Below, in pieces: positions 1 through 64,000 of a stretch of DNA of 64,000 nt. The notes under the pieces are model-generated. The model did not search any database and was not told where the DNA came from. It saw nothing but the letters and a program-made list of their open reading frames with translations. How positions within the stretch are numbered: the first letter of the stretch is position 1; each line of letters begins with the position of its first letter. A program made the position numbers and the translations under genes. Origin of the DNA: an uncultured delta proteobacterium (lineage in GTDB: Bacteria > Desulfobacterota > RBG-13-43-22); NCBI GenBank assembly GCA_963802945.1, contig CAWDKY010000014.1, positions 32,001 through 96,000 of the forward strand, in the 5' to 3' direction.

Positions 1-589
1 GAACATAATCACCAGGAATTGCGGATTCAAGTTAGGAGGGAATCAGATCAAGAGACTCAAAGAAAATAAGGTTTCTCCCATCTTGGCCGGGCAGGAAGAC
101 CTGGCGCTGAGTGGGAAGGTTAGCAAGGAGACGATTGACTTCCTGACTTATCAAATTAAACAAGTAGAGAACGTGGTCCAAAACAAGGTCGAATTGAAAG
201 ATCAATACCAATACCTTCAGACCATTTGCGGCGTTGGTAAAATATTATCTTTAACGATCATGCTGGAAACCGGGCCTATCGAGCGGTTCAGCAAAGTCGG
301 CCATTATACTTCCTACTGTCGTAAGGTGCCGAGTAAGTGGACCAGTAACCACAAAACCAAAGGGAAAGGTAATAAGAAAAACGGCAATAAATACCTGGCC
401 TGGGCCTTCTCAGAAGCGGCTGAGCTGGCTCGCCGCTACGATAAACCGGCTAGGGCTTACTACAACAAGAAATCGGCCAAGACCAACTTCATGGTGGCCC
501 ACACGGCCCTGGCTCATAAACTGGCCCGGGCGGCCTATTTCGTAATGAGGGATCAGGTGCCCTTTGATCCCGCAAAGGTCTTTGCCTAA
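1..589 (+). CDS. IS110-family transposase/recombinase, C-terminal part (5' end outside window)
   Basis: Frame open from position 2 to stop at 587-589. Transposase_20-like motifs: LQTICGVG..., FSKVGHYTSYC..VP...SN, KNGNKYLAWAFSEAA, ALAHKLAR. Confidence 0.92.
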   Translation, partial: NIITRNCGFKLGGNQIKRLKENKVSPILAGQEDLALSGKVSKETIDFLTYQIKQVENVVQNKVELKDQYQYLQTICGVGKILSLTIMLETGPIERFSKVGHYTSYCRKVPSKWTSNHKTKGKGNKKNGNKYLAWAFSEAAELARRYDKPARAYYNKKSAKTNFMVAHTALAHKLARAAYFVMRDQVPFDPAKVFA

Positions 590-594
590 GAGTT

Positions 595-900
595 GGCTGG
601 AGCGGTGAACCTGACTTGGGGGTTGGCGTAACCATTAGACCTGATTGGTAACCCGCTCCACCCAAGGGCCTTCAGCCTCTTTACTGCCCAGGCCGTGAAC
701 CATTTAGAGGTTGGTTAAAAACCACAAGATCTGTCATTAAACATTTGGGCACGGCCTGGAACTGAAGATTTTCTGGTCCGCCCCCAATGGCGGAAGGGGT
801 CTTGATAGAATATGGCAAGGCAGTGTGGTGGTACGCTCCTTACCTTTCAATGGCCTTGATCCTGATGGGTGACTGGTGCAGTGAAGCACTTACTGACACT
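595..900 (+). ncRNA. Candidate IS110 bridge/seek RNA
   Basis: Two stem-closed modules (TGGAGCGG 598-605/CCGCTCCA 653-660; CCAGGCCGTG 688-697/CACGGCCTGG 750-759) with shared internal motifs, directly 3' of the transposase. Confidence 0.6.
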
Positions 901-1089
901 TTAACCTTTGAAATTTCAGCAAGGGTAAAGACGTTGAAAACCTGGGGTAGTTCTAACACGTCCATTCCCTGCAAGAAAAAATGTCCATTCTTGCATACGC
1001 TGAATCTTTTTCTCTTGACAGGGCCTTTTAATGGGTGACCCCCGACCTTTACGGTTTTTGTTGATTTCAACCCAAGCGGAGGGATTTTC

Positions 1090-2082
1090 ATGAAAAACAA
1101 GAGGATACTTTTCATTATCATCGCAATATTGGTGCTTGCGGGTCTGATATTGGTGCTGAACCGAAGCAAGAAGTCTGCCGCGAAAGTCGGTATTATTGAG
1201 CCTATCGTCCATATTGCAGTCTTAGATATCACTAAGGGCATTCGTGAAGGACTCCAAGAGATCGATGCGACCAGATTTCAAATTCTGGTGAAAAACGCAA
1301 GCAGTGATGCATCCACAATTCCACAGATACTGGCACAATACAAAGATGCCGGCGTCACCATATTCGTACCGATCTTTACCCAGACGGCCCAAGCAACAAA
1401 ATCCGGCGTCGGAAATAATAAGATCGTCTTCGCTGCAGTAACAGATCCAGTCGCTGCCCAATTACTCACAAATCCTGCAATTCCGGAGGGCAACATCACG
1501 GGCGTCAGCGATCTCTGGCCCATAGGCGCACAATTTGATCTCATAAAGGAGATTTTGCCGAATGCGAAAAGAATTGGTATCCTTGTCGACCCTAATGATC
1601 CGAGTTCGGCTGTGACCCTGCCATTGATCAGGGCGCAGGCCAAACAGAAGGTGTTTGAACTCGTCGAGAAACCCGTTAATTCAGTGACAGAAGTCGCTCA
1701 GGCATTGCCGATCCTCAAAGGAAAAGTTGATTGCCTCTTCACCGCAAACGACGTCACCGTCACCAAGGCATTTCCCGCCCTTGTCGCTTACGCCATTGAA
1801 AATAAGATTCCCTTGTTTGCAGGTGATTATTCCTCAGTGCAACGGGGGGCAATCGGAGCCATCGGGCAGAACTACTACAATGTGGGGAGGGAAGCCGCCA
1901 AGCTCATTGTGGCCATTGCGGACGGAACAAAGGTATCACAACTCCCTGTGCGCTACACGGAAGGTGGAGATTTGTATCTGAATGCTGCCGCTGCTGACAA
2001 AATGGGCGTCACATTGACAGACACCCTACGTAAAAAAGCCAAGGTTACCTATACCAAAATTACGGAAGGTGAAGTGAAGTAA
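1090..2082 (+). CDS. ABC transporter substrate-binding protein (ABC_sub_bind; putative Trp/Tyr-type)
   Basis: N-terminal signal/anchor; motifs IVFAAVTDPV, NITGVSD, AKRIGIL, IPLFAGD, YYNVGREAA. Confidence 0.9.
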   Translation: MKNKRILFIIIAILVLAGLILVLNRSKKSAAKVGIIEPIVHIAVLDITKGIREGLQEIDATRFQILVKNASSDASTIPQILAQYKDAGVTIFVPIFTQTAQATKSGVGNNKIVFAAVTDPVAAQLLTNPAIPEGNITGVSDLWPIGAQFDLIKEILPNAKRIGILVDPNDPSSAVTLPLIRAQAKQKVFELVEKPVNSVTEVAQALPILKGKVDCLFTANDVTVTKAFPALVAYAIENKIPLFAGDYSSVQRGAIGAIGQNYYNVGREAAKLIVAIADGTKVSQLPVRYTEGGDLYLNAAAADKMGVTLTDTLRKKAKVTYTKITEGEVK

Positions 2083-2087
2083 TCAAG

Positions 2088-2468
2088 TTGAAGAAGAACG
2101 CGCAATTAGAACATTTGGCAGTCAAACCATCCCCTATACATGGGAAGGGACTCTTTACTAGCGAAGACATTAGCCCTGGGAAACTCGTGTATGAGTCCGA
2201 CCGCTATACAATATTACGAAGACCTTTTTATGCCAGCATCCAAAGGTCTCCGACAGAACACCTGCTGGAAGAAATGCTGAGGTGGGAAAATCATTCTTGT
2301 GTGCCTAACACCGCATTGAACTTTGACGGTCCGTTTATCCGACTCACTTCTATCTCATCAATCATTGCTGGCAGTGAACTAGTCTGCGACTACCGGGATA
2401 CTGAGGATTCGATTCCGCTCCCGTTTAAATGTAATTGTGGGCATTGTCCAGGCATTATAATAAAATAA
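2088..2468 (+). CDS. SET-domain protein (putative SAM-dependent lysine-type methyltransferase) with post-SET Cys motif
   Basis: SPIHGKGLF, RWENHSCVPN, ELVCDY, FKCNCGHC. Confidence 0.9.
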   Translation: MKKNAQLEHLAVKPSPIHGKGLFTSEDISPGKLVYESDRYTILRRPFYASIQRSPTEHLLEEMLRWENHSCVPNTALNFDGPFIRLTSISSIIAGSELVCDYRDTEDSIPLPFKCNCGHCPGIIIK

Positions 2469-2478
2469 AGGGTGGTAA

Positions 2479-3324
2479 ATGTATCAACTGACATCAATCC
2501 TTGAACTCTCATGCATATTCAGTTTGGTGTCCCTGGCTGCTATTCTAACCTTCCGTTTCGCTGGCTTTCCCGATTTGTCCGTTGATGGAGTTTTTGGGTT
2601 TGGAGCCATAATATTCGCAAAGTGTCTGTTGAGTGGACTAGGCGTCCCGCTCTCGTTTCTCGTTGCCTTGTGTGCTGGTGCACTGGTAGGGGGTCTGACC
2701 GCTCTGCTTGCGGACCGGCTTCACATCAATCCACTCCTTGCAAGCGTTCTCGTTCTCACGATTCTCTATACCCTCAATCTTCGCATCCTTGGCAAGGCAA
2801 ATCAGCCTTTGTATGGCCTGCTGACGTCCGTGTGGTCGTCCCCAACCGTGCGTCTCGGAGTATTTGCAGCATTCGCGGTGATAGTACTCGCATCATCCTA
2901 CGTTTTCTTTAGAACAGAACTGGGCGCCGGACTTCGCTGTACAGGTTCCTCGCCGGAGTTCCTCACTTCAGTCGGTCGAAGTGTTTCCGCGTTTAAGATT
3001 GCATTGGTGGCTCTTTCGGGCGCATGCGTCGCAGCGGCCGGCGCGCTCATTGCCCTGAAGTTTCACTTCGCCGACGTTTCAACAGGAACAGGGACGATTG
3101 TTATTGGCATTGCAGCACTGATCATTGGAGAGAGGACATGCAGCAGAGAGAATCTACTGTCGCAGATCCTCGCCGCGCCAAGTGGCATCTTGCTGTATCA
3201 ATTGATGGTCGGGGTTGCTTTGTCGCTGGGAACATCCCCAACTGATGTAAAACTTGGAACAGGGGTAATAGCAATCGCCCTGCTTGCGTTGAGCCGTGAT
3301 GAACGAGATAGAATACTTACTTGA
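2479..3324 (+). CDS. ABC transporter permease (putative Trp/Tyr-type)
   Basis: Multi-TM protein; FPDLSVDG, INPLLAS, LYTLNLRILG, FADVSTGTGTIVIGIAALIIGE. Confidence 0.9.
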   Translation: MYQLTSILELSCIFSLVSLAAILTFRFAGFPDLSVDGVFGFGAIIFAKCLLSGLGVPLSFLVALCAGALVGGLTALLADRLHINPLLASVLVLTILYTLNLRILGKANQPLYGLLTSVWSSPTVRLGVFAAFAVIVLASSYVFFRTELGAGLRCTGSSPEFLTSVGRSVSAFKIALVALSGACVAAAGALIALKFHFADVSTGTGTIVIGIAALIIGERTCSRENLLSQILAAPSGILLYQLMVGVALSLGTSPTDVKLGTGVIAIALLALSRDERDRILT

Positions 3325-4021
3325 GGTAGAGAAGATATCCAAGAGTTTTGATCGCCCCGAAGGCGGTAAACTCATGGTCCTAAAGGATGTTTCTCTTTCG
3401 ATTAACGGCCCCACCGTGGTCGCACTCATGGGGCCGAATGGATCCGGTAAGACAACCCTCATTAGGATCATAGCAGGAGAGATCGATCCCTCTTCCGGTA
3501 AAGTTCGCTTGTCGGGAGAAGACGTGACTGCGAGAGCGCAGTACCTGCGCACCCGCCGTATCGGATGGGTCCATCAAGAGAGTCACAAGTCGCTCGCTTC
3601 CGAGCTCACGGTCCGCGAAATTATGGCTATTGCATCAAAGCGTCAAGGTCACCTTGGCATAAAATTCCCTGCTTCCACAGAGGCGAAGGAAACCATTGCC
3701 GCGATATCGAGAGGTGCAACGGCATTCATCGAGGATGTTGAGTCTGTACAAACAAGACACCTGTCGGGCGGACAGCGCCAATTGCTCGCCTTAATCGTCG
3801 CTGTATTGGGAAATCCGTCACTCTTACTTCTCGACGAGCATAGGGCTTCTTTAGATGAGAAATTCAAGAACGTCGCGGATGAGATCGTGCTGGGATATGT
3901 TACAAAGTCAAAAGCACTTGCTGTGGCGGCCACCCATGACGAGGACTGGGTCCGGCATAGCACCTCGAAGATCGCATACCTCGCGGATGGAATACTAAAA
4001 ATCCGCGACCGGGCCAAATGA
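3296..4021 (+). CDS. ABC transporter ATP-binding protein
   Basis: Walker A GPNGSGKT, signature LSGGQ, Walker B LLLLDEH, H-loop ATHD; overlaps the permease stop. Confidence 0.92.
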   Translation: MMNEIEYLLEVEKISKSFDRPEGGKLMVLKDVSLSINGPTVVALMGPNGSGKTTLIRIIAGEIDPSSGKVRLSGEDVTARAQYLRTRRIGWVHQESHKSLASELTVREIMAIASKRQGHLGIKFPASTEAKETIAAISRGATAFIEDVESVQTRHLSGGQRQLLALIVAVLGNPSLLLLDEHRASLDEKFKNVADEIVLGYVTKSKALAVAATHDEDWVRHSTSKIAYLADGILKIRDRAK

Positions 4022-4029
4022 GGTAGACC

Positions 4030-4330
4030 ATGAGAAACTTGGATGTCCTTTTCTGCACAGCTCTCGACGAGGAGTCTTATGTACTTGAAGCTTGGATGCG
4101 TGAGGATGCAAGGGTCATAGAGGAGCCCTACGACTTTCTGGTGGTGGAAAAGAAGGTTGGTCAGGCGCAACTTTTGATTGGGCTGCAGGTTTTCGGCGAA
4201 ATGGGCAATGTAAGTTCTGCAATAAACCTAAGCCGAGCTCTCCCCGTCAACTCCAGCCGAGATGCGTTTTCTCACGGGTGTGACGGATGGCTATCATAAA
4301 ACCACGGCCGGTGTAATTGGATATCTTTAA
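4030..4330 (+). pseudogene. Truncated/frameshifted N-terminal half of a purine nucleoside phosphorylase / MTA-SAH nucleosidase domain
   Basis: DVLFCTALDEE...GEMGNVSSA parallels DILFCSARSEE...NTMGNVNAA of the next gene. A shifted frame after ~4250 reads FLTGVTDGYHK...GVIGYL*, paralleling IMIGLACGYY...GDVGY. Confidence 0.65.
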
Positions 4331-4392
4331 GATGACTGCTTGATAACTAAACATATACGAAAACCTGTGACTCCACAAAGCGAGGTGTTTCC

Positions 4393-6390
4393 ATGAGCAC
4401 TGATATTCTTTTTTGTTCAGCACGATCCGAAGAGATGTTAATCTTTGAATACTGGTGTGCAAGGAAGAAGCGGAGAAATACAATTACTCCTGCATCCTGC
4501 AGCGTTTATGAGATTGTTGTGAATGGGGAACGTCTCAGGATGGCATGCGGTAGTCTTAATACCATGGGAAATGTTAACGCAGCCATGAGGCTTAACGACA
4601 TGATCCGAGACAGTAATCCGAAAGCCGTGATAATGATAGGATTGGCGTGCGGTTATTACAGAGACAAAAATACCTTTAAGCAGGGAGACGTTGGATATGG
4701 GGGACATGTCGTGTACACTTCTTATAGCACGTTACGAGAAGCAAGAAGTGTTGAACAAAGAGCAGCAGAAGGGAAGCAGGATCCAGGTTTTTTTGAAATC
4801 GAGGGTCGATATTCAACACCTTACCAAGCCGAACCTTACTTGATTACTGCTGCTCAGCATGTATCTGGACAGGGTAGCACTATGTGGCGCAAGGAAGCAC
4901 AATCGTTTTTCAAGCGTTACGAAACAAAATGGGAAAAAGACATTTCTGTCGAGCAATATCCCCCTCAGTCAAAAATCCCTAGGGGGTTGAAAGCTCATGC
5001 GGTCACGATCGGGTCTGGTGAGTCCGTGATCAAATCGAAACGTTTTCAGGACATGGTGGTCGGGTATTACAAAGCACTTAAGCATGCCGAAATGCAACCC
5101 GTTCGCATGTTTGAGATGGAGGCGTATGGGGTCGCTGGCATATGCAAATCGCTCCAGATACCTTTTCTTGTCGTTAAAGGGATAAGCGATCACGGGGAGA
5201 GTGAAAACAAATTAGCACACGATAGCCCCCAAAAAAAGGATTCAAATCGTCTCTCGGCTATTTGTTCCGCAACCAGTTTTGCTCTCCAAGTTATCAAAGA
5301 TCAGGCATTTCTGCAATACATAAAGTCATACCCTTTGAATGAGGGATATAAAGAGAACCGGTGTTTACATCCCGGCGTACCCAGATGTGAGTACAAAGTA
5401 AGTTATACGGAAGATGGTCGTCCGGTCCAACCATGCGCCGATTGGGGATTTCGGTATCATGATATATGGGGCCGAGAAGCACCTGTGACCCGCGTTTTTG
5501 AAGGTGTCTCGCCTACAATATATTCACGCATCTTGGCTGAGTATTTTACAAGTCTATTATCTTACACAGACACAGATGAAAAAGTCACTCTCTTCTTTCA
5601 CTATTCGCCCGCCGACCTGTTACATTATTTTCGAGATTTACACGTGGAAACCTTAGGTGGAGAGGCAAATGATCTCGAAAGTGAACTCGATAAAAAGTGG
5701 CCCACTTGGCGAGAAACTAATTTTAATTGGGGTGCTCTTGGCCTGGAAGAGAAACGGCGCATCGCAAAAAAGTTAGTCGTGATCGGACGTAGAGCGAGTA
5801 TTGACTTAAGGCATTTCGGGCTTATGGACATAAAATGTAATGAACTCATCAATAAGGGGGTTGGCTTTGAGGATCTTAAAAAAAGGGTATGTCGGGTGAT
5901 CGTATGCAACTATAATGACCCAAAACAGGTAATCGAGAATCCCCTGTATATTTTATACCCGGCCTTGCTGGGCATTTGCGTTCCGTCGTTAATCATTAAA
6001 GAAGAAAGATTGAGAAATAGTTCGGTGGTCGATGACGTATGTTTCATTCAGGCGCCATTTTTATCTGTACCCGAGAACAAAGAAGAAAAGATCCAAATCT
6101 TGCGATTTGGTATACGCAGTAACACTGTGATTCTGTCTGGAAAAGAATGTGAGGAATCCAGGAAACACAACATAAACCATAAACTCATCAACGATTTTAC
6201 AGACCAGTGGGAAAACACGGAACTACGTAAACCTATCGACCGTTTCCCGTTTGTTACTCTGATAAATAAATTTGTTGCGCTCTTTGAGACGCCGACTGAC
6301 GAAGATGGCTTGTGGGCAAACAGTCTTTTGGCGTTCAAGGAAGATCATGATTTTTTTAAGAAACCTCCGGAAAATGGCTGGGACGCTTAA
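4393..6390 (+). CDS. PNP_UDP_1 (MTA/SAH nucleosidase-like) domain fused to a ~360-aa unrecognised C-terminal region
   Basis: MGNVNAA, MIGLACG, GDV, IGSGE, FEMEAYGVA, VKGISDH motifs in residues 1-300; RBS GAGGTG upstream. Confidence 0.82.
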   Translation: MSTDILFCSARSEEMLIFEYWCARKKRRNTITPASCSVYEIVVNGERLRMACGSLNTMGNVNAAMRLNDMIRDSNPKAVIMIGLACGYYRDKNTFKQGDVGYGGHVVYTSYSTLREARSVEQRAAEGKQDPGFFEIEGRYSTPYQAEPYLITAAQHVSGQGSTMWRKEAQSFFKRYETKWEKDISVEQYPPQSKIPRGLKAHAVTIGSGESVIKSKRFQDMVVGYYKALKHAEMQPVRMFEMEAYGVAGICKSLQIPFLVVKGISDHGESENKLAHDSPQKKDSNRLSAICSATSFALQVIKDQAFLQYIKSYPLNEGYKENRCLHPGVPRCEYKVSYTEDGRPVQPCADWGFRYHDIWGREAPVTRVFEGVSPTIYSRILAEYFTSLLSYTDTDEKVTLFFHYSPADLLHYFRDLHVETLGGEANDLESELDKKWPTWRETNFNWGALGLEEKRRIAKKLVVIGRRASIDLRHFGLMDIKCNELINKGVGFEDLKKRVCRVIVCNYNDPKQVIENPLYILYPALLGICVPSLIIKEERLRNSSVVDDVCFIQAPFLSVPENKEEKIQILRFGIRSNTVILSGKECEESRKHNINHKLINDFTDQWENTELRKPIDRFPFVTLINKFVALFETPTDEDGLWANSLLAFKEDHDFFKKPPENGWDA

Positions 6391-6534
6391 AGCTGTCATG
6401 TCACAATAGTTATTAATTTTGGTAGAGTAGAAAGTTATAAGAGGGGATGCTGGTACTAAAACGACTTATTTTTCCCTTTAGGCCGATTGTTTTTGATTTA
6501 ACAAGTTCCAACCACCAATTTATATCTTTGGTCT

Positions 6535-7221
6535 TTACTTCGTCGAAAGGGTTTTTCGTTTGTTGCTACGAAACCGTTTAATGCATGTGAGAATGTTATC
6601 AGTCCAATCTGCATCGGCATGTTTTGACACCGGCTGAAACTTCATGATCAGGTTTGTATTTTCACCACTTGGCAACAGCCATTTGGACGGAATGTACATG
6701 AAATCGCTCCATTGTCCTGTTGAGGGATGCATGGACACAGCCAGAATGTCAAATTCATCAAATCTATACGGTCTTGTAGCAACGCCGTTTTTAGTCCCGC
6801 CCCTGGTCTTTTGTGTCTCAACAACCCATTTTTCAGCCGAAAAAATTCTGTAGCCTTCATTTGCGGTCATGGGGCGTTGGTTTTTTTGTCGTTGCATCTT
6901 GACCTGAATTCGGATTGTGCCAATACTGTCTTGGATATTGAAATCATAGGGTTGATCGCCTTCCGTACTTATATCATGCCATCCTTTCAGGTTTTCAATT
7001 ACATCTTTTTTGAAGGCGGCCTCGGCAATAATACCACGTATACCTCTTAAAGTGAGGTCACTTGCTCTTGAAATGGCTTCAAGGATGATCTCGGCCTTGC
7101 ATCCAAGTTTTGTTTCAAGGGGGTGGATGTTAACCCTGGCTCTGATATACTGCAGTAATTCACTACATTGGTCATCACTGCAATCATCTATCAGTTGCTT
7201 GATTTCCTTTAAATTTACCAT
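6535..7221 (-). CDS. Putative type II restriction endonuclease (PD-(D/E)XK-like)
   Basis: E...PYDF...IQVK nuclease-like pattern; divergent from a DNA methyltransferase. Confidence 0.62.
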   Translation of the reverse strand: MVNLKEIKQLIDDCSDDQCSELLQYIRARVNIHPLETKLGCKAEIILEAISRASDLTLRGIRGIIAEAAFKKDVIENLKGWHDISTEGDQPYDFNIQDSIGTIRIQVKMQRQKNQRPMTANEGYRIFSAEKWVVETQKTRGGTKNGVATRPYRFDEFDILAVSMHPSTGQWSDFMYIPSKWLLPSGENTNLIMKFQPVSKHADADWTDNILTCIKRFRSNKRKTLSTK

Positions 7222-7435
7222 GTTTTCTTCTTGGGCGCCCCGCAGGCCCGTCCTTCAATTCAAGAACTTCCTGCTTGTTGACGAGCGAATAGCCCCCTAT
7301 TTCGAGAGTTTTTAATTTACCTTTTTTTACCAGCTTGGAAATCGCCTGACGTGTGACGCCCCTCAGTCTTGCCGCCTCCGCCTGAGATACCCACTGGGAG
7401 AGGGCAATATTTTTTTGATATAAATTGGTTGACAA
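7184..7435 (-). CDS. Small HTH DNA-binding protein (controller-like regulator of the R-M module)
   Basis: SQAEAARLRGVTRQAISKLVKKGKL helix-turn-helix; overlaps the start of the endonuclease gene. Confidence 0.75.
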   Translation of the reverse strand: MSTNLYQKNIALSQWVSQAEAARLRGVTRQAISKLVKKGKLKTLEIGGYSLVNKQEVLELKDGPAGRPRRKHGKFKGNQATDR

Positions 7436-7457
7436 TGTTAACCCAATATGATATTTT
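7427..7457. promoter_or_regulatory. Palindromic operator overlapping a candidate sigma70 promoter between the R-M genes
   Basis: GGTTGACA-A-TGTTAACC near-perfect inverted repeat (7427-7443) containing TTGACA (7429-7434); TATTTT 17 bp downstream. Confidence 0.5.
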
Positions 7458-7499
7458 TATTTTGTCGGTTTTGTGTTATTATATAGATAAGAGGTAAGT

Positions 7500-8474
7500 A
7501 TGCAAACTTCCATTTTCAATCAGTTGGCAAGGAAGCAAAATTTCCGCGAACTTCTTGTTGATATCAAGCCATATTATGCAACCGATTTCGGGGCCGCCTA
7601 TTGGGGCAATTCCTTAGAGATAATGGGGCGGATTCCGGACGGCTCTGTTAATGCGGTGATTACTTCCCCTCCTTATGCCCTTCAATTTAAAAAAGAATAT
7701 GGAAACGTATCAAAAACTGATTATGTATCATGGTTTATCCCTTTTGCAAAGGAGATTTTAAGGATACTCCGGGAAGATGGAAGCTTTATATTGAACATAG
7801 GAGGAAGCTATAACAGGGGGGCGCCTACTCGTTCAATATACCATTTCAAGCTTCTGATTGCCCTTGTTGAAGAGGTTGGGTTCCATTTGGCGCAGGAATG
7901 TTTCTGGTATAACCCTGCTAAAATGCCCATGCCGGCTGAATGGGTAACGGTACGCCGGATTCGCATTAAGGATTCAGTAGAGTATGTATGGTGGTTTTCT
8001 AAAACCCCTTGGCCAAAGGCAAACAACCGGAACGTGCTAAAACCTTACAGCAAGGACATGATGCGGTTAAATCAGCGGGGTGTCCGCGCAACCGTCCGTC
8101 CATCCGGTCACAACATTAGATCGACTTTTGATAAAGTTGACGCCGGTGGCTCTATTCCCGCTAATTTTTTTGAAGATGAAACCGCCCCGGATCTGCTCAG
8201 ATTCGGTAATAATGCAGCAAATGACCCATATACAATCAAATGCAAAGAGGCCGGGATAAAAATACACCCGGCCAGATTTCCTGCTGTTTTACCTGAATTT
8301 TTTATCAAATTGCTTTCCGATGAATATGATGTGGTGCTTGATCCTTTTGCCGGGTCAAACACCACCGGGGCCACTGCTGAAAGTTTGAATAGACGATGGA
8401 TTGCGATAGAAAGTATAGAAGAATATTTAAGGGCAAGCAAGTTCAGGTTTGAAGATATAAGAGGTGTGAAATAA
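7500..8474 (+). CDS. Beta-class amino-DNA methyltransferase (probably N4-cytosine)
   Basis: Catalytic TSPPY precedes HPARFP and the SAM-binding VLDPFAGS motif. Confidence 0.92.
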
Positions 8475-8876
8475 ATCCATCCCGATTGCACTATGGAATC
8501 CCCGTGGACATGACCATCGTACAACACGGAACGCTGGGACTAAGACAACTTATTTTTTCCATGGACAATGGACAGGAACTATAAAGGACGTCCCTCTCTG
8601 CCTTTATCCTCACCGGGCAATCGCAGCCCTCGAAATCCCGAACTCCTGACTTCCATAACAGGTAATCTTTGCCCCCACCCTCGAATATTTTCCAGTCAAT
8701 TCCTTCAGCCTCAATTCCTGCTCCAATCCGTTTCTTCCTCAATTTGATCAACTTATTACTTGTTATTTTGGCCGGAAAAAGGATAATGGGTTCCCGGTTT
8801 CTGTCGCCTGGTATCTGGACCTTTTTGAGCAACCTGTAAAAATAAGTTTTTCCGCATCCTGTTAATTCGGATGAGT

Positions 8877-8955
8877 GCAGTCAGCCGTCAGCCTTCGGCT
8901 ATCAGTAAATGCTTTTAATGACAGTGGGTTGGCTAAATGCTGATTGCTGGAAGCT
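8877..8955. repeat. Heptamer-periodic inverted-repeat element
   Basis: TCAGCCG TCAGCCT TCGGCTA TCAG ... GCTAAAT GCTGATT GCTGGAA GCT. Confidence 0.7.
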
Positions 8956-8976
8956 CTATACCAATTAGATAGTTGA

Positions 8977-10137
8977 ATGAATCGAATGGAAAAAACCGCG
9001 GACATCGTCATCATCGGCGGCGGGATCATCGGGACGAGCATCGCCTTTCATCTGGCCCGGAAAAAGACCAAAGGGGTCGTGCTCCTGGAAAAGGGTATGC
9101 TGGGTGAAGGGTCCACGGCCAAATGCGCCGGGGGTATACGGTCCCAATTCTCTACGGAGATCAACATCCGCTTCTCTCTGGAGAGTTTGAACTTCTGGAA
9201 CCATTTTCAAGAAATCATGGGGACTGAGCTTTATTTTAAAAAAGTCGGCTACCTTTTCTTGGCTGCCAGCGAAGACGAGTGGGCCATATTTAAAAACAAT
9301 TCGGACCTCCAGCACCAATTCGGAATCCCCGTGGAACTTCTATCCCCCCAAGAAATTCAATACCGCTGGCCCTATCTGCGGGTGGATGATCTTAAGGGGG
9401 GAACTTTTTGTACCTGGGACGGATACGCCGGGCCTTACGAAGCCCTGAGCGGCTTCACCCGGGGGGCGAGGGCCGGCGGGGTAAAAATCTTTGAGCAGAC
9501 CGAAGTCCTCCAGATTCTGCGAAACAAGAACCAGGTGACCGGCGTTCGGACTTCTCGGGGTGATATTGCTTCGCCCATCGTAGTCAATGCGGCCGGCCCC
9601 TTCGCCGGTGAGGTGGGCAAACGGGCCGGGGCCGACGTGCCGGTTCAACCTTTTCGCCGGCAGCTATTCTTCACCGGGCCATTCCCCCACATTCCCGATC
9701 CCATTCCTCTGGTCATCGACTTTCACCAGGGCTGGTATTTCCGAAGAGAGGGAGCGGGTTTGTTGATTTCCGGGCCCAAGGACGCATTCCCTTCCTTTAA
9801 TCTGAACGTGGATTATGAGGCCATGGTGGAGGTGGCCGGAAACTCCATGCACCGGGTGCCTATCATGGAGAAGGCGGCCATTGACCGCGGCTGGGCCGGG
9901 TCTTACGAGATCTCTCCCGATAACCAGGCCATATTGGGAGAATTTCCCGGATTGAGAGGCTTCTTCCTGGCCAATGGCTTCAGCGGCCACGGCTTCCAGC
10001 ACAGCCCGGCAGTGGGAAAATGCATGGCCGAGCTGATCCTTGGGGAAAAACCTTTCCTCGACATCTCCTGTCTCTCCCTTGAGCGCTTCGCCAAAGGAGA
10101 ATTGATCCGAGAGCCCCTCACCGCCTTCAAAGACTAA
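8977..10137 (+). CDS. FAD-dependent oxidoreductase (D-amino acid oxidase / sarcosine oxidase beta family)
   Basis: IIGGGIIG, GSTAKCAGG, VVNAAG, GFSGHGFQHSPAVG. Confidence 0.9.
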   Translation: MNRMEKTADIVIIGGGIIGTSIAFHLARKKTKGVVLLEKGMLGEGSTAKCAGGIRSQFSTEINIRFSLESLNFWNHFQEIMGTELYFKKVGYLFLAASEDEWAIFKNNSDLQHQFGIPVELLSPQEIQYRWPYLRVDDLKGGTFCTWDGYAGPYEALSGFTRGARAGGVKIFEQTEVLQILRNKNQVTGVRTSRGDIASPIVVNAAGPFAGEVGKRAGADVPVQPFRRQLFFTGPFPHIPDPIPLVIDFHQGWYFRREGAGLLISGPKDAFPSFNLNVDYEAMVEVAGNSMHRVPIMEKAAIDRGWAGSYEISPDNQAILGEFPGLRGFFLANGFSGHGFQHSPAVGKCMAELILGEKPFLDISCLSLERFAKGELIREPLTAFKD

Positions 10138-10550
10138 GCGGGTCCTGGATTAAACCGTATGGAGGGTGGCGGGGAATTTAGGGTCCTATTGACTTCATGT
10201 TCCCTTTTGAGCTTTGAGCTAAATTTTTGCCCCGCAAGGCAAAAATTAGTTGACTTTCCCCCTTTTTCCTTTTATTTTCTTACTATTATCTTTGGGCTTT
10301 CAGTCTTGAGGTTAAAGTTTTTTTTCGCCGAACGACCCTGTCCCTCGCAGGCGCCGCACGACGAACGTTTTTTAAACCCTCTCATCCTTAAGTTGTGAAG
10401 TTCATATTTCTTGGCCTGTTGAATGAGGTTCTTCGGCCAAGGGCCGGTTGAATGGATAGCTGAACAGATAATCCTTATTTATAAATATAAAAAAATAGCC
10501 CGATGTAATGATGTTACGAACTTCTTCAAAAGAAAGGAGGTTATTCCATT

Positions 10551-11204
10551 ATGTTCTGCTCAAATTGCGGCACAAGGATTGAAGAGGAGGTGAAATTTTG
10601 CCCTAATTGTGGCAATGGAATCGGCAGCAGCGGACTTCAAACAACTAAATCCTCTTATGGTGTGGTTGACGCTGATAGCCCGTTTAGAATTCAAGGGGAA
10701 AAAAGGGAAAAATTCTCTTCAAGCCCGGCTGCCATCAGCGATATGGATAAATTGAATCTTTTTCTTTTGGTAGGGGGTCTCTGTTATTTTATCGGGTTTT
10801 TTCTGTCCTGGGTAGAGGTTATGTCGGCTCCCCTTTCAGGTTTGGATATAATCAAAACATCTTCTGGACTATATCAGGTTTTGTCTTTGGTTCTTTTATT
10901 TTTCCCTATTGGCGGAGGATTTATTATCTATTATTTTTTTACAAAGAATCCCCGCCTAAGAAGACTATCGTATCTTAGCTGGATCATTCCTATATTATGT
11001 ATCATTATAATTATAATATTAATTATAATAGCCACGGCCTTTCCGGAGGATTTCGATATAAAATCAGCATTTGAAATGATGATGGGGCAAAAGTTTAGCG
11101 ATTTTTTCAGTATCTTTGAGTTTATTGGCCTTGGTATATACGTGATCATTGCAGGAATGATTTGCCTCATGATAGGAACTGGTAAAAAGAGGCCTTCTTT
11201 CTGA
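10551..11204 (+). CDS. Zinc-ribbon domain membrane protein
   Basis: N-terminal CSNCG...FCPNCG and four hydrophobic segments; RBS GGAGG. Confidence 0.8.
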   Translation: MFCSNCGTRIEEEVKFCPNCGNGIGSSGLQTTKSSYGVVDADSPFRIQGEKREKFSSSPAAISDMDKLNLFLLVGGLCYFIGFFLSWVEVMSAPLSGLDIIKTSSGLYQVLSLVLLFFPIGGGFIIYYFFTKNPRLRRLSYLSWIIPILCIIIIIILIIIATAFPEDFDIKSAFEMMMGQKFSDFFSIFEFIGLGIYVIIAGMICLMIGTGKKRPSF

Positions 11205-11722
11205 AACGGGTCATGGTTTGAAGTCAAATACTTTTAAGCAGAATGACCGGCCTAGGCAAAAATCACTAACGATAGCTAATAAAGGATGATTTCCCAATAG
11301 GGTCTGACAAAACATTACCTTGGAATAATGAATCCGTTGTGAAAAGGGGTCTAGTCTGCTCTTGACTATTTGTGGAAAATTGGACCCCATTTTCTTTTTC
11401 CCATAATTGATAAACGCTCAACCCCGACTTTTTTCTTTTAAGCCTATTTTTAACCTGGGACTTTGTCCTTTTTCCTTTATCTCTCCTGCCTCAGTTCTCC
11501 CATGGTTCGGCCTTTCCGCCCTTTGGTTTGGTCGCTGAACGACGAAGGATGAACACCAAACGTCTTTTACTTTTCCCTTGACTTACCCCCTTCCCCCCTT
11601 TATTTATTTATAATATCTTTAGCTTTTTTTATTTTCGTCGAAGGCCGAACGTTTTTTACAGCCTTTCCCACTTATTTGTGAGGTTAATATTTCTTTTTTA
11701 TTTTCTAACAGGAGGACAGGCT

Positions 11723-12241
11723 ATGAAAGAAACACCCGATTATGAAAAGTATCCGGTCAGTGAAGAGGAAATGGGTAAACGGTATAAGAACTGGACAGAG
11801 ACTTTGGCCCGGCAGATGGTTGTCTTATTTCGAGTCGGAAAAGAGGTCGGCGGGGAGAAATTTATTGAGCGTCTGAAAGAAGAGTATTACAAAGACGGCC
11901 AGAAAGGCGCCAAGATGTGGATGCGCATGACGGGAACCACCCCGGAAGATTTTCACGACTGTATGGCCCTGCCCAAGGTGCACGACTTGATCGACGATAC
12001 TTATGCCAATTATTGGGACGGGTATGTCCAGCATACGCCAAAAGCCTTTGAGAAAGAACTCAAAACCTGCCCGGTGGCGAAGACTTGGTCCAGGGAACCG
12101 GATATATGCGGCATCCTGTTGGGGTCATCGATGAAGGGCATGGCAGAGTCGCTGAATCCGAAGTTCAAGGCCAGCGGCTTTACGAAATTGCTGCCCAAAG
12201 GGGACAATTGCTGCCGGTTCTGCATTTCATTGGAAGATTAG
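11723..12241 (+). CDS. L-2-amino-thiazoline-4-carboxylate hydrolase-like / V4R-like protein
   Basis: CPVAKTW...C...LNP...L.KGDNCCRF pattern; RBS GGAGG before ATG 11723. Confidence 0.65.
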   Translation: MKETPDYEKYPVSEEEMGKRYKNWTETLARQMVVLFRVGKEVGGEKFIERLKEEYYKDGQKGAKMWMRMTGTTPEDFHDCMALPKVHDLIDDTYANYWDGYVQHTPKAFEKELKTCPVAKTWSREPDICGILLGSSMKGMAESLNPKFKASGFTKLLPKGDNCCRFCISLED

Positions 12242-12293
12242 TGAAGTGGCAGGAAGCCACGTTTTACATCATGAAACTTAGGAGGGAATAGAA

Positions 12294-13274
12294 ATGGCAA
12301 AGATCAATACCGTCCTTGGCCCGATTGATCCAGAGTCCCTGGGTCTCACCTTAGCCCACGAGCATATTATTGCCGGATATCCCGGATGGGAGTGCGATCC
12401 GTTGTCCAGGCCCTATAATCGGGAAAAAATTGTTAACGTTTGTCTGAGAAATCTCGAATCGGTGAAGGCCTATGGTGTCAATGCCATTGTTGATGCCACG
12501 CCTCTCGATCTGTCCAGGGATGTCGATGTGATGAGGGATGTTTCAGAAAGACTCCAGGTTCATATCGTCTGTTCCACAGGCCGGTATACGGAAAATGAGG
12601 GCAAATGGATCTATCTTCGGCAGAGAGAGAGAAGCAAAATCGGCGAGATGAAGACCGAGCTCTATGAAGGCTTTATGCAGGAACTGACTTGCGGCATTGG
12701 TCAAAGCGGTATCAGGCCGGGTGTCATTAAGGTAGCGTCGGGATTGAATTGTATCTCGCTGTGCGAGGAAGCAACGCTGAGGGCGGCGGCTCAAGCCAGC
12801 AAAGAAACTGGTGCGCCCATTATGACCCACACCGAAGGTGGAACGATGGGACCGGAGCAGGCCGATCTGCTTATTGGTGAAGGCGTGAGTCCGCAAAAGA
12901 TCATGATTGGCCATATGTGCGGCAATCCTTCCTTGGCCTATCAGATGGAGGTGTTGGGCAGAGGGGTCTACATGGCCTTCGATCGGTTCGGTATCGAGAT
13001 GTTTGTTCCGGATCAGGTACGCATCGCCGTACTGATCGGTCTGTTGGGGATGGGCTATGCCGACCGCATCATGATGTCCCAAGATTTCACGGCTTGCGGC
13101 TATGGCCGGGGCGGCAGGCTGCCTGCAGAAGAGGCCAAAAAAGTTGGCGTTAACTGGTCCTTTACGAATATCTTTCGCAACATCATACCGGCCCTCAAGA
13201 AGGCTGGCATAAGCAGTGACCAGATCAAAACCATGACGATTGACAATCCAAGGCGCTTTTTGAGCGGCCTTTAG
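12294..13274 (+). CDS. Phosphotriesterase-family amidohydrolase
   Basis: INTVLGPI, LGLTLAHEH, IVDATP, GVIKVA, THT, GH, FDRFG, SQD, DNPRR. Confidence 0.9.
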   Translation: MAKINTVLGPIDPESLGLTLAHEHIIAGYPGWECDPLSRPYNREKIVNVCLRNLESVKAYGVNAIVDATPLDLSRDVDVMRDVSERLQVHIVCSTGRYTENEGKWIYLRQRERSKIGEMKTELYEGFMQELTCGIGQSGIRPGVIKVASGLNCISLCEEATLRAAAQASKETGAPIMTHTEGGTMGPEQADLLIGEGVSPQKIMIGHMCGNPSLAYQMEVLGRGVYMAFDRFGIEMFVPDQVRIAVLIGLLGMGYADRIMMSQDFTACGYGRGGRLPAEEAKKVGVNWSFTNIFRNIIPALKKAGISSDQIKTMTIDNPRRFLSGL

Positions 13275-13436
13275 AGGACCCATTACCCGTTTTAAAGCAT
13301 TGGGTTAACAATTGTTGTGGATTTCTAAGTGAGGAATTTATGGTAACACCTTAGTAAATATGCTACGTCTTCCTTTTGAATTTTACTGTTCAATGAAATA
13401 GGGATAAATAGTCAGATCAAAGAAGAGGCACATCCT

Positions 13437-13745
13437 ATGAGGAAATGTAAGATTACGGTATTGGAAACCCAATTTAACGAAAAGCTTGCCAAAGAGTATG
13501 GCGTCGAAAATATTGGCCCATGCCCATTCCATAAAGTTGGGCAGATTTTTGAGGCGGGTTATGCAAAACCCGAGGGCTTTTGCGACGAAGCCTGGAAAGC
13601 GGTATCGCATTACGTATTCGCCCTGGTGCATGGCGCTCAGGGTACATTCTACGGCAATCGTTGGGTGCGGCAGGAAGGCGTCTCCATCAATAGTTGTAAT
13701 GACGGGCTCCGCCCCGTTATTTTCAAACTCGAGCGGGCCGATTAA
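13437..13745 (+). CDS. TIGR04076-like small Cys-containing protein
   Basis: CKITV...CPFHKVGQ...PEGFCDEAW...SCNDGLRPVIFKLER. Confidence 0.75.
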   Translation: MRKCKITVLETQFNEKLAKEYGVENIGPCPFHKVGQIFEAGYAKPEGFCDEAWKAVSHYVFALVHGAQGTFYGNRWVRQEGVSINSCNDGLRPVIFKLERAD

Positions 13746-14084
13746 GAAAAAGGATATTAACAGGTGCTGAAAAAAGACTCATCGATGGATTCCAAAAATG
13801 GAGATTGATAATAAAATATTTTAAAGGAAAGAGGAAAAGAGAAATGAGCTCAATTAAATCCAATGGCGAAGAGTTCCGCGAACCAGACTTTGTTTAATAA
13901 TTTCGCATTTGCGGGGAACCCGCTGCCCGCAGGAAGAAAAATATCCCCAAGTGGTTATGACGATAAGCTTTATACCCACCCCACACCCCGTGTCGTAAAA
14001 GACTGATTGATTTAATTATTTTCCCCATGATATAATCCATACAATTTAGTCTTGGTAAGATAAAAGAGACTACTGGAATGCACT

Positions 14085-16098
14085 ATGAAAATTTTCAGTG
14101 GATTGACGAATAAATTATTTAAATTAAATTTGCAAAACCGTATCGTCGTGGGATCCATGATCGCCACGCTGCTGACCGGTTTCGTGGCCACCTTCATAGG
14201 GATATGGACGATCAACAAAAGTACCATAGACGAGGTAAAAAACAGGGTCCGGCAGGACATCAATACGGCAAAATTGATCTATAACCAGACTCTGGATAAG
14301 ATCGCCACCCGTATTCTCTTCACAGCCGAAAGTTCGGATCTTCAGGCGATCATGGTCAACCACGAATACTCCAAGATGGCATTTTTGCGAGGCTTAATCC
14401 GGAATGAACAGAAGACTCCGATTCAAGGCGATGAAATATTCCTGGATATGGTCACGGTGATCGATGGGCGCGGGAACGTCCTCTATCGGGCGGCAAACCC
14501 GGGAGATCAGGGGAGACAATATGCTCTGGCTGCCGGTGGCAAAAAAATGTCTGGAAAACAAATCACCGCAATTATCCACCGAACTCCTGCCTATTAACAA
14601 GATCCTCAGGGAGAATCCGAGTCTCATTGATCGAGCCACCATGGAAATCATCAAAATACCACTCTCTTATGACACCCAAGAGAAACAATTGTCCGACGGT
14701 ATGGTGATGATGGCGGCCTATCCCCTCTTTGATAAGGATAATAAATTGATGGGGGCCATCATGGGGGGGGTTCTCCTGAATAAAGACAATACTATCGTGG
14801 ACAAAGTCAAAGAAACCGTATATCAGGGGGAAAAATACAAAGGCCGAGATATGGGTGTGGCCACGATATTTCAGGGTGGTGTTAGAATATCGACCAACGT
14901 CATGACCAAAGAAAACAAGAGGGCTATCGGCACGACCTTGTCCAAGGAGGTCTATGACCGGGTCATCGTACAGGGCCGAGATTGGGTGGGCAGGGCCTTT
15001 GTGGTCGATGACTGGTATATCACCACTTACACTCCGATTTACAATATGAATAAGAATCTCATTGGGGTCCTCTATGTCGGTCTGTTGGAGTCCAAATACA
15101 GGGATATCCGCTGGAATATGATATGGATCAACACCAGTATCACCGGTCTGGCCGTGGTGATTGCCTTTATCATTTCTGTTTTCCTGACTAATACGATCGT
15201 CAAAAGGATACGTATATTGAAGGAAGCCGCGGAAGCTATCGCTGCCGGTAATTTAGACTATCAACTGCCTCCCGATAAAATCTCCGGATTCGACATGCTG
15301 GATGAGGCCTTCAATTTTATGTCCAAGTCCTTGAAAGACCAGAATGAAAAGCTGCACAAGGCCTACCTTCAACTGGCCGGAACAGAAAAATTGACCGCCC
15401 TGGGTGAAATGGCCTCGGGGGTCGCCCATGAAGTCAACAACCCCCTCGGGGGGATCCTCCTTTACAGCAATCTCGTTCTCGAAGATATTCCGGAGGATTC
15501 CCCGGCCCGGGAAAACATGCAGAAAATCATCTACCAGACCAACCGTTGCAAAGAAATCGTTCAGAGCCTCCTTGACTTTGCCAGGACACCTACCGGCGAT
15601 ATGGTGCCTCTCAAGATCAATAATGTCGTCAATACTTCTCTTAATCTTATCAAGCAGCAGGCCATGTTCCACGGCATTGAAATTAAGACCAGTCTGTCAG
15701 AGAATCTTCCGGAAATCATCGGGGACAGGGCCAGGTTGGAGGAGGTTTTTCTAAATCTTTTCATCAATGCCGCCGATGCCATGAACGGCAAAGGGTTGCT
15801 GACCATAAAGACAAAACTTACCTCCAATAATTCAATAAAAGTTTTGGTAACGGATACCGGTGAAGGGATAGACAAGGAACACCTTCAGCATATATTCGAA
15901 CCTTTCTTTACGACCAAAGAACCCGGTAAGGGAACAGGCCTGGGACTTTCCATCGTCTACGGCATCATCAAAAAGCATAACGGTCTCATCGAAGCGGAGA
16001 GCGAACCCGGAAAGGGCACGACCTTTATCATTTCCCTTCCCTCCTATATCAGCAAACTCACCGGGCTGGATGGGGATTTTTTTAGTCGATTTTTTTAA
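14085..16098 (+). CDS. Cache/HAMP sensor histidine kinase (frameshift near 14510, probably artefactual)
   Basis: TM + Cache (ATIFQGGVRISTNV, RAIGT) + HAMP + HisKA (AHEVNNP) + HATPase (FEPFFTTK, GTGLGL); frames join at a G run. Confidence 0.85.
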
Positions 16099-16101
16099 TC
16101 T

Positions 16102-17462
16102 ATGAAAAAAGAAGAAAAGCAAATCCCGAAAAAGAAAATCCTCATCATCGATGATGAAGAATCCATACGCGACGGATGCACGCAGGTCTTGTCCCGGAAA
16201 GGCTTCCAGGTTGAAAGTACCGGCGATGCCCTTTTGGGGCAGGAGATGGCCCTCAAGAATATTTATGATGTCATCCTGCTGGACATCCGGATGCCCAAAA
16301 TGGATGGTTTGGAAATTCTCAAGAAGCTCAAAGTCGAAAAAAACATCTCGGCCAAAGTCATCATCATTACCGGTTATGGCAGCATACCGATGGCGGTCGA
16401 GGCGATGAGACAAGGCGCCTTCAATTTTCTCAGCAAGCCTTACTCGGCAGCGGCATCTGAGAGGGGCGGTTGAAGAGGCTTTGAGGCAGTTTGATGGGGG
16501 CGGAGTAGAAAAAGGACTTTCCGTATTAATCGGCAGCAGCGACTACATGAAAGAGCTCAAAGAATCCATTGGTAGAATTGCCCATACCGACAGCACCGTT
16601 CTCATTACCGGAGAGAGCGGGACAGGCAAGGAACTGGTCGCTCGCACCATCCACAACCTCAGCAAAAGGGGTGATCAGCCGTTTATTCCCGTTGACTGTT
16701 CTTCGCTGGTGGAGACCCTCATGGAAAGCGAACTTTTCGGACATGTCAAGGGGGCCTACAGCGGGGCCACCGAATCACGGGAGGGCCGCTTTCAGATGGC
16801 TGACAAGGGCACCTTGTTTTTAGATGAGATTTCCAACATCAACCTCAACATACAGGCCAAACTGCTTAGGGTGATCCAGGAGCAGGAAGTGCCCAAAGTT
16901 GGCCGATCGTCGCCCGAGAAGATCGATGTCAGGCTGATCACCGCCACCAATAAAGACATCAGATCGAAATTGATTCCGGCAGGTTCAGGGAGGATCTATT
17001 TTACAGGATTTCCGTTGTGCCGCTCCATATAAAGCCATTGTGTGAACATAAAGCCGATATTCTGCCTATTGCCCAGCATTACCTGGAGATATTCATTGCC
17101 AAGTACGAAAGCAGGTAAGAGGCTTCTCAGAAGAAGCCAAAAAATCCCTGGTCGCTTATCGCTGGCCGGGCAATGTCCGGGAGTTGAAGAATACCATAGA
17201 ACGCCTCTGTGTACTCTGCGACCATGAGGTCGTCGACCTTTCCGATATATTCTATTACGGTCAAAACGATCATAGCAAGGCCTCTGTTTTGGATTCTATG
17301 ACCGGCAGGATGACCCTGATCGATGTGGAAAAAGAACATATCGTCAAAGCCCTGCGCCACTTTCACTACCAGATCAACAAGACGGCTCAATTCCTGGGCA
17401 TTGACAGGAAGACCCTTCGGATAAAGATGCGTAATTACGGCATCAATATTGAGGAACCGTAA
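16102..17462 (+). CDS. NtrC-family sigma54-dependent response regulator (several frameshifts)
   Basis: Receiver (IIDDE, LLDIRMP), AAA+ (GESGTGKE, ESELFGH, LFLDEI, WPGNVREL) and Fis-HTH (TAQFLGIDRKTL) spread over consecutive ORFs. Confidence 0.85.
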
Positions 17463-17907
17463 AACCGCCAATCCCTATGGCAGCAACATTATATTGATTT
17501 ACTACCGCATTAACTGCCTTTAAATCAAAAAAGAAATTTTTTATCCCACCCGGCCAGAAAAGTTAAGTTTGATTCGAGGCAGGCCGGGATGTCCCTCCGG
17601 TCCCCTAAGCCGATTTCGGGCATGGTGTCGGCCTGCTTTCAACATCAAGTTCATGTTGGGACCCGGCAAAGTCCCGCCTCTGGCGGGATTGGCTTATGGG
17701 TGGAGAGCTTAAAAAAACAAGACCCCCCGATGACCCTGACCTGGAATGTTAGAGTTAAATTCTCAGATCAGAGAGTGTAAGAACCCAATAAACCGATATT
17801 TTAATTCAGGGGGCTATCCGCCTCACCAACGGGGATTTTTACCCCTTATATATGGTTTTTTTGTCTTATCTATAAAAATCTTATTAAAATATCATGAGGT
17901 TACAATC

Positions 17908-17923
17908 TGGCATCATCATTGCT
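17908..17923 (+). promoter_or_regulatory. Sigma54 (-24/-12) promoter
   Basis: TGGCAT-CATCA-TTGCT matches TGGCAC-N5-TTGCW spacing, upstream of the response regulator at 17957. Confidence 0.75.
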
Positions 17924-17956
17924 TATATCTATTATTAAATAAAAAAATGGAGGTGA

Positions 17957-18352
17957 ATGACCATGGCAGCAAAGAAAAAAATTCTCTTAATCGACGATGA
18001 CAAAGATTTTCTCTTTGCCACCAAGCTTATCCTTGAAAAAGGTGGGTATGAGGTGTTTATGGCCGAAGACGGGAAAACCGGCGTGGAGATGTGGAAATCC
18101 GTATCTCCGGACTTGGCCATCATTGATATGATGATGGAGACCTGGGGTGAAGGATTCTCGGTACTGAATAAAATTCGGGCCACCGATACGGGAAAGAATA
18201 CACCGCTATTTATGTTGAGTGCCGTTGACCTCCAGGGCCCCTATCAGTCATTTGAAGCGCCCGAGAATTTTCCCAAGGTAAACAAGGTGCTGCATAAACC
18301 CGTGAAGGCGGAAGACCTTCTCCGGTTCATTGCCCATGAACTGGGTGCCTAG
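17957..18352 (+). CDS. Single-domain response regulator
   Basis: LLIDDD, PDLAIIDMMM, KP. Confidence 0.88.
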   Translation: MTMAAKKKILLIDDDKDFLFATKLILEKGGYEVFMAEDGKTGVEMWKSVSPDLAIIDMMMETWGEGFSVLNKIRATDTGKNTPLFMLSAVDLQGPYQSFEAPENFPKVNKVLHKPVKAEDLLRFIAHELGA

Positions 18353-18359
18353 TGATGCG

Positions 18360-19486
18360 ATGAAAAATGAAAAGCCGCTGATTTTAATAATCGATGATGA
18401 GGAATCCTTACGGGACGGGTGCAGGCAGTCGCTGGAAAAATCCGGATATTCCGTTATAACCACCGGGGAGGGAGTTGAAGGCATCAAGATCGCCCGGGAG
18501 AATAAACCGGAAATTGCCTTTGTGGATCTCAAGATGCCGGGTATCTCGGGGATGGAAATCATTGATATCCTGTCTAAAGAGATCCCCGACATCGTACTGA
18601 TTATGATCACCGGATACGCGACGATTTTATCCGCAGTGGAAGCCATACAGAAAGGGGCCTACGATTACCTTCCCAAACCCTTCAGCCCGGATCAATTGAG
18701 GAGCGTCGCCAGGCGAGGCCTCGATCATCGCACACTCAAGATGGAAACCAGAAGACTGAGGGAAGAAAAGGAGCAGATGGAGAAAATCTTCATCACCTTT
18801 GTCAGCCACGAAATGCGTTCCCCCCTCGTCGTTATTCGACAATATATCGAATCCCTGAAAGCCATTGCCGGTGATCGCTTTGATAAAGACGTCACCGAGA
18901 TCATAGAAAGGTGCGGCATACGCATCCAAGGTCTTGAAGAACTCATTGAACACTGGCTGGATATAGCCGGATAGAAGCCGGTACCTTTGTTCAAAAGAAA
19001 GAGACCCTAAGCTTGTCTCACATTCTGGCCAGGATTGAAGAAGAAATGAACCCCGTTTGTAAGGCGAAAGGAATTGGTCTGGAAATCAATGTGCCGGATA
19101 AGCTGCTGGATATCATCGGGGACGAGGAAAGCCTGGTGCGAGTGTTTACCAATATCATAGGCAATGCAACCAAATACACTCCCCAGGGCGGGAAAATAAC
19201 CATATCAGCTCAGAGAGAAGACTATTTCATCACCGTTAGTATAGCAGACTCCGGGAGCGGCATTCCCCAGGATAAGCTTCCCTTTATCTTCGAACCTTTT
19301 TTCAGGGTGAAGGGTAAGGATGAACGCCAGGAAGGCTCCGGTCTCGGCCTTACCTTCTGTAAAAAAATTATGGAATCTCATGGAGGGGAAATCTCGGCCG
19401 CCTCAAAGGAAGGAGAAGGCACAACATTCATGCTGAAGATCCCTGCTCGTTTGTCCGCAACGGGAGTTTCTCAAACGTCTTCTTAA
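18360..19486 (+). CDS. Receiver-histidine kinase hybrid (frameshift near 18965)
   Basis: Receiver + SHEMRSP, then NIIGNATKY, DSGSG, GSGLGL in the next frame. Confidence 0.82.
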
Positions 19487-19689
19487 GCTAAAGGATGTGC
19501 ATAAAAACTTAAATGGCCTTCATGATGATATTGGCTGGTGTAATGCGGGTGAGCCGAAGCCTTGAACACTTTGAAGGGGAAGAAAAACATTAGGGTTCCC
19601 TTTTTCAAGGGAATGATGTTATAATTGTCAAGGTTCGCCTGCACTAAGGGGCATGGTGATTAATATTATAATTTACACGATATTAAACT

Positions 19690-19896
19690 ATGCAGTACGA
19701 TGACGAAAATTCTTACAGGTTTCACGAGAAAGACGCCCCTGACCGGTGTTTCATTTGTAAGGAAGTGATTCCGGAACTTATGGTCTTTCGCCACATCGAA
19801 AGCATGATGCTGGTTCACATCTGCCGGGACTGCATCTATGAAAATATCGCCGATTATCTCCTGGATAATACCAGACCCTGGACCGGAGATAAGTAG
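19690..19896 (+). CDS. Small putative zinc-binding protein
   Basis: CFIC...HICRDC; 68 aa. Confidence 0.6.
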   Translation: MQYDDENSYRFHEKDAPDRCFICKEVIPELMVFRHIESMMLVHICRDCIYENIADYLLDNTRPWTGDK

Positions 19897-20250
19897 ATAT
19901 TCGGGTAATTACGTTTGACCCAAGAATGAAAAATTTCAAGATTCTCCCCCCTGGTTTAAAATTAAGCGGTTTTTAGGGTAGCTCTTCTCAGCGGGATTAG
20001 GTGGTCCAAATCCTCAGCCTCGATTTTTCTCATCTTTATACCCTCTCCAGACGTTTGGTGATCTCAGTGAGCGCCTCTCTCGAAGGCCGCTCCTTAAAAG
20101 GTTTGATAGATCGTATCCTATAAGCCTGGCCTTACATCAGACTCGATTGGACTATAGGATATAACTATAGGATATAACTTGCCCCTATTGGAGAGATATG
20201 CTACTATTCCCAAAAAGATTATTATGGCAGAAATTTTAAAGGGGGAAATC

Positions 20251-20679
20251 ATGGCTTCGGTAAATAAGGTTATTTTGATCGGAAACCTCGGGGCTGATCC
20301 GGAACTGCGTTATACGGCCACAGGAACGGCAGTAGCCAATTTTAACCTGGCCACCCGGGATAACTGGACCAGTAAAGACGGGAACAAGGAAGAACGTACC
20401 GAATGGCATCGGATCGTAGCCTGGGGACGTTTAGGGGAAATCTGCGGTGAGTATCTGGTCAAAGGCAAGCAGGTTTATATCGAAGGCAAGCTGCGCACCC
20501 GAAGCTGGGAAGACCGGGACGGGAATAAACGCTATACCACCGAAGTCCTGGCCCAGACCATGCAGATGTTGGGACCGGCCGGGGAACGGGTTTCTTCTGA
20601 AAGGGAAGTAGGAAACAAAGATTTCGGCAGCGAACCGCAGGGTGGAGGGCCCTTTCCCGAAGAGGACATTCCTTTTTAA
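20251..20679 (+). CDS. ssb: Single-stranded DNA-binding protein
   Basis: [25 protein letters not shown]-terminal EEDIPF. Confidence 0.97.
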
Positions 20680-20792
20680 TACCAAGAACAGCTAAATGCT
20701 GAAAGATCAAAGCAGGAAATATAAAGTTCAGGGAATCCTTTTTTCATGATTCGTGGCCTCCTGCCCCAAGCGGGGCATGAAGGTTGAGTTCG

Positions 20793-20893
20793 AAAATACG
20801 AATAATGAATTTCGAACACCGAATTTCGAATCATGAACGGATTGGTTTCTTTCTGTCTTCGATTCAATATTCGTAATTCGATATTCGACGTTT
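20793..20893. repeat. Heptamer-periodic inverted-repeat element
   Basis: (NNCGAAT)n arm and (ATTCGNN)n arm between convergent ssb and hemA. Confidence 0.75.
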
Positions 20894-20924
20894 TCCTGCT
20901 TCGTGGCGCTCCCCGGGGCATGTT

Positions 20925-22205
20925 TTATGAGTCTTCCCGTCCTGTATCGATCTTGAAAATTTTTTGAACCTGATCAATTTTTTCATCTTGGTGATCATCA
21001 TGGCCCGGTTCTTTTAAAAAAGAGATGGGATCATGGAGGATCTTGTTGATCATGGAACCGGCCATTTGTTCAACTGCCTTTTGCTGCTCGGCTGTTAAAC
21101 CCTCCAAGACCGGCCCGGCTTTTTTCCATTCCCCCTGAAAGATATCCTCTACTTTTTTCCGCAGGCCGATAATGGTTGGGACAACCTCCAGTTCCTTCAG
21201 CCAGGAACGAAACTTGATACCCTCTTCCTGAACGATCCTTTCGGCTTGCAGGGCCTCTTGTTTTCTTTCGGCCATATTTTGATGGACTATTCCCTGGAGG
21301 TCATCCATATCATAAAGAAAGACATTATCCATTTCATTGATCCGGGGATCGATATCCCTGGGTAGGGCGATATCGATGAAGAAAAGGGGCCGTTGTTTTC
21401 TTTGTTTCATGATACCTTTAACCTGCGGGTAAGAGATAATCCTCTCCTGGGCCCCGGTAGAACTGATGACGATATCGCTTTCCAATAAGGCGGAGGGGAT
21501 CTCTTCCAGGGAAACGGCCTGGCCTTGCCATCGCCTGGCCAGTTCCATGGCCCGTTCCAAAGTCCGATTGGCCACGATAATTTTCCGGACCTGGTTATTC
21601 AAGAGGTGTTCCGCGGCCAGCTCGGCCATTTCTCCGGCTCCGATCAAAAGGCATTTTTTCCCGGATAGATTCTGAAAAATCTTTTTGGCCAGTTCCACGG
21701 CGGCAAAACTGATGGATACTGCGTGACTGCCGATCCCGGTTTCGGTGCGGATGCGTTTGGCCACGGAAAAGGTCTTGTGAAGCAGGCGATTGAGGATGAC
21801 GCCGGTGGTGTGATACTTGACCGCTTCCCGATAAGCTTCTTTGATCTGCCCCAGGATCTGAGGTTCTCCTATGACCAGGGAGTCCAAACCGGCCGCAACT
21901 CGAAACAGGTGCCGGACAGCCTCATCCGCCTGATAAATATAAATCGCCGGTAAAAGGTCGGAAGGGGAAAGGAGATGTCCGTCGGACCAATAGGTTAACA
22001 ACTCCTGGATCACCTGATCCGGTTCATCGGCAGCAAAAAGGATTTCAACCCGGTTGCAGGTGGAAAGGAAAAGAGTTTCCTTAATTCCGGGAACTCCTTT
22101 AAGGAAGGAAAAATCCGGCCCTTTTTGATTTAAAAACTCGGTCAGCCGTTCCCGCAGGGCCACCTCGGCGGTGTTATGATTTAGACCAATAATAACCAAT
22201 TCCAA
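20925..22205 (-). CDS. hemA: Glutamyl-tRNA reductase
   Basis: STCNRVE, GLDSLVIGEPQILGQ, GAGEMA, DIALPRDI. Confidence 0.97.
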   Translation of the reverse strand: MELVIIGLNHNTAEVALRERLTEFLNQKGPDFSFLKGVPGIKETLFLSTCNRVEILFAADEPDQVIQELLTYWSDGHLLSPSDLLPAIYIYQADEAVRHLFRVAAGLDSLVIGEPQILGQIKEAYREAVKYHTTGVILNRLLHKTFSVAKRIRTETGIGSHAVSISFAAVELAKKIFQNLSGKKCLLIGAGEMAELAAEHLLNNQVRKIIVANRTLERAMELARRWQGQAVSLEEIPSALLESDIVISSTGAQERIISYPQVKGIMKQRKQRPLFFIDIALPRDIDPRINEMDNVFLYDMDDLQGIVHQNMAERKQEALQAERIVQEEGIKFRSWLKELEVVPTIIGLRKKVEDIFQGEWKKAGPVLEGLTAEQQKAVEQMAGSMINKILHDPISFLKEPGHDDHQDEKIDQVQKIFKIDTGREDS

Positions 22206-22207
22206 AA

Positions 22208-23071
22208 TTAAATCCTTTTTTCAGATTCCTGGCTCTGAACGGCAGGGGCTTTAAAAGCCGAAAAGCTATGGTATCCTTTAACCAGAAAATTTACACCTAA
22301 GAAGGAAAAGGTCAATATTAGAAACCCGATAATGGAGATCATGGCCGAACGCCGGCCCCGCCATCCGGACACCAGACGGCCGTGCAGCAGGGCGGCATAA
22401 AGCAGCCAGGTAATCAAGGACCAAACCTCTTTGGGATCCCACCTCCAGAAGGTACCCAGGGTGTATTGGGCAAAGATCGACCCGCTGAGCATGCCCAGGG
22501 TTAAAAGAGGGAATCCGAGAATCAGGCAGTTATAATTCAGTGCATCCAAGACCTCCAGCGAGGGAAGCCGATAATAAAGAGGGCCTAAATGTTTGGATTT
22601 GATCTGGCGTTCCTGGATGAGATACATGATCCCGGCCAAAAAGGCGACGGCAAATACCCCGTTGCCGATAAAGATGGTTACTATGTGAACCATCAACCAA
22701 ATATTATGCAGCAGGGGATTAACCGGTCCGGTTTGATGGGGAAGAAAGGACGAGCTGATCATCATCACTGCGGCTAGGGGAGAAAGAAAAGAGCCCAGTA
22801 CCATGATGTTGAATCGAATCTGGATTAAAAGGTATACTCCGATGATGGCCCAGGCAAAAAACGATAAGGACTCCTGTAAATTATGAACCGGGAAATAGCC
22901 GGTTTGAATAGTCCAGAAGCCGATAGTGAACGTATGGATTAAAAATCCCAGAAAGAGAAAGCCGAAAGAAATTCGGGCCAGGGGTTTGAGTTGAAAAACA
23001 ATAAATAGAATATAACCCAAAGTGCCCAGCAAATAGAGACTTAATGTGCATTTGAAAAAGAAAACGGCCAT
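22208..23071 (-). CDS. ccsA: Cytochrome c biogenesis CcsA/HemX-family membrane protein
   Basis: WRWDPKEVWS WWD motif; multi-TM; lies between sirC and hemA. Confidence 0.88.
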   Translation of the reverse strand: MAVFFFKCTLSLYLLGTLGYILFIVFQLKPLARISFGFLFLGFLIHTFTIGFWTIQTGYFPVHNLQESLSFFAWAIIGVYLLIQIRFNIMVLGSFLSPLAAVMMISSSFLPHQTGPVNPLLHNIWLMVHIVTIFIGNGVFAVAFLAGIMYLIQERQIKSKHLGPLYYRLPSLEVLDALNYNCLILGFPLLTLGMLSGSIFAQYTLGTFWRWDPKEVWSLITWLLYAALLHGRLVSGWRGRRSAMISIIGFLILTFSFLGVNFLVKGYHSFSAFKAPAVQSQESEKRI

Positions 23072-23077
23072 GAGTCC

Positions 23078-23764
23078 TCACTGAAGGGAAGGGAACAGTT
23101 TATCTAAAAGTTCGGTTAAGTTGGCCCGGGGGAAAGGCGGCTTCAGGAGGCGGTCCATAAGAGCAAACAGGGATTCAAAAGCCCCGGTTTCCAACCAGGA
23201 CAAGATTGGAGCGGTGACCAAGGTTTCAAAAATTTTTTGGTTTTCCTCCTGGGACATTTTGCGGGCCAGGACCTCGTTGCGTATTTGACCCAACAACTCC
23301 AGATATGGGCCGTAGATTTCGGGAAACTTTTCTTCCAAATCCAGACGAATTTTTTTGGACAAAGCCGGGCTTTTCCCGGCAGTGGAAACAGCAATGGTCA
23401 GATCGCCGCGGCAGACCAGAGAGGGGAGGATAAAATTGCATTCATTGGGCTCATCGGCGATATTGCACAGTATCCGGTGTTCTTTGGCCTCCCGGCCGAT
23501 TTTCTTGTTGAGTTCCGAATCATCGGTGGCCCCGATGACCAGGAGCATCTCTTTAAGGTATTCGGTCTGGTAAGATGAGGCCAGAAGAATAATCCGACCC
23601 TGCTGCACTTCTTCTCTAAGATAAGGGGTCAGTTCCTGGCTGATCAGATAAACTTTGGCCGAGCAGGATTGCAGGGTCTTTACCTTTCGTTCCCCCACTT
23701 GCCCTCCCCCAACAACCAAACAGGGGGTATTTTGTAAATCCAAAAAGACAGGATAATAACGCAT
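23078..23764 (-). CDS. Precorrin-2 dehydrogenase/sirohydrochlorin ferrochelatase (SirC/CysG N-terminal/Met8-like)
   Basis: YYPVFL, VVGGGQVGERK, CNIADEP, ST.GKSP. Confidence 0.9.
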   Translation of the reverse strand: MRYYPVFLDLQNTPCLVVGGGQVGERKVKTLQSCSAKVYLISQELTPYLREEVQQGRIILLASSYQTEYLKEMLLVIGATDDSELNKKIGREAKEHRILCNIADEPNECNFILPSLVCRGDLTIAVSTAGKSPALSKKIRLDLEEKFPEIYGPYLELLGQIRNEVLARKMSQEENQKIFETLVTAPILSWLETGAFESLFALMDRLLKPPFPRANLTELLDKLFPSLQ

Positions 23765-23797
23765 AAAATTGCTCGGTTTAGTTAGAGAATAAATGAC

Positions 23798-23940
23798 AAG
23801 AATCCAGAATCCAGAAGTCAGAATTCAGAATAAAAACACTTGAACTTTTTTTAACCCTTGAATCCTTTGTTTAAAGTCCAGGGTTTTTACTTCCGAGCCG
23901 TTCACTTGAATCCTTGACCCCTTGACCCCTCGAATCCTTT
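23798..23940. repeat. Heptamer and octamer periodic repeat cluster
   Basis: AGAATCC AGAATCC AGAAGTC AGAATTC AGAAT; CTTGAATC CTTGACCC CTTGACCC CTCGAATC. Confidence 0.75.
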
Positions 23941-24097
23941 GTTTTTTTTTAACATCTTATCATGAATTACCCTCTTGTCAACTTTTAGGCTTAATAACCA
24001 ATAGTTGATAATCAAAGCCAAATAGTGTATTAAATATAAAAATACGGTTCAAGTTCTTCGTCTAACAAAAAACAAAACCAGAAATCGGTTATTAATC

Positions 24098-25637
24098 ATG
24101 GCTACAGAATTACTGATCAATGCCCGTTCCTATGAAACCCGTGTGGCGGTGATCGAAAATAATATCCTGGCCGAGCTCCATGTCGAGCGGCCCAGCCGAT
24201 ACAGTCTGGCCGGTAATATCTATAAGGGTCGGGTGGTCCGGGTATTGCCTGGGATGCAGGCCGCCTTTGTCGATATCGGACTGGAACGGGCGGCCTTTCT
24301 TTATATTACCGATGTAACCGACAATTTTGAAGAGTTCGAGGCCATGATGAAGGAAGAGGAGGAAGACCCGGAGGAAGAGTCTGGGCGAACTGGAAGTCGA
24401 ACTCGAAGAAAAAGTGACATCCCGTCAACCTTATTTTAATATTGAGGACCTGCTTAATGAAGGGCAGGAACTACTGGTCCAGGTTGTCCGGGAACCACTC
24501 GGTTCAAAGGGTGCCCGGATCACCACTCACATCTCTTTACCCGGTCGTCATTTAGTCCTCATGCCCACCATGGATCATATTGGTGTTTCCCGCCGTATTG
24601 AAGATGAAACGGAGCGGAAAAAACTTAGAGAATTTTTAAGTGAGATCAAACCGGATGGATTTGGATTGATTGCCAGGACGGCCAGCGAAGGGGCACTCAA
24701 GGACAAGATCAAGACTGAAATGGATTTTTTGATCAAGCTTTGGAACAATATCCAACAAAAAATGCCCCGGGCTTCTATTTCCAGCCTTATTTACCAGGAT
24801 TTGAATATTACCCTCCGGGCGGTCAGGGATCTTTTTACCAAGGAAGTTGATCGCCTGGTGATCGATTCCCGGCCGGAATATGAGCAGATTCTTCAATTTA
24901 TCGATACTTTTATGCCTAAATTGAAACATCTGGTCCACTTATACGAAGGGAAAGAGCCCCTTTTTGACGGCTATGGAATCGAGGTGGAAGTGGGACGGGC
25001 CTTGGGCAAAAAGGTCTGGTTGAAATCAGGCGGCTATATCGTTATTGAAGCTACCGAGGCCTTGACCTCGATCGATGTCAATACCGGTCGTTATGTGGGC
25101 AAGAGGAATCTGGAAGAAACCATTCTTAAGACCAACTTGGAGGCCGTCAAAGAGATTGCCTACCAGTTGCGGCTGCGCAATATCGGCGGATTGGTGGTTA
25201 TTGATTTTATTGATATGGAAAAAAAGAGCGACCGGGAAAAGGTTTTTAATGCCCTGAAAGAAGCCCTGAAACGAGACAAGAACAAGACCAATGTTCTTAA
25301 GATGTCCGAACTGGGGTTGATTGAAATGACCCGGAAACGGACCCGTGAAAATTTGACTCGGCTGTTCCGGGAACCTTGTTTTTATTGCGAGGGTGAAGGT
25401 TGGCTGAAATCCAAAAATTCCATTTGCTATCAGATCTTCCGGCAGATTGAGCGAGAGGCCTGGGAAATGCCTGGAGATAGCCTGACCTTGCAGGTCCATC
25501 CGGAAATTGCCGGTCTGCTTCTGGATGAAGAGCATCCGGCCATGGAAGAAGTGGAACAAAGGATCGGCAAGAGGATCTCCGTGGAGTCCAAAGAAGCCAT
25601 GCATCTGGAACAATTTAAAATTTATAATGATAAATAG
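24098..25637 (+). CDS. rng: Ribonuclease G/E family (frameshift near 24380-24415)
   Basis: GNIYKGRV..VLPGMQAAFVDIG, KGARIT, IDVNTG, RLRNIGG..VIDFIDM, CFYCEG. Confidence 0.9.
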
Positions 25638-25699
25638 TCCGATTTTTTGTTTTTTCTTGACAGTGGAATAACTCTTAAGATAGATGTTTCGATAAAGCT

Positions 25700-25774
25700 G
25701 GGCGGGTAGCTCAGCGGGAGAGCATCGGCCTTACAAGCCGAGGGTCACAGGTTCAAATCCTGTTCCGCCTACCA
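25700..25774 (+). tRNA. tRNA-Val(TAC)
   Basis: Cloverleaf, anticodon loop CTTACAA, GGTTCAAATCC, CCA end. Confidence 0.95.
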
Positions 25775-25789
25775 TTTACCATTTTGATC

Positions 25790-25866
<77 letters not shown>

Positions 25867-26055
25867 ATACATTGAAGCTTCCCGTCCGAAACAGAACGAG
25901 GAGCTTCAATGTACTCGCGAATCTTGTTTTTTTATTGACATCGTTTTTCTTTTTCAATAAGCTCTTAAAAACTTTAGAAGATTAAGGATGGGGTCATCCC
26001 CGGTCTACCGCAAACTAGACGTGAACGATTTCCCATTTCAGAAGGCCCTCCAAAT

Positions 26056-26523
26056 ATGTTTGTTTCGCAATCAGGTAAAGGCTTTTTGTTGATCATCCTC
26101 CTTATTTTGATTTTGGGAGTGGTGGGTCTGTGGTTGTTTTCCTCTCAATTAGGGTTCCCCCTAGAAGGCTCGGAGAAGGAAGATGTGCATATTGTTCTTT
26201 CCCAAGAGGGAACTACTGCGGAACATGTCTGGGCCATAACAGGATATGGGGTAATCCTGGACTGTGAAGGAGTAATCGATTCTCCTCCGGGAACTTACTT
26301 ACTTACCATTATGGCCGATGATGAGGTGGCCTATGAAGGAAAGTTAATGGCCGGCCAAAAACATCAATATAAACTGAAGACCCGCTGGGGGAGGGCCATG
26401 ACCATTATTACCCACAAGCTTAAAGGATTAAGTGGCCAAAAAGAGGTCAAGGTTACCTACCTTTTTACCTACACCTATTCCTATAAAAGCCTCCTGAATC
26501 GTTTGATCCCTTGGGGGGATTAA
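26056..26523 (+). CDS. Hypothetical membrane-anchored/secreted protein
   Basis: N-terminal hydrophobic helix followed by a beta-rich region; no recognised family. Confidence 0.6.
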   Translation: MFVSQSGKGFLLIILLILILGVVGLWLFSSQLGFPLEGSEKEDVHIVLSQEGTTAEHVWAITGYGVILDCEGVIDSPPGTYLLTIMADDEVAYEGKLMAGQKHQYKLKTRWGRAMTIITHKLKGLSGQKEVKVTYLFTYTYSYKSLLNRLIPWGD

Positions 26524-26638
26524 CACGATTTTTAATGTTCCTCCCATCCCAATCTTCTTTTTGACAGCCTATTGATTTTAGGATAAACCTATGTTTGAAT
26601 GGTTACTATGGTTACTAGATAAGATAAGGAGTTAAGCT

Positions 26639-27487
26639 ATGCAAGAAACCAAACCCGTTAAATTTTCCGGGGCCAAGAAATACGTACTGGATGAAGAATT
26701 GGCCAAGATCGTCAATATTACCATGGGACTGGAAATGCCCTTACTGCTAAAAGGAGAACCCGGAACAGGCAAGACCATGCTGGCTCATGCCATTGCCGAA
26801 ACCTTCGGCCTGCGATTGATTGTTCTTAATGTCAAGTCGAGCATGAAGTTGATCGATGCCCTCTACCAATACGATACCTTGACCCGTTTAAACGACAGCC
26901 GTTTCGGGGACTCCAAACGGGATGTCAGCAACATAGAAGATTATATCAAAATGGGCAAAATCGGTCAGGCCTTTACAGCCGAAGAAAAGGTGGTCTTGCT
27001 GATTGATGAGATCGACAAGGCCGACACCGATTTCCAGGACGATATGCTGGATGTTCTGGACCAAATGGAATTTGATATTATCGAGATCGATAAAACCATT
27101 TCAGCCAAGCATCGGCCGATTATTATTATAACCTCCAATGCCAAAAAAGACTTGTCTGATCCCTTTTTAGGCCGCTGCAACTTTCACCATATTGCCTTTC
27201 CCGAACCGGCTATGATGAGGAGTATTATTCATGTCCATTTCCCTAATATCGACCAGGAGCTGCTGGATAGTGCCATCCAAACCTTTTATCGTCTCCGGGA
27301 TATTAGGGGAATCGAAAAAAAACCGGCTACCCGGGAATTGATCAACTGGCTCCGGGCCTTGAGATCCGATCCGGACTTCAAGGTCAAGGACCTGATCAAA
27401 GGTGAGGTCCCTTTTTTGGGGGTTTTGTTCAAAAAGAGTCAGGATTATGTGGTGGCTCAAGCCAGCGTGGGCCATGGAAAAAGATAA
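26639..27487 (+). CDS. MoxR-family AAA+ ATPase (CoxD-like)
   Basis: GEPGTGKT, LLIDEIDKA, IITSN. Confidence 0.9.
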   Translation: MQETKPVKFSGAKKYVLDEELAKIVNITMGLEMPLLLKGEPGTGKTMLAHAIAETFGLRLIVLNVKSSMKLIDALYQYDTLTRLNDSRFGDSKRDVSNIEDYIKMGKIGQAFTAEEKVVLLIDEIDKADTDFQDDMLDVLDQMEFDIIEIDKTISAKHRPIIIITSNAKKDLSDPFLGRCNFHHIAFPEPAMMRSIIHVHFPNIDQELLDSAIQTFYRLRDIRGIEKKPATRELINWLRALRSDPDFKVKDLIKGEVPFLGVLFKKSQDYVVAQASVGHGKR

Positions 27488-27496
27488 GATCTAACT

Positions 27497-28690
27497 ATGT
27501 TTGTAGATTTTTTTTATTTTTTAAAAAAAGTGGGGATCCCGGTATCTCCCACCTCTTTCTTGAGGCTGCAGAAGGCCCTCGGAATGGGGTTGATCAATTC
27601 CTTGGATGACTTGTACATTGCCGCCCGGACTATCCTGGTTAAGAGTGAGCGTTATTTCGATTTATACGATCAGGCCTTTGCCCACCAATTCCGCGGAATG
27701 GAATTCAAGGAAGTGGATGACTTTGAAATAACGGATGAGCTCCGGGCCATGTTGGAAGAATGGCTGAAAAAGCCTGAAGACCTGGCCCAGGCCCTGGGGT
27801 TGGATGAAGACGAACTTAAAAATATGACCCCGGAGGAACTGCTCCAATACTTCCTGGATCGGTTAAAGGAACAAACCGAAGAGCACCATGGCGGTAAAAA
27901 ATGGATCGGGACCAGCGGAACTTCTCCGGTCGGTCACTCTGGCTTTCACCCGGGAGGTATGCGGGTGGGCGGAGTAGGGGGAGGCAAGTCGGCCGTCAAG
28001 GTGGCCCTGGATCGCCGATACAAGGATTATTCCCAACAAGGACCGCTGACCCAGTCCCAGATCGGGGAGGCCTTGAAACGACTCCGACATATGGTGCCGG
28101 TAGGACCCAGAGATAGGATCAATATCGACAAAACCATTTATGAAACCATGAAGAATGCCGGTGAAATCGAGATTATTTTTGATCAAAGCCTTAAAGACCG
28201 GTTAAAGGTGATCCTGGCGATCGATAACGGCGGCTGGTCTATGGATCCATATGTCGGCCTGGTCCAGACCCTTTTTAATTATGCGCGGGACCAGTTCAAG
28301 GATCTGAAGACTTTTTTCTTTCACAATACCATCTACGATTATCTGTGGGAAGATCCTCCAAGGCGGTCTAAGCCTTTTCCCACCGATCATCTGGTCCGCC
28401 TGGACCCCGAAACCCGGTTCATTATCGTCGGGGATGCCAGTATGGCCCCTTATGAATTGATGGGCAACGACGGTTACATTTATGTAGGTGAGCGTTCCGG
28501 TAGACCGAGTTACGAAAGGCTGAAGTTCATTGCCGATACCTTCAGCCATGCCCTATGGATCAACCCGGTCATGGCCTCGGATTGGGGGTATACCAGGACC
28601 ATCACCCAGATTCGGGAACTCTTTCCCATGTTCGAACTGACCTTAGACGGCCTGGAAAAGGCTGTGACCCAGATGATGACCAAGCACTAA
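27497..28690 (+). CDS. VWA/CoxE-like partner protein
   Basis: KWIGTSGTSP.GH.G, DNGGWSM MIDAS-like motif, IVGDASMAPYEL; adjacent to MoxR. Confidence 0.85.
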   Translation: MFVDFFYFLKKVGIPVSPTSFLRLQKALGMGLINSLDDLYIAARTILVKSERYFDLYDQAFAHQFRGMEFKEVDDFEITDELRAMLEEWLKKPEDLAQALGLDEDELKNMTPEELLQYFLDRLKEQTEEHHGGKKWIGTSGTSPVGHSGFHPGGMRVGGVGGGKSAVKVALDRRYKDYSQQGPLTQSQIGEALKRLRHMVPVGPRDRINIDKTIYETMKNAGEIEIIFDQSLKDRLKVILAIDNGGWSMDPYVGLVQTLFNYARDQFKDLKTFFFHNTIYDYLWEDPPRRSKPFPTDHLVRLDPETRFIIVGDASMAPYELMGNDGYIYVGERSGRPSYERLKFIADTFSHALWINPVMASDWGYTRTITQIRELFPMFELTLDGLEKAVTQMMTKH

Positions 28691-28716
28691 CCAAAATTAT
28701 TTTAAAACCTTGGTTA

Positions 28717-28852
28717 AAATCCGAAATCCGAATTTCGAAATCCGAAACAAATTAAATGAGCAAATTCCCGAATTCAAAACGTTTTTGTTTTGGTCTTTTA
28801 GATTTGGGACCTTCGGGCTTATTTCAGATTTTGTGCTTCGAATTTCGGATTT
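28717..28852. repeat. Heptamer-periodic inverted-repeat element
   Basis: AAATCCG AAATCCG AATTTCG AAATCCG AAA ... TTCAGATTT..GCTTCGAATTTCGGATTT. Confidence 0.8.
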
Positions 28853-28931
28853 AAAGATTACGCCGGTTCAAATTTTAGAAACAAATTTCTAAGATCGAGT
28901 AAAGAAAAAATCCAATTTATAGGATTATCCC

Positions 28932-29126
28932 ATGAATGGAAAAAACCGGGCGGATATTTCAACGGGAGCCCGGGGACAGGTTGTTCAGAAACAGGATCAG
29001 CATTCCGGTAAACTGACAGAAGGGATTGTCAAGGATATTCTTACCAAATCCCTCAATCATCCCCATGGAATCAAAGTTCGGCTGACTAGCGGCGTGATAG
29101 GCCGGGTGAAAGAAGGCCTTCCCTAA
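28932..29126 (+). CDS. YwbE/DUF2196 family protein
   Basis: KQDQ.SGKLTEGIVKDILTKS..HPHGIKVRL.SG.IGRV. Confidence 0.85.
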   Translation: MNGKNRADISTGARGQVVQKQDQHSGKLTEGIVKDILTKSLNHPHGIKVRLTSGVIGRVKEGLP

Positions 29127-29166
29127 CTATAATAGTTGGGTTTAAAGAAAAATATTAAGGTAAAAA

Positions 29167-31245
29167 ATGCCGAACCGATTAATTAATGAAAAAAGTCCTT
29201 ATCTTCTTCAACACGCCCATAACCCCGTTGACTGGTATCCCTGGGGGCAGGAAGCCTTTGAAAAAGCCAAGGGAGAAGACCAACCGATTTTTCTTTCCAT
29301 CGGTTACGCCACCTGTCACTGGTGCCATGTCATGGCCAATGAATCCTTTGAGGATGAAGAGGTGGCCCACTTGTTGAACCAGTCCTTTGTGTCCATTAAA
29401 GTGGATCGAGAAGAACGGCCGGACATTGATCAGGTTTATATGTCGGTCTGCCAGGCCTTGACCAGCCAGGGAGGCTGGCCCCTGTCCATTTTTATGACCC
29501 CGGAAGGAAAACCTTTTTTTGCCGGGACTTATTTCCCCAAGAGAAGTCGTTTAGGTATGTTAGGATTTCTTGAAATATTGATCCAGATCGCATCCCTCTG
29601 GCAGCGGGATCGTGATAGTATGATTAAAGCCGGAGATGAGACCAGCGAGGTCATTCAAAAAAAGACCGATTACGATTTCGAAGGTCCGTCGTTAACCGAT
29701 CAAGCCCTGGAGTTAGGCTGCCAGCAGCTGCAGAATGTCTTTGATCCCCAATGGGGCGGATTTGGTGCTGCTCCCAAATTTCCCACACCCCATCATCTGA
29801 CTTTCCTTTTGCGTCGCCATAGACGTCGGCAGGATCCCCAGGTCCGGACTATGATCGAAAAGACCCTGCAACACATGCGATTTGGAGGTATCTTTGATCA
29901 GATCGGATGGGGATTCCATCGTTATTCGGTGGATGAAAAATGGTTCGTCCCCCATTTTGAAAAGATGCTTTATGATCAGGCCCTACTGGCCATGGCCTAT
30001 ATCGAGGCTTATCAGTCCCTGCAAAATGCCTTTCACGCCCGGGTGTGCCGGGAAGTCTTCGGCTATGTTTTAAGAGATATGACCTCTCCCGAAGGGGGCT
30101 TTTACTCCGCCGAAGATGCCGACAGTGAGGGGAAAGAAGGGTTTTTTTATCTCTGGACCTATCAACAGGTCAGGGATTCATTTGATCGGGACACAGCAGA
30201 TATCTTTTGCCGTTTTTATAACATCACCCCAGCCGGAAATTTTGAAGAAGGGGAAAATATCCCTTATATTTCCATGTCGCCTGAGGAATTTGCTCAAAAA
30301 GAAAAGATGGGGCTCGAGGAATTGGAAACCTTACTAAACGAGGCTCGCGAGCGGCTTTTTTCAATCCGGGGTGATCGGGTACCTCCTTTAAAAGATGATA
30401 AAATCCTGACTTCCTGGAATGGGCTGATGATCGCGGCCCTGGCCAAAGGCACCCAGGCCTTGGGTGATCCGATCTATGCCCTGGCAGCGGTAAAGGCAGC
30501 TTTGTTTATTTTGGAAAAAATGCGTACTCCCTCAGGCGGGCTTTATCATCGATACCGGGAGGGTCATATCGCTCATCCGGGTTTTCTTGAGGATTATGCC
30601 TTTTTCATCTGGGGACTGATCGAATTGTATGAAACCGTTTTTGATATCCATTTTCTCAAGGAAGCGGTTGCCCTCAATGAACGTCTGATCGACTTGTTCT
30701 GGGATCAGGAGAATGGCGGCTGTTATTTTACGGCCAAGGAAGGTGAAAGGCTTCTTTTTCGGGGGAAAGACCTTTATGACGGGGCGATCCCTTCCGGCAA
30801 TTCAATCACCGCCCTGAATTTTCTACGTCTGGGCCGATTGACTGGAAACACCGAGCTGGAGCAAAGGGCAGATCAGCTATTCAGACATTTTTCAACCGTT
30901 GTGGCCGGATATCCGATGGCCTATACCCAATTTCTCAATGCCTTGGACTTTGGGCTTGGTCCCAGTCAGGAGATTGTGGTGGCCGGTAATTCGAAGGAAG
31001 CCGCCACCCGGGAGATGATTTCGCTTGTTCACCGGAGCTTTTTACCCAACAAGGTCTTGTTGTTGAGGCCTGACAAGGAAAAAGAGGCGCAAAAGGCCTT
31101 TCAGCTTTCTCCTTTTTTAGAAGCACTAAAACCAATTAATAACCAGCCAACAGTTTTTCTTTGTTCCCAATATGCCTGCCGGTCCCCCATAGTGGAATTA
31201 GAAGAGTTAAAAAAGGGGATTTCTGTGAAACTGGAGACGGGTTGA
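29167..31245 (+). CDS. YyaL/SSP411-like thioredoxin-domain protein (DUF255)
   Basis: [52 protein letters not shown]. Confidence 0.92.
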
Positions 31246-31274
31246 AGCAATAAATTATAGAAAGGATATGAAAT

Positions 31275-32108
31275 ATGGATAAAAAAATAACAGAAGGTAT
31301 GAAAGCCTTTTTTGAACAACTGGGTCTGCCGGAAGAACCTTTTGGGGTTTTTTATACCGATCAACAGCCGGAAAAAGGGTATTCTCCAAAATCGGGAAAT
31401 TTACCGACTGCAGAGATGGAGAAAAAAGGAGAAGTCAACTGGGGTTCAGTTTTTGAGAATTTTTCATGTGTTATTGGAAATATCTGGCGGGCCCGGCGTA
31501 TGGGGAGCCTGGCCTATTTTGACCGGGAACGGTTCGGCTGCCTGGGCGGGTCTTTTTATCTGGGTTTTTTAAAACCTCAATTGGATTTCATCGCTTATTA
31601 TATTTCAACCGGGATCCCTAACCAGATCCAGGGAGAACATTACCTGGAATCGCCTGAAATAACCCGCCACTTCTTTCAGACCGTTGACCCCAGGCCGGCC
31701 CCGGCCCGTTATTGTGTCTTCAAACCCATCAGTCAGTTTGCCATAAATGAACAGCCGGAACTGGTTATCTTTTTTGCACGTGGGGAAATTCTTTGCGGCT
31801 TGAATCAACTGGCCACCTTTGTTACCAACGATTTTGAGGCCGTTAGCTCCCCTTTTGGGGCCGGATGCACCAATCTTGTTACCTGGCCTTTAAAATACCT
31901 GGCAGAAGGGAAACTTAAAGCGGTTTTGGGAAGCTGGGATCCTTCGGATCGAAAATTTTTAAAACCAGACGAGCTAACCTTTACCGTCCCTTTGGCAATG
32001 TTTGAACGGATGGTCTGGCGCTGGACGGAATCCTTTTTGAAAACAACTACCTGGGATATTGTCCGAAAGAAAATCGATCGCAGCCGTCGTATCTGGGGGG
32101 AAGGATAA
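31275..32108 (+). CDS. DUF169 family protein
   Basis: GC.GG..YLGF, PELVIFFA, SPFGAGC, DE LTF pattern. Confidence 0.75.
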   Translation: MDKKITEGMKAFFEQLGLPEEPFGVFYTDQQPEKGYSPKSGNLPTAEMEKKGEVNWGSVFENFSCVIGNIWRARRMGSLAYFDRERFGCLGGSFYLGFLKPQLDFIAYYISTGIPNQIQGEHYLESPEITRHFFQTVDPRPAPARYCVFKPISQFAINEQPELVIFFARGEILCGLNQLATFVTNDFEAVSSPFGAGCTNLVTWPLKYLAEGKLKAVLGSWDPSDRKFLKPDELTFTVPLAMFERMVWRWTESFLKTTTWDIVRKKIDRSRRIWGEG

Positions 32109-32202
32109 GCGGGATTAGCAAGTAAATATCAAAAGGGGCATTTCCCTTGAATGGAATCCTGACTAGTGTGATATCTCCGTGTTCCGGTGTCTTATTTTTT
32201 TA

Positions 32203-32377
32203 TTGAAATTTGTAAAAAAAAATATATAATATTTAGTTTAAATATAAAAAAAATAAACCAATTCAACTAGTAACCTACCTAATTCATTAAATAAAATTAT
32301 TTGTCAGGTTCTGGGTTTCATTTTGTCCTGTTTTTCGTAAAAAAAATGGTTGAATATTTTTTTCAATAATTTATAAT
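32203..32377 (+). promoter_or_regulatory. Tandem sigma70 promoters of the tRNA-tuf operon
   Basis: TTGAAA(32203)-16-TATAAT(32225) and TTGAAT(32350)-16-TATAAT(32372) in AT-rich DNA. Confidence 0.65.
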
Positions 32378-32403
32378 AGAAAGGTTAATTTCAATGCTGT
32401 TTG

Positions 32404-32480
32404 GCCAGCGTAGCTCAGTTTGGTAGAGCGACTGATTTGTAATCAGTTGGTCGGGGGTTCGAATCCCTTCGCTGGCTCCA
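32404..32480 (+). tRNA. tRNA-Thr(TGT)
   Basis: Cloverleaf, loop TTTGTAA, CCA end. Confidence 0.95.
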
Positions 32481-32551
32481 GATAGGTTGTTACCGTAATA
32501 TATCATAACCATTTGATTTTTTTGCTGTAAATCTTGAGTTAATCCACATTG

Positions 32552-32636
32552 GGAGGGGTTCCCGAGCGGTCAAAGGGAACAGACTGTAAATCTGTCGGCC
32601 ATGCCTTCGGAGGTTCGAATCCTCCCCCCTCCACCA
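32552..32636 (+). tRNA. tRNA-Tyr(GTA)
   Basis: Loop CTGTAAA, long variable arm, CCA end. Confidence 0.95.
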
Positions 32637-32763
32637 GCTATGAAGGATATGGCAGTCATTGACGGGAAGACCGGCAATGCAAAAAGGATGTAGGAGATAG
32701 GGTTAAGTAGAGCCATATTGTTAAAACTACAGCCATAGGTTCTCTTTTCCTCAATCATGAAAA

Positions 32764-32839
32764 GCGGGAGTAGCTCAGTTGGCAGAGCGTCAGCCTTCCA
32801 AGCTGAGGGTCGCGGGTTCGAATCCCGTTTCCCGCTCCA
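32764..32839 (+). tRNA. tRNA-Gly(TCC)
   Basis: Loop CTTCCAA, CCA end. Confidence 0.95.
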
Positions 32840-32899
32840 ACAAAAAAGAACTATTTGTAAAATCGAACGCTAAAGGACAAATAGGTTAGATATAGCAGG

Positions 32900-32976
<77 letters not shown>

Positions 32977-33038
32977 GAACCATTAATGGATGTTTTCAGT
33001 CCAAGGATTAAATTTTTAACCAAAAGGGAGGCGGGGAG

Positions 33039-34238
33039 ATGTCGAAGAAGAAATTTGAGCGGACGAAGCCGCATGTGAATGTAGGGACGATAGGGCATAT
33101 AGATCATGGGAAGACGACGTTGACGGCGGCGATCACGTTATGTTTATCGAAGGTAGGGATGGCGAGTTATGTGCCGTTTGACCAGATAGACAAGGCGCCG
33201 GAGGAGAAGGAACGAGGGATCACGATAGCGACGGCGCACGTGGAGTATGAGACGAAGAAACGGCATTATGCGCATGTGGATTGTCCGGGGCATGCGGATT
33301 ATATTAAGAACATGATCACCGGAGCGGCGCAGATGGACGGAGCGATTTTAGTGGTCGGGGCGGATGACGGGCCGATGCCGCAGACGAGGGAGCATATTTT
33401 ATTGGCGCGGCAGGTTGGGGTGCCGTATATCGTGGTTTTTTTGAACAAGACGGACATGGTGGATGATCCGGAATTGATAGAGCTGGTGGAGTTAGAGTTA
33501 AGGGAGTTATTGACCAAGTATGAATTTCCTGGGGACGAGATACCGATCATCAAGGGATCGGCGTTGAAGGCCTTGGAATGCGGGTGTGGGAAAGAGGAAT
33601 GCAACAACTGCAGGCCGATATTGGAATTGATGGATGCGGTGGACAAGTTTATCCCGGAGCCGGTGAGGGATATAGAGAAGCCGTTTTTGATGCCGGTGGA
33701 GGATGTGTTTAGTATATCTGGGCGCGGGACGGTAGTAACGGGCCGAGTGGAACGAGGGCAGGTGAAGGTTGGAGAGGAAGTGGAGATTATCGGGATCCGG
33801 CCGACGGCCAAGACGATCTGTACCGGGGTGGAGATGTTTCGGAAGACGTTGGACCAGGGGCAGGCGGGAGACAATCTGGGGTTATTGCTTCGGGGGACGA
33901 AGCGGGACGAAGTGGAACGGGGCCAGGTGGTGGCCAAGCCGGGGAGCATCACGCCGCACACCAAGTTTAAGGCCGAGGCGTATATATTGACCAAGGAAGA
34001 AGGGGGCCGGCACACGCCGTTTTTCAATGGGTACCGGCCGCAGTTTTATTTTCGAACGACGGACGTGACGGGAGTGGTGACGTTACCGGAAGGGGTGGAG
34101 ATGGTGATGCCTGGGGACAATGTCTCGGTGGAGATATCGTTGATCACCCCGATTGCCATGGAGAAGGAGCTTCGTTTTGCCATCCGGGAAGGGGGCCGCA
34201 CGGTCGGCGCCGGCGTCATCTCGGAGATTATCGAATAA
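33039..34238 (+). CDS. tuf: Elongation factor Tu (copy 1)
   Basis: [26 protein letters not shown]. Confidence 0.99.
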
Positions 34239-34354
34239 ATAAATCAGGCCGAAGACTGAAGACCAAAGGCAGAAGGTTTCATAAAACTTATTACATTTTT
34301 CCTTCAGTCTAATGGCTTCAGCCTTTAGCTTGGTTTATAAAGTTAGGATCAATT

Positions 34355-34504
34355 ATGCGTGAAATAATCATTTTATCCTGTACCGAATGTAAAAGAAAAA
34401 ATTATACCACCACCAAGAATAAAAAGAAAACCCCGGACAAATTAGAGTTTAAAAAATACTGTCCTTCTTGCCAGAGCCACACAGCGCACAAGGAAACCAA
34501 ATAG
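34355..34504 (+). CDS. rpmG: 50S ribosomal protein L33 (Zn type)
   Basis: Hand-translated [49 protein letters not shown]. Confidence 0.95.
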
Positions 34505-34530
34505 GTTCAAGGGGTGATGTCTGGTCATAC

Positions 34531-34607
34531 AGGCCAGTAGCTCTAACGGTTAGAGCACCGGACTCCAAATCCGGGTGATGGGGGTTCGAATCCCTCCTGG
34601 CCTGCCA
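34531..34607 (+). tRNA. tRNA-Trp(CCA)
   Basis: Loop CTCCAAA, CCA end; lies between rpmG and secE. Confidence 0.95.
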
Positions 34608-34639
34608 TTTATTTACGGAATTTAATATGTAAGAGGTCC

Positions 34640-35038
34640 TTGGAAAACATGAAGAAGGTCAAGACGAAGAAGAAACATGTGTTGGGCGATTCCGAAACCA
34701 AGCCCGTAGAAAAAGGGAACAGGCTAGGTCAAGAAGGCGAGATTTCGATTGTGCCCAAAGGGAAAGATAAAGGAAATCTGAAAAAGTTGGGTCCAAAAGA
34801 AGACACGGAAGAAGGACTGGTCGCCAAGTGGGTAGAGAAAAACCAATGGGTAGGTCAGGTCAGAGATTTTTTTCGAGAAGTTCGCATTGAACTGAAAAAG
34901 GTGACCTGGCCTTCCAGAAAAGAGACGATCGCGGCCACCGGCATGGTGATTATTTTGTCCGTTCTGGTCGCTTTTTTCCTGGGTATTTTGGATATAGGGC
35001 TATCCAAGGCAGTGGGATTTTTATTAAAAAGATCATAG
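34640..35038 (+). CDS. secE: Preprotein translocase SecE
   Basis: FFREVRIELKKVTWPSRKE plus one TM helix; precedes nusG. Confidence 0.93.
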   Translation: MENMKKVKTKKKHVLGDSETKPVEKGNRLGQEGEISIVPKGKDKGNLKKLGPKEDTEEGLVAKWVEKNQWVGQVRDFFREVRIELKKVTWPSRKETIAATGMVIILSVLVAFFLGILDIGLSKAVGFLLKRS

Positions 35039-35056
35039 GGTAAAAAGGCGGGACCT

Positions 35057-35587
35057 GTGGAACATAAATGGTATATTGTTCACACCTATTCCGGTTTTGA
35101 GCACAAGGTAAAGCTGGCATTAGAGGAGCATATCAAATCCCTCGGGAAAGAAGATTTATTTTCCGATATCCTGGTCCCCACCGAAAAGGTGGTGGAACTG
35201 GTCAAAGGGGAACGGAAGACCTCTTCACGTAAATTTTATCCGGGTTATATTCTGGTCCGTATGGAACTTAATGATGAGACCTGGCATTTGGTGAAAGATA
35301 CCCCTAAGGTAACCGGATTTATAGGTGAAAAAAACAAACCTGTTCCTATCCCCGATGCCGAGGCCCAGAAGGTCATTGAACAGATGGCCGAAGGGGCCAG
35401 CAAACCCAAACCTAAATTCTTTTTTGAAGAGGGAGATGAAGTTCGGGTAATCGACGGCCCTTTTTCCAATTTTAACGGAGTGGTTGAAGAGGTTAAGCCG
35501 GATAAGGGGAAGATCAAGGTGTTGATCAGTATCTTCGGCCGTTCCACCCCGGTTGAACTCGAATTTGTTCAGGTGGCGAAGATGTAA
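35057..35587 (+). CDS. nusG: Transcription factor NusG
   Basis: [19 protein letters not shown] domain, [10 protein letters not shown]. Confidence 0.98.
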
Positions 35588-35589
35588 AG

Positions 35590-35682
35590 GCAGAATCCAG
35601 AATCCAGAAGTCAGGATTCAGTATTAAACCTAAATAGAACTCATCGAATATTCTGACTTCTGGCTCCTGGATTCTGAATTCT
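35590..35682. repeat. Heptamer-periodic inverted-repeat element (nusG-rplK spacer)
   Basis: CAGAATC CAGAATC CAGAAGT CAGGATT CAG ... ATTCTGA CTTCTGG CTCCTGG ATTCTGA ATTCT. Confidence 0.85.
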
Positions 35683-35711
35683 TTATTGATTAATGAAGGA
35701 GAACAGAAATA

Positions 35712-36134
35712 ATGGCTAAAAAAATCGTCGGCTATATTAAACTTCAGGTTGCAGCGGCCCAAGCCAATCCTTCCCCGCCGATAGGGCCGGCCCTGGGTCA
35801 ACACGGAGTTAATATCATGGAGTTTTGTAAGGCCTTTAATGCCCGGACCCAAGGTCAGGAAGGCATGATTATTCCGGTGGTGATCACCGTTTTTTCCGAC
35901 CGGTCGTTTACCTTTATCACCAAGACCCCGCCGGCATCGATATTATTAAAAAAGGCTGCTCAGATAGCCAAAGGTTCTAAAATTCCTAATCGTGAAAAGG
36001 TCGGTAAGGTCAGCCCGACGCAAATCGAAGAAATTGCAAAACTCAAAATGCCTGATTTAAATGCCAACACCCTGGAAGCAGCCAAGAAAATTATTGAAGG
36101 GACAGCGCTAAGTATGGGGCTTGAGATTGGCTAA
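35712..36134 (+). CDS. rplK: 50S ribosomal protein L11
   Basis: [15 protein letters not shown]. Confidence 0.98.
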
Positions 36135-36162
36135 GATTTATAGAGAGGTGGGTTAGAACATT

Positions 36163-36867
36163 ATGCCGGAAAGAGGAAAAAAATATCAGAAAGCCGTTGA
36201 CCAGCTTGATCGAACCAAACGATACCCTCTGGAAGAAGCGGTTCAGTTGGCCGTGTCGTCTTCTTTTTCCCGTTTTGATGAAACCGTGGATATGGCGGTT
36301 CGATTGGGGGTTGATCCCCGTCATGCCGATCAAATGGTGCGTGGGGCCGTCGTCTTGCCTAACGGGACGGGAAAGACCATTCGGGTTCTGGTTTTTGCCA
36401 AGGGAGAAAAAGAAAGAGAGGCCTTAGAAGCCGGGGCCGACTTCGTTGGGGCCGAAGAGGTTGTTGAAAAAATCAAGAGTGGCTGGACGGACTTTGACAA
36501 GGCAGTAGCCACGCCAGATTTGATGGGTACGGTAGGAAAGATCGGGAAGATTTTAGGTCCCAGAGGCCTGATGCCCAATGCCAAGACCGGTACAGTGACC
36601 TTTGATGTAGGCAAGGCAATACGGGAGATCAAGGCCGGGAAGATTGAGTTTAGAGCGGAGAAAAATGGGATCGTCCATGCCCCGGTCGGGCGGGTTTCCT
36701 TTGGTGCGGAAAAACTGCTCCTCAATATCATGTCCTTTTTTGATACCTTGATGCGGCTCAAACCTTCCAGCAGCAAAGGGACCTATTTAAGGAGTGTAAC
36801 TATTTCAACCACCATGGGACCGGGGATCAAAATAGATCCATCGTTTGTTAAGGAAATAGCGAAATAA
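36163..36867 (+). CDS. rplA: 50S ribosomal protein L1
   Basis: [22 protein letters not shown]. Confidence 0.98.
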
Positions 36868-36955
36868 TAAATAGCACAAAGCTCAAAGGTCAAAGCTCAA
36901 AAGAAAAGATAAAAATGTACTTTCAACTTTAAGCATTCAGGGATTTTGGTTTTAG

Positions 36956-37060
36956 GGTCGAAGACCGCAGGTGCTTTAAAAAGCTTAAATGAAACCATTT
37001 AGCCTGCCGAGACTCTGGGGATATGAACTCAGCCGTCGGCGTCACGGACTTTAAAACCTG
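36956..37060 (+). promoter_or_regulatory. Ribosomal protein L10 leader (autoregulatory RNA)
   Basis: AAGACCGCAGG...GCTTAA...CCTGCCGAG directly upstream of rplJ. Confidence 0.75.
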
Positions 37061-37094
37061 GATAAAAACGTAAAAAGAAAGGAGGAACCAATCG

Positions 37095-37615
37095 TTGAAA
37101 CGGGTGGAAAAGGAAAAGATCGTGACCGACCTCCATCAACGTTTAACCCAAGTTAAAGCCGTTTTTATTAGCGACTTCCGCGGGTTGAATGTCGAGTCGT
37201 TGAATCGCTTGCGCCGGGAACTGCGGCAGGGCGGCGATGAGTATCAGGTAGTGAAAAATACCTTGTTTAATCGGGCAGCCCAAGAAACCCCGATGACATC
37301 CTTGAAAGATCTCTTTGTCGGTCCTTGCGGGATCACCTTGAGCTATCAGGATCCAGTGGCCGCAGCCAAGGTCTTGGCGGACTTTGCCAAAGACCGAGAG
37401 GCCTTTGTTTTTAAGGGCGGGGTGCTGGAAGGAAAACCCATTTCCGGGGAAGCGATCCGGCAATTATCCAAGATGCCCCCCGGGAAGTATTGTTGGGACA
37501 GGTATTGTCTTCACTTATCGCCGTGCCGACGGGTTTTGTATCTGCCCTGGCCGGAATAATACAGAAATTTTTTAGAACCTTAAAGGCTATTGAAGAACAA
37601 AAGGCCAAGGCCTAA
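37095..37615 (+). CDS. rplJ: 50S ribosomal protein L10 (frameshift in C run ~37476-37482)
   Basis: DFRGLNV, VVKNTL; C-terminus REVLLGQV...KAIEEQKAKA* is in the shifted frame. Confidence 0.93.
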
Positions 37616-37640
37616 AAGAAATTAAGGAGGATTTATTACG

Positions 37641-38030
37641 ATGGCTGAGAAAATAACCAAAGAAAAAGTAATAGAGTTTATTTCAAATATGACGGTTTTA
37701 GAACTGTCGGAATTAGTCAAAGAACTGGAAGATAAATTCGGCGTTAAGGCTTCGGCACAGGTCATGGCCGTGGCCGGTATGGCCCAAGCCCCGGCTGAAG
37801 CAAAGGCCGTGGAGGAACAAACGGAATTTTCTGTGATCATCACCGGGGTGGGGGACAAAAAGATCCAGGTGATTAAGGAAGTTCGGGCCATTACCAGCCT
37901 GGGACTGAAGGAGGCCAAGGACGCGGTGGAGAGTCTGCCGAACACCATTAAAGAAGGGGTCTCCAAAGAAGAAGCCGAAAAGGTGAAAAAACAACTGGAA
38001 GAGGCCGGCGCGACGGTAGAAATAAAATAA
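37641..38030 (+). CDS. rplL: 50S ribosomal protein L7/L12
   Basis: [22 protein letters not shown]. Confidence 0.98.
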
Positions 38031-38191
38031 AAAAAAACAAAAAGGATTCCACATTTATAGATATTAAAGGAATCAAAGATTCAATTCCACGGGCATGGTA
38101 TACAGTACAAGGTTAAAGGGAAAAGCTTAAACCGTAAGCCGTGTTCCGCGAAGTTTAAATAAATTTTTCCCACTATAACCAAGGAGCAAGA

Positions 38192-41100
38192 ATGAAGGAA
38201 CGGTCTATTCACAACGTTCGATTTCGGAAAAATTTTGGGCGTATTGAAAAAATCATCGACATTCCCAATTTAATCGATATGCAGAAGCAGTCCTACGAAA
38301 GGTTTCTGCAAAAAGATAAGGACCCTGAACAGCGGGACAAGGTGGGACTTCAAGGGGTATTTAAAAGTGTCTTCCCGATCAGAGACTTCAGCGGAATGTC
38401 CTCGCTGGAATTTGTCCGTTATTCTTTTGGAGAGGTCAAGTATGAGGTAGCTGAATGCCTTCAGAGAGGCATGACCTACGAAGTGCCGATGAAAATCACC
38501 GTTCGCCTCATTGTCTACGATCTAGACAAAGATACTGGAAGTCAGACGATCAGGGATATCAAGGAACAAGATATCTATTTTGGAACGATCCCCCTGATGA
38601 CCGACAAGGGGACGTTTATCATCAATGGCACGGAACGAGTGGTGGTCAGTCAACTTCATCGTTCCCCAGGAATCTTTTTTGATCATGATAAGGGGAAGAC
38701 CCACAGCAGCGGACGTTTGTTGTATTCGGCCAGGATTATCCCCTTAAGGGGATCCTGGATTGATCTGGAATTCGATGCCAAAAATATCGTCTACGTTCGT
38801 ATTGACCGCCGTCGCAAATTTCCGGTGACCATTTTATTAAAGGCCCTGGGATATACCAATCAGGACTTGTTGAATTTCTTTTATGAACGGGAACGGATCA
38901 CTATTGAAAACGGGAAGCTCAAGAGGGAAGTCAATCCCGATTTTTTGTTAGGGAAAAAGGCACCCCGTGATATTATTCATCCCCGGACCGGTGAGGTCAT
39001 AGCCAGGAAAAACAAAAAGATAAACAAAAGAATCGTCAAGATGCTTCAAGAGGCCAAGATAACCTCTCTAGCGGCTAAAATTGAAGATATTGAAGGGTTT
39101 TATCTGGCCGAGGATGTGGTTGATCCCGGGACAGGTGAAATCATTGCGATTGGTAATGAAGCCCTGACCAGGGAAAAGTTGGATCTGATCATCCACAGAA
39201 AGATTGCTCATCTTGATCTGCTTTTCATCGACGGTGTTAATGTCAGCTCTTCTCTCCGAGATACCTTGGTATTAGACAAGATTTCCAATACCGACGAGGC
39301 CATCATAGAAATCTATAAGAAATTGCGACCTAGCAATCCACCTACCCTGGAAGTAGCCAATAATTTTTTCCAGAACCTGTTTTTTAATGCAGAAAATTAT
39401 GACCTTTCCTCCGTGGGCCGACTCAAACTTAACCATCGGTTGGGACTTGATATCCCGTTAAACGAACGGACCCTACGCAAGGAAGATATCTTATTGACTA
39501 TCAAGAAGCTGATCGAACTCAAAGATTCCAATGGGTCGGTGGATGATATCGATCACCTCGGAAACCGGCGGGTTCGGGCCGTAGGGGAACTATTGGAAAA
39601 TCAATATCGCATCGGCCTGGTACGTATGGAGCGAACAATCAAAGAACGGATGACTTTACAGGAAATTGAAACCCTCATGCCCCATGATTTGATCAATCCC
39701 AAGCCGGTGGCGGCAGTGGTGAAAGAATTTTTTGGAACCAGCCAACTCTCTCAGTTCATGGACCAGACCAATCCCCTTTCGGAAATCACCCATAAGAGAC
39801 GGCTGAGTGCCTTGGGACCAGGGGGATTGACTAGAGAACGGGCTGGGTTTGAGGTCCGGGATGTCCATCCTACTCATTATGGACGGATTTGTCCGATAGA
39901 AACTCCTGAAGGTCCCAATATTGGTTTGATCGTATCCCTGAGTACCTATGCCCGGGTCAATGAATTTGGGTTCATTGAAACCCCTTATCTGACGGTCAAA
40001 GATGGGGTTGTTTCCAAGGAGGTCAATTTTTTAAGTGCCATGGATGAAAAGGATCTCAATATCGCTCAGGCCAATGTATTAGTGGATAGGTCGGGAAGGA
40101 TCATGGATTCCACGGTTTCCGCTCGGAGGGATGGGGAGTTCATCATGGTCAATCAAGAAGAAGAGCAGATTCACTTGATGGATGTTTCCCCCAACCAACT
40201 GGTCAGTGTAGCCGCCTCTCTGATCCCCTTTCTGGAAAACGATGATGCCAACCGGGCCTTGATGGGATCCAATATGCAGCGCCAGGCCGTTCCTCTATTG
40301 GCCTGCCGTGCCCCGATTATCGGGACCGGTATTGAGGAGGTAGTGGCCCGGGATTCAGGAGTCACCGTTGTGGCCAAACGTGACGGGATCGTTGAAGATG
40401 TGGATGCCGACCGGATTGTGGTCCGTTATTTTTCGGATAAAAAATCTGAAAAGGCCCTGGGGGCCAATGTGGAAATCTACAAGTTAATTAAATTCCAACG
40501 TTCGAATCAAAATACTTGTTTTAATCAAAAACCCATTGTTCTCAAAGGGGATGTTGTTGGCAAGGGGCAGGTTATCGCCGATGGACCAGCCACCGAGCGA
40601 GGGGAGCTGGCTTTGGGACGGAATGTTATGGTCGCCTTTATGTCCTGGGGTGGGTATAATTTTGAAGATTCGATCTTAGTGGGCGAACATTTAGTCAAAG
40701 ATGATGTTTTTACTTCTATTCACATTGAGGAATTTGAACTGATCGCCAGAGACACCAAACTGGGACGAGAAGAGATTACTCGGGATATCCCCAACCTTGG
40801 AGACGAATCCTTAAAAAACTTGGACGAAAGCGGGATTATAAGCATCGGGGCCGAAGTAACACCCGGAGATATCCTGGTGGGGAAGATTACTCCTAAGGGG
40901 GAGACCCAGCTTTCTCCTGAAGAAAAATTGCTTCGGGCTATCTTTGGAGAGAAGGCCGGTGATGTCAAGGATACTTCCTTGAGGGTCCCGCCGGGTATAG
41001 AGGGAATTGTTATTGGTGCCAATGTTTTTTCTCGAAAAGGAGTGGAACGGGATTCCCGGTCCAAGTCCATAGAAGAGGAAGAGATCTCCCGGATCATGAA

Positions 41101-42331
41101 AGACCAAAATGATGAAATCCAGATTGTTCAGCGGGAGGCCTTGCTTCGTTTAGTGGGGTTATTGGCCAGCAAAGTATCGGCCGGAACCATTAAAGAAGAC
41201 CGTAGCGGAAAAGTTGTGATATCTCGGGGTGAGAAATTTACGGCCGAACGACTGAGCAGGATCCCGGTAAAAAAATGGAAGGAACTCTCGGTTGCTAAAG
41301 GGAAAGAACTGAAAGAGGACGTAGATAAAATTATTAAAGATTATCAGGAACAGGTAAGTCTACTCAAGGAAAGCGCCGAAGGGAAGATCGCCAAACTAAA
41401 GAGAGGGGATGAATTACCACCGGGCGTGGTAAAAATGGTCAAGGTCTATGTGGCCGTAAAACGTAAACTCTCGGTAGGCGATAAAATGGCCGGCCGTCAT
41501 GGGAATAAAGGAGTCGTCTCTCGGATCCTTCCCACCGAAGATATGCCTTGTTTTGCTGACGGAACCCCAGTGGATATCGTCCTTAATCCCTTGGGGGTCC
41601 CTTCGAGGATGAATGTAGGCCAGGTTATGGAGACCCATTTGGGATGGGTTTCTCAGGAATTAGGTAAAAAGGTAGCCAAGTTGATGACTACCATAGGGAA
41701 GGATGGAGAAACCCGTCGTTTATTAAGAAAAATCTATGAATCCAAAAAAGTGGAAGAGTATTTAGGTAATCTGCCCGAAAAGTCTCTCCCTGTTTTAGCC
41801 AACCAGTTTCAAGAAGGAATCCATATGGCCACGCCGGTCTTTGATGGAGCAAAAGAAGAGGATATCCAGAGGCTGCTTAAATTAGCCGGGTTGCCGGAAA
41901 CAGGTCAGGCTATCCTCTATGATGGCCGGACTGGTCAGGCGTTTGATCGTCCGGTAACTGTAGGGGTCATGTATATGATGAAATTGCATCATTTGGTCGA
42001 TGATAAGATCCATGCCCGTTCCATAGGACCTTACTCTTTAGTCACCCAACAGCCCTTGGGTGGAAAAGCCCAATTCGGTGGACAACGTTTGGGGGAAATG
42101 GAGGTCTGGGCCATGGAGGCCTATGGAGCTGCCTTTACCTTGCAGGAATTTTTAACTGTAAAATCGGATGATGTGGTCGGCCGGACCCGGATGTATGAAA
42201 AAATCGTCAAGGGAGACAATGTGCTGGAGGCCGGGCTGCCTGAGTCCTTCAATGTCCTGGTGAAGGAATTACAAAGTTTGGGTCTGAATGTGGAACTTTT
42301 GGAGGGAGAACCTCAGCCGGAGCACCATTAA
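38192..42331 (+). CDS. rpoB: RNA polymerase beta subunit
   Basis: [47 protein letters not shown]. Confidence 0.99.
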
Positions 42332-42475
42332 TTAATCTAAAAAACAGGATTCAAGGGATCCCGCTAAGTATTCGTTCGGAGTTCGGAGTAATGAGTTTTT
42401 AACCCCGAACTCCGAACTTCGAACTTTCTTTTAAAAACCTATTTGGCTGTTAACCCAAATTTTTAGGAGTACACT

Positions 42476-45400
42476 TTGGAAGATTTAATCAGTTACTTTG
42501 CCAAACCCAAAGACCCGTTGAATTTTTATGCGGTAAAAATTTCTCTGGCCTCTCCGGAAAAGATCCACGAATGGTCGCATGGCGAGGTGAAAAAGCCGGA
42601 GACCATAAACTACCGAACCTTCAAGCCGGAAAGGGACGGGCTTTTTTGTGCCAAGATATTCGGCCCGACCAAGGATTATGAGTGTAATTGCGGAAAATAT
42701 AAACGGATGAAACACCGGGGAGTAGTTTGTGAAAAATGCGGAGTGGAGGTCATACAGTCCAAAGTACGACGTGAACGGATGGGACATATTGAACTGGCCA
42801 GCCCCGTAGCCCATATCTGGTTTCTAAAGAGTTTACCCAGTAAAATAGGTACCCTTTTGGATATGACCCTCAAGGAATTGGAAAAAGTTCTTTATTTTGA
42901 AGCCTATATTGTTTTGGAATCCAAGGAACCTTCTTTGCCGGTTCGAAGTCTGTTCTCAGAAGAACGCTATCACCAGATCAAAGAGGAATTTGGGGACCGG
43001 GTGGTGGCAGGCATTGGGGCCGAAGCCATCCAGGTTCTGCTAAAAAATTTGGATTTGGAAGCCGAATCCAAAGCCCTGCGGGAAGAAATCCAAACAACCC
43101 ATTCTGAAGCAAAAAAGAAAAAAACCATCAAGAGGCTTAAAATTATTGATTCTTTTAGGGATTCAGGAAACAGACCTGAATGGATGGTTATGAAGGTTAT
43201 ACCGGTTTTACCACCGGACCTCAGGCCCTTGGTTCCCCTGGATGGCGGACGTTTTGCCACCTCCGATCTGAACGATCTTTATCGAAGGGTCATCAATCGG
43301 AACAATCGCTTGAAACGGCTCCTGGAGCTTAACGCCCCGGATATCATCATTCGAAATGAAAAACGGATGCTTCAGGAGGCCGTGGATGTCCTCTTTGATA
43401 ACGGCCGACGTGGGAAGGTGATCACCGGGACCAATAAGCGCCCTCTGAAGTCTTTGAGCGATATGCTGAAAGGCAAACAAGGGCGATTTCGGCAAAACCT
43501 GTTAGGGAAACGGGTCGATTATTCCGGCCGTTCGGTGATCGTTATTGGGCCTAATTTGCGGCTGCATCAGTGTGGTCTCCCGAAAAAAATGGCCCTGGAA
43601 CTGTTTAAGCCTTTTATTTATCACCGGCTGGAAGAAAAAGGCTATGTGTCCACTATTAAAACAGCTAAAAAGATGGTGGAAAAGGAGACCCCAGAGGTTT
43701 GGGATACCTTGGATGAAGTGGTGCGCGAATATCCGGTCCTGCTTAACAGAGCTCCGACCCTGCACCGCCTTGGGATTCAGGCCTTTGAACCGATTTTGGT
43801 TGAGGGGAAGGCTATCCAGTTGCACCCTCTGGTATGTACGGCCTTTAATGCCGATTTTGATGGAGACCAGATGGCTGTCCATATTCCCTTGTCCATCGAA
43901 GCCCAAATCGAAGCCCGTGTTCTGATGATGTCCACCAACAACATCCTTTCCCCGGCCAATGGGGAACCGATCATCGTCCCCTCTCAGGATATTATTTTGG
44001 GTTTGTACTATATGACGAGGGACCGGATGTTTGCTAAAGGGGAAGGGAAGATTTTTTATGGGCCGGAAGAGGCACGTATAGCCTATGACGCCGGTCAGGT
44101 GGAACTTCAAGCCAGGATCAAAGTCCGTCTTTCCGGCCGGTTGGTCGATACCACGGTTGGACGGGTACTCTTAGGGGAAGTGTTGCCCCCAATGCTTCCC
44201 TTTGATCGCATCAACCGGGTCATGACCAAAAAAGAGGTTCGAAAACTGATCGATGACTGTTATCGGAAGGCCGGGATTAAGGAGACCGTTCTTTTGGCCG
44301 ACCGGTTAAAAGATATTGGATTCCATTATGCAACTTTATCGGGGATTTCGATTTCCGTTTCGGATATGAAGATTCCTCCTCAAAAAAAGGAAATATTGAA
44401 AAAAGCCGAAGAAGAGGTTCGAAGAGTTGAGAAACAATACATCGACGGATTGATTACCGACGGTGAAAAATACAATAAATTAGTTGATATATGGGCCAAG
44501 GCCAGTGAAGACGTGGCTCTGAAGATGATGCAGGTTATGGGCTCAGAAATGTCCACCAGCAAGGGCCATAAGGATCTCCAGGTTGCCAGTTTTAATCCCA
44601 TCTTTATGATGACCGATTCTGGAGCTAGGGGAAGCAAGGATCAGATGAGACAATTGGCGGGAATGCGCGGCTTAATGGCCAAACCCTCGGGGGAGATCAT
44701 CGAGACGCCGATTCGGGCCAATTTCCGAGAAGGGTTGAGTGTCTTGGAGTACTTTATTTCCACCCACGGGGCCAGAAAAGGGTTGGCCGATACGGCCCTT
44801 AAAACAGCCAATTCAGGATACCTGACCCGACGGCTGGTGGATGTGTCCCAAGACGTGATCATCAATGAAATCGATTGCGGGACTATTGATGGGATTTTTG
44901 TCGAATCCCTGCGGGAAGCCGGAGAAGTGATTCAACCTATCGGGGAGCGCGTTTTAGGCCGAGTCACTTTGGAAGATATCAAAGATCCCTTTACCGATGA
45001 GGTGCTGGTTGCGGTCGGCAACGAAATCGATGAGGCGGCAGTAGAACGGATTGAAGAAGCCGGTATTGAGAAAGTTCTGATTCGGTCCGTGTTGACCTGT
45101 CAAAGCGCCCGAGGGGTTTGTGCCAAGTGTTATGGCCGGGACCTGGCCTATGGAAAACAGGTCGATATTGGGCAGGCTATCGGCATTACTGCTGCCCAGT
45201 CCATCGGAGAACCGGGGACCCAGTTGACCATGCGGACCTTCCATATAGGCGGTGTGGCCAGCAAACGGGGGGAACAAACCACCCTTCAATCCCGAACCGA
45301 AGGCAAGGTCCAGTTTGTCCAACTTCATACCGTTCAAAACCGGGACGGAGATCTGGTGGTGATGAACCGAAACGGGCATATTTGTATCCTGGATGCAAAG

Positions 45401-46574
45401 AAGCGGGAGCGGGAACGGTACCCGCTTATCTATGGGACCTTACTCAAAGTCAAAGACAAACAATCGGTCAAGTCCGAAACACTGCTGGCCAACTGGGACC
45501 CTTTTACCATCCCGATTATTACCGCTGTTTCCGGCCGGGTCAAGTTCGGTGATCTAACCGAAGGAGCGACCCTGGAGGAACGGCGGGATGTGGTAACTGG
45601 AAAATCCAGCAAGGTCATTGTCGAATATCGGGATGCCGAAGTCCGGCCGCGAATTTCCATCAAAGATGAGGGCGGAAAAACAGCCCGGCTTACCAGGGAC
45701 CAATTCCTTTGCCCGTTACCTCTTGCCCATAGGGGCTATCGTCATGGTTTCCGAAGGGGATCAGGTTTTGGCCGGCGATGTGGTGGCCAAGATCCCCAGA
45801 GAGACTACCAAGACCAAGGATATTACCGGTGGTTTGCCCCGGGTGGCGGAACTCTTTGAGGTTCGTAAACCCAAAGAACATGCTGTGATAACCGAAATTG
45901 ATGGGGTGGTTTCTTTCGGAAAACATACCAAAGGAAAACGGAAAGTCATCGTTACCCCGGAGGTTGGCGAGGTCAAAGAATACCTGATTCCTAAAGGGAA
46001 ACATGTCAGCGTGCAGGAAGGGGATGTGATCCTGGCCGGTGAACCCTTGATGGATGGTTCGGCCAATCCACACGATATCCTGAGTGTCAGCGGGATTAAA
46101 GAACTGGCCAAATATCTGGTCAACGAAGTCCAGGAAGTCTATCGTCTTCAAGGAGTTAAGATCAACGACAAGCATATCGAGGTGATCGTCCGACAGATGT
46201 TGCGTAAGGTGAGGATTAAAGACCCCGGTGACACGGACTACCTGGTGGGAGACCAAGTGGAACGGCAGGCGTTTACTCAGAAAAACCAGGAGATTCTGGC
46301 TCGAGGGGGTAACCCGGCCCAGGCCGAACCTCTGCTCCAGGGAATCACCAAAGCCTCTCTGTCTACCGATAGTTTTATCTCGGCCGCCTCGTTTCAAGAA
46401 ACAACTAAGGTTTTAACCGACACCTGTATCGCCGGTGAGAAGGATTTCCTCCGAGGTCTTAAAGAAAACGTGATTATGGGACGATTGATCCCGGCCGGCT
46501 CGGGAATGCCCGTCTATCGTAAGATTCTTCTTCAGCAAATAGAAGAGAATGCGGAAAAAAAGATTGACAATTAA
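42476..46574 (+). CDS. rpoC: RNA polymerase beta' subunit (single frameshift near 45690)
   Basis: [26 protein letters not shown]; C-terminus ([23 protein letters not shown]) in overlapping ORF 45618-46574. Confidence 0.97.
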
Positions 46575-46592
46575 TGAAAAGCAGTTTATAAA
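46564..46592 (+). promoter_or_regulatory. Candidate sigma70 promoter of the rpsL operon, overlapping the rpoC end
   Basis: TTGACA(46564)-17-TATAAA(46587). Confidence 0.55.
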
Positions 46593-46649
46593 ATTAGATT
46601 TTTAGCTTTTAGGCAGTTCAACCAAAAGAAGAGGAACAAACAAGGAGTT

Positions 46650-47021
46650 ATGGCCACTATCAATCAATTGATTCGCCAGGGCAGGAAACAAGTTAAAGGG
46701 AAAAATACGGCGCCGGCCTTAAAGGGGTGTCCGCAAAAACGAGGGGTATGTATTCGAGTTTATACCTCGACACCCAAAAAGCCCAATTCGGCCCTTCGAA
46801 AAGTGGCCCGGGTGCGCTTGACCAATGGGATGGAGGTGACTACTTATATCCCGGGGATTGGACATAATCTGCAGGAGCACTCGGTGGTTCTAATTCGAGG
46901 CGGCAGGGTCAAGGATCTGCCTGGAGTTAGATATCATATTATTCGCGGGACGCTGGACTCCATCGGTGTGGCGGATCGAAAAAACAGCCGATCCAAATAC
47001 GGGGCCAAAAGACCGAAGTAA
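46650..47021 (+). CDS. rpsL: 30S ribosomal protein S12
   Basis: [20 protein letters not shown]. Confidence 0.99.
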
Positions 47022-47143
47022 TAAATAACAGGGGTCGAGGAGCCAAGGATTCGAGGGTTCAATCCCGCCGAAGGCGGGACTTGAATCCTTGAACCCTTTT
47101 GGAATTTACCTCACAACTTAACTTAATTTACAAAGAGGTCGGA

Positions 47144-47614
47144 ATGCCGAGGAAAAGAGAAGTCATTCACAGGGGGATCTTGCCTGATCCCAAGTATCAC
47201 AGTCTACTGGTGGCCAAGTTTGTCAATTCTCTAATGCGCCAAGGGAAAAAGAGCACGGCCGAGTCGATTCTCTATCGATCTTTGGATTTGATCGGCAAGA
47301 AGGGCGACGAGGAACCGATTAAGATATTCGAAAAGGCCTTAGAAAATATTAAGCCGGTGATTGAGGTTAAATCCAGAAGGGTCGGAGGTTCCACTTACCA
47401 GGTTCCGGTGGAGGTCAAATCAAGCCGGAGGCTTTCTCTGAGTATCCGTTGGGTCATTACCTATGCCAAAGCGCGTTCTGAGAAAACTATGGAAGGTAAA
47501 TTGGCCGGGGAGCTGTTGGATGCGGCTAATAATCGGGGGGCGGCCATCAAAAAGAAAGAAGACACCCACAAAATGGCTGAGGCAAACAAGGCCTTTGCCC
47601 ACTACCGCTGGTAA
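47144..47614 (+). CDS. rpsG: 30S ribosomal protein S7
   Basis: [23 protein letters not shown]. Confidence 0.98.
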
Positions 47615-47658
47615 CCGGTGACTAAGGGTATGTTTCAAAGAGGAAATGGAGTCATTGT

Positions 47659-49737
47659 TTGTCTGAGCAGGTTTTATTATCACGGATTCGGAATATAGGG
47701 ATCATGGCTCACATCGATGCCGGAAAAACCACCACCACCGAAAGGATTCTTTATTATACAGGAGTGTCCTACAAGATGGGGGAGGTGCATGAGGGATCAG
47801 CGGTGATGGACTGGATGGAACAGGAGCAGGAACGGGGTATTACCATTACTTCGGCAGCCACCACTTGTACCTGGAGCGATCACCGGATTAATATTATTGA
47901 TACCCCAGGTCATGTGGATTTCACCATTGAAGTTGAAAGGAGCTTAAGGGTCCTTGATGGGGCGATAGCGGTTTTTGATGCCGTAGCCGGTGTGGAACCG
48001 CAATCGGAGACGGTCTGGAGACAAGCGGACCGCTACAATATTCCGCGATTGGCTTTTATTAATAAAATGGATCGGGTCGGGGCCGATCATGAACGGTGCC
48101 TGAAAATGATGGAAGAACGGCTGGGTGCCAATCCGGTGTTCATTCAATGTCCTCTGGGTAAGGAAGAATCCTTTCAGGGGATCATTGATCTGATTGCCCT
48201 TAAGGCTTATTCCTTTAATCAGTCAACCCTCGGGCGGACTTTGGAATCCGAGCCCATTCCCGAGGATTTGAAAGAGACGGTGATTTTGTATCGGCGAAAA
48301 TTAATTGAAGCTTTGGCCGATACCGACGACACTCTTATGGAAGTCTACCTAGAAGGAAAAGAATTATCGGAAGAATTGATCATCCAGGCTCTGCGCCAGG
48401 CCACCTTAAAGCAAAAGGTGGTTCCCGTGCTTTGCGGCTCGGCTTTTAAAAATAAAGGGGTTCAGCCTCTCTTAGATGCCATCGTCCGCTATCTGCCGGC
48501 CCCGACAGATGTTCCTCCGATCCAAGGGAAGAATCCTTCCGGGGAAGTAGAAGAACGAAGGGCCGATGAAGAAGCCCCTTTTACTGCTCTGGCCTTTAAA
48601 TTAATGTCTGATCCTTATGTCGGCCATTTAACCTTTTTAAGGGTTTATTCCGGACAACTGTCCTCCGGGGGAGCGGTTTTAAATGTTAACAAAGGACGGA
48701 AAGAAAAGATCGGCCGCCTGTTGAAGATGCATGCCAATCAGAGGGAAGAAATCAAAGAGATGAGGGCCGGGGATATTGTGGCTGTGGTGGGATTGAAAAA
48801 CACCACCACCGGCGACAGCCTTTGTGATCCTAACGCCCCTCTATTACTGGAATCACTGGACATCCCGGTACCGGTGATCTCAATTGCCATCGAACCCAAA
48901 AGTAAGGCCGACCTTGACAAATTGGGCCTGTCCCTTCAAAGGATTGCTGCTGAAGACCCCTCCTTTAAAGTCCATACCGAGCAGGAGACCGGGCAGACCA
49001 TCATCTCCGGTATGGGTGAACTGCACTTGGAAATTATTGTCGATCGGCTTACACGGGAGTTTAATGTCGCCGCCGATATCGGCAAACCCCAGGTGGCTTA
49101 CAAAGAAACCATCACCCGGGAAATGAAAGCCGAAGGAAAGTACATTCGTCAAAGTGGAGGACGGGGACAATACGGTCATGTCTGGCTTGAGACTTATCCC
49201 AGGAAAGCCGGCAGTGGATTTTTGTTTGAAAATAAGATTGTCGGGGGTGTGATTCCCAAGGAATATATTCCGGCCGTGGAAAAAGGGATCATTGAGGCCA
49301 TGGAAGGGGGAGTGCTGGCCGGATATCCCATGGTGGATGTAGGGGTCAGGCTGGTGGACGGCTCTTTTCATGAAGTGGATTCTTCGGAACGGGCCTTTCT
49401 TTTTGCCGGATCCATCGCCTTTAAGGAAGCGGCGGCCAAGGCCCAGGCCGTTTTACTGGAACCGATTATGGAAGTGGAAATCGTGACTCCTGAAGAATTT
49501 ATCGGGGAAGTCATGGGAGATTTGAATTCCCGCCGGGGAAAAATCCTGGGATTGGAGAACCGGGGCAAAGCCCGAATCGTACGGGGGCAGGCTCCAATGG
49601 CCGAGGTGTTCGGTTATTCAACCGGTATCAGGTCCTTGACTCAAGGCCGAGCCACATTTACCCTCCAATTTTCCCATTATCTGAAGGTTCCTCAATCCGT
49701 ATTCGAATCTCTTATCAAAGATAGAAAAAAGGGTTAA
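47659..49737 (+). CDS. fusA: Elongation factor G
   Basis: [29 protein letters not shown]. Confidence 0.99.
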
Positions 49738-49796
49738 TCCGTAGGTTCAGTATATTATGGGAAAAGAATTAATTTAACCAAAAGGGAGGCGGGGAG

Positions 49797-50996
49797 ATGT
49801 CGAAGAAGAAATTTGAGCGGACGAAGCCGCATGTGAATGTAGGGACGATAGGGCATATAGATCATGGGAAGACGACGTTGACGGCGGCGATCACGTTATG
49901 TTTATCGAAGGTAGGGATGGCGAGTTATGTGCCGTTTGACCAGATAGACAAGGCGCCGGAGGAGAAGGAACGGGGGATCACGATAGCGACGGCGCACGTG
50001 GAGTATGAGACGAAGAAACGGCATTATGCGCATGTGGATTGTCCGGGGCATGCGGATTATATTAAGAACATGATCACCGGAGCGGCGCAGATGGACGGAG
50101 CGATTTTGGTGGTCGGGGCGGATGACGGGCCGATGCCGCAGACGAGGGAGCATATTTTATTGGCGCGGCAGGTTGGGGTGCCGTATATCGTGGTTTTTTT
50201 GAACAAGACGGACATGGTGGATGATCCGGAATTGATAGAGCTGGTGGAGTTGGAGTTAAGGGAGTTATTGACCAAGTATGAATTTCCTGGGGACGAGATA
50301 CCGATCATCAAGGGATCGGCGTTGAAGGCCTTGGAATGCGGGTGTGGGAAAGAGGAATGCAACAACTGCAGGCCGATATTGGAATTGATGGATGCGGTGG
50401 ACAAGTTTATCCCGGAGCCGGTGAGGGATATAGAGAAGCCGTTTTTGATGCCGGTGGAGGATGTGTTTAGTATATCTGGGCGCGGGACGGTAGTAACGGG
50501 CCGAGTGGAACGAGGGCAGGTGAAGGTTGGGGAGGAAGTGGAGATTATCGGGATCCGGCCGACGGCCAAGACGATCTGTACCGGGGTGGAGATGTTTCGG
50601 AAGACGTTGGACCAGGGGCAGGCGGGAGACAATCTGGGGTTATTGCTTCGGGGGACGAAGCGGGACGAAGTGGAACGGGGCCAGGTGGTGGCCAAGCCGG
50701 GGAGCATCACGCCGCACACCAAGTTTAAGGCCGAGGCGTATATATTGACCAAGGAAGAAGGGGGCCGGCACACGCCGTTTTTCAATGGGTACCGGCCGCA
50801 GTTTTATTTTCGAACGACGGACGTGACGGGAGTGGTGACGTTACCGGAAGGGGTGGAGATGGTGATGCCTGGGGACAATGTCTCGGTGGAGATATCGTTG
50901 ATCACCCCGATTGCCATGGAGAAGGAGCTTCGTTTTGCCATCCGGGAAGGGGGCCGCACGGTCGGCGCCGGCGTCATCTCGGAGATTATCGAATAA
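49797..50996 (+). CDS. tuf: Elongation factor Tu (copy 2; same protein sequence as copy 1)
   Basis: Translation identical to 33039-34238. Confidence 0.99.
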
Positions 50997-51090
50997 ACAC
51001 AACAAGAAGTCAGAAGACGGAACGAAAACAAACTAGATGATAATTATTCTGAATTCTGACTCCTGAATACTGTAATTAAGAGGAAGTACT

Positions 51091-51402
51091 ATGATGACCA
51101 GTCAAAAAATACGGATCCAACTCAGGGCGTTCGACCATAAATTGTTGGATCAATCGGCAGCCGAGATCGTGGAAACAGCCCGAAGAACCGGGGCACGGAT
51201 AGCCGGGCCTATTCCCTTGCCGACGATGATTAAAAAATTTTGTGTTCTAAGATCTCCGCATGTGGATAAAAAATCCAGAGAACAGTTTGAAGTCCGAACC
51301 CACAAACGATTGTTGGACATTCTGGAACCGACTCAGGCCACGGTAGATGCCTTGATGAAATTGGATCTATCTGCCGGTGTAGATGTAGAGATAAAACTGT
51401 AA
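51091..51402 (+). CDS. rpsJ: 30S ribosomal protein S10
   Basis: [20 protein letters not shown]. Confidence 0.98.
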
Positions 51403-51438
51403 GGCCATATTTTTTCAAAAACGGTCTGTAAGAGAAAG

Positions 51439-52056
51439 ATGAACATGCAAGGAATTTTGGGGAAAAAACTGGGAATGACCAGAATATTTTTAGAAGAGGG
51501 GAAGGCCGTAGCCGTAACGGTCATTGAGGCCGGACCCTGTGTGGTGGTTCAGAAAAAAGGGGAACAAAATCACAAGACGGTCTATCAACTTGGATTTATC
51601 CCGGCCAAACCCAAGGCACTTAATAAACCCATGCAGGGACATTTTAACAAAAAGGGGATGAACACCCTCAGCCATCTGAAAGAATTTACAGCTTCGGGTG
51701 ACAAACCCTATAAGGTGGGCGATGAGGTCCGGGTCGATATATTCCAGGTAGGGGATAAAGTAAAAGTCCAGGGGACCAGCAAGGGGAAAGGCTTCGCCGG
51801 CGTCGTCAAGCGATGGAATTTTTCAGGAGGAAAGGACACCCACGGGTGCACTTCTCACCGGGTTCCCGGGTCCATCGGCGCCAGTGCCTACCCTTCCCGG
51901 GTCATCAAAGGCAAAAAACTTCCCGGGCACATGGGAAACCGCCGGGTGAGCATCCTTCATCTTTCGGTTGTGGATATCAGGCCGGAACAAAATTTACTGC
52001 TGGTTAAAGGGGCAGTGCCTGGGAGTCGCAATAATCTCCTGGCCATTTATAAATAA
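51439..52056 (+). CDS. rplC: 50S ribosomal protein L3
   Basis: GKKLGMT, SKGKGFAG, HRVPGSIG. Confidence 0.98.
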   Translation: MNMQGILGKKLGMTRIFLEEGKAVAVTVIEAGPCVVVQKKGEQNHKTVYQLGFIPAKPKALNKPMQGHFNKKGMNTLSHLKEFTASGDKPYKVGDEVRVDIFQVGDKVKVQGTSKGKGFAGVVKRWNFSGGKDTHGCTSHRVPGSIGASAYPSRVIKGKKLPGHMGNRRVSILHLSVVDIRPEQNLLLVKGAVPGSRNNLLAIYK

Positions 52057-52150
52057 TGATGCTGGATACTCGATAAAAACCTTTTCAATCCAGCATCCAG
52101 CATCCAATATCCGGATTTGGAAAACGAATTTCAAAGTCAAGGAAGAAAGC

Positions 52151-52774
52151 ATGCCAACGGTAACTGTCTATAACCTCTCCGGTGAAAAGATGGAAGAACT
52201 TTTCCTGAAGGATGAGATCTTTAACCGAGAGGTTAATCCACACATACTTCATCAAATGGTCTTGAGCCTTCAAGCCAGGCAGAGGGCTGGAACCTCCTCG
52301 ACCAAAGATCGATCCGAAGTCCGAGGCGGCGGTAAAAAGCCTTTCCGTCAAAAGGGGACCGGCCGAGCCAGGCAGGGGACCAGGACCTCTCCTTTGATGC
52401 GAAAAGGGGGGGTAGTATTCGGACCAGGACCAAGGACCTATGAACCGAAAGTCAATAAAAAGGTCAGGAAGTTGGCCATGAAAATGGCCTTGTCCTCCAG
52501 ATGGCAGGGGGATCAACTAATGGTCTTGGATCATTTCCATCTGGATGAGATCAAGACGAAAAAATTTCACCAGGTCATGGATCAACTTCAATTGAAAAAA
52601 ACCCTGATCGTCACCGATCAGGAAAACCTGAATCTGGAAAAATCAGCTCGTAACGTGAAGGGCGTAAAAGTCCTCCGGGCTGATGGATTGAATGTTTATG
52701 ATATATTAAAATACGATCGTCTGATCCTGCTTAAACCCAGCATTCCGATTATTGAGGAGGCCTTAGGCCAATGA
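52151..52774 (+). CDS. rplD: 50S ribosomal protein L4
   Basis: GGGKKPFRQKGTGRARQG; start set at ATG 52151. Confidence 0.97.
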   Translation: MPTVTVYNLSGEKMEELFLKDEIFNREVNPHILHQMVLSLQARQRAGTSSTKDRSEVRGGGKKPFRQKGTGRARQGTRTSPLMRKGGVVFGPGPRTYEPKVNKKVRKLAMKMALSSRWQGDQLMVLDHFHLDEIKTKKFHQVMDQLQLKKTLIVTDQENLNLEKSARNVKGVKVLRADGLNVYDILKYDRLILLKPSIPIIEEALGQ

Positions 52775-53052
52775 AAGATATGTTCCAAATCATCAAGAGA
52801 CCCTTGTTAACGGAAAAATCAACTCGAAAGAAAGAAGAGTTCAATGAAGTGACTTTCGAGGTGGACCGTCGAGCCAATCGTTCAGAGGTCAAAATGGCTG
52901 TCCAGACCCTGTTTAAGGTCAAGGTGCAACGGGTTAATCTCCTGCAGCAAGGTGGAAAGAAAAAGCGCGTGGGGAAAAACCTTGGACGAACTGCAGATTG
53001 GAAGAAGGCCCTGGTCAGGCTGGCCCCGGGTGAAGCGATTGAAAATCTATAA
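52771..53052 (+). CDS. rplW: 50S ribosomal protein L23
   Basis: PLLTEKS, WKKALV. Confidence 0.96.
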   Translation: MKDMFQIIKRPLLTEKSTRKKEEFNEVTFEVDRRANRSEVKMAVQTLFKVKVQRVNLLQQGGKKKRVGKNLGRTADWKKALVRLAPGEAIENL

Positions 53053-53081
53053 GGAAGGGACCTTGGTAAGGGAGAAGCAAT

Positions 53082-53909
53082 ATGGCCATTAAAACATGTA
53101 CACCGACCTCAGCCGGAAGGCGGTTTCAAACCTTTGATACCTTCGATGAAATCACGGAGGGGAAACCCTTGCGGGGTCTGGTCGAACCTTTACCTCGGAC
53201 CGGCGGTCGTAACAATTACGGCCGTATCACCAGCCGGTATATGGGGGGCGGGCATAAGCGCCAGTTTCGCCGTATCGATTTTAAGCGGGAGAAAATCGAC
53301 ATCCCGGCCAAGGTGGCCGGAATCGAATACGATCCCAATCGTTCCACCAGGATCGCCCTACTTCATTATGCTGACGGGGAAAAACGTTACATTCTGGCCC
53401 CTCTTCAGCTCAAGGTGGGAGATGTGGTGATCAGCAGTATGCAGGCCGACATCAAACCGGGAAACAGCCTACCCATCGCCAACATTCCTTTGGGAACCAC
53501 TATTCATAACATTGAATTAAAACCGGGGTGCGGCGGGCAATTGGCCCGCAGCGCCGGGACTTATGCCCAACTCATGGCCAAGGAAGACAAATATGGGCAA
53601 GTTAAATTGCCTTCAGGAGAAGTTCGCAAGGTATTATTGACCTGCCGGGCCACGATCGGGCAGTGCGGCCATCTATTGCATGAGCGGATTTCCTTGGGCA
53701 AGGCCGGCCGAAGCCGTTGGCTGGGTCAAAGACCCAAGGTGCGCGGTGTGGCCATGAACCCGGTGGATCATCCCCATGGCGGAGGGGAGGGGAAATCCTC
53801 CGGTGGTCGGCATCCGGTAACCCCCTGGGGGGTTCCAACGAAGGGTTTTAAAACCCGCAAGAAAAAAAGTAGTGATCGGTTGATCGTTAAAAAGAGAAAA
53901 GCACAGTAA
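53082..53909 (+). CDS. rplB: 50S ribosomal protein L2
   Basis: [20 protein letters not shown]. Confidence 0.99.
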
Positions 53910-53910
53910 C

Positions 53911-54036
53911 AATTTCGGATTTCAGATTGCGGATTTCGGAATAAAAAGGTTTAAATCAATCTGAAAAAAGAATTACGGATTGAGGAATGAAAAAGTACCT
54001 TATTATTCCGCAATCTAAAATCGGCAATCCGAAATT
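53911..54036. repeat. Heptamer-periodic inverted-repeat element (rplB-rpsS spacer)
   Basis: ATTTCGG ATTTCAG ATTGCGG ATTTCGG AAT ... ATTCCGC AATCTAA AATCGGC AATCCGA AATT. Confidence 0.85.
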
Positions 54037-54051
54037 GAAATGGGGGTAGGT

Positions 54052-54342
54052 GTGGCACGTTCAATAAAAAAAGGTCCTTTTGTTGATGAACCTTTGTTGA
54101 AAAAAGTACAAGAATCCCAGGAGACCAAAAGCCGGAAAGTCATTAAAACCTGGTCGCGTCGCTCAACCGTCATGCCTGAATTTGTGGGTATGACCTTTGC
54201 GGTCCATAACGGTAAAAAGTTCATTCCGGTCTATGTTACTGAAAATATGGTCGGCCACAAATTGGGGGAATTTTCTCCCACCCGAACTTTTTATGCCCAT
54301 TCCGGGAATAGAAAGACCGCGGTAAAAGGAAAGGCCAAGTAG
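54052..54342 (+). CDS. rpsS: 30S ribosomal protein S19
   Basis: [21 protein letters not shown]. Confidence 0.98.
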
Positions 54343-54356
54343 GAAAGGGTAAACCC

Positions 54357-54686
54357 ATGGAAACAAAGGCCCAGGCCAAATATATCCGGATAGCGCCCCG
54401 CAAGGTCCAGGTGATCATTCCGGCCATCAAGGGGAGAAAAGTGGAAGAGGCCATTTCCATTTTGCAGTTTATGCCCAGGAAAGGGGCGCGAATCCTTCAA
54501 AAAGTTTTGCATTCGGCGGTAGCCAATGCCGAACAGAATAAAGTGGATATCGACACCCTGGTGGTCAAGACGGTTCTGGTCGATGGCGGTCCTACTTTGA
54601 AGCGTTTTATGCCCAGAGCCATGGGCCGGGCCTATCCCATATTAAAAAGGACCAGTCATATCACGGTTTTTTTAGAAGAAGCTTAA
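54357..54686 (+). CDS. rplV: 50S ribosomal protein L22
   Basis: SAVANA, PRAMGRA, KRTSHIT. Confidence 0.98.
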
Positions 54687-54702
54687 AAAGAAGGAGGTCG
54701 GT

Positions 54703-55356
54703 TTGGGACAGAAGACACATCCAAAAGGATTCCGACTGGTAGTCAACAAGGACTGGAATTCGCGATGGTTTGCTGACAAGGACAAGGAATTCGCGCAGTT
54801 CATTCGGGAAGATAAAGAGATTCGCGATTTTCTGAAAAAAAGGTTGTTTGAGGCCGGTGTGGCCCGGATTGAAATAGAAAGGGCGGCCAATAAGGCCAAG
54901 ATCATCATTTATACCGCCAGGCCTGGGATCGTCATCGGCAAAAAAGGTGCCCAGATTGAAGGTCTTAAAAAAGACCTGGAAAAACAGATTAAACGGGAAG
55001 TGATTTTGGATATCCAGGAGGTTCGAAAACCGGAGGTTGAGGCCCAGTTGGTGGCTGAAAATGTGGCTTCGCAATTAGAGCGCCGGGTGGCCTTCAGGAG
55101 GGCCATGAAAAAGGCGGTCACTTCGGCCAGAAAATTCGGGGCCGGAGGGATCAAGATCGCCTGTGCCGGACGTTTGGGCGGGGCAGAAATGGCCCGAACC
55201 GAATGGTATCGGGAAGGTCGGGTCCCCCTCCATACCCTGCGAGCTGATATCGATTACGGATTTGCCGAAGCGGCCACGACCTACGGACTAATCGGGATCA
55301 AGGTGCTTATTTTTAAAGGGGAAAGATTAGTCGAAAAGGAAATACCGGCCAGATAA
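54703..55356 (+). CDS. rpsC: 30S ribosomal protein S3
   Basis: [23 protein letters not shown]. Confidence 0.98.
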
Positions 55357-55375
55357 AAAAAGAGGAATTTAAGTT

Positions 55376-55789
55376 ATGCTCAGTCCAAAGAAAGTTAAAT
55401 ATCGTAAGCAGCAAAAAGGCCGGATGCGAGGGGCCGCCTACCGTGGTTCGAACCTGGGGTATGGCGACTTTGGGCTTCAGGCCTTGGAATGTGGGCGATT
55501 GACGGCCCAACAGATCGAAGCGGCCCGTATTGCCATGACCCGCTCCATTAAGCGAGGCGGTAAGATCTGGATATGCATTTTCCCCGATAAACCGATTACC
55601 AAGAAACCGGCTGAAACCCGAATGGGAAAGGGGAAAGGTGCCCCTGAGGCCTGGGTGGCGGTTATTCGCCCGGGACGTATGATTTATGAAATGGAAGGCG
55701 TATCCAAGGAAGTGGCCGACGAAGCCTTGCGGTTGGCTGCTCATAAACTTCCCATCAAGACCAAAATTGTGGTTAGGAGCCTGTTGTGA
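55376..55789 (+). CDS. rplP: 50S ribosomal protein L16
   Basis: [13 protein letters not shown]. Confidence 0.98.
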
Positions 55790-55980
55790 AAGCCAGCGAA
55801 ATAAAAGATTTGACCTTCGAGGAGTTAAAGTCCAAAGAAAAAGAGATGCAGGAGACCCTGTTTAATCTGCGGTTTCAACATGCGACGGGCTTGCTGGAAA
55901 ATACCATGCGTATTCCGATGATTAAAAAAGATTTGGCTCGGATCAAGACCGCTATTCGAACCAAGATGACAGCGGAGTAG
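55786..55980 (+). CDS. rpmC: 50S ribosomal protein L29
   Basis: [16 protein letters not shown]. Confidence 0.96.
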
Positions 55981-56003
55981 AAAAAACCGAAGGGGTTTAA
56001 GAT

Positions 56004-56261
56004 ATGGAAAAGAGGGGCAGTCAAAAGACGTTAACCGGGATTGTAGTCAGTGATCAAATGGAAAAATCTGTGGTGGTTTCGGTTGAACGATTGGTGAAAC
56101 ATCCCGTATATCAGAAGTATATTCGAAGGAAGGCCAAATTTTTGGCCCATGATGAAAAAAACGAGTGCCGAATCGGGGATCGGGTTTTGCTGACGGAAAC
56201 ACGTCCTCTGAGCAAGCAGAAGCGATTTAAGATCAGCAAGATCTTAGAGAAAATGGAGTAG
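56004..56261 (+). CDS. rpsQ: 30S ribosomal protein S17
   Basis: HPVYQK, AHDE, ETRPLSK. Confidence 0.97.
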
Positions 56262-56279
56262 AAGGCAAGGTGATCCCTG

Positions 56280-56648
56280 ATGATACAAACGCAAACCAAA
56301 TTGGATGTGGCCGATAACTCCGGAGCCAAAAAAATATTTTGTATCCGGGTCTTGGGGGGAACTCGCCGCCGGTATGCCCGGATCGGGGATATTATTGTAG
56401 TGTCCGTCAAGGAGGCTATTCCGAATGCCAAGGTTAAAAAAGGGGATGTGATGAAGGCCGTGGTGGTTCGGACTAAAAAGGAGATATCCCGTCCTGACGG
56501 TTCTTATATTAAATTTGATGATAATTCGGCGGTGTTGATCAATCAGCAACGGGAGCCTGTCGGGACCCGAATTTTCGGCCCGGTGGCCAGGGAACTCAGG
56601 GCCAAAAATTTTATGAAGATAATATCTCTCGCTCCTGAAGTGCTATAA
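56280..56648 (+). CDS. rplN: 50S ribosomal protein L14
   Basis: [20 protein letters not shown]. Confidence 0.98.
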
Positions 56649-56664
56649 AAAAGAAGGATCGGCC

Positions 56665-56997
56665 ATGATAGGGCAAAAAATGATATTGAAAAAAAACGAC
56701 AAGGTCATGGTTATTTCGGGAAAAGAAAAGGGTAAGGTCGGTAAAATACTCAAAATCTTTTCGAAAAAAAACCGGGTGATCGTCGAGAAAGTAAACTATA
56801 TCAAGCGGCATACGCGTCCCGGAGGAAAGGTCAGCAAAGGGGGCATCATTGAAAAAGAAGCCCCTCTTCATGTCTCCAATGTGATGCTCATCTGTGGGAA
56901 ATGCACCGACCCGGTTCGGGTGGGTTTTCAGAAGCAGACGGATGGGACAACAGTCCGCATTTGTAAAAAATGCGGGGAGATTCTGGAGAATAAATAG
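56665..56997 (+). CDS. rplX: 50S ribosomal protein L24
   Basis: [17 protein letters not shown]. Confidence 0.97.
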
Positions 56998-57019
56998 CCG
57001 GAAAAGGATAAAGTCAGGC

Positions 57020-57559
57020 ATGCCCAGATTAAAAACGTTTTATGAAAAAGAAGTCAGACCCCAGTTGATCAAGGAGTTTAATTATAAAAATATTATGGAG
57101 GTCCCCAAGTTGCAAAGTGTGGTGCTCAATATGGGCCTTGGGGAGGCCATTCAAAATATCAAGATCATGGATAATGCCGTAGAAGAATTGGCCCTTATTG
57201 CCGGACAAAAACCGGTTATTACCCGAGCCAAAAAATCCATTGCTTCATTCAAATTGCGGGAAAAAATGCCCATCGGATGTATGGTAACCTTAAGAAGAGA
57301 CCGGATGTATGACTTCCTGGATAAATTGATCCACGTTGCCTTGCCCCGGGTCCGGGATTTTCGGGGGGTTTCACCAAAATCCTTTGACGGCCGCGGCAAT
57401 TATACTTTGGGAATACGCGAACATATTATTTTTCCGGAGATCAATTACGACAAAATAGACAAGATCAAGGGCTTGAATATCACTATTGTAACCAGCTCGA
57501 AGACGGATGAAGAAGGCCGACTCTTGCTGCAATTATTGGGGATGCCTTTTCGTAATTAA
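57020..57559 (+). CDS. rplE: 50S ribosomal protein L5
   Basis: [21 protein letters not shown]. Confidence 0.98.
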
Positions 57560-57636
57560 TCCATAGAGGCCGACCCAAGGGGTATTCAGGAAAAGTGATC
57601 CAGGAATAAAACCGGGAAAAAGAAGGAGAAGACACA

Positions 57637-57822
57637 TTGGCAAAAACGTCTTTAATGATTAAGGCCGGCCGGACCCCCAAATTCAAAGTCCGGTCCTATA
57701 ATCGATGTCCCCTATGTGGACGCCCCAGGGGTTATATACGAAAATTTGGGATATGCCGCATCTGCTTCCGGATGATGGCCCTCAAGGGGGATATCCCCGG
57801 TGTGGTTAAATCTAGTTGGTAG
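57637..57822 (+). CDS. rpsN: 30S ribosomal protein S14, zinc-binding (type Z)
   Basis: RCPLCGRP...ICRICFR. Confidence 0.97.
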
Positions 57823-57865
57823 TAACAATATATTTATAAAGGAACCGAAAAAGGAGTAGAAATTT

Positions 57866-58264
57866 ATGGGCATGACCGATCCCATTGCCGATATGCTGAC
57901 CCAAATGAGAAATGGCAGTTCAGCCAAATTCAGCAAAGTGGATATCCCTGCTTCCAAGATTAAAATACATATCGCCCGGATATTGAAAGATGAGGGATAT
58001 ATCAAAAATTTTAAGGTCATTAAGGACAATCGCCAAGGGTTGCTTCGCCTTTATCTGAAGTATGACGAAAAAAACCAGCAAGTCCTTTCCAACATCCGAA
58101 GGATCAGCCGCCCCAGCCGGCGTCATTATGCCAAAAAAGATAATATCCCCAAGGTATTGAATGGGATGGGCTTATCCATTTTATCCACGTCCAAAGGGGT
58201 AATGACCGAGCGGGAAGCCCGAAAACACGGGGTGGGCGGCGAAATTATCTGTACGGTCTGGTAG
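57866..58264 (+). CDS. rpsH: 30S ribosomal protein S8
   Basis: DPIADMLT, STSKG, GGE. Confidence 0.98.
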   Translation: MGMTDPIADMLTQMRNGSSAKFSKVDIPASKIKIHIARILKDEGYIKNFKVIKDNRQGLLRLYLKYDEKNQQVLSNIRRISRPSRRHYAKKDNIPKVLNGMGLSILSTSKGVMTEREARKHGVGGEIICTVW

Positions 58265-58293
58265 ATTGCCAATAGGTTATTTAGGAGGAAGAT

Positions 58294-58833
58294 ATGTCAC
58301 GGGTTGGAAAAAAACCCATTCCGATACCCAATGCAGTAAAGGTTGTGTTGACCAGTGAGGGGGTAACGGTAAAAGGCCCTAAGGGGGAGTTAAACCGTAG
58401 TATGCCTCCCCAATTGTCTATAACAGTGGAAGGGAACCAGGTCCTCATTCACCCTCAGGATGACAGCCAAAAAGTCAGGGCCTTGTTCGGATTATTTCGG
58501 ACCCTGGTGGCCAATATGGTCAAAGGAGTGGCCGAAGGGTTTGAACGGGTTTTAGAGATTCAGGGTGTAGGGTATCGAGCGGAAATTCAAGGCAGCCAAC
58601 TGGTATTGAATCTCGGATATTCTCATCCCGTTCCCTTTCAATTGCCGAAAGGGATTTCCGCCCAGGTGGAAAAACAAACCCGGGTTATTCTCAGCGGCAT
58701 CGACCGTGATCTTTTAGGATTGACGGCTGCCCGAATTCGGAGATTCAGACCACCGGAACCCTATAAGGGTAAGGGAATAAGATATCAGGAAGAAAAGATC
58801 CGCAGGAAGGTCGGGAAAACCGGCGCAAAATAA
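58294..58833 (+). CDS. rplF: 50S ribosomal protein L6
   Basis: SRVGKKP, PEPYKGKG. Confidence 0.98.
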   Translation: MSRVGKKPIPIPNAVKVVLTSEGVTVKGPKGELNRSMPPQLSITVEGNQVLIHPQDDSQKVRALFGLFRTLVANMVKGVAEGFERVLEIQGVGYRAEIQGSQLVLNLGYSHPVPFQLPKGISAQVEKQTRVILSGIDRDLLGLTAARIRRFRPPEPYKGKGIRYQEEKIRRKVGKTGAK

Positions 58834-58847
58834 TAAAAGAGGAAAAT

Positions 58848-59213
58848 ATGGAATCCGTAAAGAAAAAAAAATTGGCCCATCTGAAAAGAAAAAGACGGGT
58901 CAGGAAAAAAATCTGGAGCAGTGAAACAAGACCCCGGCTTTCTGTTTTCCGCAGTGCGCGTAACATATATGCCCAGATTATTGTCGATACGACCGGACAA
59001 ACCCTGGTCCAGGTCTCTAGTTTGAGCCCGGAAATCAGAGCAATCAAGGTCCCCGGGAAGGTGGCGGTGTCCCAAAAGGTGGGGACCCTTCTGGCCCAAA
59101 AGGCCATGGAGAAAGGGATTAAAAAAGTGGTTTTTGATCGAAACGGTTTTTTGTATCACGGCCGGATCAAGGCCGTGTCAATAGCCGCCCGGGAAGCCGG
59201 GTTGGAGTTCTAA
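58848..59213 (+). CDS. rplR: 50S ribosomal protein L18
   Basis: RPRLSVFRS, FDRNGFLYHGR. Confidence 0.98.
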   Translation: MESVKKKKLAHLKRKRRVRKKIWSSETRPRLSVFRSARNIYAQIIVDTTGQTLVQVSSLSPEIRAIKVPGKVAVSQKVGTLLAQKAMEKGIKKVVFDRNGFLYHGRIKAVSIAAREAGLEF

Positions 59214-59225
59214 GAGGGGACGATA

Positions 59226-59723
59226 TTGGCAGACTACAATTCAAAGGATAATCAATTAATCAACAAGGTGGTTCATATCAGCCGGGTAGCCAAAGTGGTT
59301 AAAGGGGGCCGGCGTTTCAGCTTCAGCGCCCTGGCTGTAGTCGGAGATGGAAATGGAAAAGTGGGGGCTGGTTTAGGCAAGGCCAATGAAGTCCCTGAAG
59401 CCATCCGTAAGGCCATGGAAAAGGCCAAAAGAGAGATGAAAGAATTCGCCTTAATGGATCAAACCATTCCTCATGAGGTCGTCGGTTGCTTCGGGGCAGG
59501 ACGTGTTTTGCTTAAACCGGCTTCGAAGGGAACAGGAATTATTGCCGGCGGGGCCGTTCGGGCGGTTATGGAGGCCGTAGGGGTGCAGAACATTTTAACC
59601 AAATGCTTAGGATCTAATAATCCTCACAATGTGATCCGGGCTACGCTTGAAGGTTTGAAAAATCTGAACAGCCCTGAAATGATCGCCCAAAAAAGAGGCA
59701 AAACCGTGGCGGAAATCAGGTAA
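59226..59723 (+). CDS. rpsE: 30S ribosomal protein S5
   Basis: [19 protein letters not shown]. Confidence 0.98.
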
Positions 59724-59728
59724 CCCCT

Positions 59729-59911
59729 ATGAAAAAGAAGATGATACAAATTACGTTACGCAAAAGCGGAATCGGCCGGCCGCCTAAGCATCGTCGAACC
59801 CTCGGGAGTTTAGGGTTGACTAAAATGAATAAGACCATAACCCGTCAAGATACACCGGAATTGCGAGGGATGATTCGCCAAATCTCCCATCTGGTGGAAG
59901 TTAAAGAATGA
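59729..59911 (+). CDS. rpmD: 50S ribosomal protein L30
   Basis: ITLRKSGIGR, LGL, RGMI. Confidence 0.95.
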   Translation: MKKKMIQITLRKSGIGRPPKHRRTLGSLGLTKMNKTITRQDTPELRGMIRQISHLVEVKE

Positions 59912-59956
59912 TGAATTTGTTAAAAGTCATCAAAGAGTGAGAATGGAGTTGCAGGG

Positions 59957-60424
59957 ATGGATCCAAAGCCAAAAGGCACGACATATCATTTGGGAAATTT
60001 ATCGCCGGCCCCCGGTTCCAGAACAAAACCTAAACGGATTGGCCGGGGAATAGGCTCCGGGCATGGGAAAACCGCCACCCGGGGAACCAAAGGCCAGAAG
60101 TCGAGGTCCGGAGGAGGGGTTCGACCGGGGTTTGAAGGGGGGCAAATGCCTATCCAAAGAAGGCTCCCTAAGCGGGGTTTTAAACCTATAAGCAGAATTT
60201 CCTTTACCCTGATAAATATCCGAGATCTCCAATCGTTCGCCAGCGGATCTACGGTGGATGTGCCGGCCCTGATCCAGAAGGGGGTCATTCGGCACCTAAA
60301 AGATTCGGTAAAACTTTTAGGACACGGAGAGGTTCAAATCCCTCTGTTTGTTAAGGTCAATAAATGCAGTCAGGGGGCAAGACAGAAGATTGAAGCTGTC
60401 GGAGGAACGGTAGAGGTAATTTAG
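59957..60424 (+). CDS. rplO: 50S ribosomal protein L15
   Basis: GRGIGSGHGKT, GFEGGQMP. Confidence 0.98.
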   Translation: MDPKPKGTTYHLGNLSPAPGSRTKPKRIGRGIGSGHGKTATRGTKGQKSRSGGGVRPGFEGGQMPIQRRLPKRGFKPISRISFTLINIRDLQSFASGSTVDVPALIQKGVIRHLKDSVKLLGHGEVQIPLFVKVNKCSQGARQKIEAVGGTVEVI

Positions 60425-60636
60425 ATTTTAACTTCAGATTACGAAATTTTAACAAACCGATTGTGACATGAAATAACTGAAATAATAAGGTTCCTGGTTA
60501 CGAGTTACGGATCCATGAAGCGAATGACTTTTCTTGAGAACCCCCAACACGCAACTCGTAACAATGGACAAGTGAGATGTAATCTCAAAAAATCAATCGA
60601 TACGGACTTAAAGACCAAGATAAGAGAAAACAAACA

Positions 60637-61947
60637 ATGATCGGCGGCTTCCAAAATATTACCAAGATTCCTGAACTAAAGAAAAAGATCTGGTTTTCCC
60701 TGGCCATGTTGGCCATCTATCGGGTGGGAGTGCATATCCCTGCTCCGGGTATCGATGCCGTGGCTTTGGCGGCCTTCTTCAAAAGGGCCCAGGGAACCCT
60801 GTTCGGCCTTTTTGATATGTTTTCCGGTGGTGCCCTTGAGCATATGTCTGTCTTTGCCCTGGGGATTATGCCTTATATCAGTTCTTCAATTATCCTGGAC
60901 CTCTTAACCGTAGTCATTCCTTACTTGGATAAATTAAAAAAGGAAGGGGAAGCCGGCCGAAAAAAGATTACCCAATATGCCCGCTATGGGACCGTTGTCC
61001 TTTCCCTTTTTCAGGGTTTTGGGATTGCCGTCGGGATGGAGAATATGTCCGGGCCTGGCGGGGCTCCGGTGGTTGTTCAAGCCGGTTGGGCTTTCCGTTT
61101 AATGACTATGATCACCCTCACTTCCGGTACGGCCTTTATCATGTGGCTGGGGGAACAGATCACCGAACGGGGAATAGGCAACGGGATTTCTTTGATTATC
61201 TTTGCCGGTATTGTGGCCCGCCTGCCAAGCGCCCTATCCGCTACCTGGCAATTAGTGCGGACCGGCGAGATAAATTTTGTCTTTATTTTATTAATAGGGG
61301 TGTTGGCTGTCGCCGTGATCGGGTTTATTGTTTTTGTCGAACGGGGGCAGCGCAGGATCCCGGTTCAATATGCCAAGCGGGTAGTGGGCCGAAAGATTTA
61401 TGGGGGGCAAAGCACGCATCTTCCTCTGAAGATCAATACTTCGGGGGTCATACCGCCCATCTTTGCCTCTTCGATTCTTATGTTTCCGGCCACGATAACC
61501 CAGTTCGTCCAGATCCAGTGGCTGAGCCAGTTCTTCAGTAAATATATGCATGGGGGGAGTTTGCTCTATGCTCTGATTTATGTCGGATTTATTTTTTTCT
61601 TTTGTTATTTTTACACCGCGGTGACCTTCAACCCGGTCGACGTGGCCGATAATATGAAAAAATACGGCGGGTATATTCCGGGAATCCGGCCCGGCAAGCG
61701 AACCGCGGATTATATTGACAGGATATTGACCCGCATCACTTTCGGCGGGGCCATTTATGTATCAGCGGTTTGCATTTTACCTCAAATATTGATTTATCGT
61801 TTCAAGTTACCTTTTTATTTTGGAGGAACAGCCCTGCTGATTGTGGTCGGGGTGGCCATTGATACCATGGCTCAGATCGAATCGCATATGCTGACTCGTC
61901 ATTACGAAGGGTTTATGAAAAAAGGGATAGGTAGAATTAGGAGGTAG
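60637..61947 (+). CDS. secY: Preprotein translocase SecY
   Basis: LGIMPYI, WLGEQITERGIGNG, IPGIRPG. Confidence 0.99.
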   Translation: MIGGFQNITKIPELKKKIWFSLAMLAIYRVGVHIPAPGIDAVALAAFFKRAQGTLFGLFDMFSGGALEHMSVFALGIMPYISSSIILDLLTVVIPYLDKLKKEGEAGRKKITQYARYGTVVLSLFQGFGIAVGMENMSGPGGAPVVVQAGWAFRLMTMITLTSGTAFIMWLGEQITERGIGNGISLIIFAGIVARLPSALSATWQLVRTGEINFVFILLIGVLAVAVIGFIVFVERGQRRIPVQYAKRVVGRKIYGGQSTHLPLKINTSGVIPPIFASSILMFPATITQFVQIQWLSQFFSKYMHGGSLLYALIYVGFIFFFCYFYTAVTFNPVDVADNMKKYGGYIPGIRPGKRTADYIDRILTRITFGGAIYVSAVCILPQILIYRFKLPFYFGGTALLIVVGVAIDTMAQIESHMLTRHYEGFMKKGIGRIRR

Positions 61948-61964
61948 TCTTAAACAACCAAAGA

Positions 61965-62053
61965 TGATGGACTCGTAAAAAGTCATCAAATAGTATACGG
62001 CACAGTAAAAAGCTATCCCGCCAAAAGCGGGACAGATGGACTTTTTACGAAGC
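61965..62053. repeat. REP-like inverted repeat in the secY-adk spacer
   Basis: TCGTAAAAAGTC ... GACTTTTTACGA arms; a degenerate half copy GATGAATTTGTTAAAAGTCATC lies near 59910. Confidence 0.7.
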
Positions 62054-62070
62054 TGCCAAGGAGGAGATAA

Positions 62071-62712
62071 ATGAATTTAGTTTTATTGGGACCACCGGGG
62101 GCCGGCAAAGGGACCCAGGCCAAGATGATGATCGATCATTATGGGATCCCTCAAATTTCAACCGGTGATATATTAAGAGCGGCCTTGAAAGAGAGAACTT
62201 CTTTGGGATTAAAGGCCAAAGAATATATGGATAAAGGGCTTTTGGTTCCTGATGAAGTGGTTATTGATATCATCAAGGATCGGCTAAAAGAAGACGATTG
62301 CCAGAATGGATACATACTGGACGGATTTCCCCGCACCGTTGCCCAGGCCCAGGCCTTGGACAGGGTGCTGGCGGCTATGAATTCGGGAATTGATCATGTT
62401 ATTTCCATTGAAGTGGAAAAAGGGGAATTGATCAAACGTCTGACCGGACGGCGGACTTGTCGTCAATGCGGTCGGGGATATCACGTCATTTTTGATCCCC
62501 CGCTGAACAAGGATCTCTGCGACAAATGCCAGGGTGAACTCTATCAACGGGATGATGATAACGAAGATACGGTCCGGAATCGTTTGGAGGTTTATGATTC
62601 GCAGACCTTCCCTCTCATCCAATTTTATAAAGAGAAAGGTCTGGTCCGATCGATTGATGGGCAGGGCGGAATTCAACAGATTTTCGACAGGATTGTTAAA
62701 GCTCTTTCGTAA
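62071..62712 (+). CDS. adk: Adenylate kinase (Zn-lid type)
   Basis: GPPGAGKGT, LDGFPRT, CRQC...CDKC lid. Confidence 0.98.
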   Translation: MNLVLLGPPGAGKGTQAKMMIDHYGIPQISTGDILRAALKERTSLGLKAKEYMDKGLLVPDEVVIDIIKDRLKEDDCQNGYILDGFPRTVAQAQALDRVLAAMNSGIDHVISIEVEKGELIKRLTGRRTCRQCGRGYHVIFDPPLNKDLCDKCQGELYQRDDDNEDTVRNRLEVYDSQTFPLIQFYKEKGLVRSIDGQGGIQQIFDRIVKALS

Positions 62713-62715
62713 GGT

Positions 62716-63489
62716 TTGAAGATGATCTTCCTGAAATCCCCGGAGGAGATCGAAAAAATGAGTGCCTCGGGGAAATTGGTGGCTGAAATTCTTCTGGAGA
62801 TCCGAAATCGGATCAAACCAGGGGTGACTTCTCAGGAATTGGACCAGTTGGCCACCCGACTTTCTCTAAAAAAAAAGGCCCGCCCGGCATTTAAAGGATA
62901 TCACGGATTTCCTTTCAGTTTGTGTGTTTCGGTCAACGAAGAAGTTGTTCATGGCTTTCCGTCCGGGCGGAGACTGGTGGACGGAGACATTGTCAGTTTG
63001 GATTTCGGTGTTTACCTGGATGGTTATTACGGAGACGCAGCCTTGACCCAGGCTGTAGGACAGACAACGCCTCAGGCTGAAAAATTGATTAGAGTCACCA
63101 GAGAAGCGCTGTTTAAGGGCCTGGACCAGGTACGAGCCGGAAGGCGGGTGGGAGATATCTCTTTTGCCGTTCAACAATATGTCGAGAGTCACAAATTTTC
63201 AGTGGTTCGTCAGTTCGTCGGACACGGCATAGGCAAGTCCCTTCACGAAGACCCTCAGGTCCCCAATTTTGGAGAAGAAGGCCGGGGGATTCTCTTAAAA
63301 CCGGGAATGGTTTTGGCCATAGAACCTATGGTCAATGCCGGGAGCAGTGAAGTGGAAATCAAAGCCGACGGCTGGACGGCGGTCACCAAAGACAGAAGTC
63401 TATCAGCCCACTTTGAGCATACGATAGCCATAACGGAGAATGGCTCTCGGATTTTAACTCAGGCCGGTAACGGGGCACCTCTTTTTTAG
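62716..63489 (+). CDS. map: Methionine aminopeptidase type I
   Basis: [26 protein letters not shown]. Confidence 0.98.
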
Positions 63490-63494
63490 AAATT

Positions 63495-63713
63495 ATGCCC
63501 AAAGAAGACGCTATTGAAGTGGAAGGCACGGTAGTTGAAACTCTGCCGAATGCTATGTTCAGAGTAACACTGGATAATGGGCATCGGGTCCTGGCCCATA
63601 TATCAGGGAAAATGCGTATGCATTTTATAAAAATTTTACCGGGAGATCGGGTGACGTTGGAACTGTCGCCTTATGATTTTAACCGGGGTCGAATAACGTA
63701 CAGAGCAAAATAA
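63495..63713 (+). CDS. infA: Translation initiation factor IF-1
   Basis: [23 protein letters not shown]. Confidence 0.98.
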
Positions 63714-63818
63714 AAAATAGGAGTCAAGGAGTTAAGGATTCAAGTAAAAGGATTAGATTAAGAAGTAATTCACTTGAATTCTCGGATCCTTAACTCCTCG
63801 ATCCCTTTGAGGTTTATC

Positions 63819-63932
63819 ATGAAAGTAAAGGCATCCGTAAAAAAGATCTGCAGTAAATGCAAAATAATTCGGCGCAGAGGGGTTGTGCGGGTGTTATGCG
63901 ACAATCCTAAACACAAACAACGCCAGGGATAA
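63819..63932 (+). CDS. rpmJ: 50S ribosomal protein L36
   Basis: Hand-translated [37 protein letters not shown]. Confidence 0.96.
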
Positions 63933-63948
63933 GAAGGGGAGGACTGGT

Positions 63949-64000
63949 TTGGCCAGAATAGCGGGAATTGATTTACCGAAAAATAAAAGGATAGAAGTGG
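63949..64000 (+). CDS. rpsM: 30S ribosomal protein S13, 5' fragment
   Basis: TTG start, ARIAGIDLPKNKRIEV; runs off the window. Confidence 0.9.
   Translation, partial: MARIAGIDLPKNKRIEV

Follow-up and report, generated by a model that had tools for sequence, protein, structure and literature searches.

What would an ABC importer of the amino-acid type do in one operon with a tiny SET methyltransferase and a PNP fusion protein? The question is raised by a locus in the window, the 64,000-nucleotide stretch of DNA analyzed here. The six open reading frames listed by the first-pass annotation lie exactly at the coordinates it gave (ORF listing), and a Pfam search recovered the domains it had named in the SBP, SET, permease, ATPase and ORF6 products. 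The coordinates also bear out its placement of the SET gene inside the transporter, in the interval between SBP and permease, and Pfam and PADLOC agree with the flanks it had described, IS110 on one side (a transposase fragment of that family) and R-M on the other (a type II MTase).

2-589, IS110-family transposase fragment (PF02371)
1090-2082, + strand, SBP gene
2088-2468, + strand, SET gene (TTG start; 126 aa)
2479-3324, + strand, permease gene (281 aa)
3296-4021, + strand, ATPase gene
4030-4299, + strand, ORF5 (89 aa)
4393-6390, + strand, ORF6 (PNP domain 4393..5289; C-terminal domain 5290..6390)
7500-8474, type II MTase, with an HTH gene and a 228-aa gene

SBP and SET are separated by 5 nt and SET and permease by 10 nt, the permease and ATPase genes overlap by 29 nt, and ORF5 begins 8 nt after the ATPase gene. 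The genes are all translationally coupled through these junctions, with ORF6 lying 93 nt from ORF5 in an interval that contains no terminator-like structure. No riboswitch, T-box or conserved leader was found upstream of the operon, unlike S. suis trpX, for which a T-box leader is described (PMC9382623).

A genome scan for the SET family gave 21 pattern matches, one of which was confirmed, in an unrelated genome, a Verrucomicrobia MAG (locus L001). The gene order there is identical: SBP, SET, permease, ATPase and PNP fusion. The permease is likewise 281 aa long, its gene overlaps that of the ATPase by 26 nt as compared with 29 nt in the window, and the junctions are stop/start overlaps, including a 4-nt ATGA overlap between the ATPase and PNP genes. 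Because L001 has the same five-gene order with similar junctions, the layout is beyond chance. The first-pass annotation had staked its proposal on homologous transporters occurring with the SET or PNP genes elsewhere, and L001 repeats the layout. The five-gene operon is rare; literature searches found no described system with an SBP, SET, permease, ATPase and PNP layout, in agreement with the annotation, which had known of none. In ordinary importer relatives, in contrast, SET and PNP are absent: the closest plasmid-borne relatives of the SBP comprise 35 records at no more than 37% identity, and the 2 of these 35 contexts inspected have the SBP-permease-ATPase order with neither gene. No phage or plasmid copy of the cassette was found. 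Between the window and L001, identity is 63% for the SBP, 53% for SET, 58% for the permease and 50% for the ATPase versus 27% for the PNP protein, and the divergence of the nucleosidase gene is about twice that of its operon partners.

The importer looks intact. Its SBP (PF04392, 215.6 bits) is the substrate-binding protein of a TrpX/CD0873-type ABC importer, and its score against the NCBIfam TrpX model, 218.7 bits, does not reach the equivalog cut-off of 390. Hydropathy analysis places a membrane anchor or signal, without a lipobox Cys, at residues 1-28. The closest solved structures, 3lkv, 6hni and 3lft, align end to end, and their ligands are Phe, Tyr and Trp (PMC6816091). Four of the five amino-acid-binding residues named for TrpX homologues are retained, as are the ligand motifs ‘AVTDP’, ‘SD’ and ‘T’; the conserved Asn of the ‘DN’ motif aligns with Val in the window and L001 proteins alike. 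The permease (PF02653, BPD_transp_2; 85.6 bits) is a multi-pass membrane protein with hydrophobic segments along its whole length, and it gives a weak match to LsrC (35 bits, NCBIfam). The ATPase (PF00005, 103.9 bits) contains in translation a Walker A (GPNGSGKT), a signature (LSGGQ), a Walker B with catalytic Glu (LLLLDE) and an H-loop; its PADLOC matches to defence proteins (mad3 and others) were rejected as generic P-loop or ABC matches. The locus is like the TrpXYZ and CD0873-type importers of aromatic amino acids in its SBP, permease and ATPase families, with most of the ligand-contact motifs kept and all ATPase motifs intact, and differs from them in the SET gene between SBP and permease, the appended PNP-fusion gene, the TrpX score and the altered binding-site Asn.

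The SET protein (PF00856; 33.1 bits, cut-off 22.4) has no TM segment and is cytoplasmic. Its 12 homologues (clusters) are 126-130 aa long, with 49-65% identity. G19/G21, N68-H69-S70-C71, E97/D101/Y102 and C115-x-C117-x-x-C120 are invariant in the family, the segments ‘SIQR(S/T)P’ and ‘TEDSIPxPF’ are strongly conserved, and the absence of fused forms among the matches found is weak evidence. Judged from the alignment, it is a minimal methyltransferase with intact-looking catalytic residues. Matches of the family profile include the SET domain of MLL1 (2.8e-13) and BurB (9l4t; 1.3e-8). BurB is also a small stand-alone SET enzyme, and it methylates free methionine (PMC12542666), which proves that enzymes of the SET class are able to use free amino acids as substrates. 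The SET family studied here, however, scores MLL-type histone SET domains better, has a post-SET CxCxxC cluster and, in the window, is embedded in a transporter operon, whereas BurB does not belong to such an operon.

The first-pass annotation wrote of PNP-domain proteins in the plural, which is half right because ORF5 is a fragment. ORF6 carries PF01048; ORF5 is an 89-aa piece aligned to the ORF6 N-terminus (22/65 identical, 34%; E 3e-8), and a second PNP enzyme is thereby ruled out. ORF5 has no match in Pfam, NCBIfam or PADLOC. It aligns with another member of the ORF6 family (P0039) at 36% over 72 aa (E 3e-14), its homology is confined to the first ~72 residues, and its site, 8 nt past the ATPase stop, is that of the full PNP gene in L001. 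GC3 is 0.50-0.56 along the operon, ORF5 (0.53) resembling the transporter genes, and breaks to 0.435 at ORF6, which has an RBS-like GAGG upstream. ORF5 is the N-terminal stump of a PNP-family gene, and therefore the resident PNP gene was displaced: it has been replaced by a non-orthologous allele, ORF6, evidently acquired separately, with the stump left behind. The ORF6 and L001 PNP proteins fall in different subclades of the family tree.

ORF6 belongs to a PNP-Cys4 fusion family of about 45 representatives (E<1e-30), which is monophyletic (99 SH-aLRT). Its N-terminal domain matches PF01048 at 38.1 bits (cut-off 25.1; residues 34-282). E14, M242-E243 and D266 align exactly with E12, M173-E174 and D197 of E. 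coli MtnN and are invariant across the 44-member family alignment; by this alignment the MTAN-type catalytic triad is intact. A correction to the first-pass annotation is that ORF6 is not a Pfs equivalog: it scores far below the MTAN equivalog cut-offs (44.2 bits against a Pfs cut-off of 169, and 33.9 against 73.8). MTANs are the closest solved relatives of ORF6 (1.3e-22), and an MtnN/Pfs-like activity would fit logically with a SET enzyme that consumes SAM. Fast evolution and the fused 350-aa domain further distinguish ORF6 from MtnN/Pfs.

The family profile, the nearest matches and the common residues favour a predicted immune-type (Cap17-like) PNP domain rather than an MTAN-like one. With the family HMM, Cap17-like proteins reach 132-137 bits versus about 80 for E. 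coli MtnN, and Cap17 and DtcC types are the closest non-family relatives by profile score among the matches listed. Of the roughly 100 library matches listed next, outside the family, the best 40 were scanned; every one of them matches immune PNP models, and SAVED, LeoA and HEAT-ARM fusions are among them. On plasmids, the best matches comprise a CBASS ‘phosphorylase’ located next to a CD-NTase, a SAVED protein and fusions to response regulators. K113, W165, K281 and R286 are common to the family and the immune PNPs (61-73 of 88, position 286 being R in 39/88 or H in 27/88), whereas the MtnN counterparts are V102, a gap, S203 and L211, W165 sitting in an extra insert of ~60 residues. The position of V102, which we take to line the alkylthio pocket of MtnN, is K in 21 of the 25 family members sampled; ORF6 itself has T113. 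The family signature at position 110 is S (25/25) where immune PNPs have E (65/88). The PADLOC immune-PNP match of ORF6 (56.8 bits; 30.7-70.4 in 23 family members) is uninformative because the housekeeping E. coli MtnN scores alike (54.6). The family is not placed inside the immune clade by a 115-row tree, whose backbone is without resolution, and in a 52-row tree the immune set is joined by only 39% support; a clade of the family with MtnN is not rejected (AU p 0.488). In Rousset et al. (bioRxiv 10.1101/2023.01.24.525353), Cap17-clade PNP domains are described as predicting immune function and as sitting N- or C-terminal to sensor domains.

With Cap17 and the Detocs DtcC immune ATP nucleosidases ORF6 has in common a PNP fold, an intact active site and a fused, non-catalytic-looking partner domain. 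The partner differs: it is a novel Cys-rich domain of ~350 aa, about half of ORF6, and not SAVED, TPALS, REC or NLR. It has no match in Pfam even at E<=10 or among PDB sequences, PHROG or Atlas entries, and hhalign found no relation to PNP or SET domains. Invariant C324, C332, C348 and C586 in the family alignment suggest a metal site; S378, H474 and R501 are likewise invariant. The domain occurs only fused to the PNP clade of ORF6, and ‘C-domain-only’ matches proved to be N-terminally truncated fragments.

The cassette also resembles Cap17 and DtcC in location, adjoining defence genes. R-M genes lie beside it at 2/2 loci and the two systems differ, with a type II MTase, HTH and putative REase in the window and a type II MTase with a BbrUII/HgiDII-like REase directly upstream in L001, where an AbiLi-like ATPase (260 bits) is also near. 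L001 has neighbours that look metabolic: a Ser/Thr-dehydratase-like PLP enzyme gene 5 nt downstream of the cassette, and TDO-like and cyclase-like genes. These extra genes are absent from the window. PADLOC, which has no model for the SBP, SET, permease or C-terminal domain, recognised no system in the window. To our knowledge, neither an SBP-dependent importer nor a SET domain is used by any defence system.

The five-gene operon is conserved and horizontally mobile, and our tentative reading is that it forms a conflict (defence-type) module coupled to import. The importer would take up an aromatic amino-acid-like compound through a binding pocket altered at one conserved Asn, and the SET enzyme, using SAM, would methylate that compound, for which BurB is a precedent, or otherwise a partner protein. 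The Cys-rich domain might read the imported, methylated or a related signal and gate the nucleosidase, which would cleave adenine nucleotides or nucleosides as Cap17-type effectors cleave ATP; in a conflict such as phage attack, growth would then be arrested or metabolites depleted. This reading is supported by the conserved synteny and coupled junctions of both loci, by effector-like PNP turnover (different subclades, the ORF5 stump, the GC3 break), by the R-M setting, by kinship to immune PNPs and by the invariant SET and PNP catalytic residues. Against it stand T113 in ORF6, PADLOC scores no better than that of MtnN and obtained without models for the partner proteins, a context of n = 2, the tree and AU results, the metabolic-looking neighbours of L001, the lack of a phage or plasmid copy, and the want of a defence precedent for importer and SET as operon partners.

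A close rival, somewhat doubtful in itself, is a metabolic module in which an aromatic-like substrate is imported and SET-methylated with SAM, the MTAN-like domain of ORF6 removes the inhibitory SAH (or MTA, 5'-dAdo), and the Cys-rich domain would serve this route as another enzyme or as a regulator. Importer-plus-enzyme operons are mostly metabolic, which gives a strong prior, and pathway operons typically show such tight translational coupling. The intact-looking importer with its Phe, Tyr and Trp-binding relatives, the BurB match, the MTAN triad and solved relatives, the unrejected clade with MtnN and the run-on of L001 into a PLP enzyme gene all fit. The sub-equivalog scores of ORF6, the Lys in place of MtnN V102, and K281 and R286, common to the family and ATP-cleaving immune PNPs, argue against it, as do the missing L001 genes, the absent leader elements and the R-M genes at both loci. 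A clearing enzyme of the housekeeping type would also not usually diverge far faster than its partners and be replaced. The first-pass annotation had offered import and methylation with SAH removal, or defence and signalling; both survive, and our tests do not separate them.

It is unlikely that two independent units, the importer with SET and a stand-alone PNP-Cys4 gene for defence or salvage, merely abut after landing in the same variable island. ORF6 does have its own 93-nt upstream region, RBS-like GAGG, distinct GC3 and evidently separate acquisition, and its family (~45) appears to outnumber the SET family (12 clusters), so that many of its members may lie at other loci. However, in three independent cases (L001, the ORF5 stump and ORF6) the gene after the ATPase is of the PNP family, the ORF5-ORF6 interval has no terminator-like structure, and the replacement put a gene of the same type back in the same position.

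By analogy, the SAH made by SET might be turned by the MTAN-like and metal-binding domains into a diffusible ribose-derived signal that the ABC importer takes back up. Pfs and then LuxS, a Cys/His metalloenzyme, act on SAH. We consider such a loop very improbable, as the C-terminal domain matches neither LuxS nor any other Pfam family even at E<=10 and the SBP is TrpX-like, not LsrB-like; on its side are the invariant Cys and His of that domain and a permease class common to Lsr and ribose systems, with the weak LsrC match noted above.

The SET gene sits inside the transporter, between the genes for the substrate-binding protein (SBP) and the permease, both in the window and in the only other locus found to hold a SET-family relative of the cassette. 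In the window, the ORF listing returned the six co-oriented ORFs at the coordinates reported by the first-pass annotation.

Genes of the cassette in the window
1090-2082, + strand, SBP (PF04392)
2088-2468, + strand, SET protein (PF00856)
2479-3324, + strand, permease (PF02653)
3296-4021, + strand, ATPase (PF00005)
4030-4299, + strand, ORF5, 89 aa, without a Pfam match
4393-6390, + strand, ORF6, PNP/MTAN-fold N-terminal domain (PF01048) and Cys-rich C-terminal domain of ~350 aa

SBP and SET are 5 nt apart and SET and permease 10 nt; the permease and ATPase genes overlap by 29 nt, ORF5 follows after 8 nt and ORF6 after a further 93 nt. Pfam supports the earlier domain assignments for the SBP, SET, permease, ATPase and ORF6 proteins; the exception is ORF5, which had been counted among the nucleosidase-domain proteins and reads as a stump. 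The flanks are as first described, with an IS110-family transposase fragment on the left and restriction-modification (R-M) genes on the right.

The second locus (L001) lies on a 272-kb contig of a Verrucomicrobia MAG and was the one confirmed case among 21 pattern matches from a scan of species-representative genomes.

Genes of the cassette in L001
4901-5908, SBP
5908-6294, SET protein
6302-7147, permease
7122-7862, ATPase
7859-9577, PNP fusion protein, 572 aa

The gene order is that of the window (SBP, SET, permease, ATPase, PNP fusion), and the junctions are stop/start overlaps, with 26 nt shared by the permease and ATPase genes. Pairwise identity between the two loci is 63% for the SBP, 53% for SET, 58% for the permease, 50% for the ATPase and 27% for the PNP fusion. 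Of the closest plasmid-borne relatives of the SBP (35 records, at most 37% identity), two contexts were opened; both are contiguous SBP-permease-ATPase operons with neither SET nor PNP genes, whereas SET is interposed in both cassette loci. Because the order is the same in L001 and the ordinary SBP relatives of these two contexts come without SET or PNP genes, we take the core layout as real; the genes do not adjoin by chance, on a synteny of two loci. The cassette is a rare, conserved, translationally coupled five-gene operon.

No copy of the cassette was found in plasmid or phage collections. These gave nothing beyond distant stand-alone SET genes and matches of the PNP domain to proteins of the CBASS, SAVED or REC type; in the one plasmid context opened, the SET gene lies outside such an operon. 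The first-pass annotation knew of no described system with this layout, and we likewise found none, either in PADLOC or in full-text literature searches on SET proteins, ABC operons, anti-phage defence and nucleosidases. Upstream of the operon we found no riboswitch or conserved leader; Rfam at E ≤ 1 over positions 1-9000 gave only a sub-threshold snoRNA match, and the sequences upstream of the two cassettes have nothing in common. Promoter and terminator scans gave signals no higher than shuffled sequence, intergenic folds were no better than shuffles, and there was no terminator-like fold between ORF5 and ORF6.

The SBP matches PF04392 with 215.6 bits and scores 218.7 bits against the NCBIfam TrpX equivalog NF041285, whose cut-off is 390; judged by these profiles it belongs to the TrpX superfamily and is not a TrpX equivalog. 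Over its full length it aligns with 3lkv, 6hni and 3lft, which bind Phe, Tyr and Trp and hold the amino and acid groups of the ligand in a shared mode (PMC6816091). The ligand contacts listed for S. suis TrpX are T108, A127, T129, D152 and N233 (PMC9382623). Based on HMMER alignment only, and with respect to those listed contacts, the SBP keeps the corresponding T, A-V-T and S-D motifs. In the same kind of alignment, the Asn of the 'DN(T/L)' motif is replaced by Val ('ANDVTV') in the SBPs of both the window and L001. A Tyr is found where the Phe and Tyr binders have Tyr and the Trp binder Gln. The SBP has a hydrophobic N-terminal anchor and no lipobox was found in it; the permease is hydrophobic along its whole length, and the translated ATPase has the full set of ABC motifs. 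These features point to a functional importer of a ligand resembling aromatic amino acids, with recognition of the alpha-group that may be different.

The SAM-binding and catalytic motifs of SET domains are GxG, NHSC, the Tyr of ELxxDY and the post-SET Cys cluster. The window SET protein scores 33.1 bits against PF00856, above the gathering score of 22.4, and that of L001 45.7 bits. Only 12 relatives were present in an index of 5.8 billion proteins, all of them 126-130 aa long with 49-65% identity; one is annotated as coming from a Hydrogenedentes MAG. Invariant in 13 of 13 sequences are G19/G21, N68-H69-S70-C71, E97/D101/Y102 and C115/C117/C120, the post-SET spacing being CxCxxC, and the alignment to the MLL1 SET domain spans the NHSC...DY...CxC region. 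The catalytic motifs thus appear intact, and methyl transfer from SAM to lysine or another acceptor is predicted. We detected no signal sequence or transmembrane segment in the protein, and no longer, fused forms were found, which is weak evidence. MLL-type SET domains are the best matches of the family profile (2.8e-13), which also finds BurB at 1.3e-8; BurB is a SET enzyme that S-methylates free methionine (PMC12542666).

An exhaustive HMMER search with ORF6 and its L001 counterpart gave 1909 matches at E ≤ 1e-3 and 45 at E ≤ 1e-30, and full-length two-domain relatives number about 45 (570-770 aa); a word-index search with ORF6 returned nothing but ORF6. In an alignment of 44 family sequences, identity to ORF6 is 21-33%, PF01048 is present in 42 and no other Pfam family was detected. 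The C-terminal half has C324, C332, C348, C586, S378, H474 and R501 as invariant residues, the four Cys forming a probable metal site. The C-terminal ~350 residues have no match in Pfam at E ≤ 10, nor in PDB sequence profiles, PHROGs or the protein Atlas, in which the whole ORF6 protein also gave no usable lead. By hhalign the domain is unrelated to the PNP and SET profiles; the single match obtained was traced to PNP residues left over in fragment rows. Apparent matches consisting of the C-terminal domain only were rejected as N-terminally cut fragments. The 3' gene defines a family, PNP-Cys4, of about 45 sequence clusters, in which a predicted PNP nucleosidase is joined to an uncharacterised domain with the look of a metal binder.

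The PNP half could be of the MTA/SAH-cleaving type (MTAN; MtnN/Pfs) or related to immune nucleosidases such as the Cap17-type ATP nucleosidases, whose clade we take as defined by Rousset et al. (bioRxiv 10.1101/2023.01.24.525353). ORF6 scores 38.1 bits on PF01048. Its invariant residues in this half, E14, M242-E243 and D266, align with E12, M173-E174 and D197 of E. coli MtnN and so include the catalytic Glu12, Glu174 and Asp197; with E14, E243 and D266 in 44 of 44 sequences, the PNP active site, including the equivalent of Cap17 D472, is intact. ORF6 falls below the MTAN equivalog cut-offs (44.2 vs 169 for PRK05584; 33.9 vs 73.8 for TIGR01704). The family HMM gives 132-137 bits for Cap17-like proteins vs about 80 for MtnN, and no match for DeoD. 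Among about 100 next-best library matches listed, all 40 that were scanned match PADLOC immune PNP models, and some are fused to SAVED, LeoA-like or HEAT-ARM modules. The best plasmid matches comprise a SAVED protein, response-regulator fusions and a 'phosphorylase' encoded next to a CBASS cyclase.

Four positions also speak for an immune affinity: K113, W165, K281 and R286, each present in 19-24 of 25 family members, are common in immune PNPs too, and the corresponding MtnN positions are V102, a gap, S203 and L211. Against it or neutral are the T that ORF6 carries at position 113 and the family's own signature S110 (25 of 25), which is E in immune PNPs. Against PDLC00759, the PADLOC CBASS-PNP model, ORF6 scores 56.8 bits and 23 family members 30.7-70.4, but E. 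coli MtnN reaches 54.6. This match is therefore not diagnostic, and we dropped it as a defence signal. The family forms its own clade (99 SH-aLRT), but the backbone of a 115-row tree has no resolution. In a 52-row tree MtnN and DeoD split off with 88% support, flagged as a long-branch join, and a clade of the family with MtnN was not rejected by the AU test (p-AU 0.488).

ORF5 appears to be the stump of a PNP-family gene. Its first ~72 residues are 34% identical to the N-terminus of ORF6, and it matches another family member, P0039, better (36% identity, E 3e-14); past residue ~72 the similarity stops. Its start lies 8 nt beyond the stop codon of the ATPase gene, where L001 has the full PNP gene. 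GC3 is 0.50-0.56 for the SBP, permease and ATPase genes, 0.53 for ORF5 and 0.435 for ORF6, and that of the R-M genes is about 0.43 and of housekeeping genes 0.51-0.71. Given the homology and position of ORF5 and its GC3 match to the transporter, and the GC3 match of ORF6 to the R-M genes, we infer that the arrival of a different, complete allele, bringing its own 5' region, left the resident PNP gene truncated. We rejected a single frameshifted gene, since the homology ends near residue 72 and ORF6, complete 93 nt further on, carries its own N-terminal catalytic residues. ORF6 and the L001 PNP protein fall in different starred subclades of the family tree, and the 3' PNP gene appears to evolve fast and to have been replaced. 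By GC3 there is a compositional break within the cassette (4030-6390 compared with 1090-4021), at ORF6.

The window is part of a chromosome, with rpoB/C, ribosomal protein genes, EF-Tu, EF-G, SecY and seven tRNAs on it. Defence-related genes lie close to the cassette in both loci, which have an island-like setting.

Genes beside the cassette in the window
6535-7221, - strand, unassigned gene, 228 aa, overlapping the HTH gene and converging on ORF6
7184-7435, - strand, HTH gene
7500-8474, + strand, type II N6/N4 MTase (MTase_II, 363 bits)

Genes beside the cassette in L001
978-4723, type II MTase and an 825-aa HATPase_c_3 protein resembling BbrUII/HgiDII REases, directly upstream
9583-12502, Ser/Thr-dehydratase-like PLP enzyme, TDO-like and cyclase/arylformamidase-like genes
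14751-16121, AbiLi-like AAA_21 ATPase (260 bits), 5 kb downstream

The 228-aa gene, which has only a weak PHROG match and none in Pfam, NCBIfam or PADLOC, is by its position presumably the R-M unit's restriction endonuclease. An imperfect 41-nt direct repeat (6436-6476 and 8520-8560, 78% identical) brackets the R-M module, and its 25-nt core occurs at only these two places in the window. This bracketing suggests that the R-M unit came in on its own, as a mobile piece inserted directly behind ORF6. R-M genes adjoin the cassette in both loci (n = 2), the two systems being of different types, and L001 adds the AbiLi-like gene. The PLP enzyme gene of L001 starts 5 nt after the PNP gene, with the TDO-like and cyclase-like genes divergent on the opposite strand; all three are missing from the window and may either extend the cassette metabolically in that genome or be unrelated neighbours. 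A defence system was one of the roles first proposed for this operon. A run of PADLOC-DB 2.0 recognised no catalogued anti-phage system; it gave no match for SBP, SET, permease or ORF5, only generic ABC/P-loop matches for the ATPase and a generic match for the PNP domain.

What is new in the cassette is the combination of known kinds of protein, together with an uncharacterised domain family. We tentatively favour a conflict- or defence-type module, while holding it short of probable. The importer and SET protein would supply a small-molecule or methylation cue, which the Cys-rich C-terminal domain would receive, and this domain would in turn control the adenine-nucleos(t)ide-cleaving domain, whose activity is predicted. 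Nearly equal in standing, and possible in its own right, is a metabolic unit in which a ligand is imported and methylated and the resulting SAH/MTA cleared. The prior for importer operons is stronger here, and BurB provides a precedent, but the turnover of the PNP gene and the non-MTAN features of its product are less well explained. That the cassette consists of two independent units is improbable, and a signal loop of the Pfs/LuxS kind we consider very improbable indeed.

Returning to the conflict-type module, we regard it as doubtful that the cassette represents a whole new import-coupled immune class. The importer and SET protein would then generate or relay a small-molecule cue. This could be a methylated derivative of an aromatic amino acid, or the SAM/SAH status of a cell in which phage attack the SAM pool; a novel four-Cys sensor would read it and unleash a Cap17-related adenine-nucleotide nucleosidase. 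If true, this would be the first defence-type system built on a nutrient-importer chassis with a SET enzyme. Should the C-terminal domain gate nucleotide cleavage, the ATP-nucleosidase effector theme would gain a new sensor, and solute import would be an input route not seen before in immunity. If the unit is instead metabolic, it would join BurB as a second case of SET enzymes acting on free metabolites, here with its own clearance of the by-product. Bacterial SET enzymes are mostly orphan curiosities or secreted effectors. A SET gene hard-wired into a transporter operon in at least two lineages gives a practical way into the function of a minimal bacterial SET enzyme, be its target a protein or a small molecule.

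Elsewhere in the window, rpoC (beta') is present as two overlapping ORFs (42476-45859 and 45618-46574), the first with Rpb1 domains 1-5 and the second with what is left of domain 5, owing to a frameshift, a gene split or an assembly error. EF-Tu is encoded twice (33039-34238 and 49797-50996), with equal Pfam scores; one copy comes after a tRNA cluster, the other after EF-G in the str operon. A sigma-54 activator ORF (16481-17032, 183 aa) has the AAA+ core only, and a histidine kinase is divided between a REC-HisKA ORF and a HATPase_c ORF (18330-18974 and 19013-19486); both may be pseudogenes or frameshift errors.

Follow-up and report, generated by a model that had tools for sequence, protein, structure and literature searches.

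The window, a 64,000-nt stretch of contig CAWDKY010000014.1 (assembly GCA_963802945.1, positions 32,001 to 96,000, forward strand), contains 15 sites with arrays of 7- or 8-nt words (Table 1). Eleven of them lie within the cluster tuf-secE-nusG-rplKAJL-rpoBC-rpsLG-fusA-tuf-S10-...-secY-adk-map-infA, and 9 of these 11 begin 1–8 nt past a stop codon, in agreement with a preliminary description that had placed many such hairpins inside ribosomal operons and most of them just after stops. All 15 coordinate ranges listed in that description contain period-7/8 arrays, and Tandem Repeats Finder returned period 8 at the three places (near 23.9, 47.0 and 63.7 kb) for which 8-mers had been claimed. The 25 longest inverted pairs in the window (arms at most 120 nt apart) include 10 of the 15 sites. 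Based on RNA folding, 12 of the 15 reach z ≤ −2.2 when compared to 200 dinucleotide shuffles, none of which was equally stable in 9 of the 12 cases; the other three (23798–23940, 36876–36940 and 60490–60562) fold no better than their 200 shuffles. A single hairpin at 23798–23940 was rejected in favor of two unrelated half-elements that adjoin each other.

Table 1. Array sites in the window, with folding z against 200 dinucleotide shuffles, Tandem Repeats Finder (TRF) positions and matches to cassette arms (score)
Site	Strand	Element and units	Context	z	TRF position (period)	Arms and cassette match
8877–8955		hairpin, TCAGCNN-type	between oppositely oriented ORFs	−2.78 (0/200 shuffles as stable)		L060 arm, 13 (shuffle maximum 9)
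20793–20893		hairpin, TTCGAAT-type	between convergent ssb and hemA	−2.72 (minus strand)	20862 (7)	arms 20797–20810 and 20862–20875, pairing 13/14; own-genome arm L034 (C8:12446-12763), 27
23798–23940		lone CAGAATC array 23799–23831, then CTTGAATC/CCTTGACC 8-mer arrays 23886–23940	divergent spacer	+0.38	23799 (7), 23912 (8)	L083 and L031 arms, 23
28717–28852	+	hairpin, AAATCCG, 104-nt structured loop	26 nt past stop codon	−4.30	28717 (7)	arms 28717–28732 and 28837–28852, pairing 15/16; borderline arm match, 13
34245–34331	+	hairpin, CTGAAGA/GCCGAAG	6 nt past tuf stop; 5' of small L33-like ORF and tRNA-Trp	−5.01		no match among sampled cassettes (11)
35590–35682	+	hairpin, CAGAATC	2 nt past nusG stop, ahead of rplK	−7.14	35591/35650 (7)	pairing 22/24; L083 arm, 23
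36876–36940	+	decayed pair, TCAAAGC	8 nt past rplA stop; 5' of conserved rplJ leader	−0.69	36873 (7)	pairing 12/15
38088–38150	+	weak hairpin, AAGGTNN remnants	rplL/rpoB spacer	−2.20 (8/200 shuffles as stable)		
42372–42425	+	hairpin, GTTCGGA	rpoB/rpoC spacer	−5.26	42374/42401 (7)	pairing 13/13; L080, 13
47029–47097	+	hairpin, AAGGATTC 8-mers enclosing small G+C-rich inner hairpin (inner loop at at least 5 other genome sites)	7 nt past rpsL stop	−4.54	47080 (8)	L062 arm, 18
51005–51072	+	hairpin, CAGAAGT/ATTCTGA	8 nt past second tuf stop, ahead of rpsJ	−2.64	51046 (7)	own-genome arm L032, 20
52058–52117	+	hairpin, GATGCTG/CCAGCAT	1 nt past rplC stop	−4.59	52088 (7)	pairing 15/17; own-genome arm L035, 18
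53911–54036	+	longest hairpin, ATTTCGG/GATTGCG	1 nt past rplB stop, ahead of rpsS	−6.77	53912 (7)	40-nt arms, pairing 33/40
60490–60562	+	decayed pair, GTTACGA	rplO/secY spacer	−0.94		pairing limited to 10-nt perfect terminal stretch; no sampled cassette match (8)
63719–63805	+	hairpin, AGGAGTCA/AAGGATTC 8-mers	6 nt past infA stop	−4.52	63719 (8)	L062 arm, 17

Array excess, symmetry and the link to four-helix-bundle genes

Across the whole genome we counted 335 period-7 arrays of at least three copies compared to 7 in a Markov-2 simulation, and 110 period-8 arrays compared to 8. The corresponding numbers for intergenic DNA were 269 versus 0–2 and 85 versus 1–3 (three simulations), and in the same comparison periods 5, 6 and 9–12 stayed near background. 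An inverted partner (score ≥10) lies within 250 nt of 216 of the 485 arrays (about 45% mirrored), compared to 28 with a direct partner and 9 with an inverted partner placed 1.5 kb off. The preliminary description would have been refuted had shuffled intergenic DNA shown as many and as symmetric arrays; the real arrays are far commoner and more symmetric. Genome-wide, the distance from stop codon to arm has a median of 23 nt and is ≤30 nt in 72 of 128 cases.

The arrays are linked to genes of one protein family. The preliminary description had mentioned similar repeats next to four-helix-bundle (23S-IVP-like) genes in some anaerobe genomes, and we found that inverted period-7/8 arrays bracket five of the six TIGR02436 genes here. 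In a sample of 33 of roughly 120 cassettes from the genus, 29 of the 33 TIGR02436 loci have an inverted upstream/downstream match of at least 12 (43 of 1,002 mismatched pairs), as do 56 of the 79 loci sampled across many phyla (31 of 1,500 mismatched pairs), and a period-7/8 array flanks at least one end in 73 of the 79. A cassette-arm match of at least 14 was obtained for 278 of 477 arrays, versus 24 of 477 unit-permuted controls and no shuffles. Eleven of the 15 window sites match the arms of sampled cassettes at ≥13, and four (34245, 36876, 38088 and 60490) match no arm of the 33 genus cassettes sampled. Among cassettes at non-orthologous sites, 10 of the 14 pairs whose proteins are at least 60% identical have cross-matching arms, versus 4 of 499 pairs below 60%; as word sharing at such sites is limited to related proteins, arms and gene descend together. 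Co-occurrence of arrays and gene across relatives is modest (rho 0.48 in 27 non-independent genomes; rho 0.31, p 0.26, in 15 genomes outside the genus), and seven gene-bearing genomes had no array in the 6–20 kb sampled. A second cargo that had been proposed, the GxxExxY nuclease, did not hold up: the single TIGR04256 gene of this genome has no flanking arrays, and no cargo besides the four-helix-bundle gene was found between matching arms in this genome.

The cargo protein matches the solved Xanthomonas S23p protein XCC0516 (PDB 2gsc, E 3.3e-22), and its gene is under purifying selection, with dN/dS of 0.05–0.13 in all 11 computable pairs. In the arms, 132 of 792 sites (0.17) are divergent versus 0.48 expected from synonymous divergence, a roughly threefold higher conservation that is an inflated figure, as repeats allow alignment in any register. 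Variation falls mainly at certain positions within the word (global z 9.4), a pattern that block duplication can yield and that is no proof of selection. Hairpins and cassettes have the same polarity: 27 of the 33 cassettes run in the direction of the ORFs on either side, and G outnumbers C in the 5' arm of 115 of the 128 co-directional hairpins, with Shine-Dalgarno-like tetramers in 79 5' arms versus 2 3' arms.

Each site probably represents the two arms, or one arm only, of a cassette of the intervening-sequence type. A complete element would comprise two inverted arrays of about 4–5 tandem 7- or 8-nt words each (arms of about 30–35 nt) enclosing a gene for a 110–130-residue four-helix-bundle protein (TIGR02436/PF05635, 'S23p'), a relative of Avd from diversity-generating retroelements. 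In such an element, the 5' arm would be purine-rich, contain Shine-Dalgarno-like words and end at or near the start codon, and the 3' arm would overlap the 3' end of the reading frame. Words would be specific to each cassette lineage, giving one architecture with many sequences, and cassettes sitting behind stop codons in spacers, in the direction of the host genes, would therefore be carried on host transcripts. Most copies in this genome are gene-less shells. The earlier reading as a structure-defined family or non-autonomous mobile units thus gains support from the gene link, the travelling arms and the gene-less copies.

Copying, decay and turnover between species

Cassettes appear to be copied to new places as entire units, and the gene would often be lost later by internal deletion. 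A 495-nt cassette of G009, arms included, has a 98% identical copy in a different context in G013, and elsewhere in G009 there are internally deleted copies with 95–98% identity and conserved termini. In the genome studied here, the arms known from relatives are kept at C29:230631-231178 and the gene is broken by another repeat, an internal deletion at C16:276494-276855 has kept both gene ends, and C17:18565-18768 is a gene-less hairpin; relatives hold the intact cassette in all three cases. Such gene-less and partly deleted copies agree with the suggestion that the hairpins are footprints of a cargo-gene insertion system. Decay would run from a hairpin with an A+T-rich loop to a single arm and then to nothing, with new cassettes arriving in the same slots or within old cassettes.

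Alternatively, the arrays could arise locally by polymerase slippage and be mirrored by template switching, with four-helix-bundle cassettes merely preferring to land there. According to work cited in the accessible parts of two reports (PMC4679880, PMC4692102), heptamers exceed expectation more than any other long simple repeat in many bacteria, and slippage is given as the explanation; in our data, array copy number differs between close relatives, lone arrays occur, and higher-order periods of 14 and 21 nt indicate block duplication. However, array lengths are not geometrically distributed, with a plateau at 3–4.9 copies and a drop above about 35–38 nt, and slippage accounts poorly for words common to non-orthologous cassettes only when the proteins are related, for a whole unit copied with its arms, or for arms better conserved than synonymous sites. 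We therefore regard local slippage as quite improbable and retain the cassette origin.

Comparison of orthologous spacers, as had been proposed, revealed the same, a different, a one-armed or no element in related species. Every one of the seven genus genomes available has a hairpin after tuf (34245), built from three unit families, and all five available have one in the rplB-rpsS slot (53911; 55–133 nt). The nusG-rplK slot (35590) holds a CAGAATC-family hairpin in 7 of 12 genus genomes, and in G007 this spacer is 41 nt long without a hairpin. In G005, the closest relative, exactly the place of the rplA-rplJ pair (36876) is taken by an 8-mer hairpin of AAGGATTC units; G005 alone keeps the rplL-rpoB hairpin (38088), other genus members having unrelated sequence. 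In the rpoB-rpoC slot, GTTCGGA units were found in three genomes, AAGGTNN in four, GATTGCG in two and no hairpin in three, including an empty 29-nt spacer in G011. One-armed ATTTCGG arrays persist between rpsL and rpsG in several species, relatives carry other unit families after the second tuf (51005), and the rplC hairpin (52058) also occurs in G004, its slot being filled by CAGAAKC hairpins in G008 and G012. Arms recombine with each other at the DNA level; in G004 the rplB-rpsS hairpin carries its loop as the reverse complement of that in this genome (inverted relative to G000 and G008). The mismatch counts on the sense strand, given below, likewise indicate a process acting on DNA.

The slots that are always filled (tuf and rplB) could be so because the host requires a hairpin there and not because they are hot spots, and their occupancy despite differing sequence is what would be expected if the hairpins were host RNA elements kept for structure (processing sites, 3' stabilizers or partial terminators inside operons), with likeness to cassette arms secondary or recruited. 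Hairpin density is 2–4 times higher in co-directional spacers (128 in 527,587 nt) than in convergent (15 in 132,067 nt) or divergent ones (10 in 175,681 nt), and polarity relative to transcription is strict, but relics of promoter-less cassettes would be expected to show the same polarity and operon preference. The sense strand bears no signature of RNA wobble, with 48 G:U versus 64 A:C mismatches and hence no G:U excess; the nusG-rplK and rpoB-rpoC slots are empty in close relatives; and 3 of the 15 sites no longer fold. Plus-strand terminator-like sites number 31, close to shuffles (25.6, s.d. 5.9), and none between 33 and 53 kb coincides with a hairpin. The arrays are thus neither fixed in relatives nor terminator-like, as the ordinary terminators considered in the preliminary description would be, and we consider maintenance as host RNA elements unlikely, cassette remnants remaining the preferred reading.

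Relation to known repeats and mobile elements

The heptanucleotide repeats of cyanobacteria, named STRR, come in three words. In Beggiatoaceae, TAACTGA words of unexplained origin form tandem intergenic arrays near gene ends, with regulatory roles only speculated in the accessible text (PMC4679880; bioRxiv 10.1101/2022.06.06.494920). Both kinds resemble the arrays here as tandem intergenic 7-nt words near gene ends; however, as far as the available part of the report goes, nearly all TAACTGA arrays are direct, lying just 5' of start codons, with one inverted among 170 sets (PMC4679880), whereas those of this genome are often mirrored and sited just downstream of stops. Also similar are the intergenic tandem heptamers of Xanthomonas (GGGAATC) and Nostoc (GGGGAYT), which typically have about four units, differ in length and sequence at the same loci between close species and, in Xanthomonas, include 70–75 cases of two convergent arrays with stem-loop potential (Rehm et al. 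2015, PMC4692102). These similarities in unit number, facing arrays and variation between species contrast with one dominant G-rich word per genome, studied as a quadruplex former, versus at least a dozen words here, mostly not G-rich and tied to a gene family; the available part of that paper draws no link to a cargo gene (PMC4692102).

The nearest counterparts are S23p-encoding 23S rRNA intervening sequences (Coxiella burnetii, also Leptospira and others), whose long terminal stem encloses a small gene from the same four-helix-bundle family. According to the accessible part of a study on Coxiella, this stem is 28 bp long and is cut inside by RNase III in vitro, tandem GACAGAT heptamers (2–3 copies by strain) separate a Shine-Dalgarno-like sequence from the S23p start codon, and the intervening sequence is regarded as selfish and horizontally spread (PMC4990558). 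The cassettes here differ in occupying spacers between protein-coding genes rather than helix 25 or 45 of 23S rRNA, in being mostly gene-less and in having many word families in one genome; their genes are under purifying selection, whereas the authors argue, in the same part, that the Coxiella ORF is decaying (PMC4990558). The 23S gene of this genome contains no period-7 array and no TIGR02436 match. By analogy with 23S rRNA intervening sequences, RNase III, which this genome encodes, may cut the transcribed stems, and operon transcripts would therefore be segmented at those points; the stem may also hide the cassette's own ribosome-binding site.

Known short non-autonomous elements, derived from a larger element by internal deletion, resemble the hairpins in their inverted ends, high copy number and mutual nesting, and the hairpins might be ordinary miniature inverted-repeat elements mobilized in trans by a conventional transposase, with the four-helix-bundle gene as a passenger. 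Internal-deletion derivatives with conserved termini would fit, and insertion sequences are active in the genome, among them a 1143-bp element with seven near-identical copies. Unlike those elements, however, the full-length cassette encodes only the four-helix-bundle protein, without a recognizable transposase, and its ends are tandem word arrays that differ by lineage, so that many unrelated words would each require a matching transposase. Nor would one expect a passenger gene to be the sole constant cargo in many phyla, or to be under strong purifying selection. Target-site duplication lacks support, with own-flank matches of at least 5 nt in 6 of 8 copies versus 44 of 110 mismatched pairs. 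No transposase was found between matching arms among 18 ORFs flanked by same-word arrays 0.9–2.4 kb apart, of which 13 are housekeeping genes, one belongs to the phage-integrase family (with a weak array match only) and four have no family, two of these four being the wrong frame of the 1143-bp element, which has merely inserted at TA within GATACTG arrays. Transposase-driven mobility is therefore highly improbable, and we favor a cassette whose only cargo is the four-helix-bundle gene.

Word-armed hairpins in the window and across the genome

The preliminary description placed about 15 intergenic hairpins, built from tandem repeat units of 7 or 8 nt (words), in the window, and the described content was present in all 15 coordinate ranges. 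Tandem Repeats Finder reported period 8 at 23912, 47080 and 63719, the three sites said to be made of 8-mers, and period 7 at eleven window places; ten of the 15 sites were among the window's 25 longest close inverted pairs. Twelve sites had a folding z-score of -2.2 or lower, and nine of these were equalled by none of 200 shuffles. The remaining three folded no better than shuffles: 23798-23940 consists of two unrelated half-elements, and 36876-36940 and 60490-60562 are decayed pairs.

Genes, named with NCBIfam and Pfam, run from about 33 kb in the order tuf, a small L33-like ORF, tRNA-Trp, secE, nusG, rplK, rplA, rplJ, rplL, rpoB, rpoC, rpsL, rpsG, fusA, a second tuf, rpsJ, rplC, rplD, rplW, rplB, rpsS, rplV, rpsC, rplP ... 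rplO, secY, adk, map and infA. Every one of the 15 sites is flanked by protein-coding or tRNA genes, none is inside a 23S rRNA gene and none encloses an ORF (0/15); Rfam at gathering thresholds matched seven tRNAs in the window and nothing else. The reported start just after a stop codon held in the ribosomal cluster, where nine of 11 sites begin 1-8 nt past one. Eleven spacers of presumably the most highly expressed operons carry stems of 50-130 nt, which matters for annotation and physiology. As for the genes themselves, the split reading of rpoC (window 42476-46574) may reflect a frameshift, an assembly error or a genuine split; other split genes are listed in the table.

The assembly (4.37 Mb, 72 contigs), of which the window is C14:32001-96000, holds 335 period-7 and 110 period-8 arrays of at least three copies, compared with 7 and 8 in a Markov-2 simulation. 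Against three simulations trained on and limited to the 880 kb of intergenic DNA (42% G+C), the counts were 269 versus 0-2 for period 7 and 85 versus 1-3 for period 8, and periods 5, 6 and 9-12 were close to background. With a greedy ORF set covering 80% of the genome, 409 of 499 arrays lay outside ORFs. An inverted partner within 250 nt (score ≥10) was found for 216 of 485 merged arrays, against 28 for a direct partner and 9 for an inverted partner 1.5 kb away. The content of the window sites, the excess over simulation and the mirrored arrangement thus confirm the original observation, and the arrays are both more frequent and more symmetric than shuffled intergenic DNA would give.

At least a dozen different words occur in this genome, with word families common to tens of arrays. 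Array length is not geometric: period-7 counts per half-copy bin form a plateau from 3 to 4.9 copies (64, 67, 76 and 68) and drop to 28 at 5.0-5.4 copies and 25 beyond, with a length peak at 30-34 nt. Deviations from the word cluster by phase (global z of 9.4, 0/500 simulations; individually p ≤0.05 in just 12 of 158 arrays). A division into core and variable word positions was considered as a sign of selection and set aside, as block duplication accounts for the phase clustering equally well.

Paired arrays yielded 167 hairpins with a median ungapped arm core of 17 nt and a median loop of 41 nt. By setting, 128 were co-directional, 15 convergent and 10 divergent, 9 lay within ORFs and 5 at contig ends, and hairpin density per kb of spacer was two to four times higher in co-directional than in other spacers. 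Measured from the upstream stop codon, the hairpins lie at a median of 23 nt (≤30 nt in 72 of 128). A small G+C-rich palindrome recurs as the inner loop of 8-mer-armed hairpins (see table).

Four-helix-bundle genes between inverted word arrays

The TIGR02436 (S23p) four-helix-bundle model matches this genome at six places, and five of these, as had been surmised for genes of this kind, are bracketed by inverted period-7/8 arrays, forming what we call cassettes; the sixth, a partial match within a longer frame, is not so enclosed. The words of the five cassettes are AGGATTCA, CAGAATC, AGGTTCA, TCGAATA and GATACTG, one each. Three proteins of this genome scored 128.2, 115.9 and 92.7 bits against TIGR02436 (cut-off 24), and the scores against NF033474 (Avd) were 21.2 and 26.9 bits, below its cut-off of 80; judged from sequence, the cargo proteins resemble the Avd protein of diversity-generating retroelements (DGRs) weakly, as relatives and not as members of the NF033474 family. 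One of them matches the solved Xanthomonas protein XCC0516 (2gsc) with an E value of 3.3e-22.

TIGR02436 matches were present in all 14 genomes of the genus (4-18 each). In a sample of 33 loci (30 plus three more from this genome), upstream and downstream sides shared an inverted match of at least 12 in 29, compared with 43 of 1,002 mismatched pairs, in which the two sides came from loci of different genomes. We then scanned across phyla with a model from a 7-sequence alignment, using one genome per species and keeping the best 80 of at least 599 matches. These best 80 span Thermodesulfobacteriota, Nitrospirota, Bacteroidota, Acidobacteriota, Planctomycetota, Chloroflexota, Verrucomicrobiota, Firmicutes, Proteobacteria and several candidate phyla; among the 79 of them with enough flank, 56 were bracketed (31 of 1,500 mismatched pairs) and 73 had, on one side or both, an array of period 7/8 or a multiple of it. 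Phyletic co-occurrence of arrays and gene was weak, in small samples.

The search for other cargo came out negative. The single GxxExxY gene of this genome, a type also proposed as enclosed cargo, is not flanked by word arrays and has a different repeat beside it. Inverted same-word partners 250-2,500 nt apart (at least five shared 7-mers) numbered 42, barely above the 32 direct ones, and the ORFs enclosed between same-word arrays were housekeeping genes between neighbouring hairpins.

In full cassettes, the 5' arm lies no more than some tens of nucleotides from the start codon, its words often contain AGGA, GGAG or AAGG, and in some cassettes (on contig C29 of this genome and at locus L083 of a relative) the last 5'-arm word ends in the ATG. 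The 3' arm begins within the last codons and often includes the stop codon. In a folded transcript, the ribosome-binding site and start codon of the cassette would be paired. Both flanking ORFs, from crude stop-to-stop calls, are on the cassette's strand in 27 of 33 cases, so the cassette, which has no obvious promoter of its own, appears to ride on the host operon. Hairpins have the same polarity as full cassettes, as shells (arms without a gene) of co-oriented cassettes would keep: among the 128 co-directional hairpins, the first arm in gene direction has more G than C in 115 (7 ties) and is purine-rich in 116, and 79 first arms contain a Shine-Dalgarno-like tetramer, against 2 second arms.

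Arms also follow protein lineage. At non-orthologous sites, arms cross-matched in all six pairs whose proteins were 80% or more identical, in 4 of 8 at 60-80% and in 4 of 499 below 60%; two pairs of cassettes that share orthologous sites are related neither in protein nor in arms, indicating that slots are re-used. The cargo gene is under purifying selection, with dN/dS of 0.05-0.13 in all 11 pairs with computable dS (15 tried). In the arms of related cassettes, 132 of 792 aligned sites differ (0.17, a value that any-register alignment of repeats lowers), compared with 0.48 predicted from synonymous divergence.

Copies in new contexts and with deletions point to mobility. The 495-nt cassette L062 of genome G009 has a 98% identical copy in another context in G013 and related copies in G010, G005 and this genome, and elsewhere in G009 there are copies with its ends and differing internal deletions at 95-98% identity. 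This subfamily carries an imperfect terminal inverted repeat of about 30 nt outside the word arrays; terminal inverted repeats together with dispersed internal-deletion copies, the pattern of a MITE, were found in G009 and in other genomes of the genus. In a comparison for target-site duplication, 6 of 8 copies showed own-flank matches of 5-7 nt, but so did 44 of 110 mismatched pairs, and the flanks are A+T-rich. Empty sites were also sought: the G013 position orthologous to L062 holds a different repeat element and so gives no clean empty site, and the flanks of another sampled cassette, L061, are rearranged in relatives. A search between matching arms found no transposase. Two identical 355-residue ORFs between GATACTG arrays were considered as an autonomous partner and rejected, being a wrong frame of a 1143-bp insertion sequence, which we take to resemble an IS630/Tc1-type element. 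Two of its copies lie inside GATACTG arrays. A second small repeat, unrelated to the word-armed hairpins, occupies the same spacers and once lies within a four-helix-bundle gene.

Stages of decay from intact cassettes to gene-less hairpins are listed in the table. After removal of the arms of the genome's own five cassettes, 278 of 477 arrays matched, at a score of at least 14, some arm in the sample of 33 cassettes, versus 24 of 477 word-permuted arrays and none when shuffled. Among the window sites, 11 of 15 reached a match score of at least 13, where shuffles peaked at 9-12, and 7 of 15 scored at least 17; 34245, 36876, 38088 and 60490 matched none of the sampled arms. The best account of the hairpins is that they represent arms and shells of four-helix-bundle cassettes of the intervening-sequence type. 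Bracketing in this genome, the genus and across phyla, along with the decayed copies, supports the early suggestion of a structure-defined family or of footprints of a cargo system, with four-helix-bundle genes as the cargo.

Turnover within the genus and behaviour as DNA and RNA

Fixation in relatives was one alternative, and six spacers compared in 5-12 genus genomes argue against it: slots last while their contents turn over (see table), so the elements are neither fixed nor free. In G005, a relative with 97% RpoB identity, the AAGGNTTC 8-mer element exactly replaces this genome's rplA-rplJ hairpin, from the stop codon to the conserved rplJ leader. In the rpoB-rpoC spacer of a partial contig beyond the 12 genomes (L021), AAGGT remnants enclose a GTGACGA hairpin. 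In G008, the sequence after tuf1 and tuf2 is identical through the first hairpin arm, and tuf gene conversion therefore seems to reach into the element; in this genome the hairpins downstream of the two tuf copies differ.

Positions and contents of decayed cassettes, compared spacers and other features (C, contig of this genome; G, other genome of the genus)
Feature	Position	Sample or relatives	Content
Decay stage	C29:230631-231178	relatives intact	same arms; gene interrupted by another repeat, last codons kept
Decay stage	C16:276494-276855	relatives intact	same arms; internal gene deletion, both ends kept
Decay stage	C17:18565-18768	relatives intact	gene-less hairpin, another word
Spacer nusG-rplK		12 genomes	CAGAAKC hairpin 7; left arm alone 1; another word 1; none 3 (41-87-nt spacers)
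Spacer tuf-L33		7 genomes	hairpin 7/7: CTGAAGR 4, AAGGTYC 2, 8-mer 1
Spacer rplA-rplJ		12 genomes	AGCTCAW 4; 8-mer AAGGNTTC 4 including G005; another word 1; one arm 2; other sequence 1
Spacer rpoB-rpoC		12 genomes	GTTCGGA 3; AAGGTNN 4; GATTGCG 2 with adjoining AAGGT-type remnants; no hairpin 3 (one 29-nt spacer)
Spacer rpsL-rpsG		11 genomes	8-mer hairpin in this genome; lone ATTTCGG array 7 (3 with insertions); GTTCGGAG 3
Spacer rplB-rpsS		5 genomes	hairpin 5/5, 55-133 nt
rpoC	window 42476-45859, 45618-46574		two overlapping frames (1127 aa, 318 aa)
RNase G/E-family gene	window 24098-24439, 24414-25637		likewise split
Sigma-54 activator	window 16102-16470, 16481-17032		in pieces
A+T-only palindromic repeat	window 10990-11031		TATAAT-type, period 6/12, at end of unannotated ORF; unrelated to word arrays
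G+C-rich palindrome	window 47062-47085; C16:18537; C16:77340; C17:78527; C29:186444; C24:30590		TTCAATCCCGCC GAWG GGCGGGACTTGAA; also with one word on each side
1143-bp insertion sequence	C33:97078-98220; C27 (twice), C30, C26, C28, C16	7 copies, ≥99.8% identity	inverted ends flanked by TA; two overlapping minus-strand ORFs, DDE-like motif
Second small repeat	C29:230631-231178; G011 rpsL-rpsG spacer; G004 rplO-secY spacer; G013:C156		about 130-150 nt, GTCAYCCCGG...CCGGAATGAC-type ends; at C29 within the four-helix-bundle gene of the decayed cassette
About 150-nt repeat	L062:43-207 (G009)	>100 matches, 14/14 genus genomes, 75-97% identity	unrelated to adjoining cassette

Ordinary terminators were the other alternative. 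On the plus strand of window 33,000-52,999, none of the terminator-like sites fell within a hairpin, and such sites were no commoner there than in shuffles; with a 41-nt median loop and arms that are not G+C-rich, the hairpins are unlike an intrinsic terminator. In the sense strand of the stems, G:U-type mismatches (48) did not exceed A:C-type mismatches (64), and there is therefore no visible upkeep of pairing by selection on RNA. In the rplB-rpsS hairpin, the loop of G004 matches those of G000 (this genome) and G008 as a reverse complement (alignment scores 34 versus 11 and 25 versus 15), with arms and flanking genes unchanged in orientation, which argues that the arms recombine as DNA. Since this genome encodes RNase III and the hairpins are co-transcribed with ribosomal genes, the 12 window hairpins that fold are plausible RNase III substrates. 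By analogy with the Coxiella intervening sequence, their cutting by RNase III is plausible, and such putative cutting of the spacer stems could decouple neighbouring ribosomal genes in their expression.

A possible role of the protein and relation to known systems

The four-helix-bundle protein might be the cassette's own nucleic-acid-binding factor, an Avd-like pentamer that reads its cognate word array at about one word per subunit and drives copying, insertion or maintenance, although we consider this unlikely. One word per subunit would explain why arms stop at about five words. The linkage between word and protein lineage, the conservation of both protein and arms, and the sharp fall in array length above about five units (about 38 nt) are compatible with such a factor, as are the five chains of the 2gsc entry, whose protein is called a homopentamer in a passage of PMC4990558. 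These observations would also fit plain descent from a common ancestor, or a ceiling set by length and not by unit number. If the protein were such a factor, the cassettes would be a widespread class of transposase-free mobile elements, and shells would account for much of the long-noted heptanucleotide excess in bacterial genomes.

The cassettes join two old puzzles, the excess of 7-nt tandem repeats in bacteria and the nature of 23S intervening sequences and their S23p gene. As in STRR and long heptanucleotide repeats, tandem heptamers here are concentrated in intergenic DNA; unlike STRR, which use one or few fixed words in plain direct arrays, this genome has many words and a large mirrored fraction. 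In Xanthomonas, 70-75 convergent pairs of GGGAATC heptamers that vary between species are described, in passages that name no cargo gene (PMC4692102). TAACTGA direct repeats are placed upstream of start codons in the relevant passage of PMC4679880, and for Nostoc heptamers part of a preprint (10.1101/2022.06.06.494920) speculates about a protein partner, not known. Subscription journals and database family descriptions aside, full-text literature searches yielded no paper connecting heptamer arrays outside rRNA with this gene family.

The section of PMC4990558 on the Coxiella 23S intervening sequence describes a 28-bp terminal stem around the S23p ORF, cleavage within that stem by RNase III in vitro, and two or three GACAGAT heptamers before the ORF's start codon. 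Full cassettes here likewise have terminal inverted repeats around an S23p/PF05635-family ORF, but 23S intervening sequences interrupt the 23S rRNA gene at helix 25 or 45, whereas the 15 window sites lie between genes. Should S23p-type cassettes be the source of most arrays, as their arms or shells, the repeats would gain a concrete origin and the rRNA intervening sequence would be just the best-known landing site of a far broader element. The 23S gene of this genome (C65:16891-20180) has no period-7/8 array and no TIGR02436 match inside; at 3,290 nt it is about 365 nt longer than the 2,925-position model, with small insertions of 13-25 nt among the alignment rows listed. Word-armed hairpins do lie beside it, in the 23S-5S spacer (C65:16759-16840) and in the opposite spacer before tRNA genes (20260-20334).
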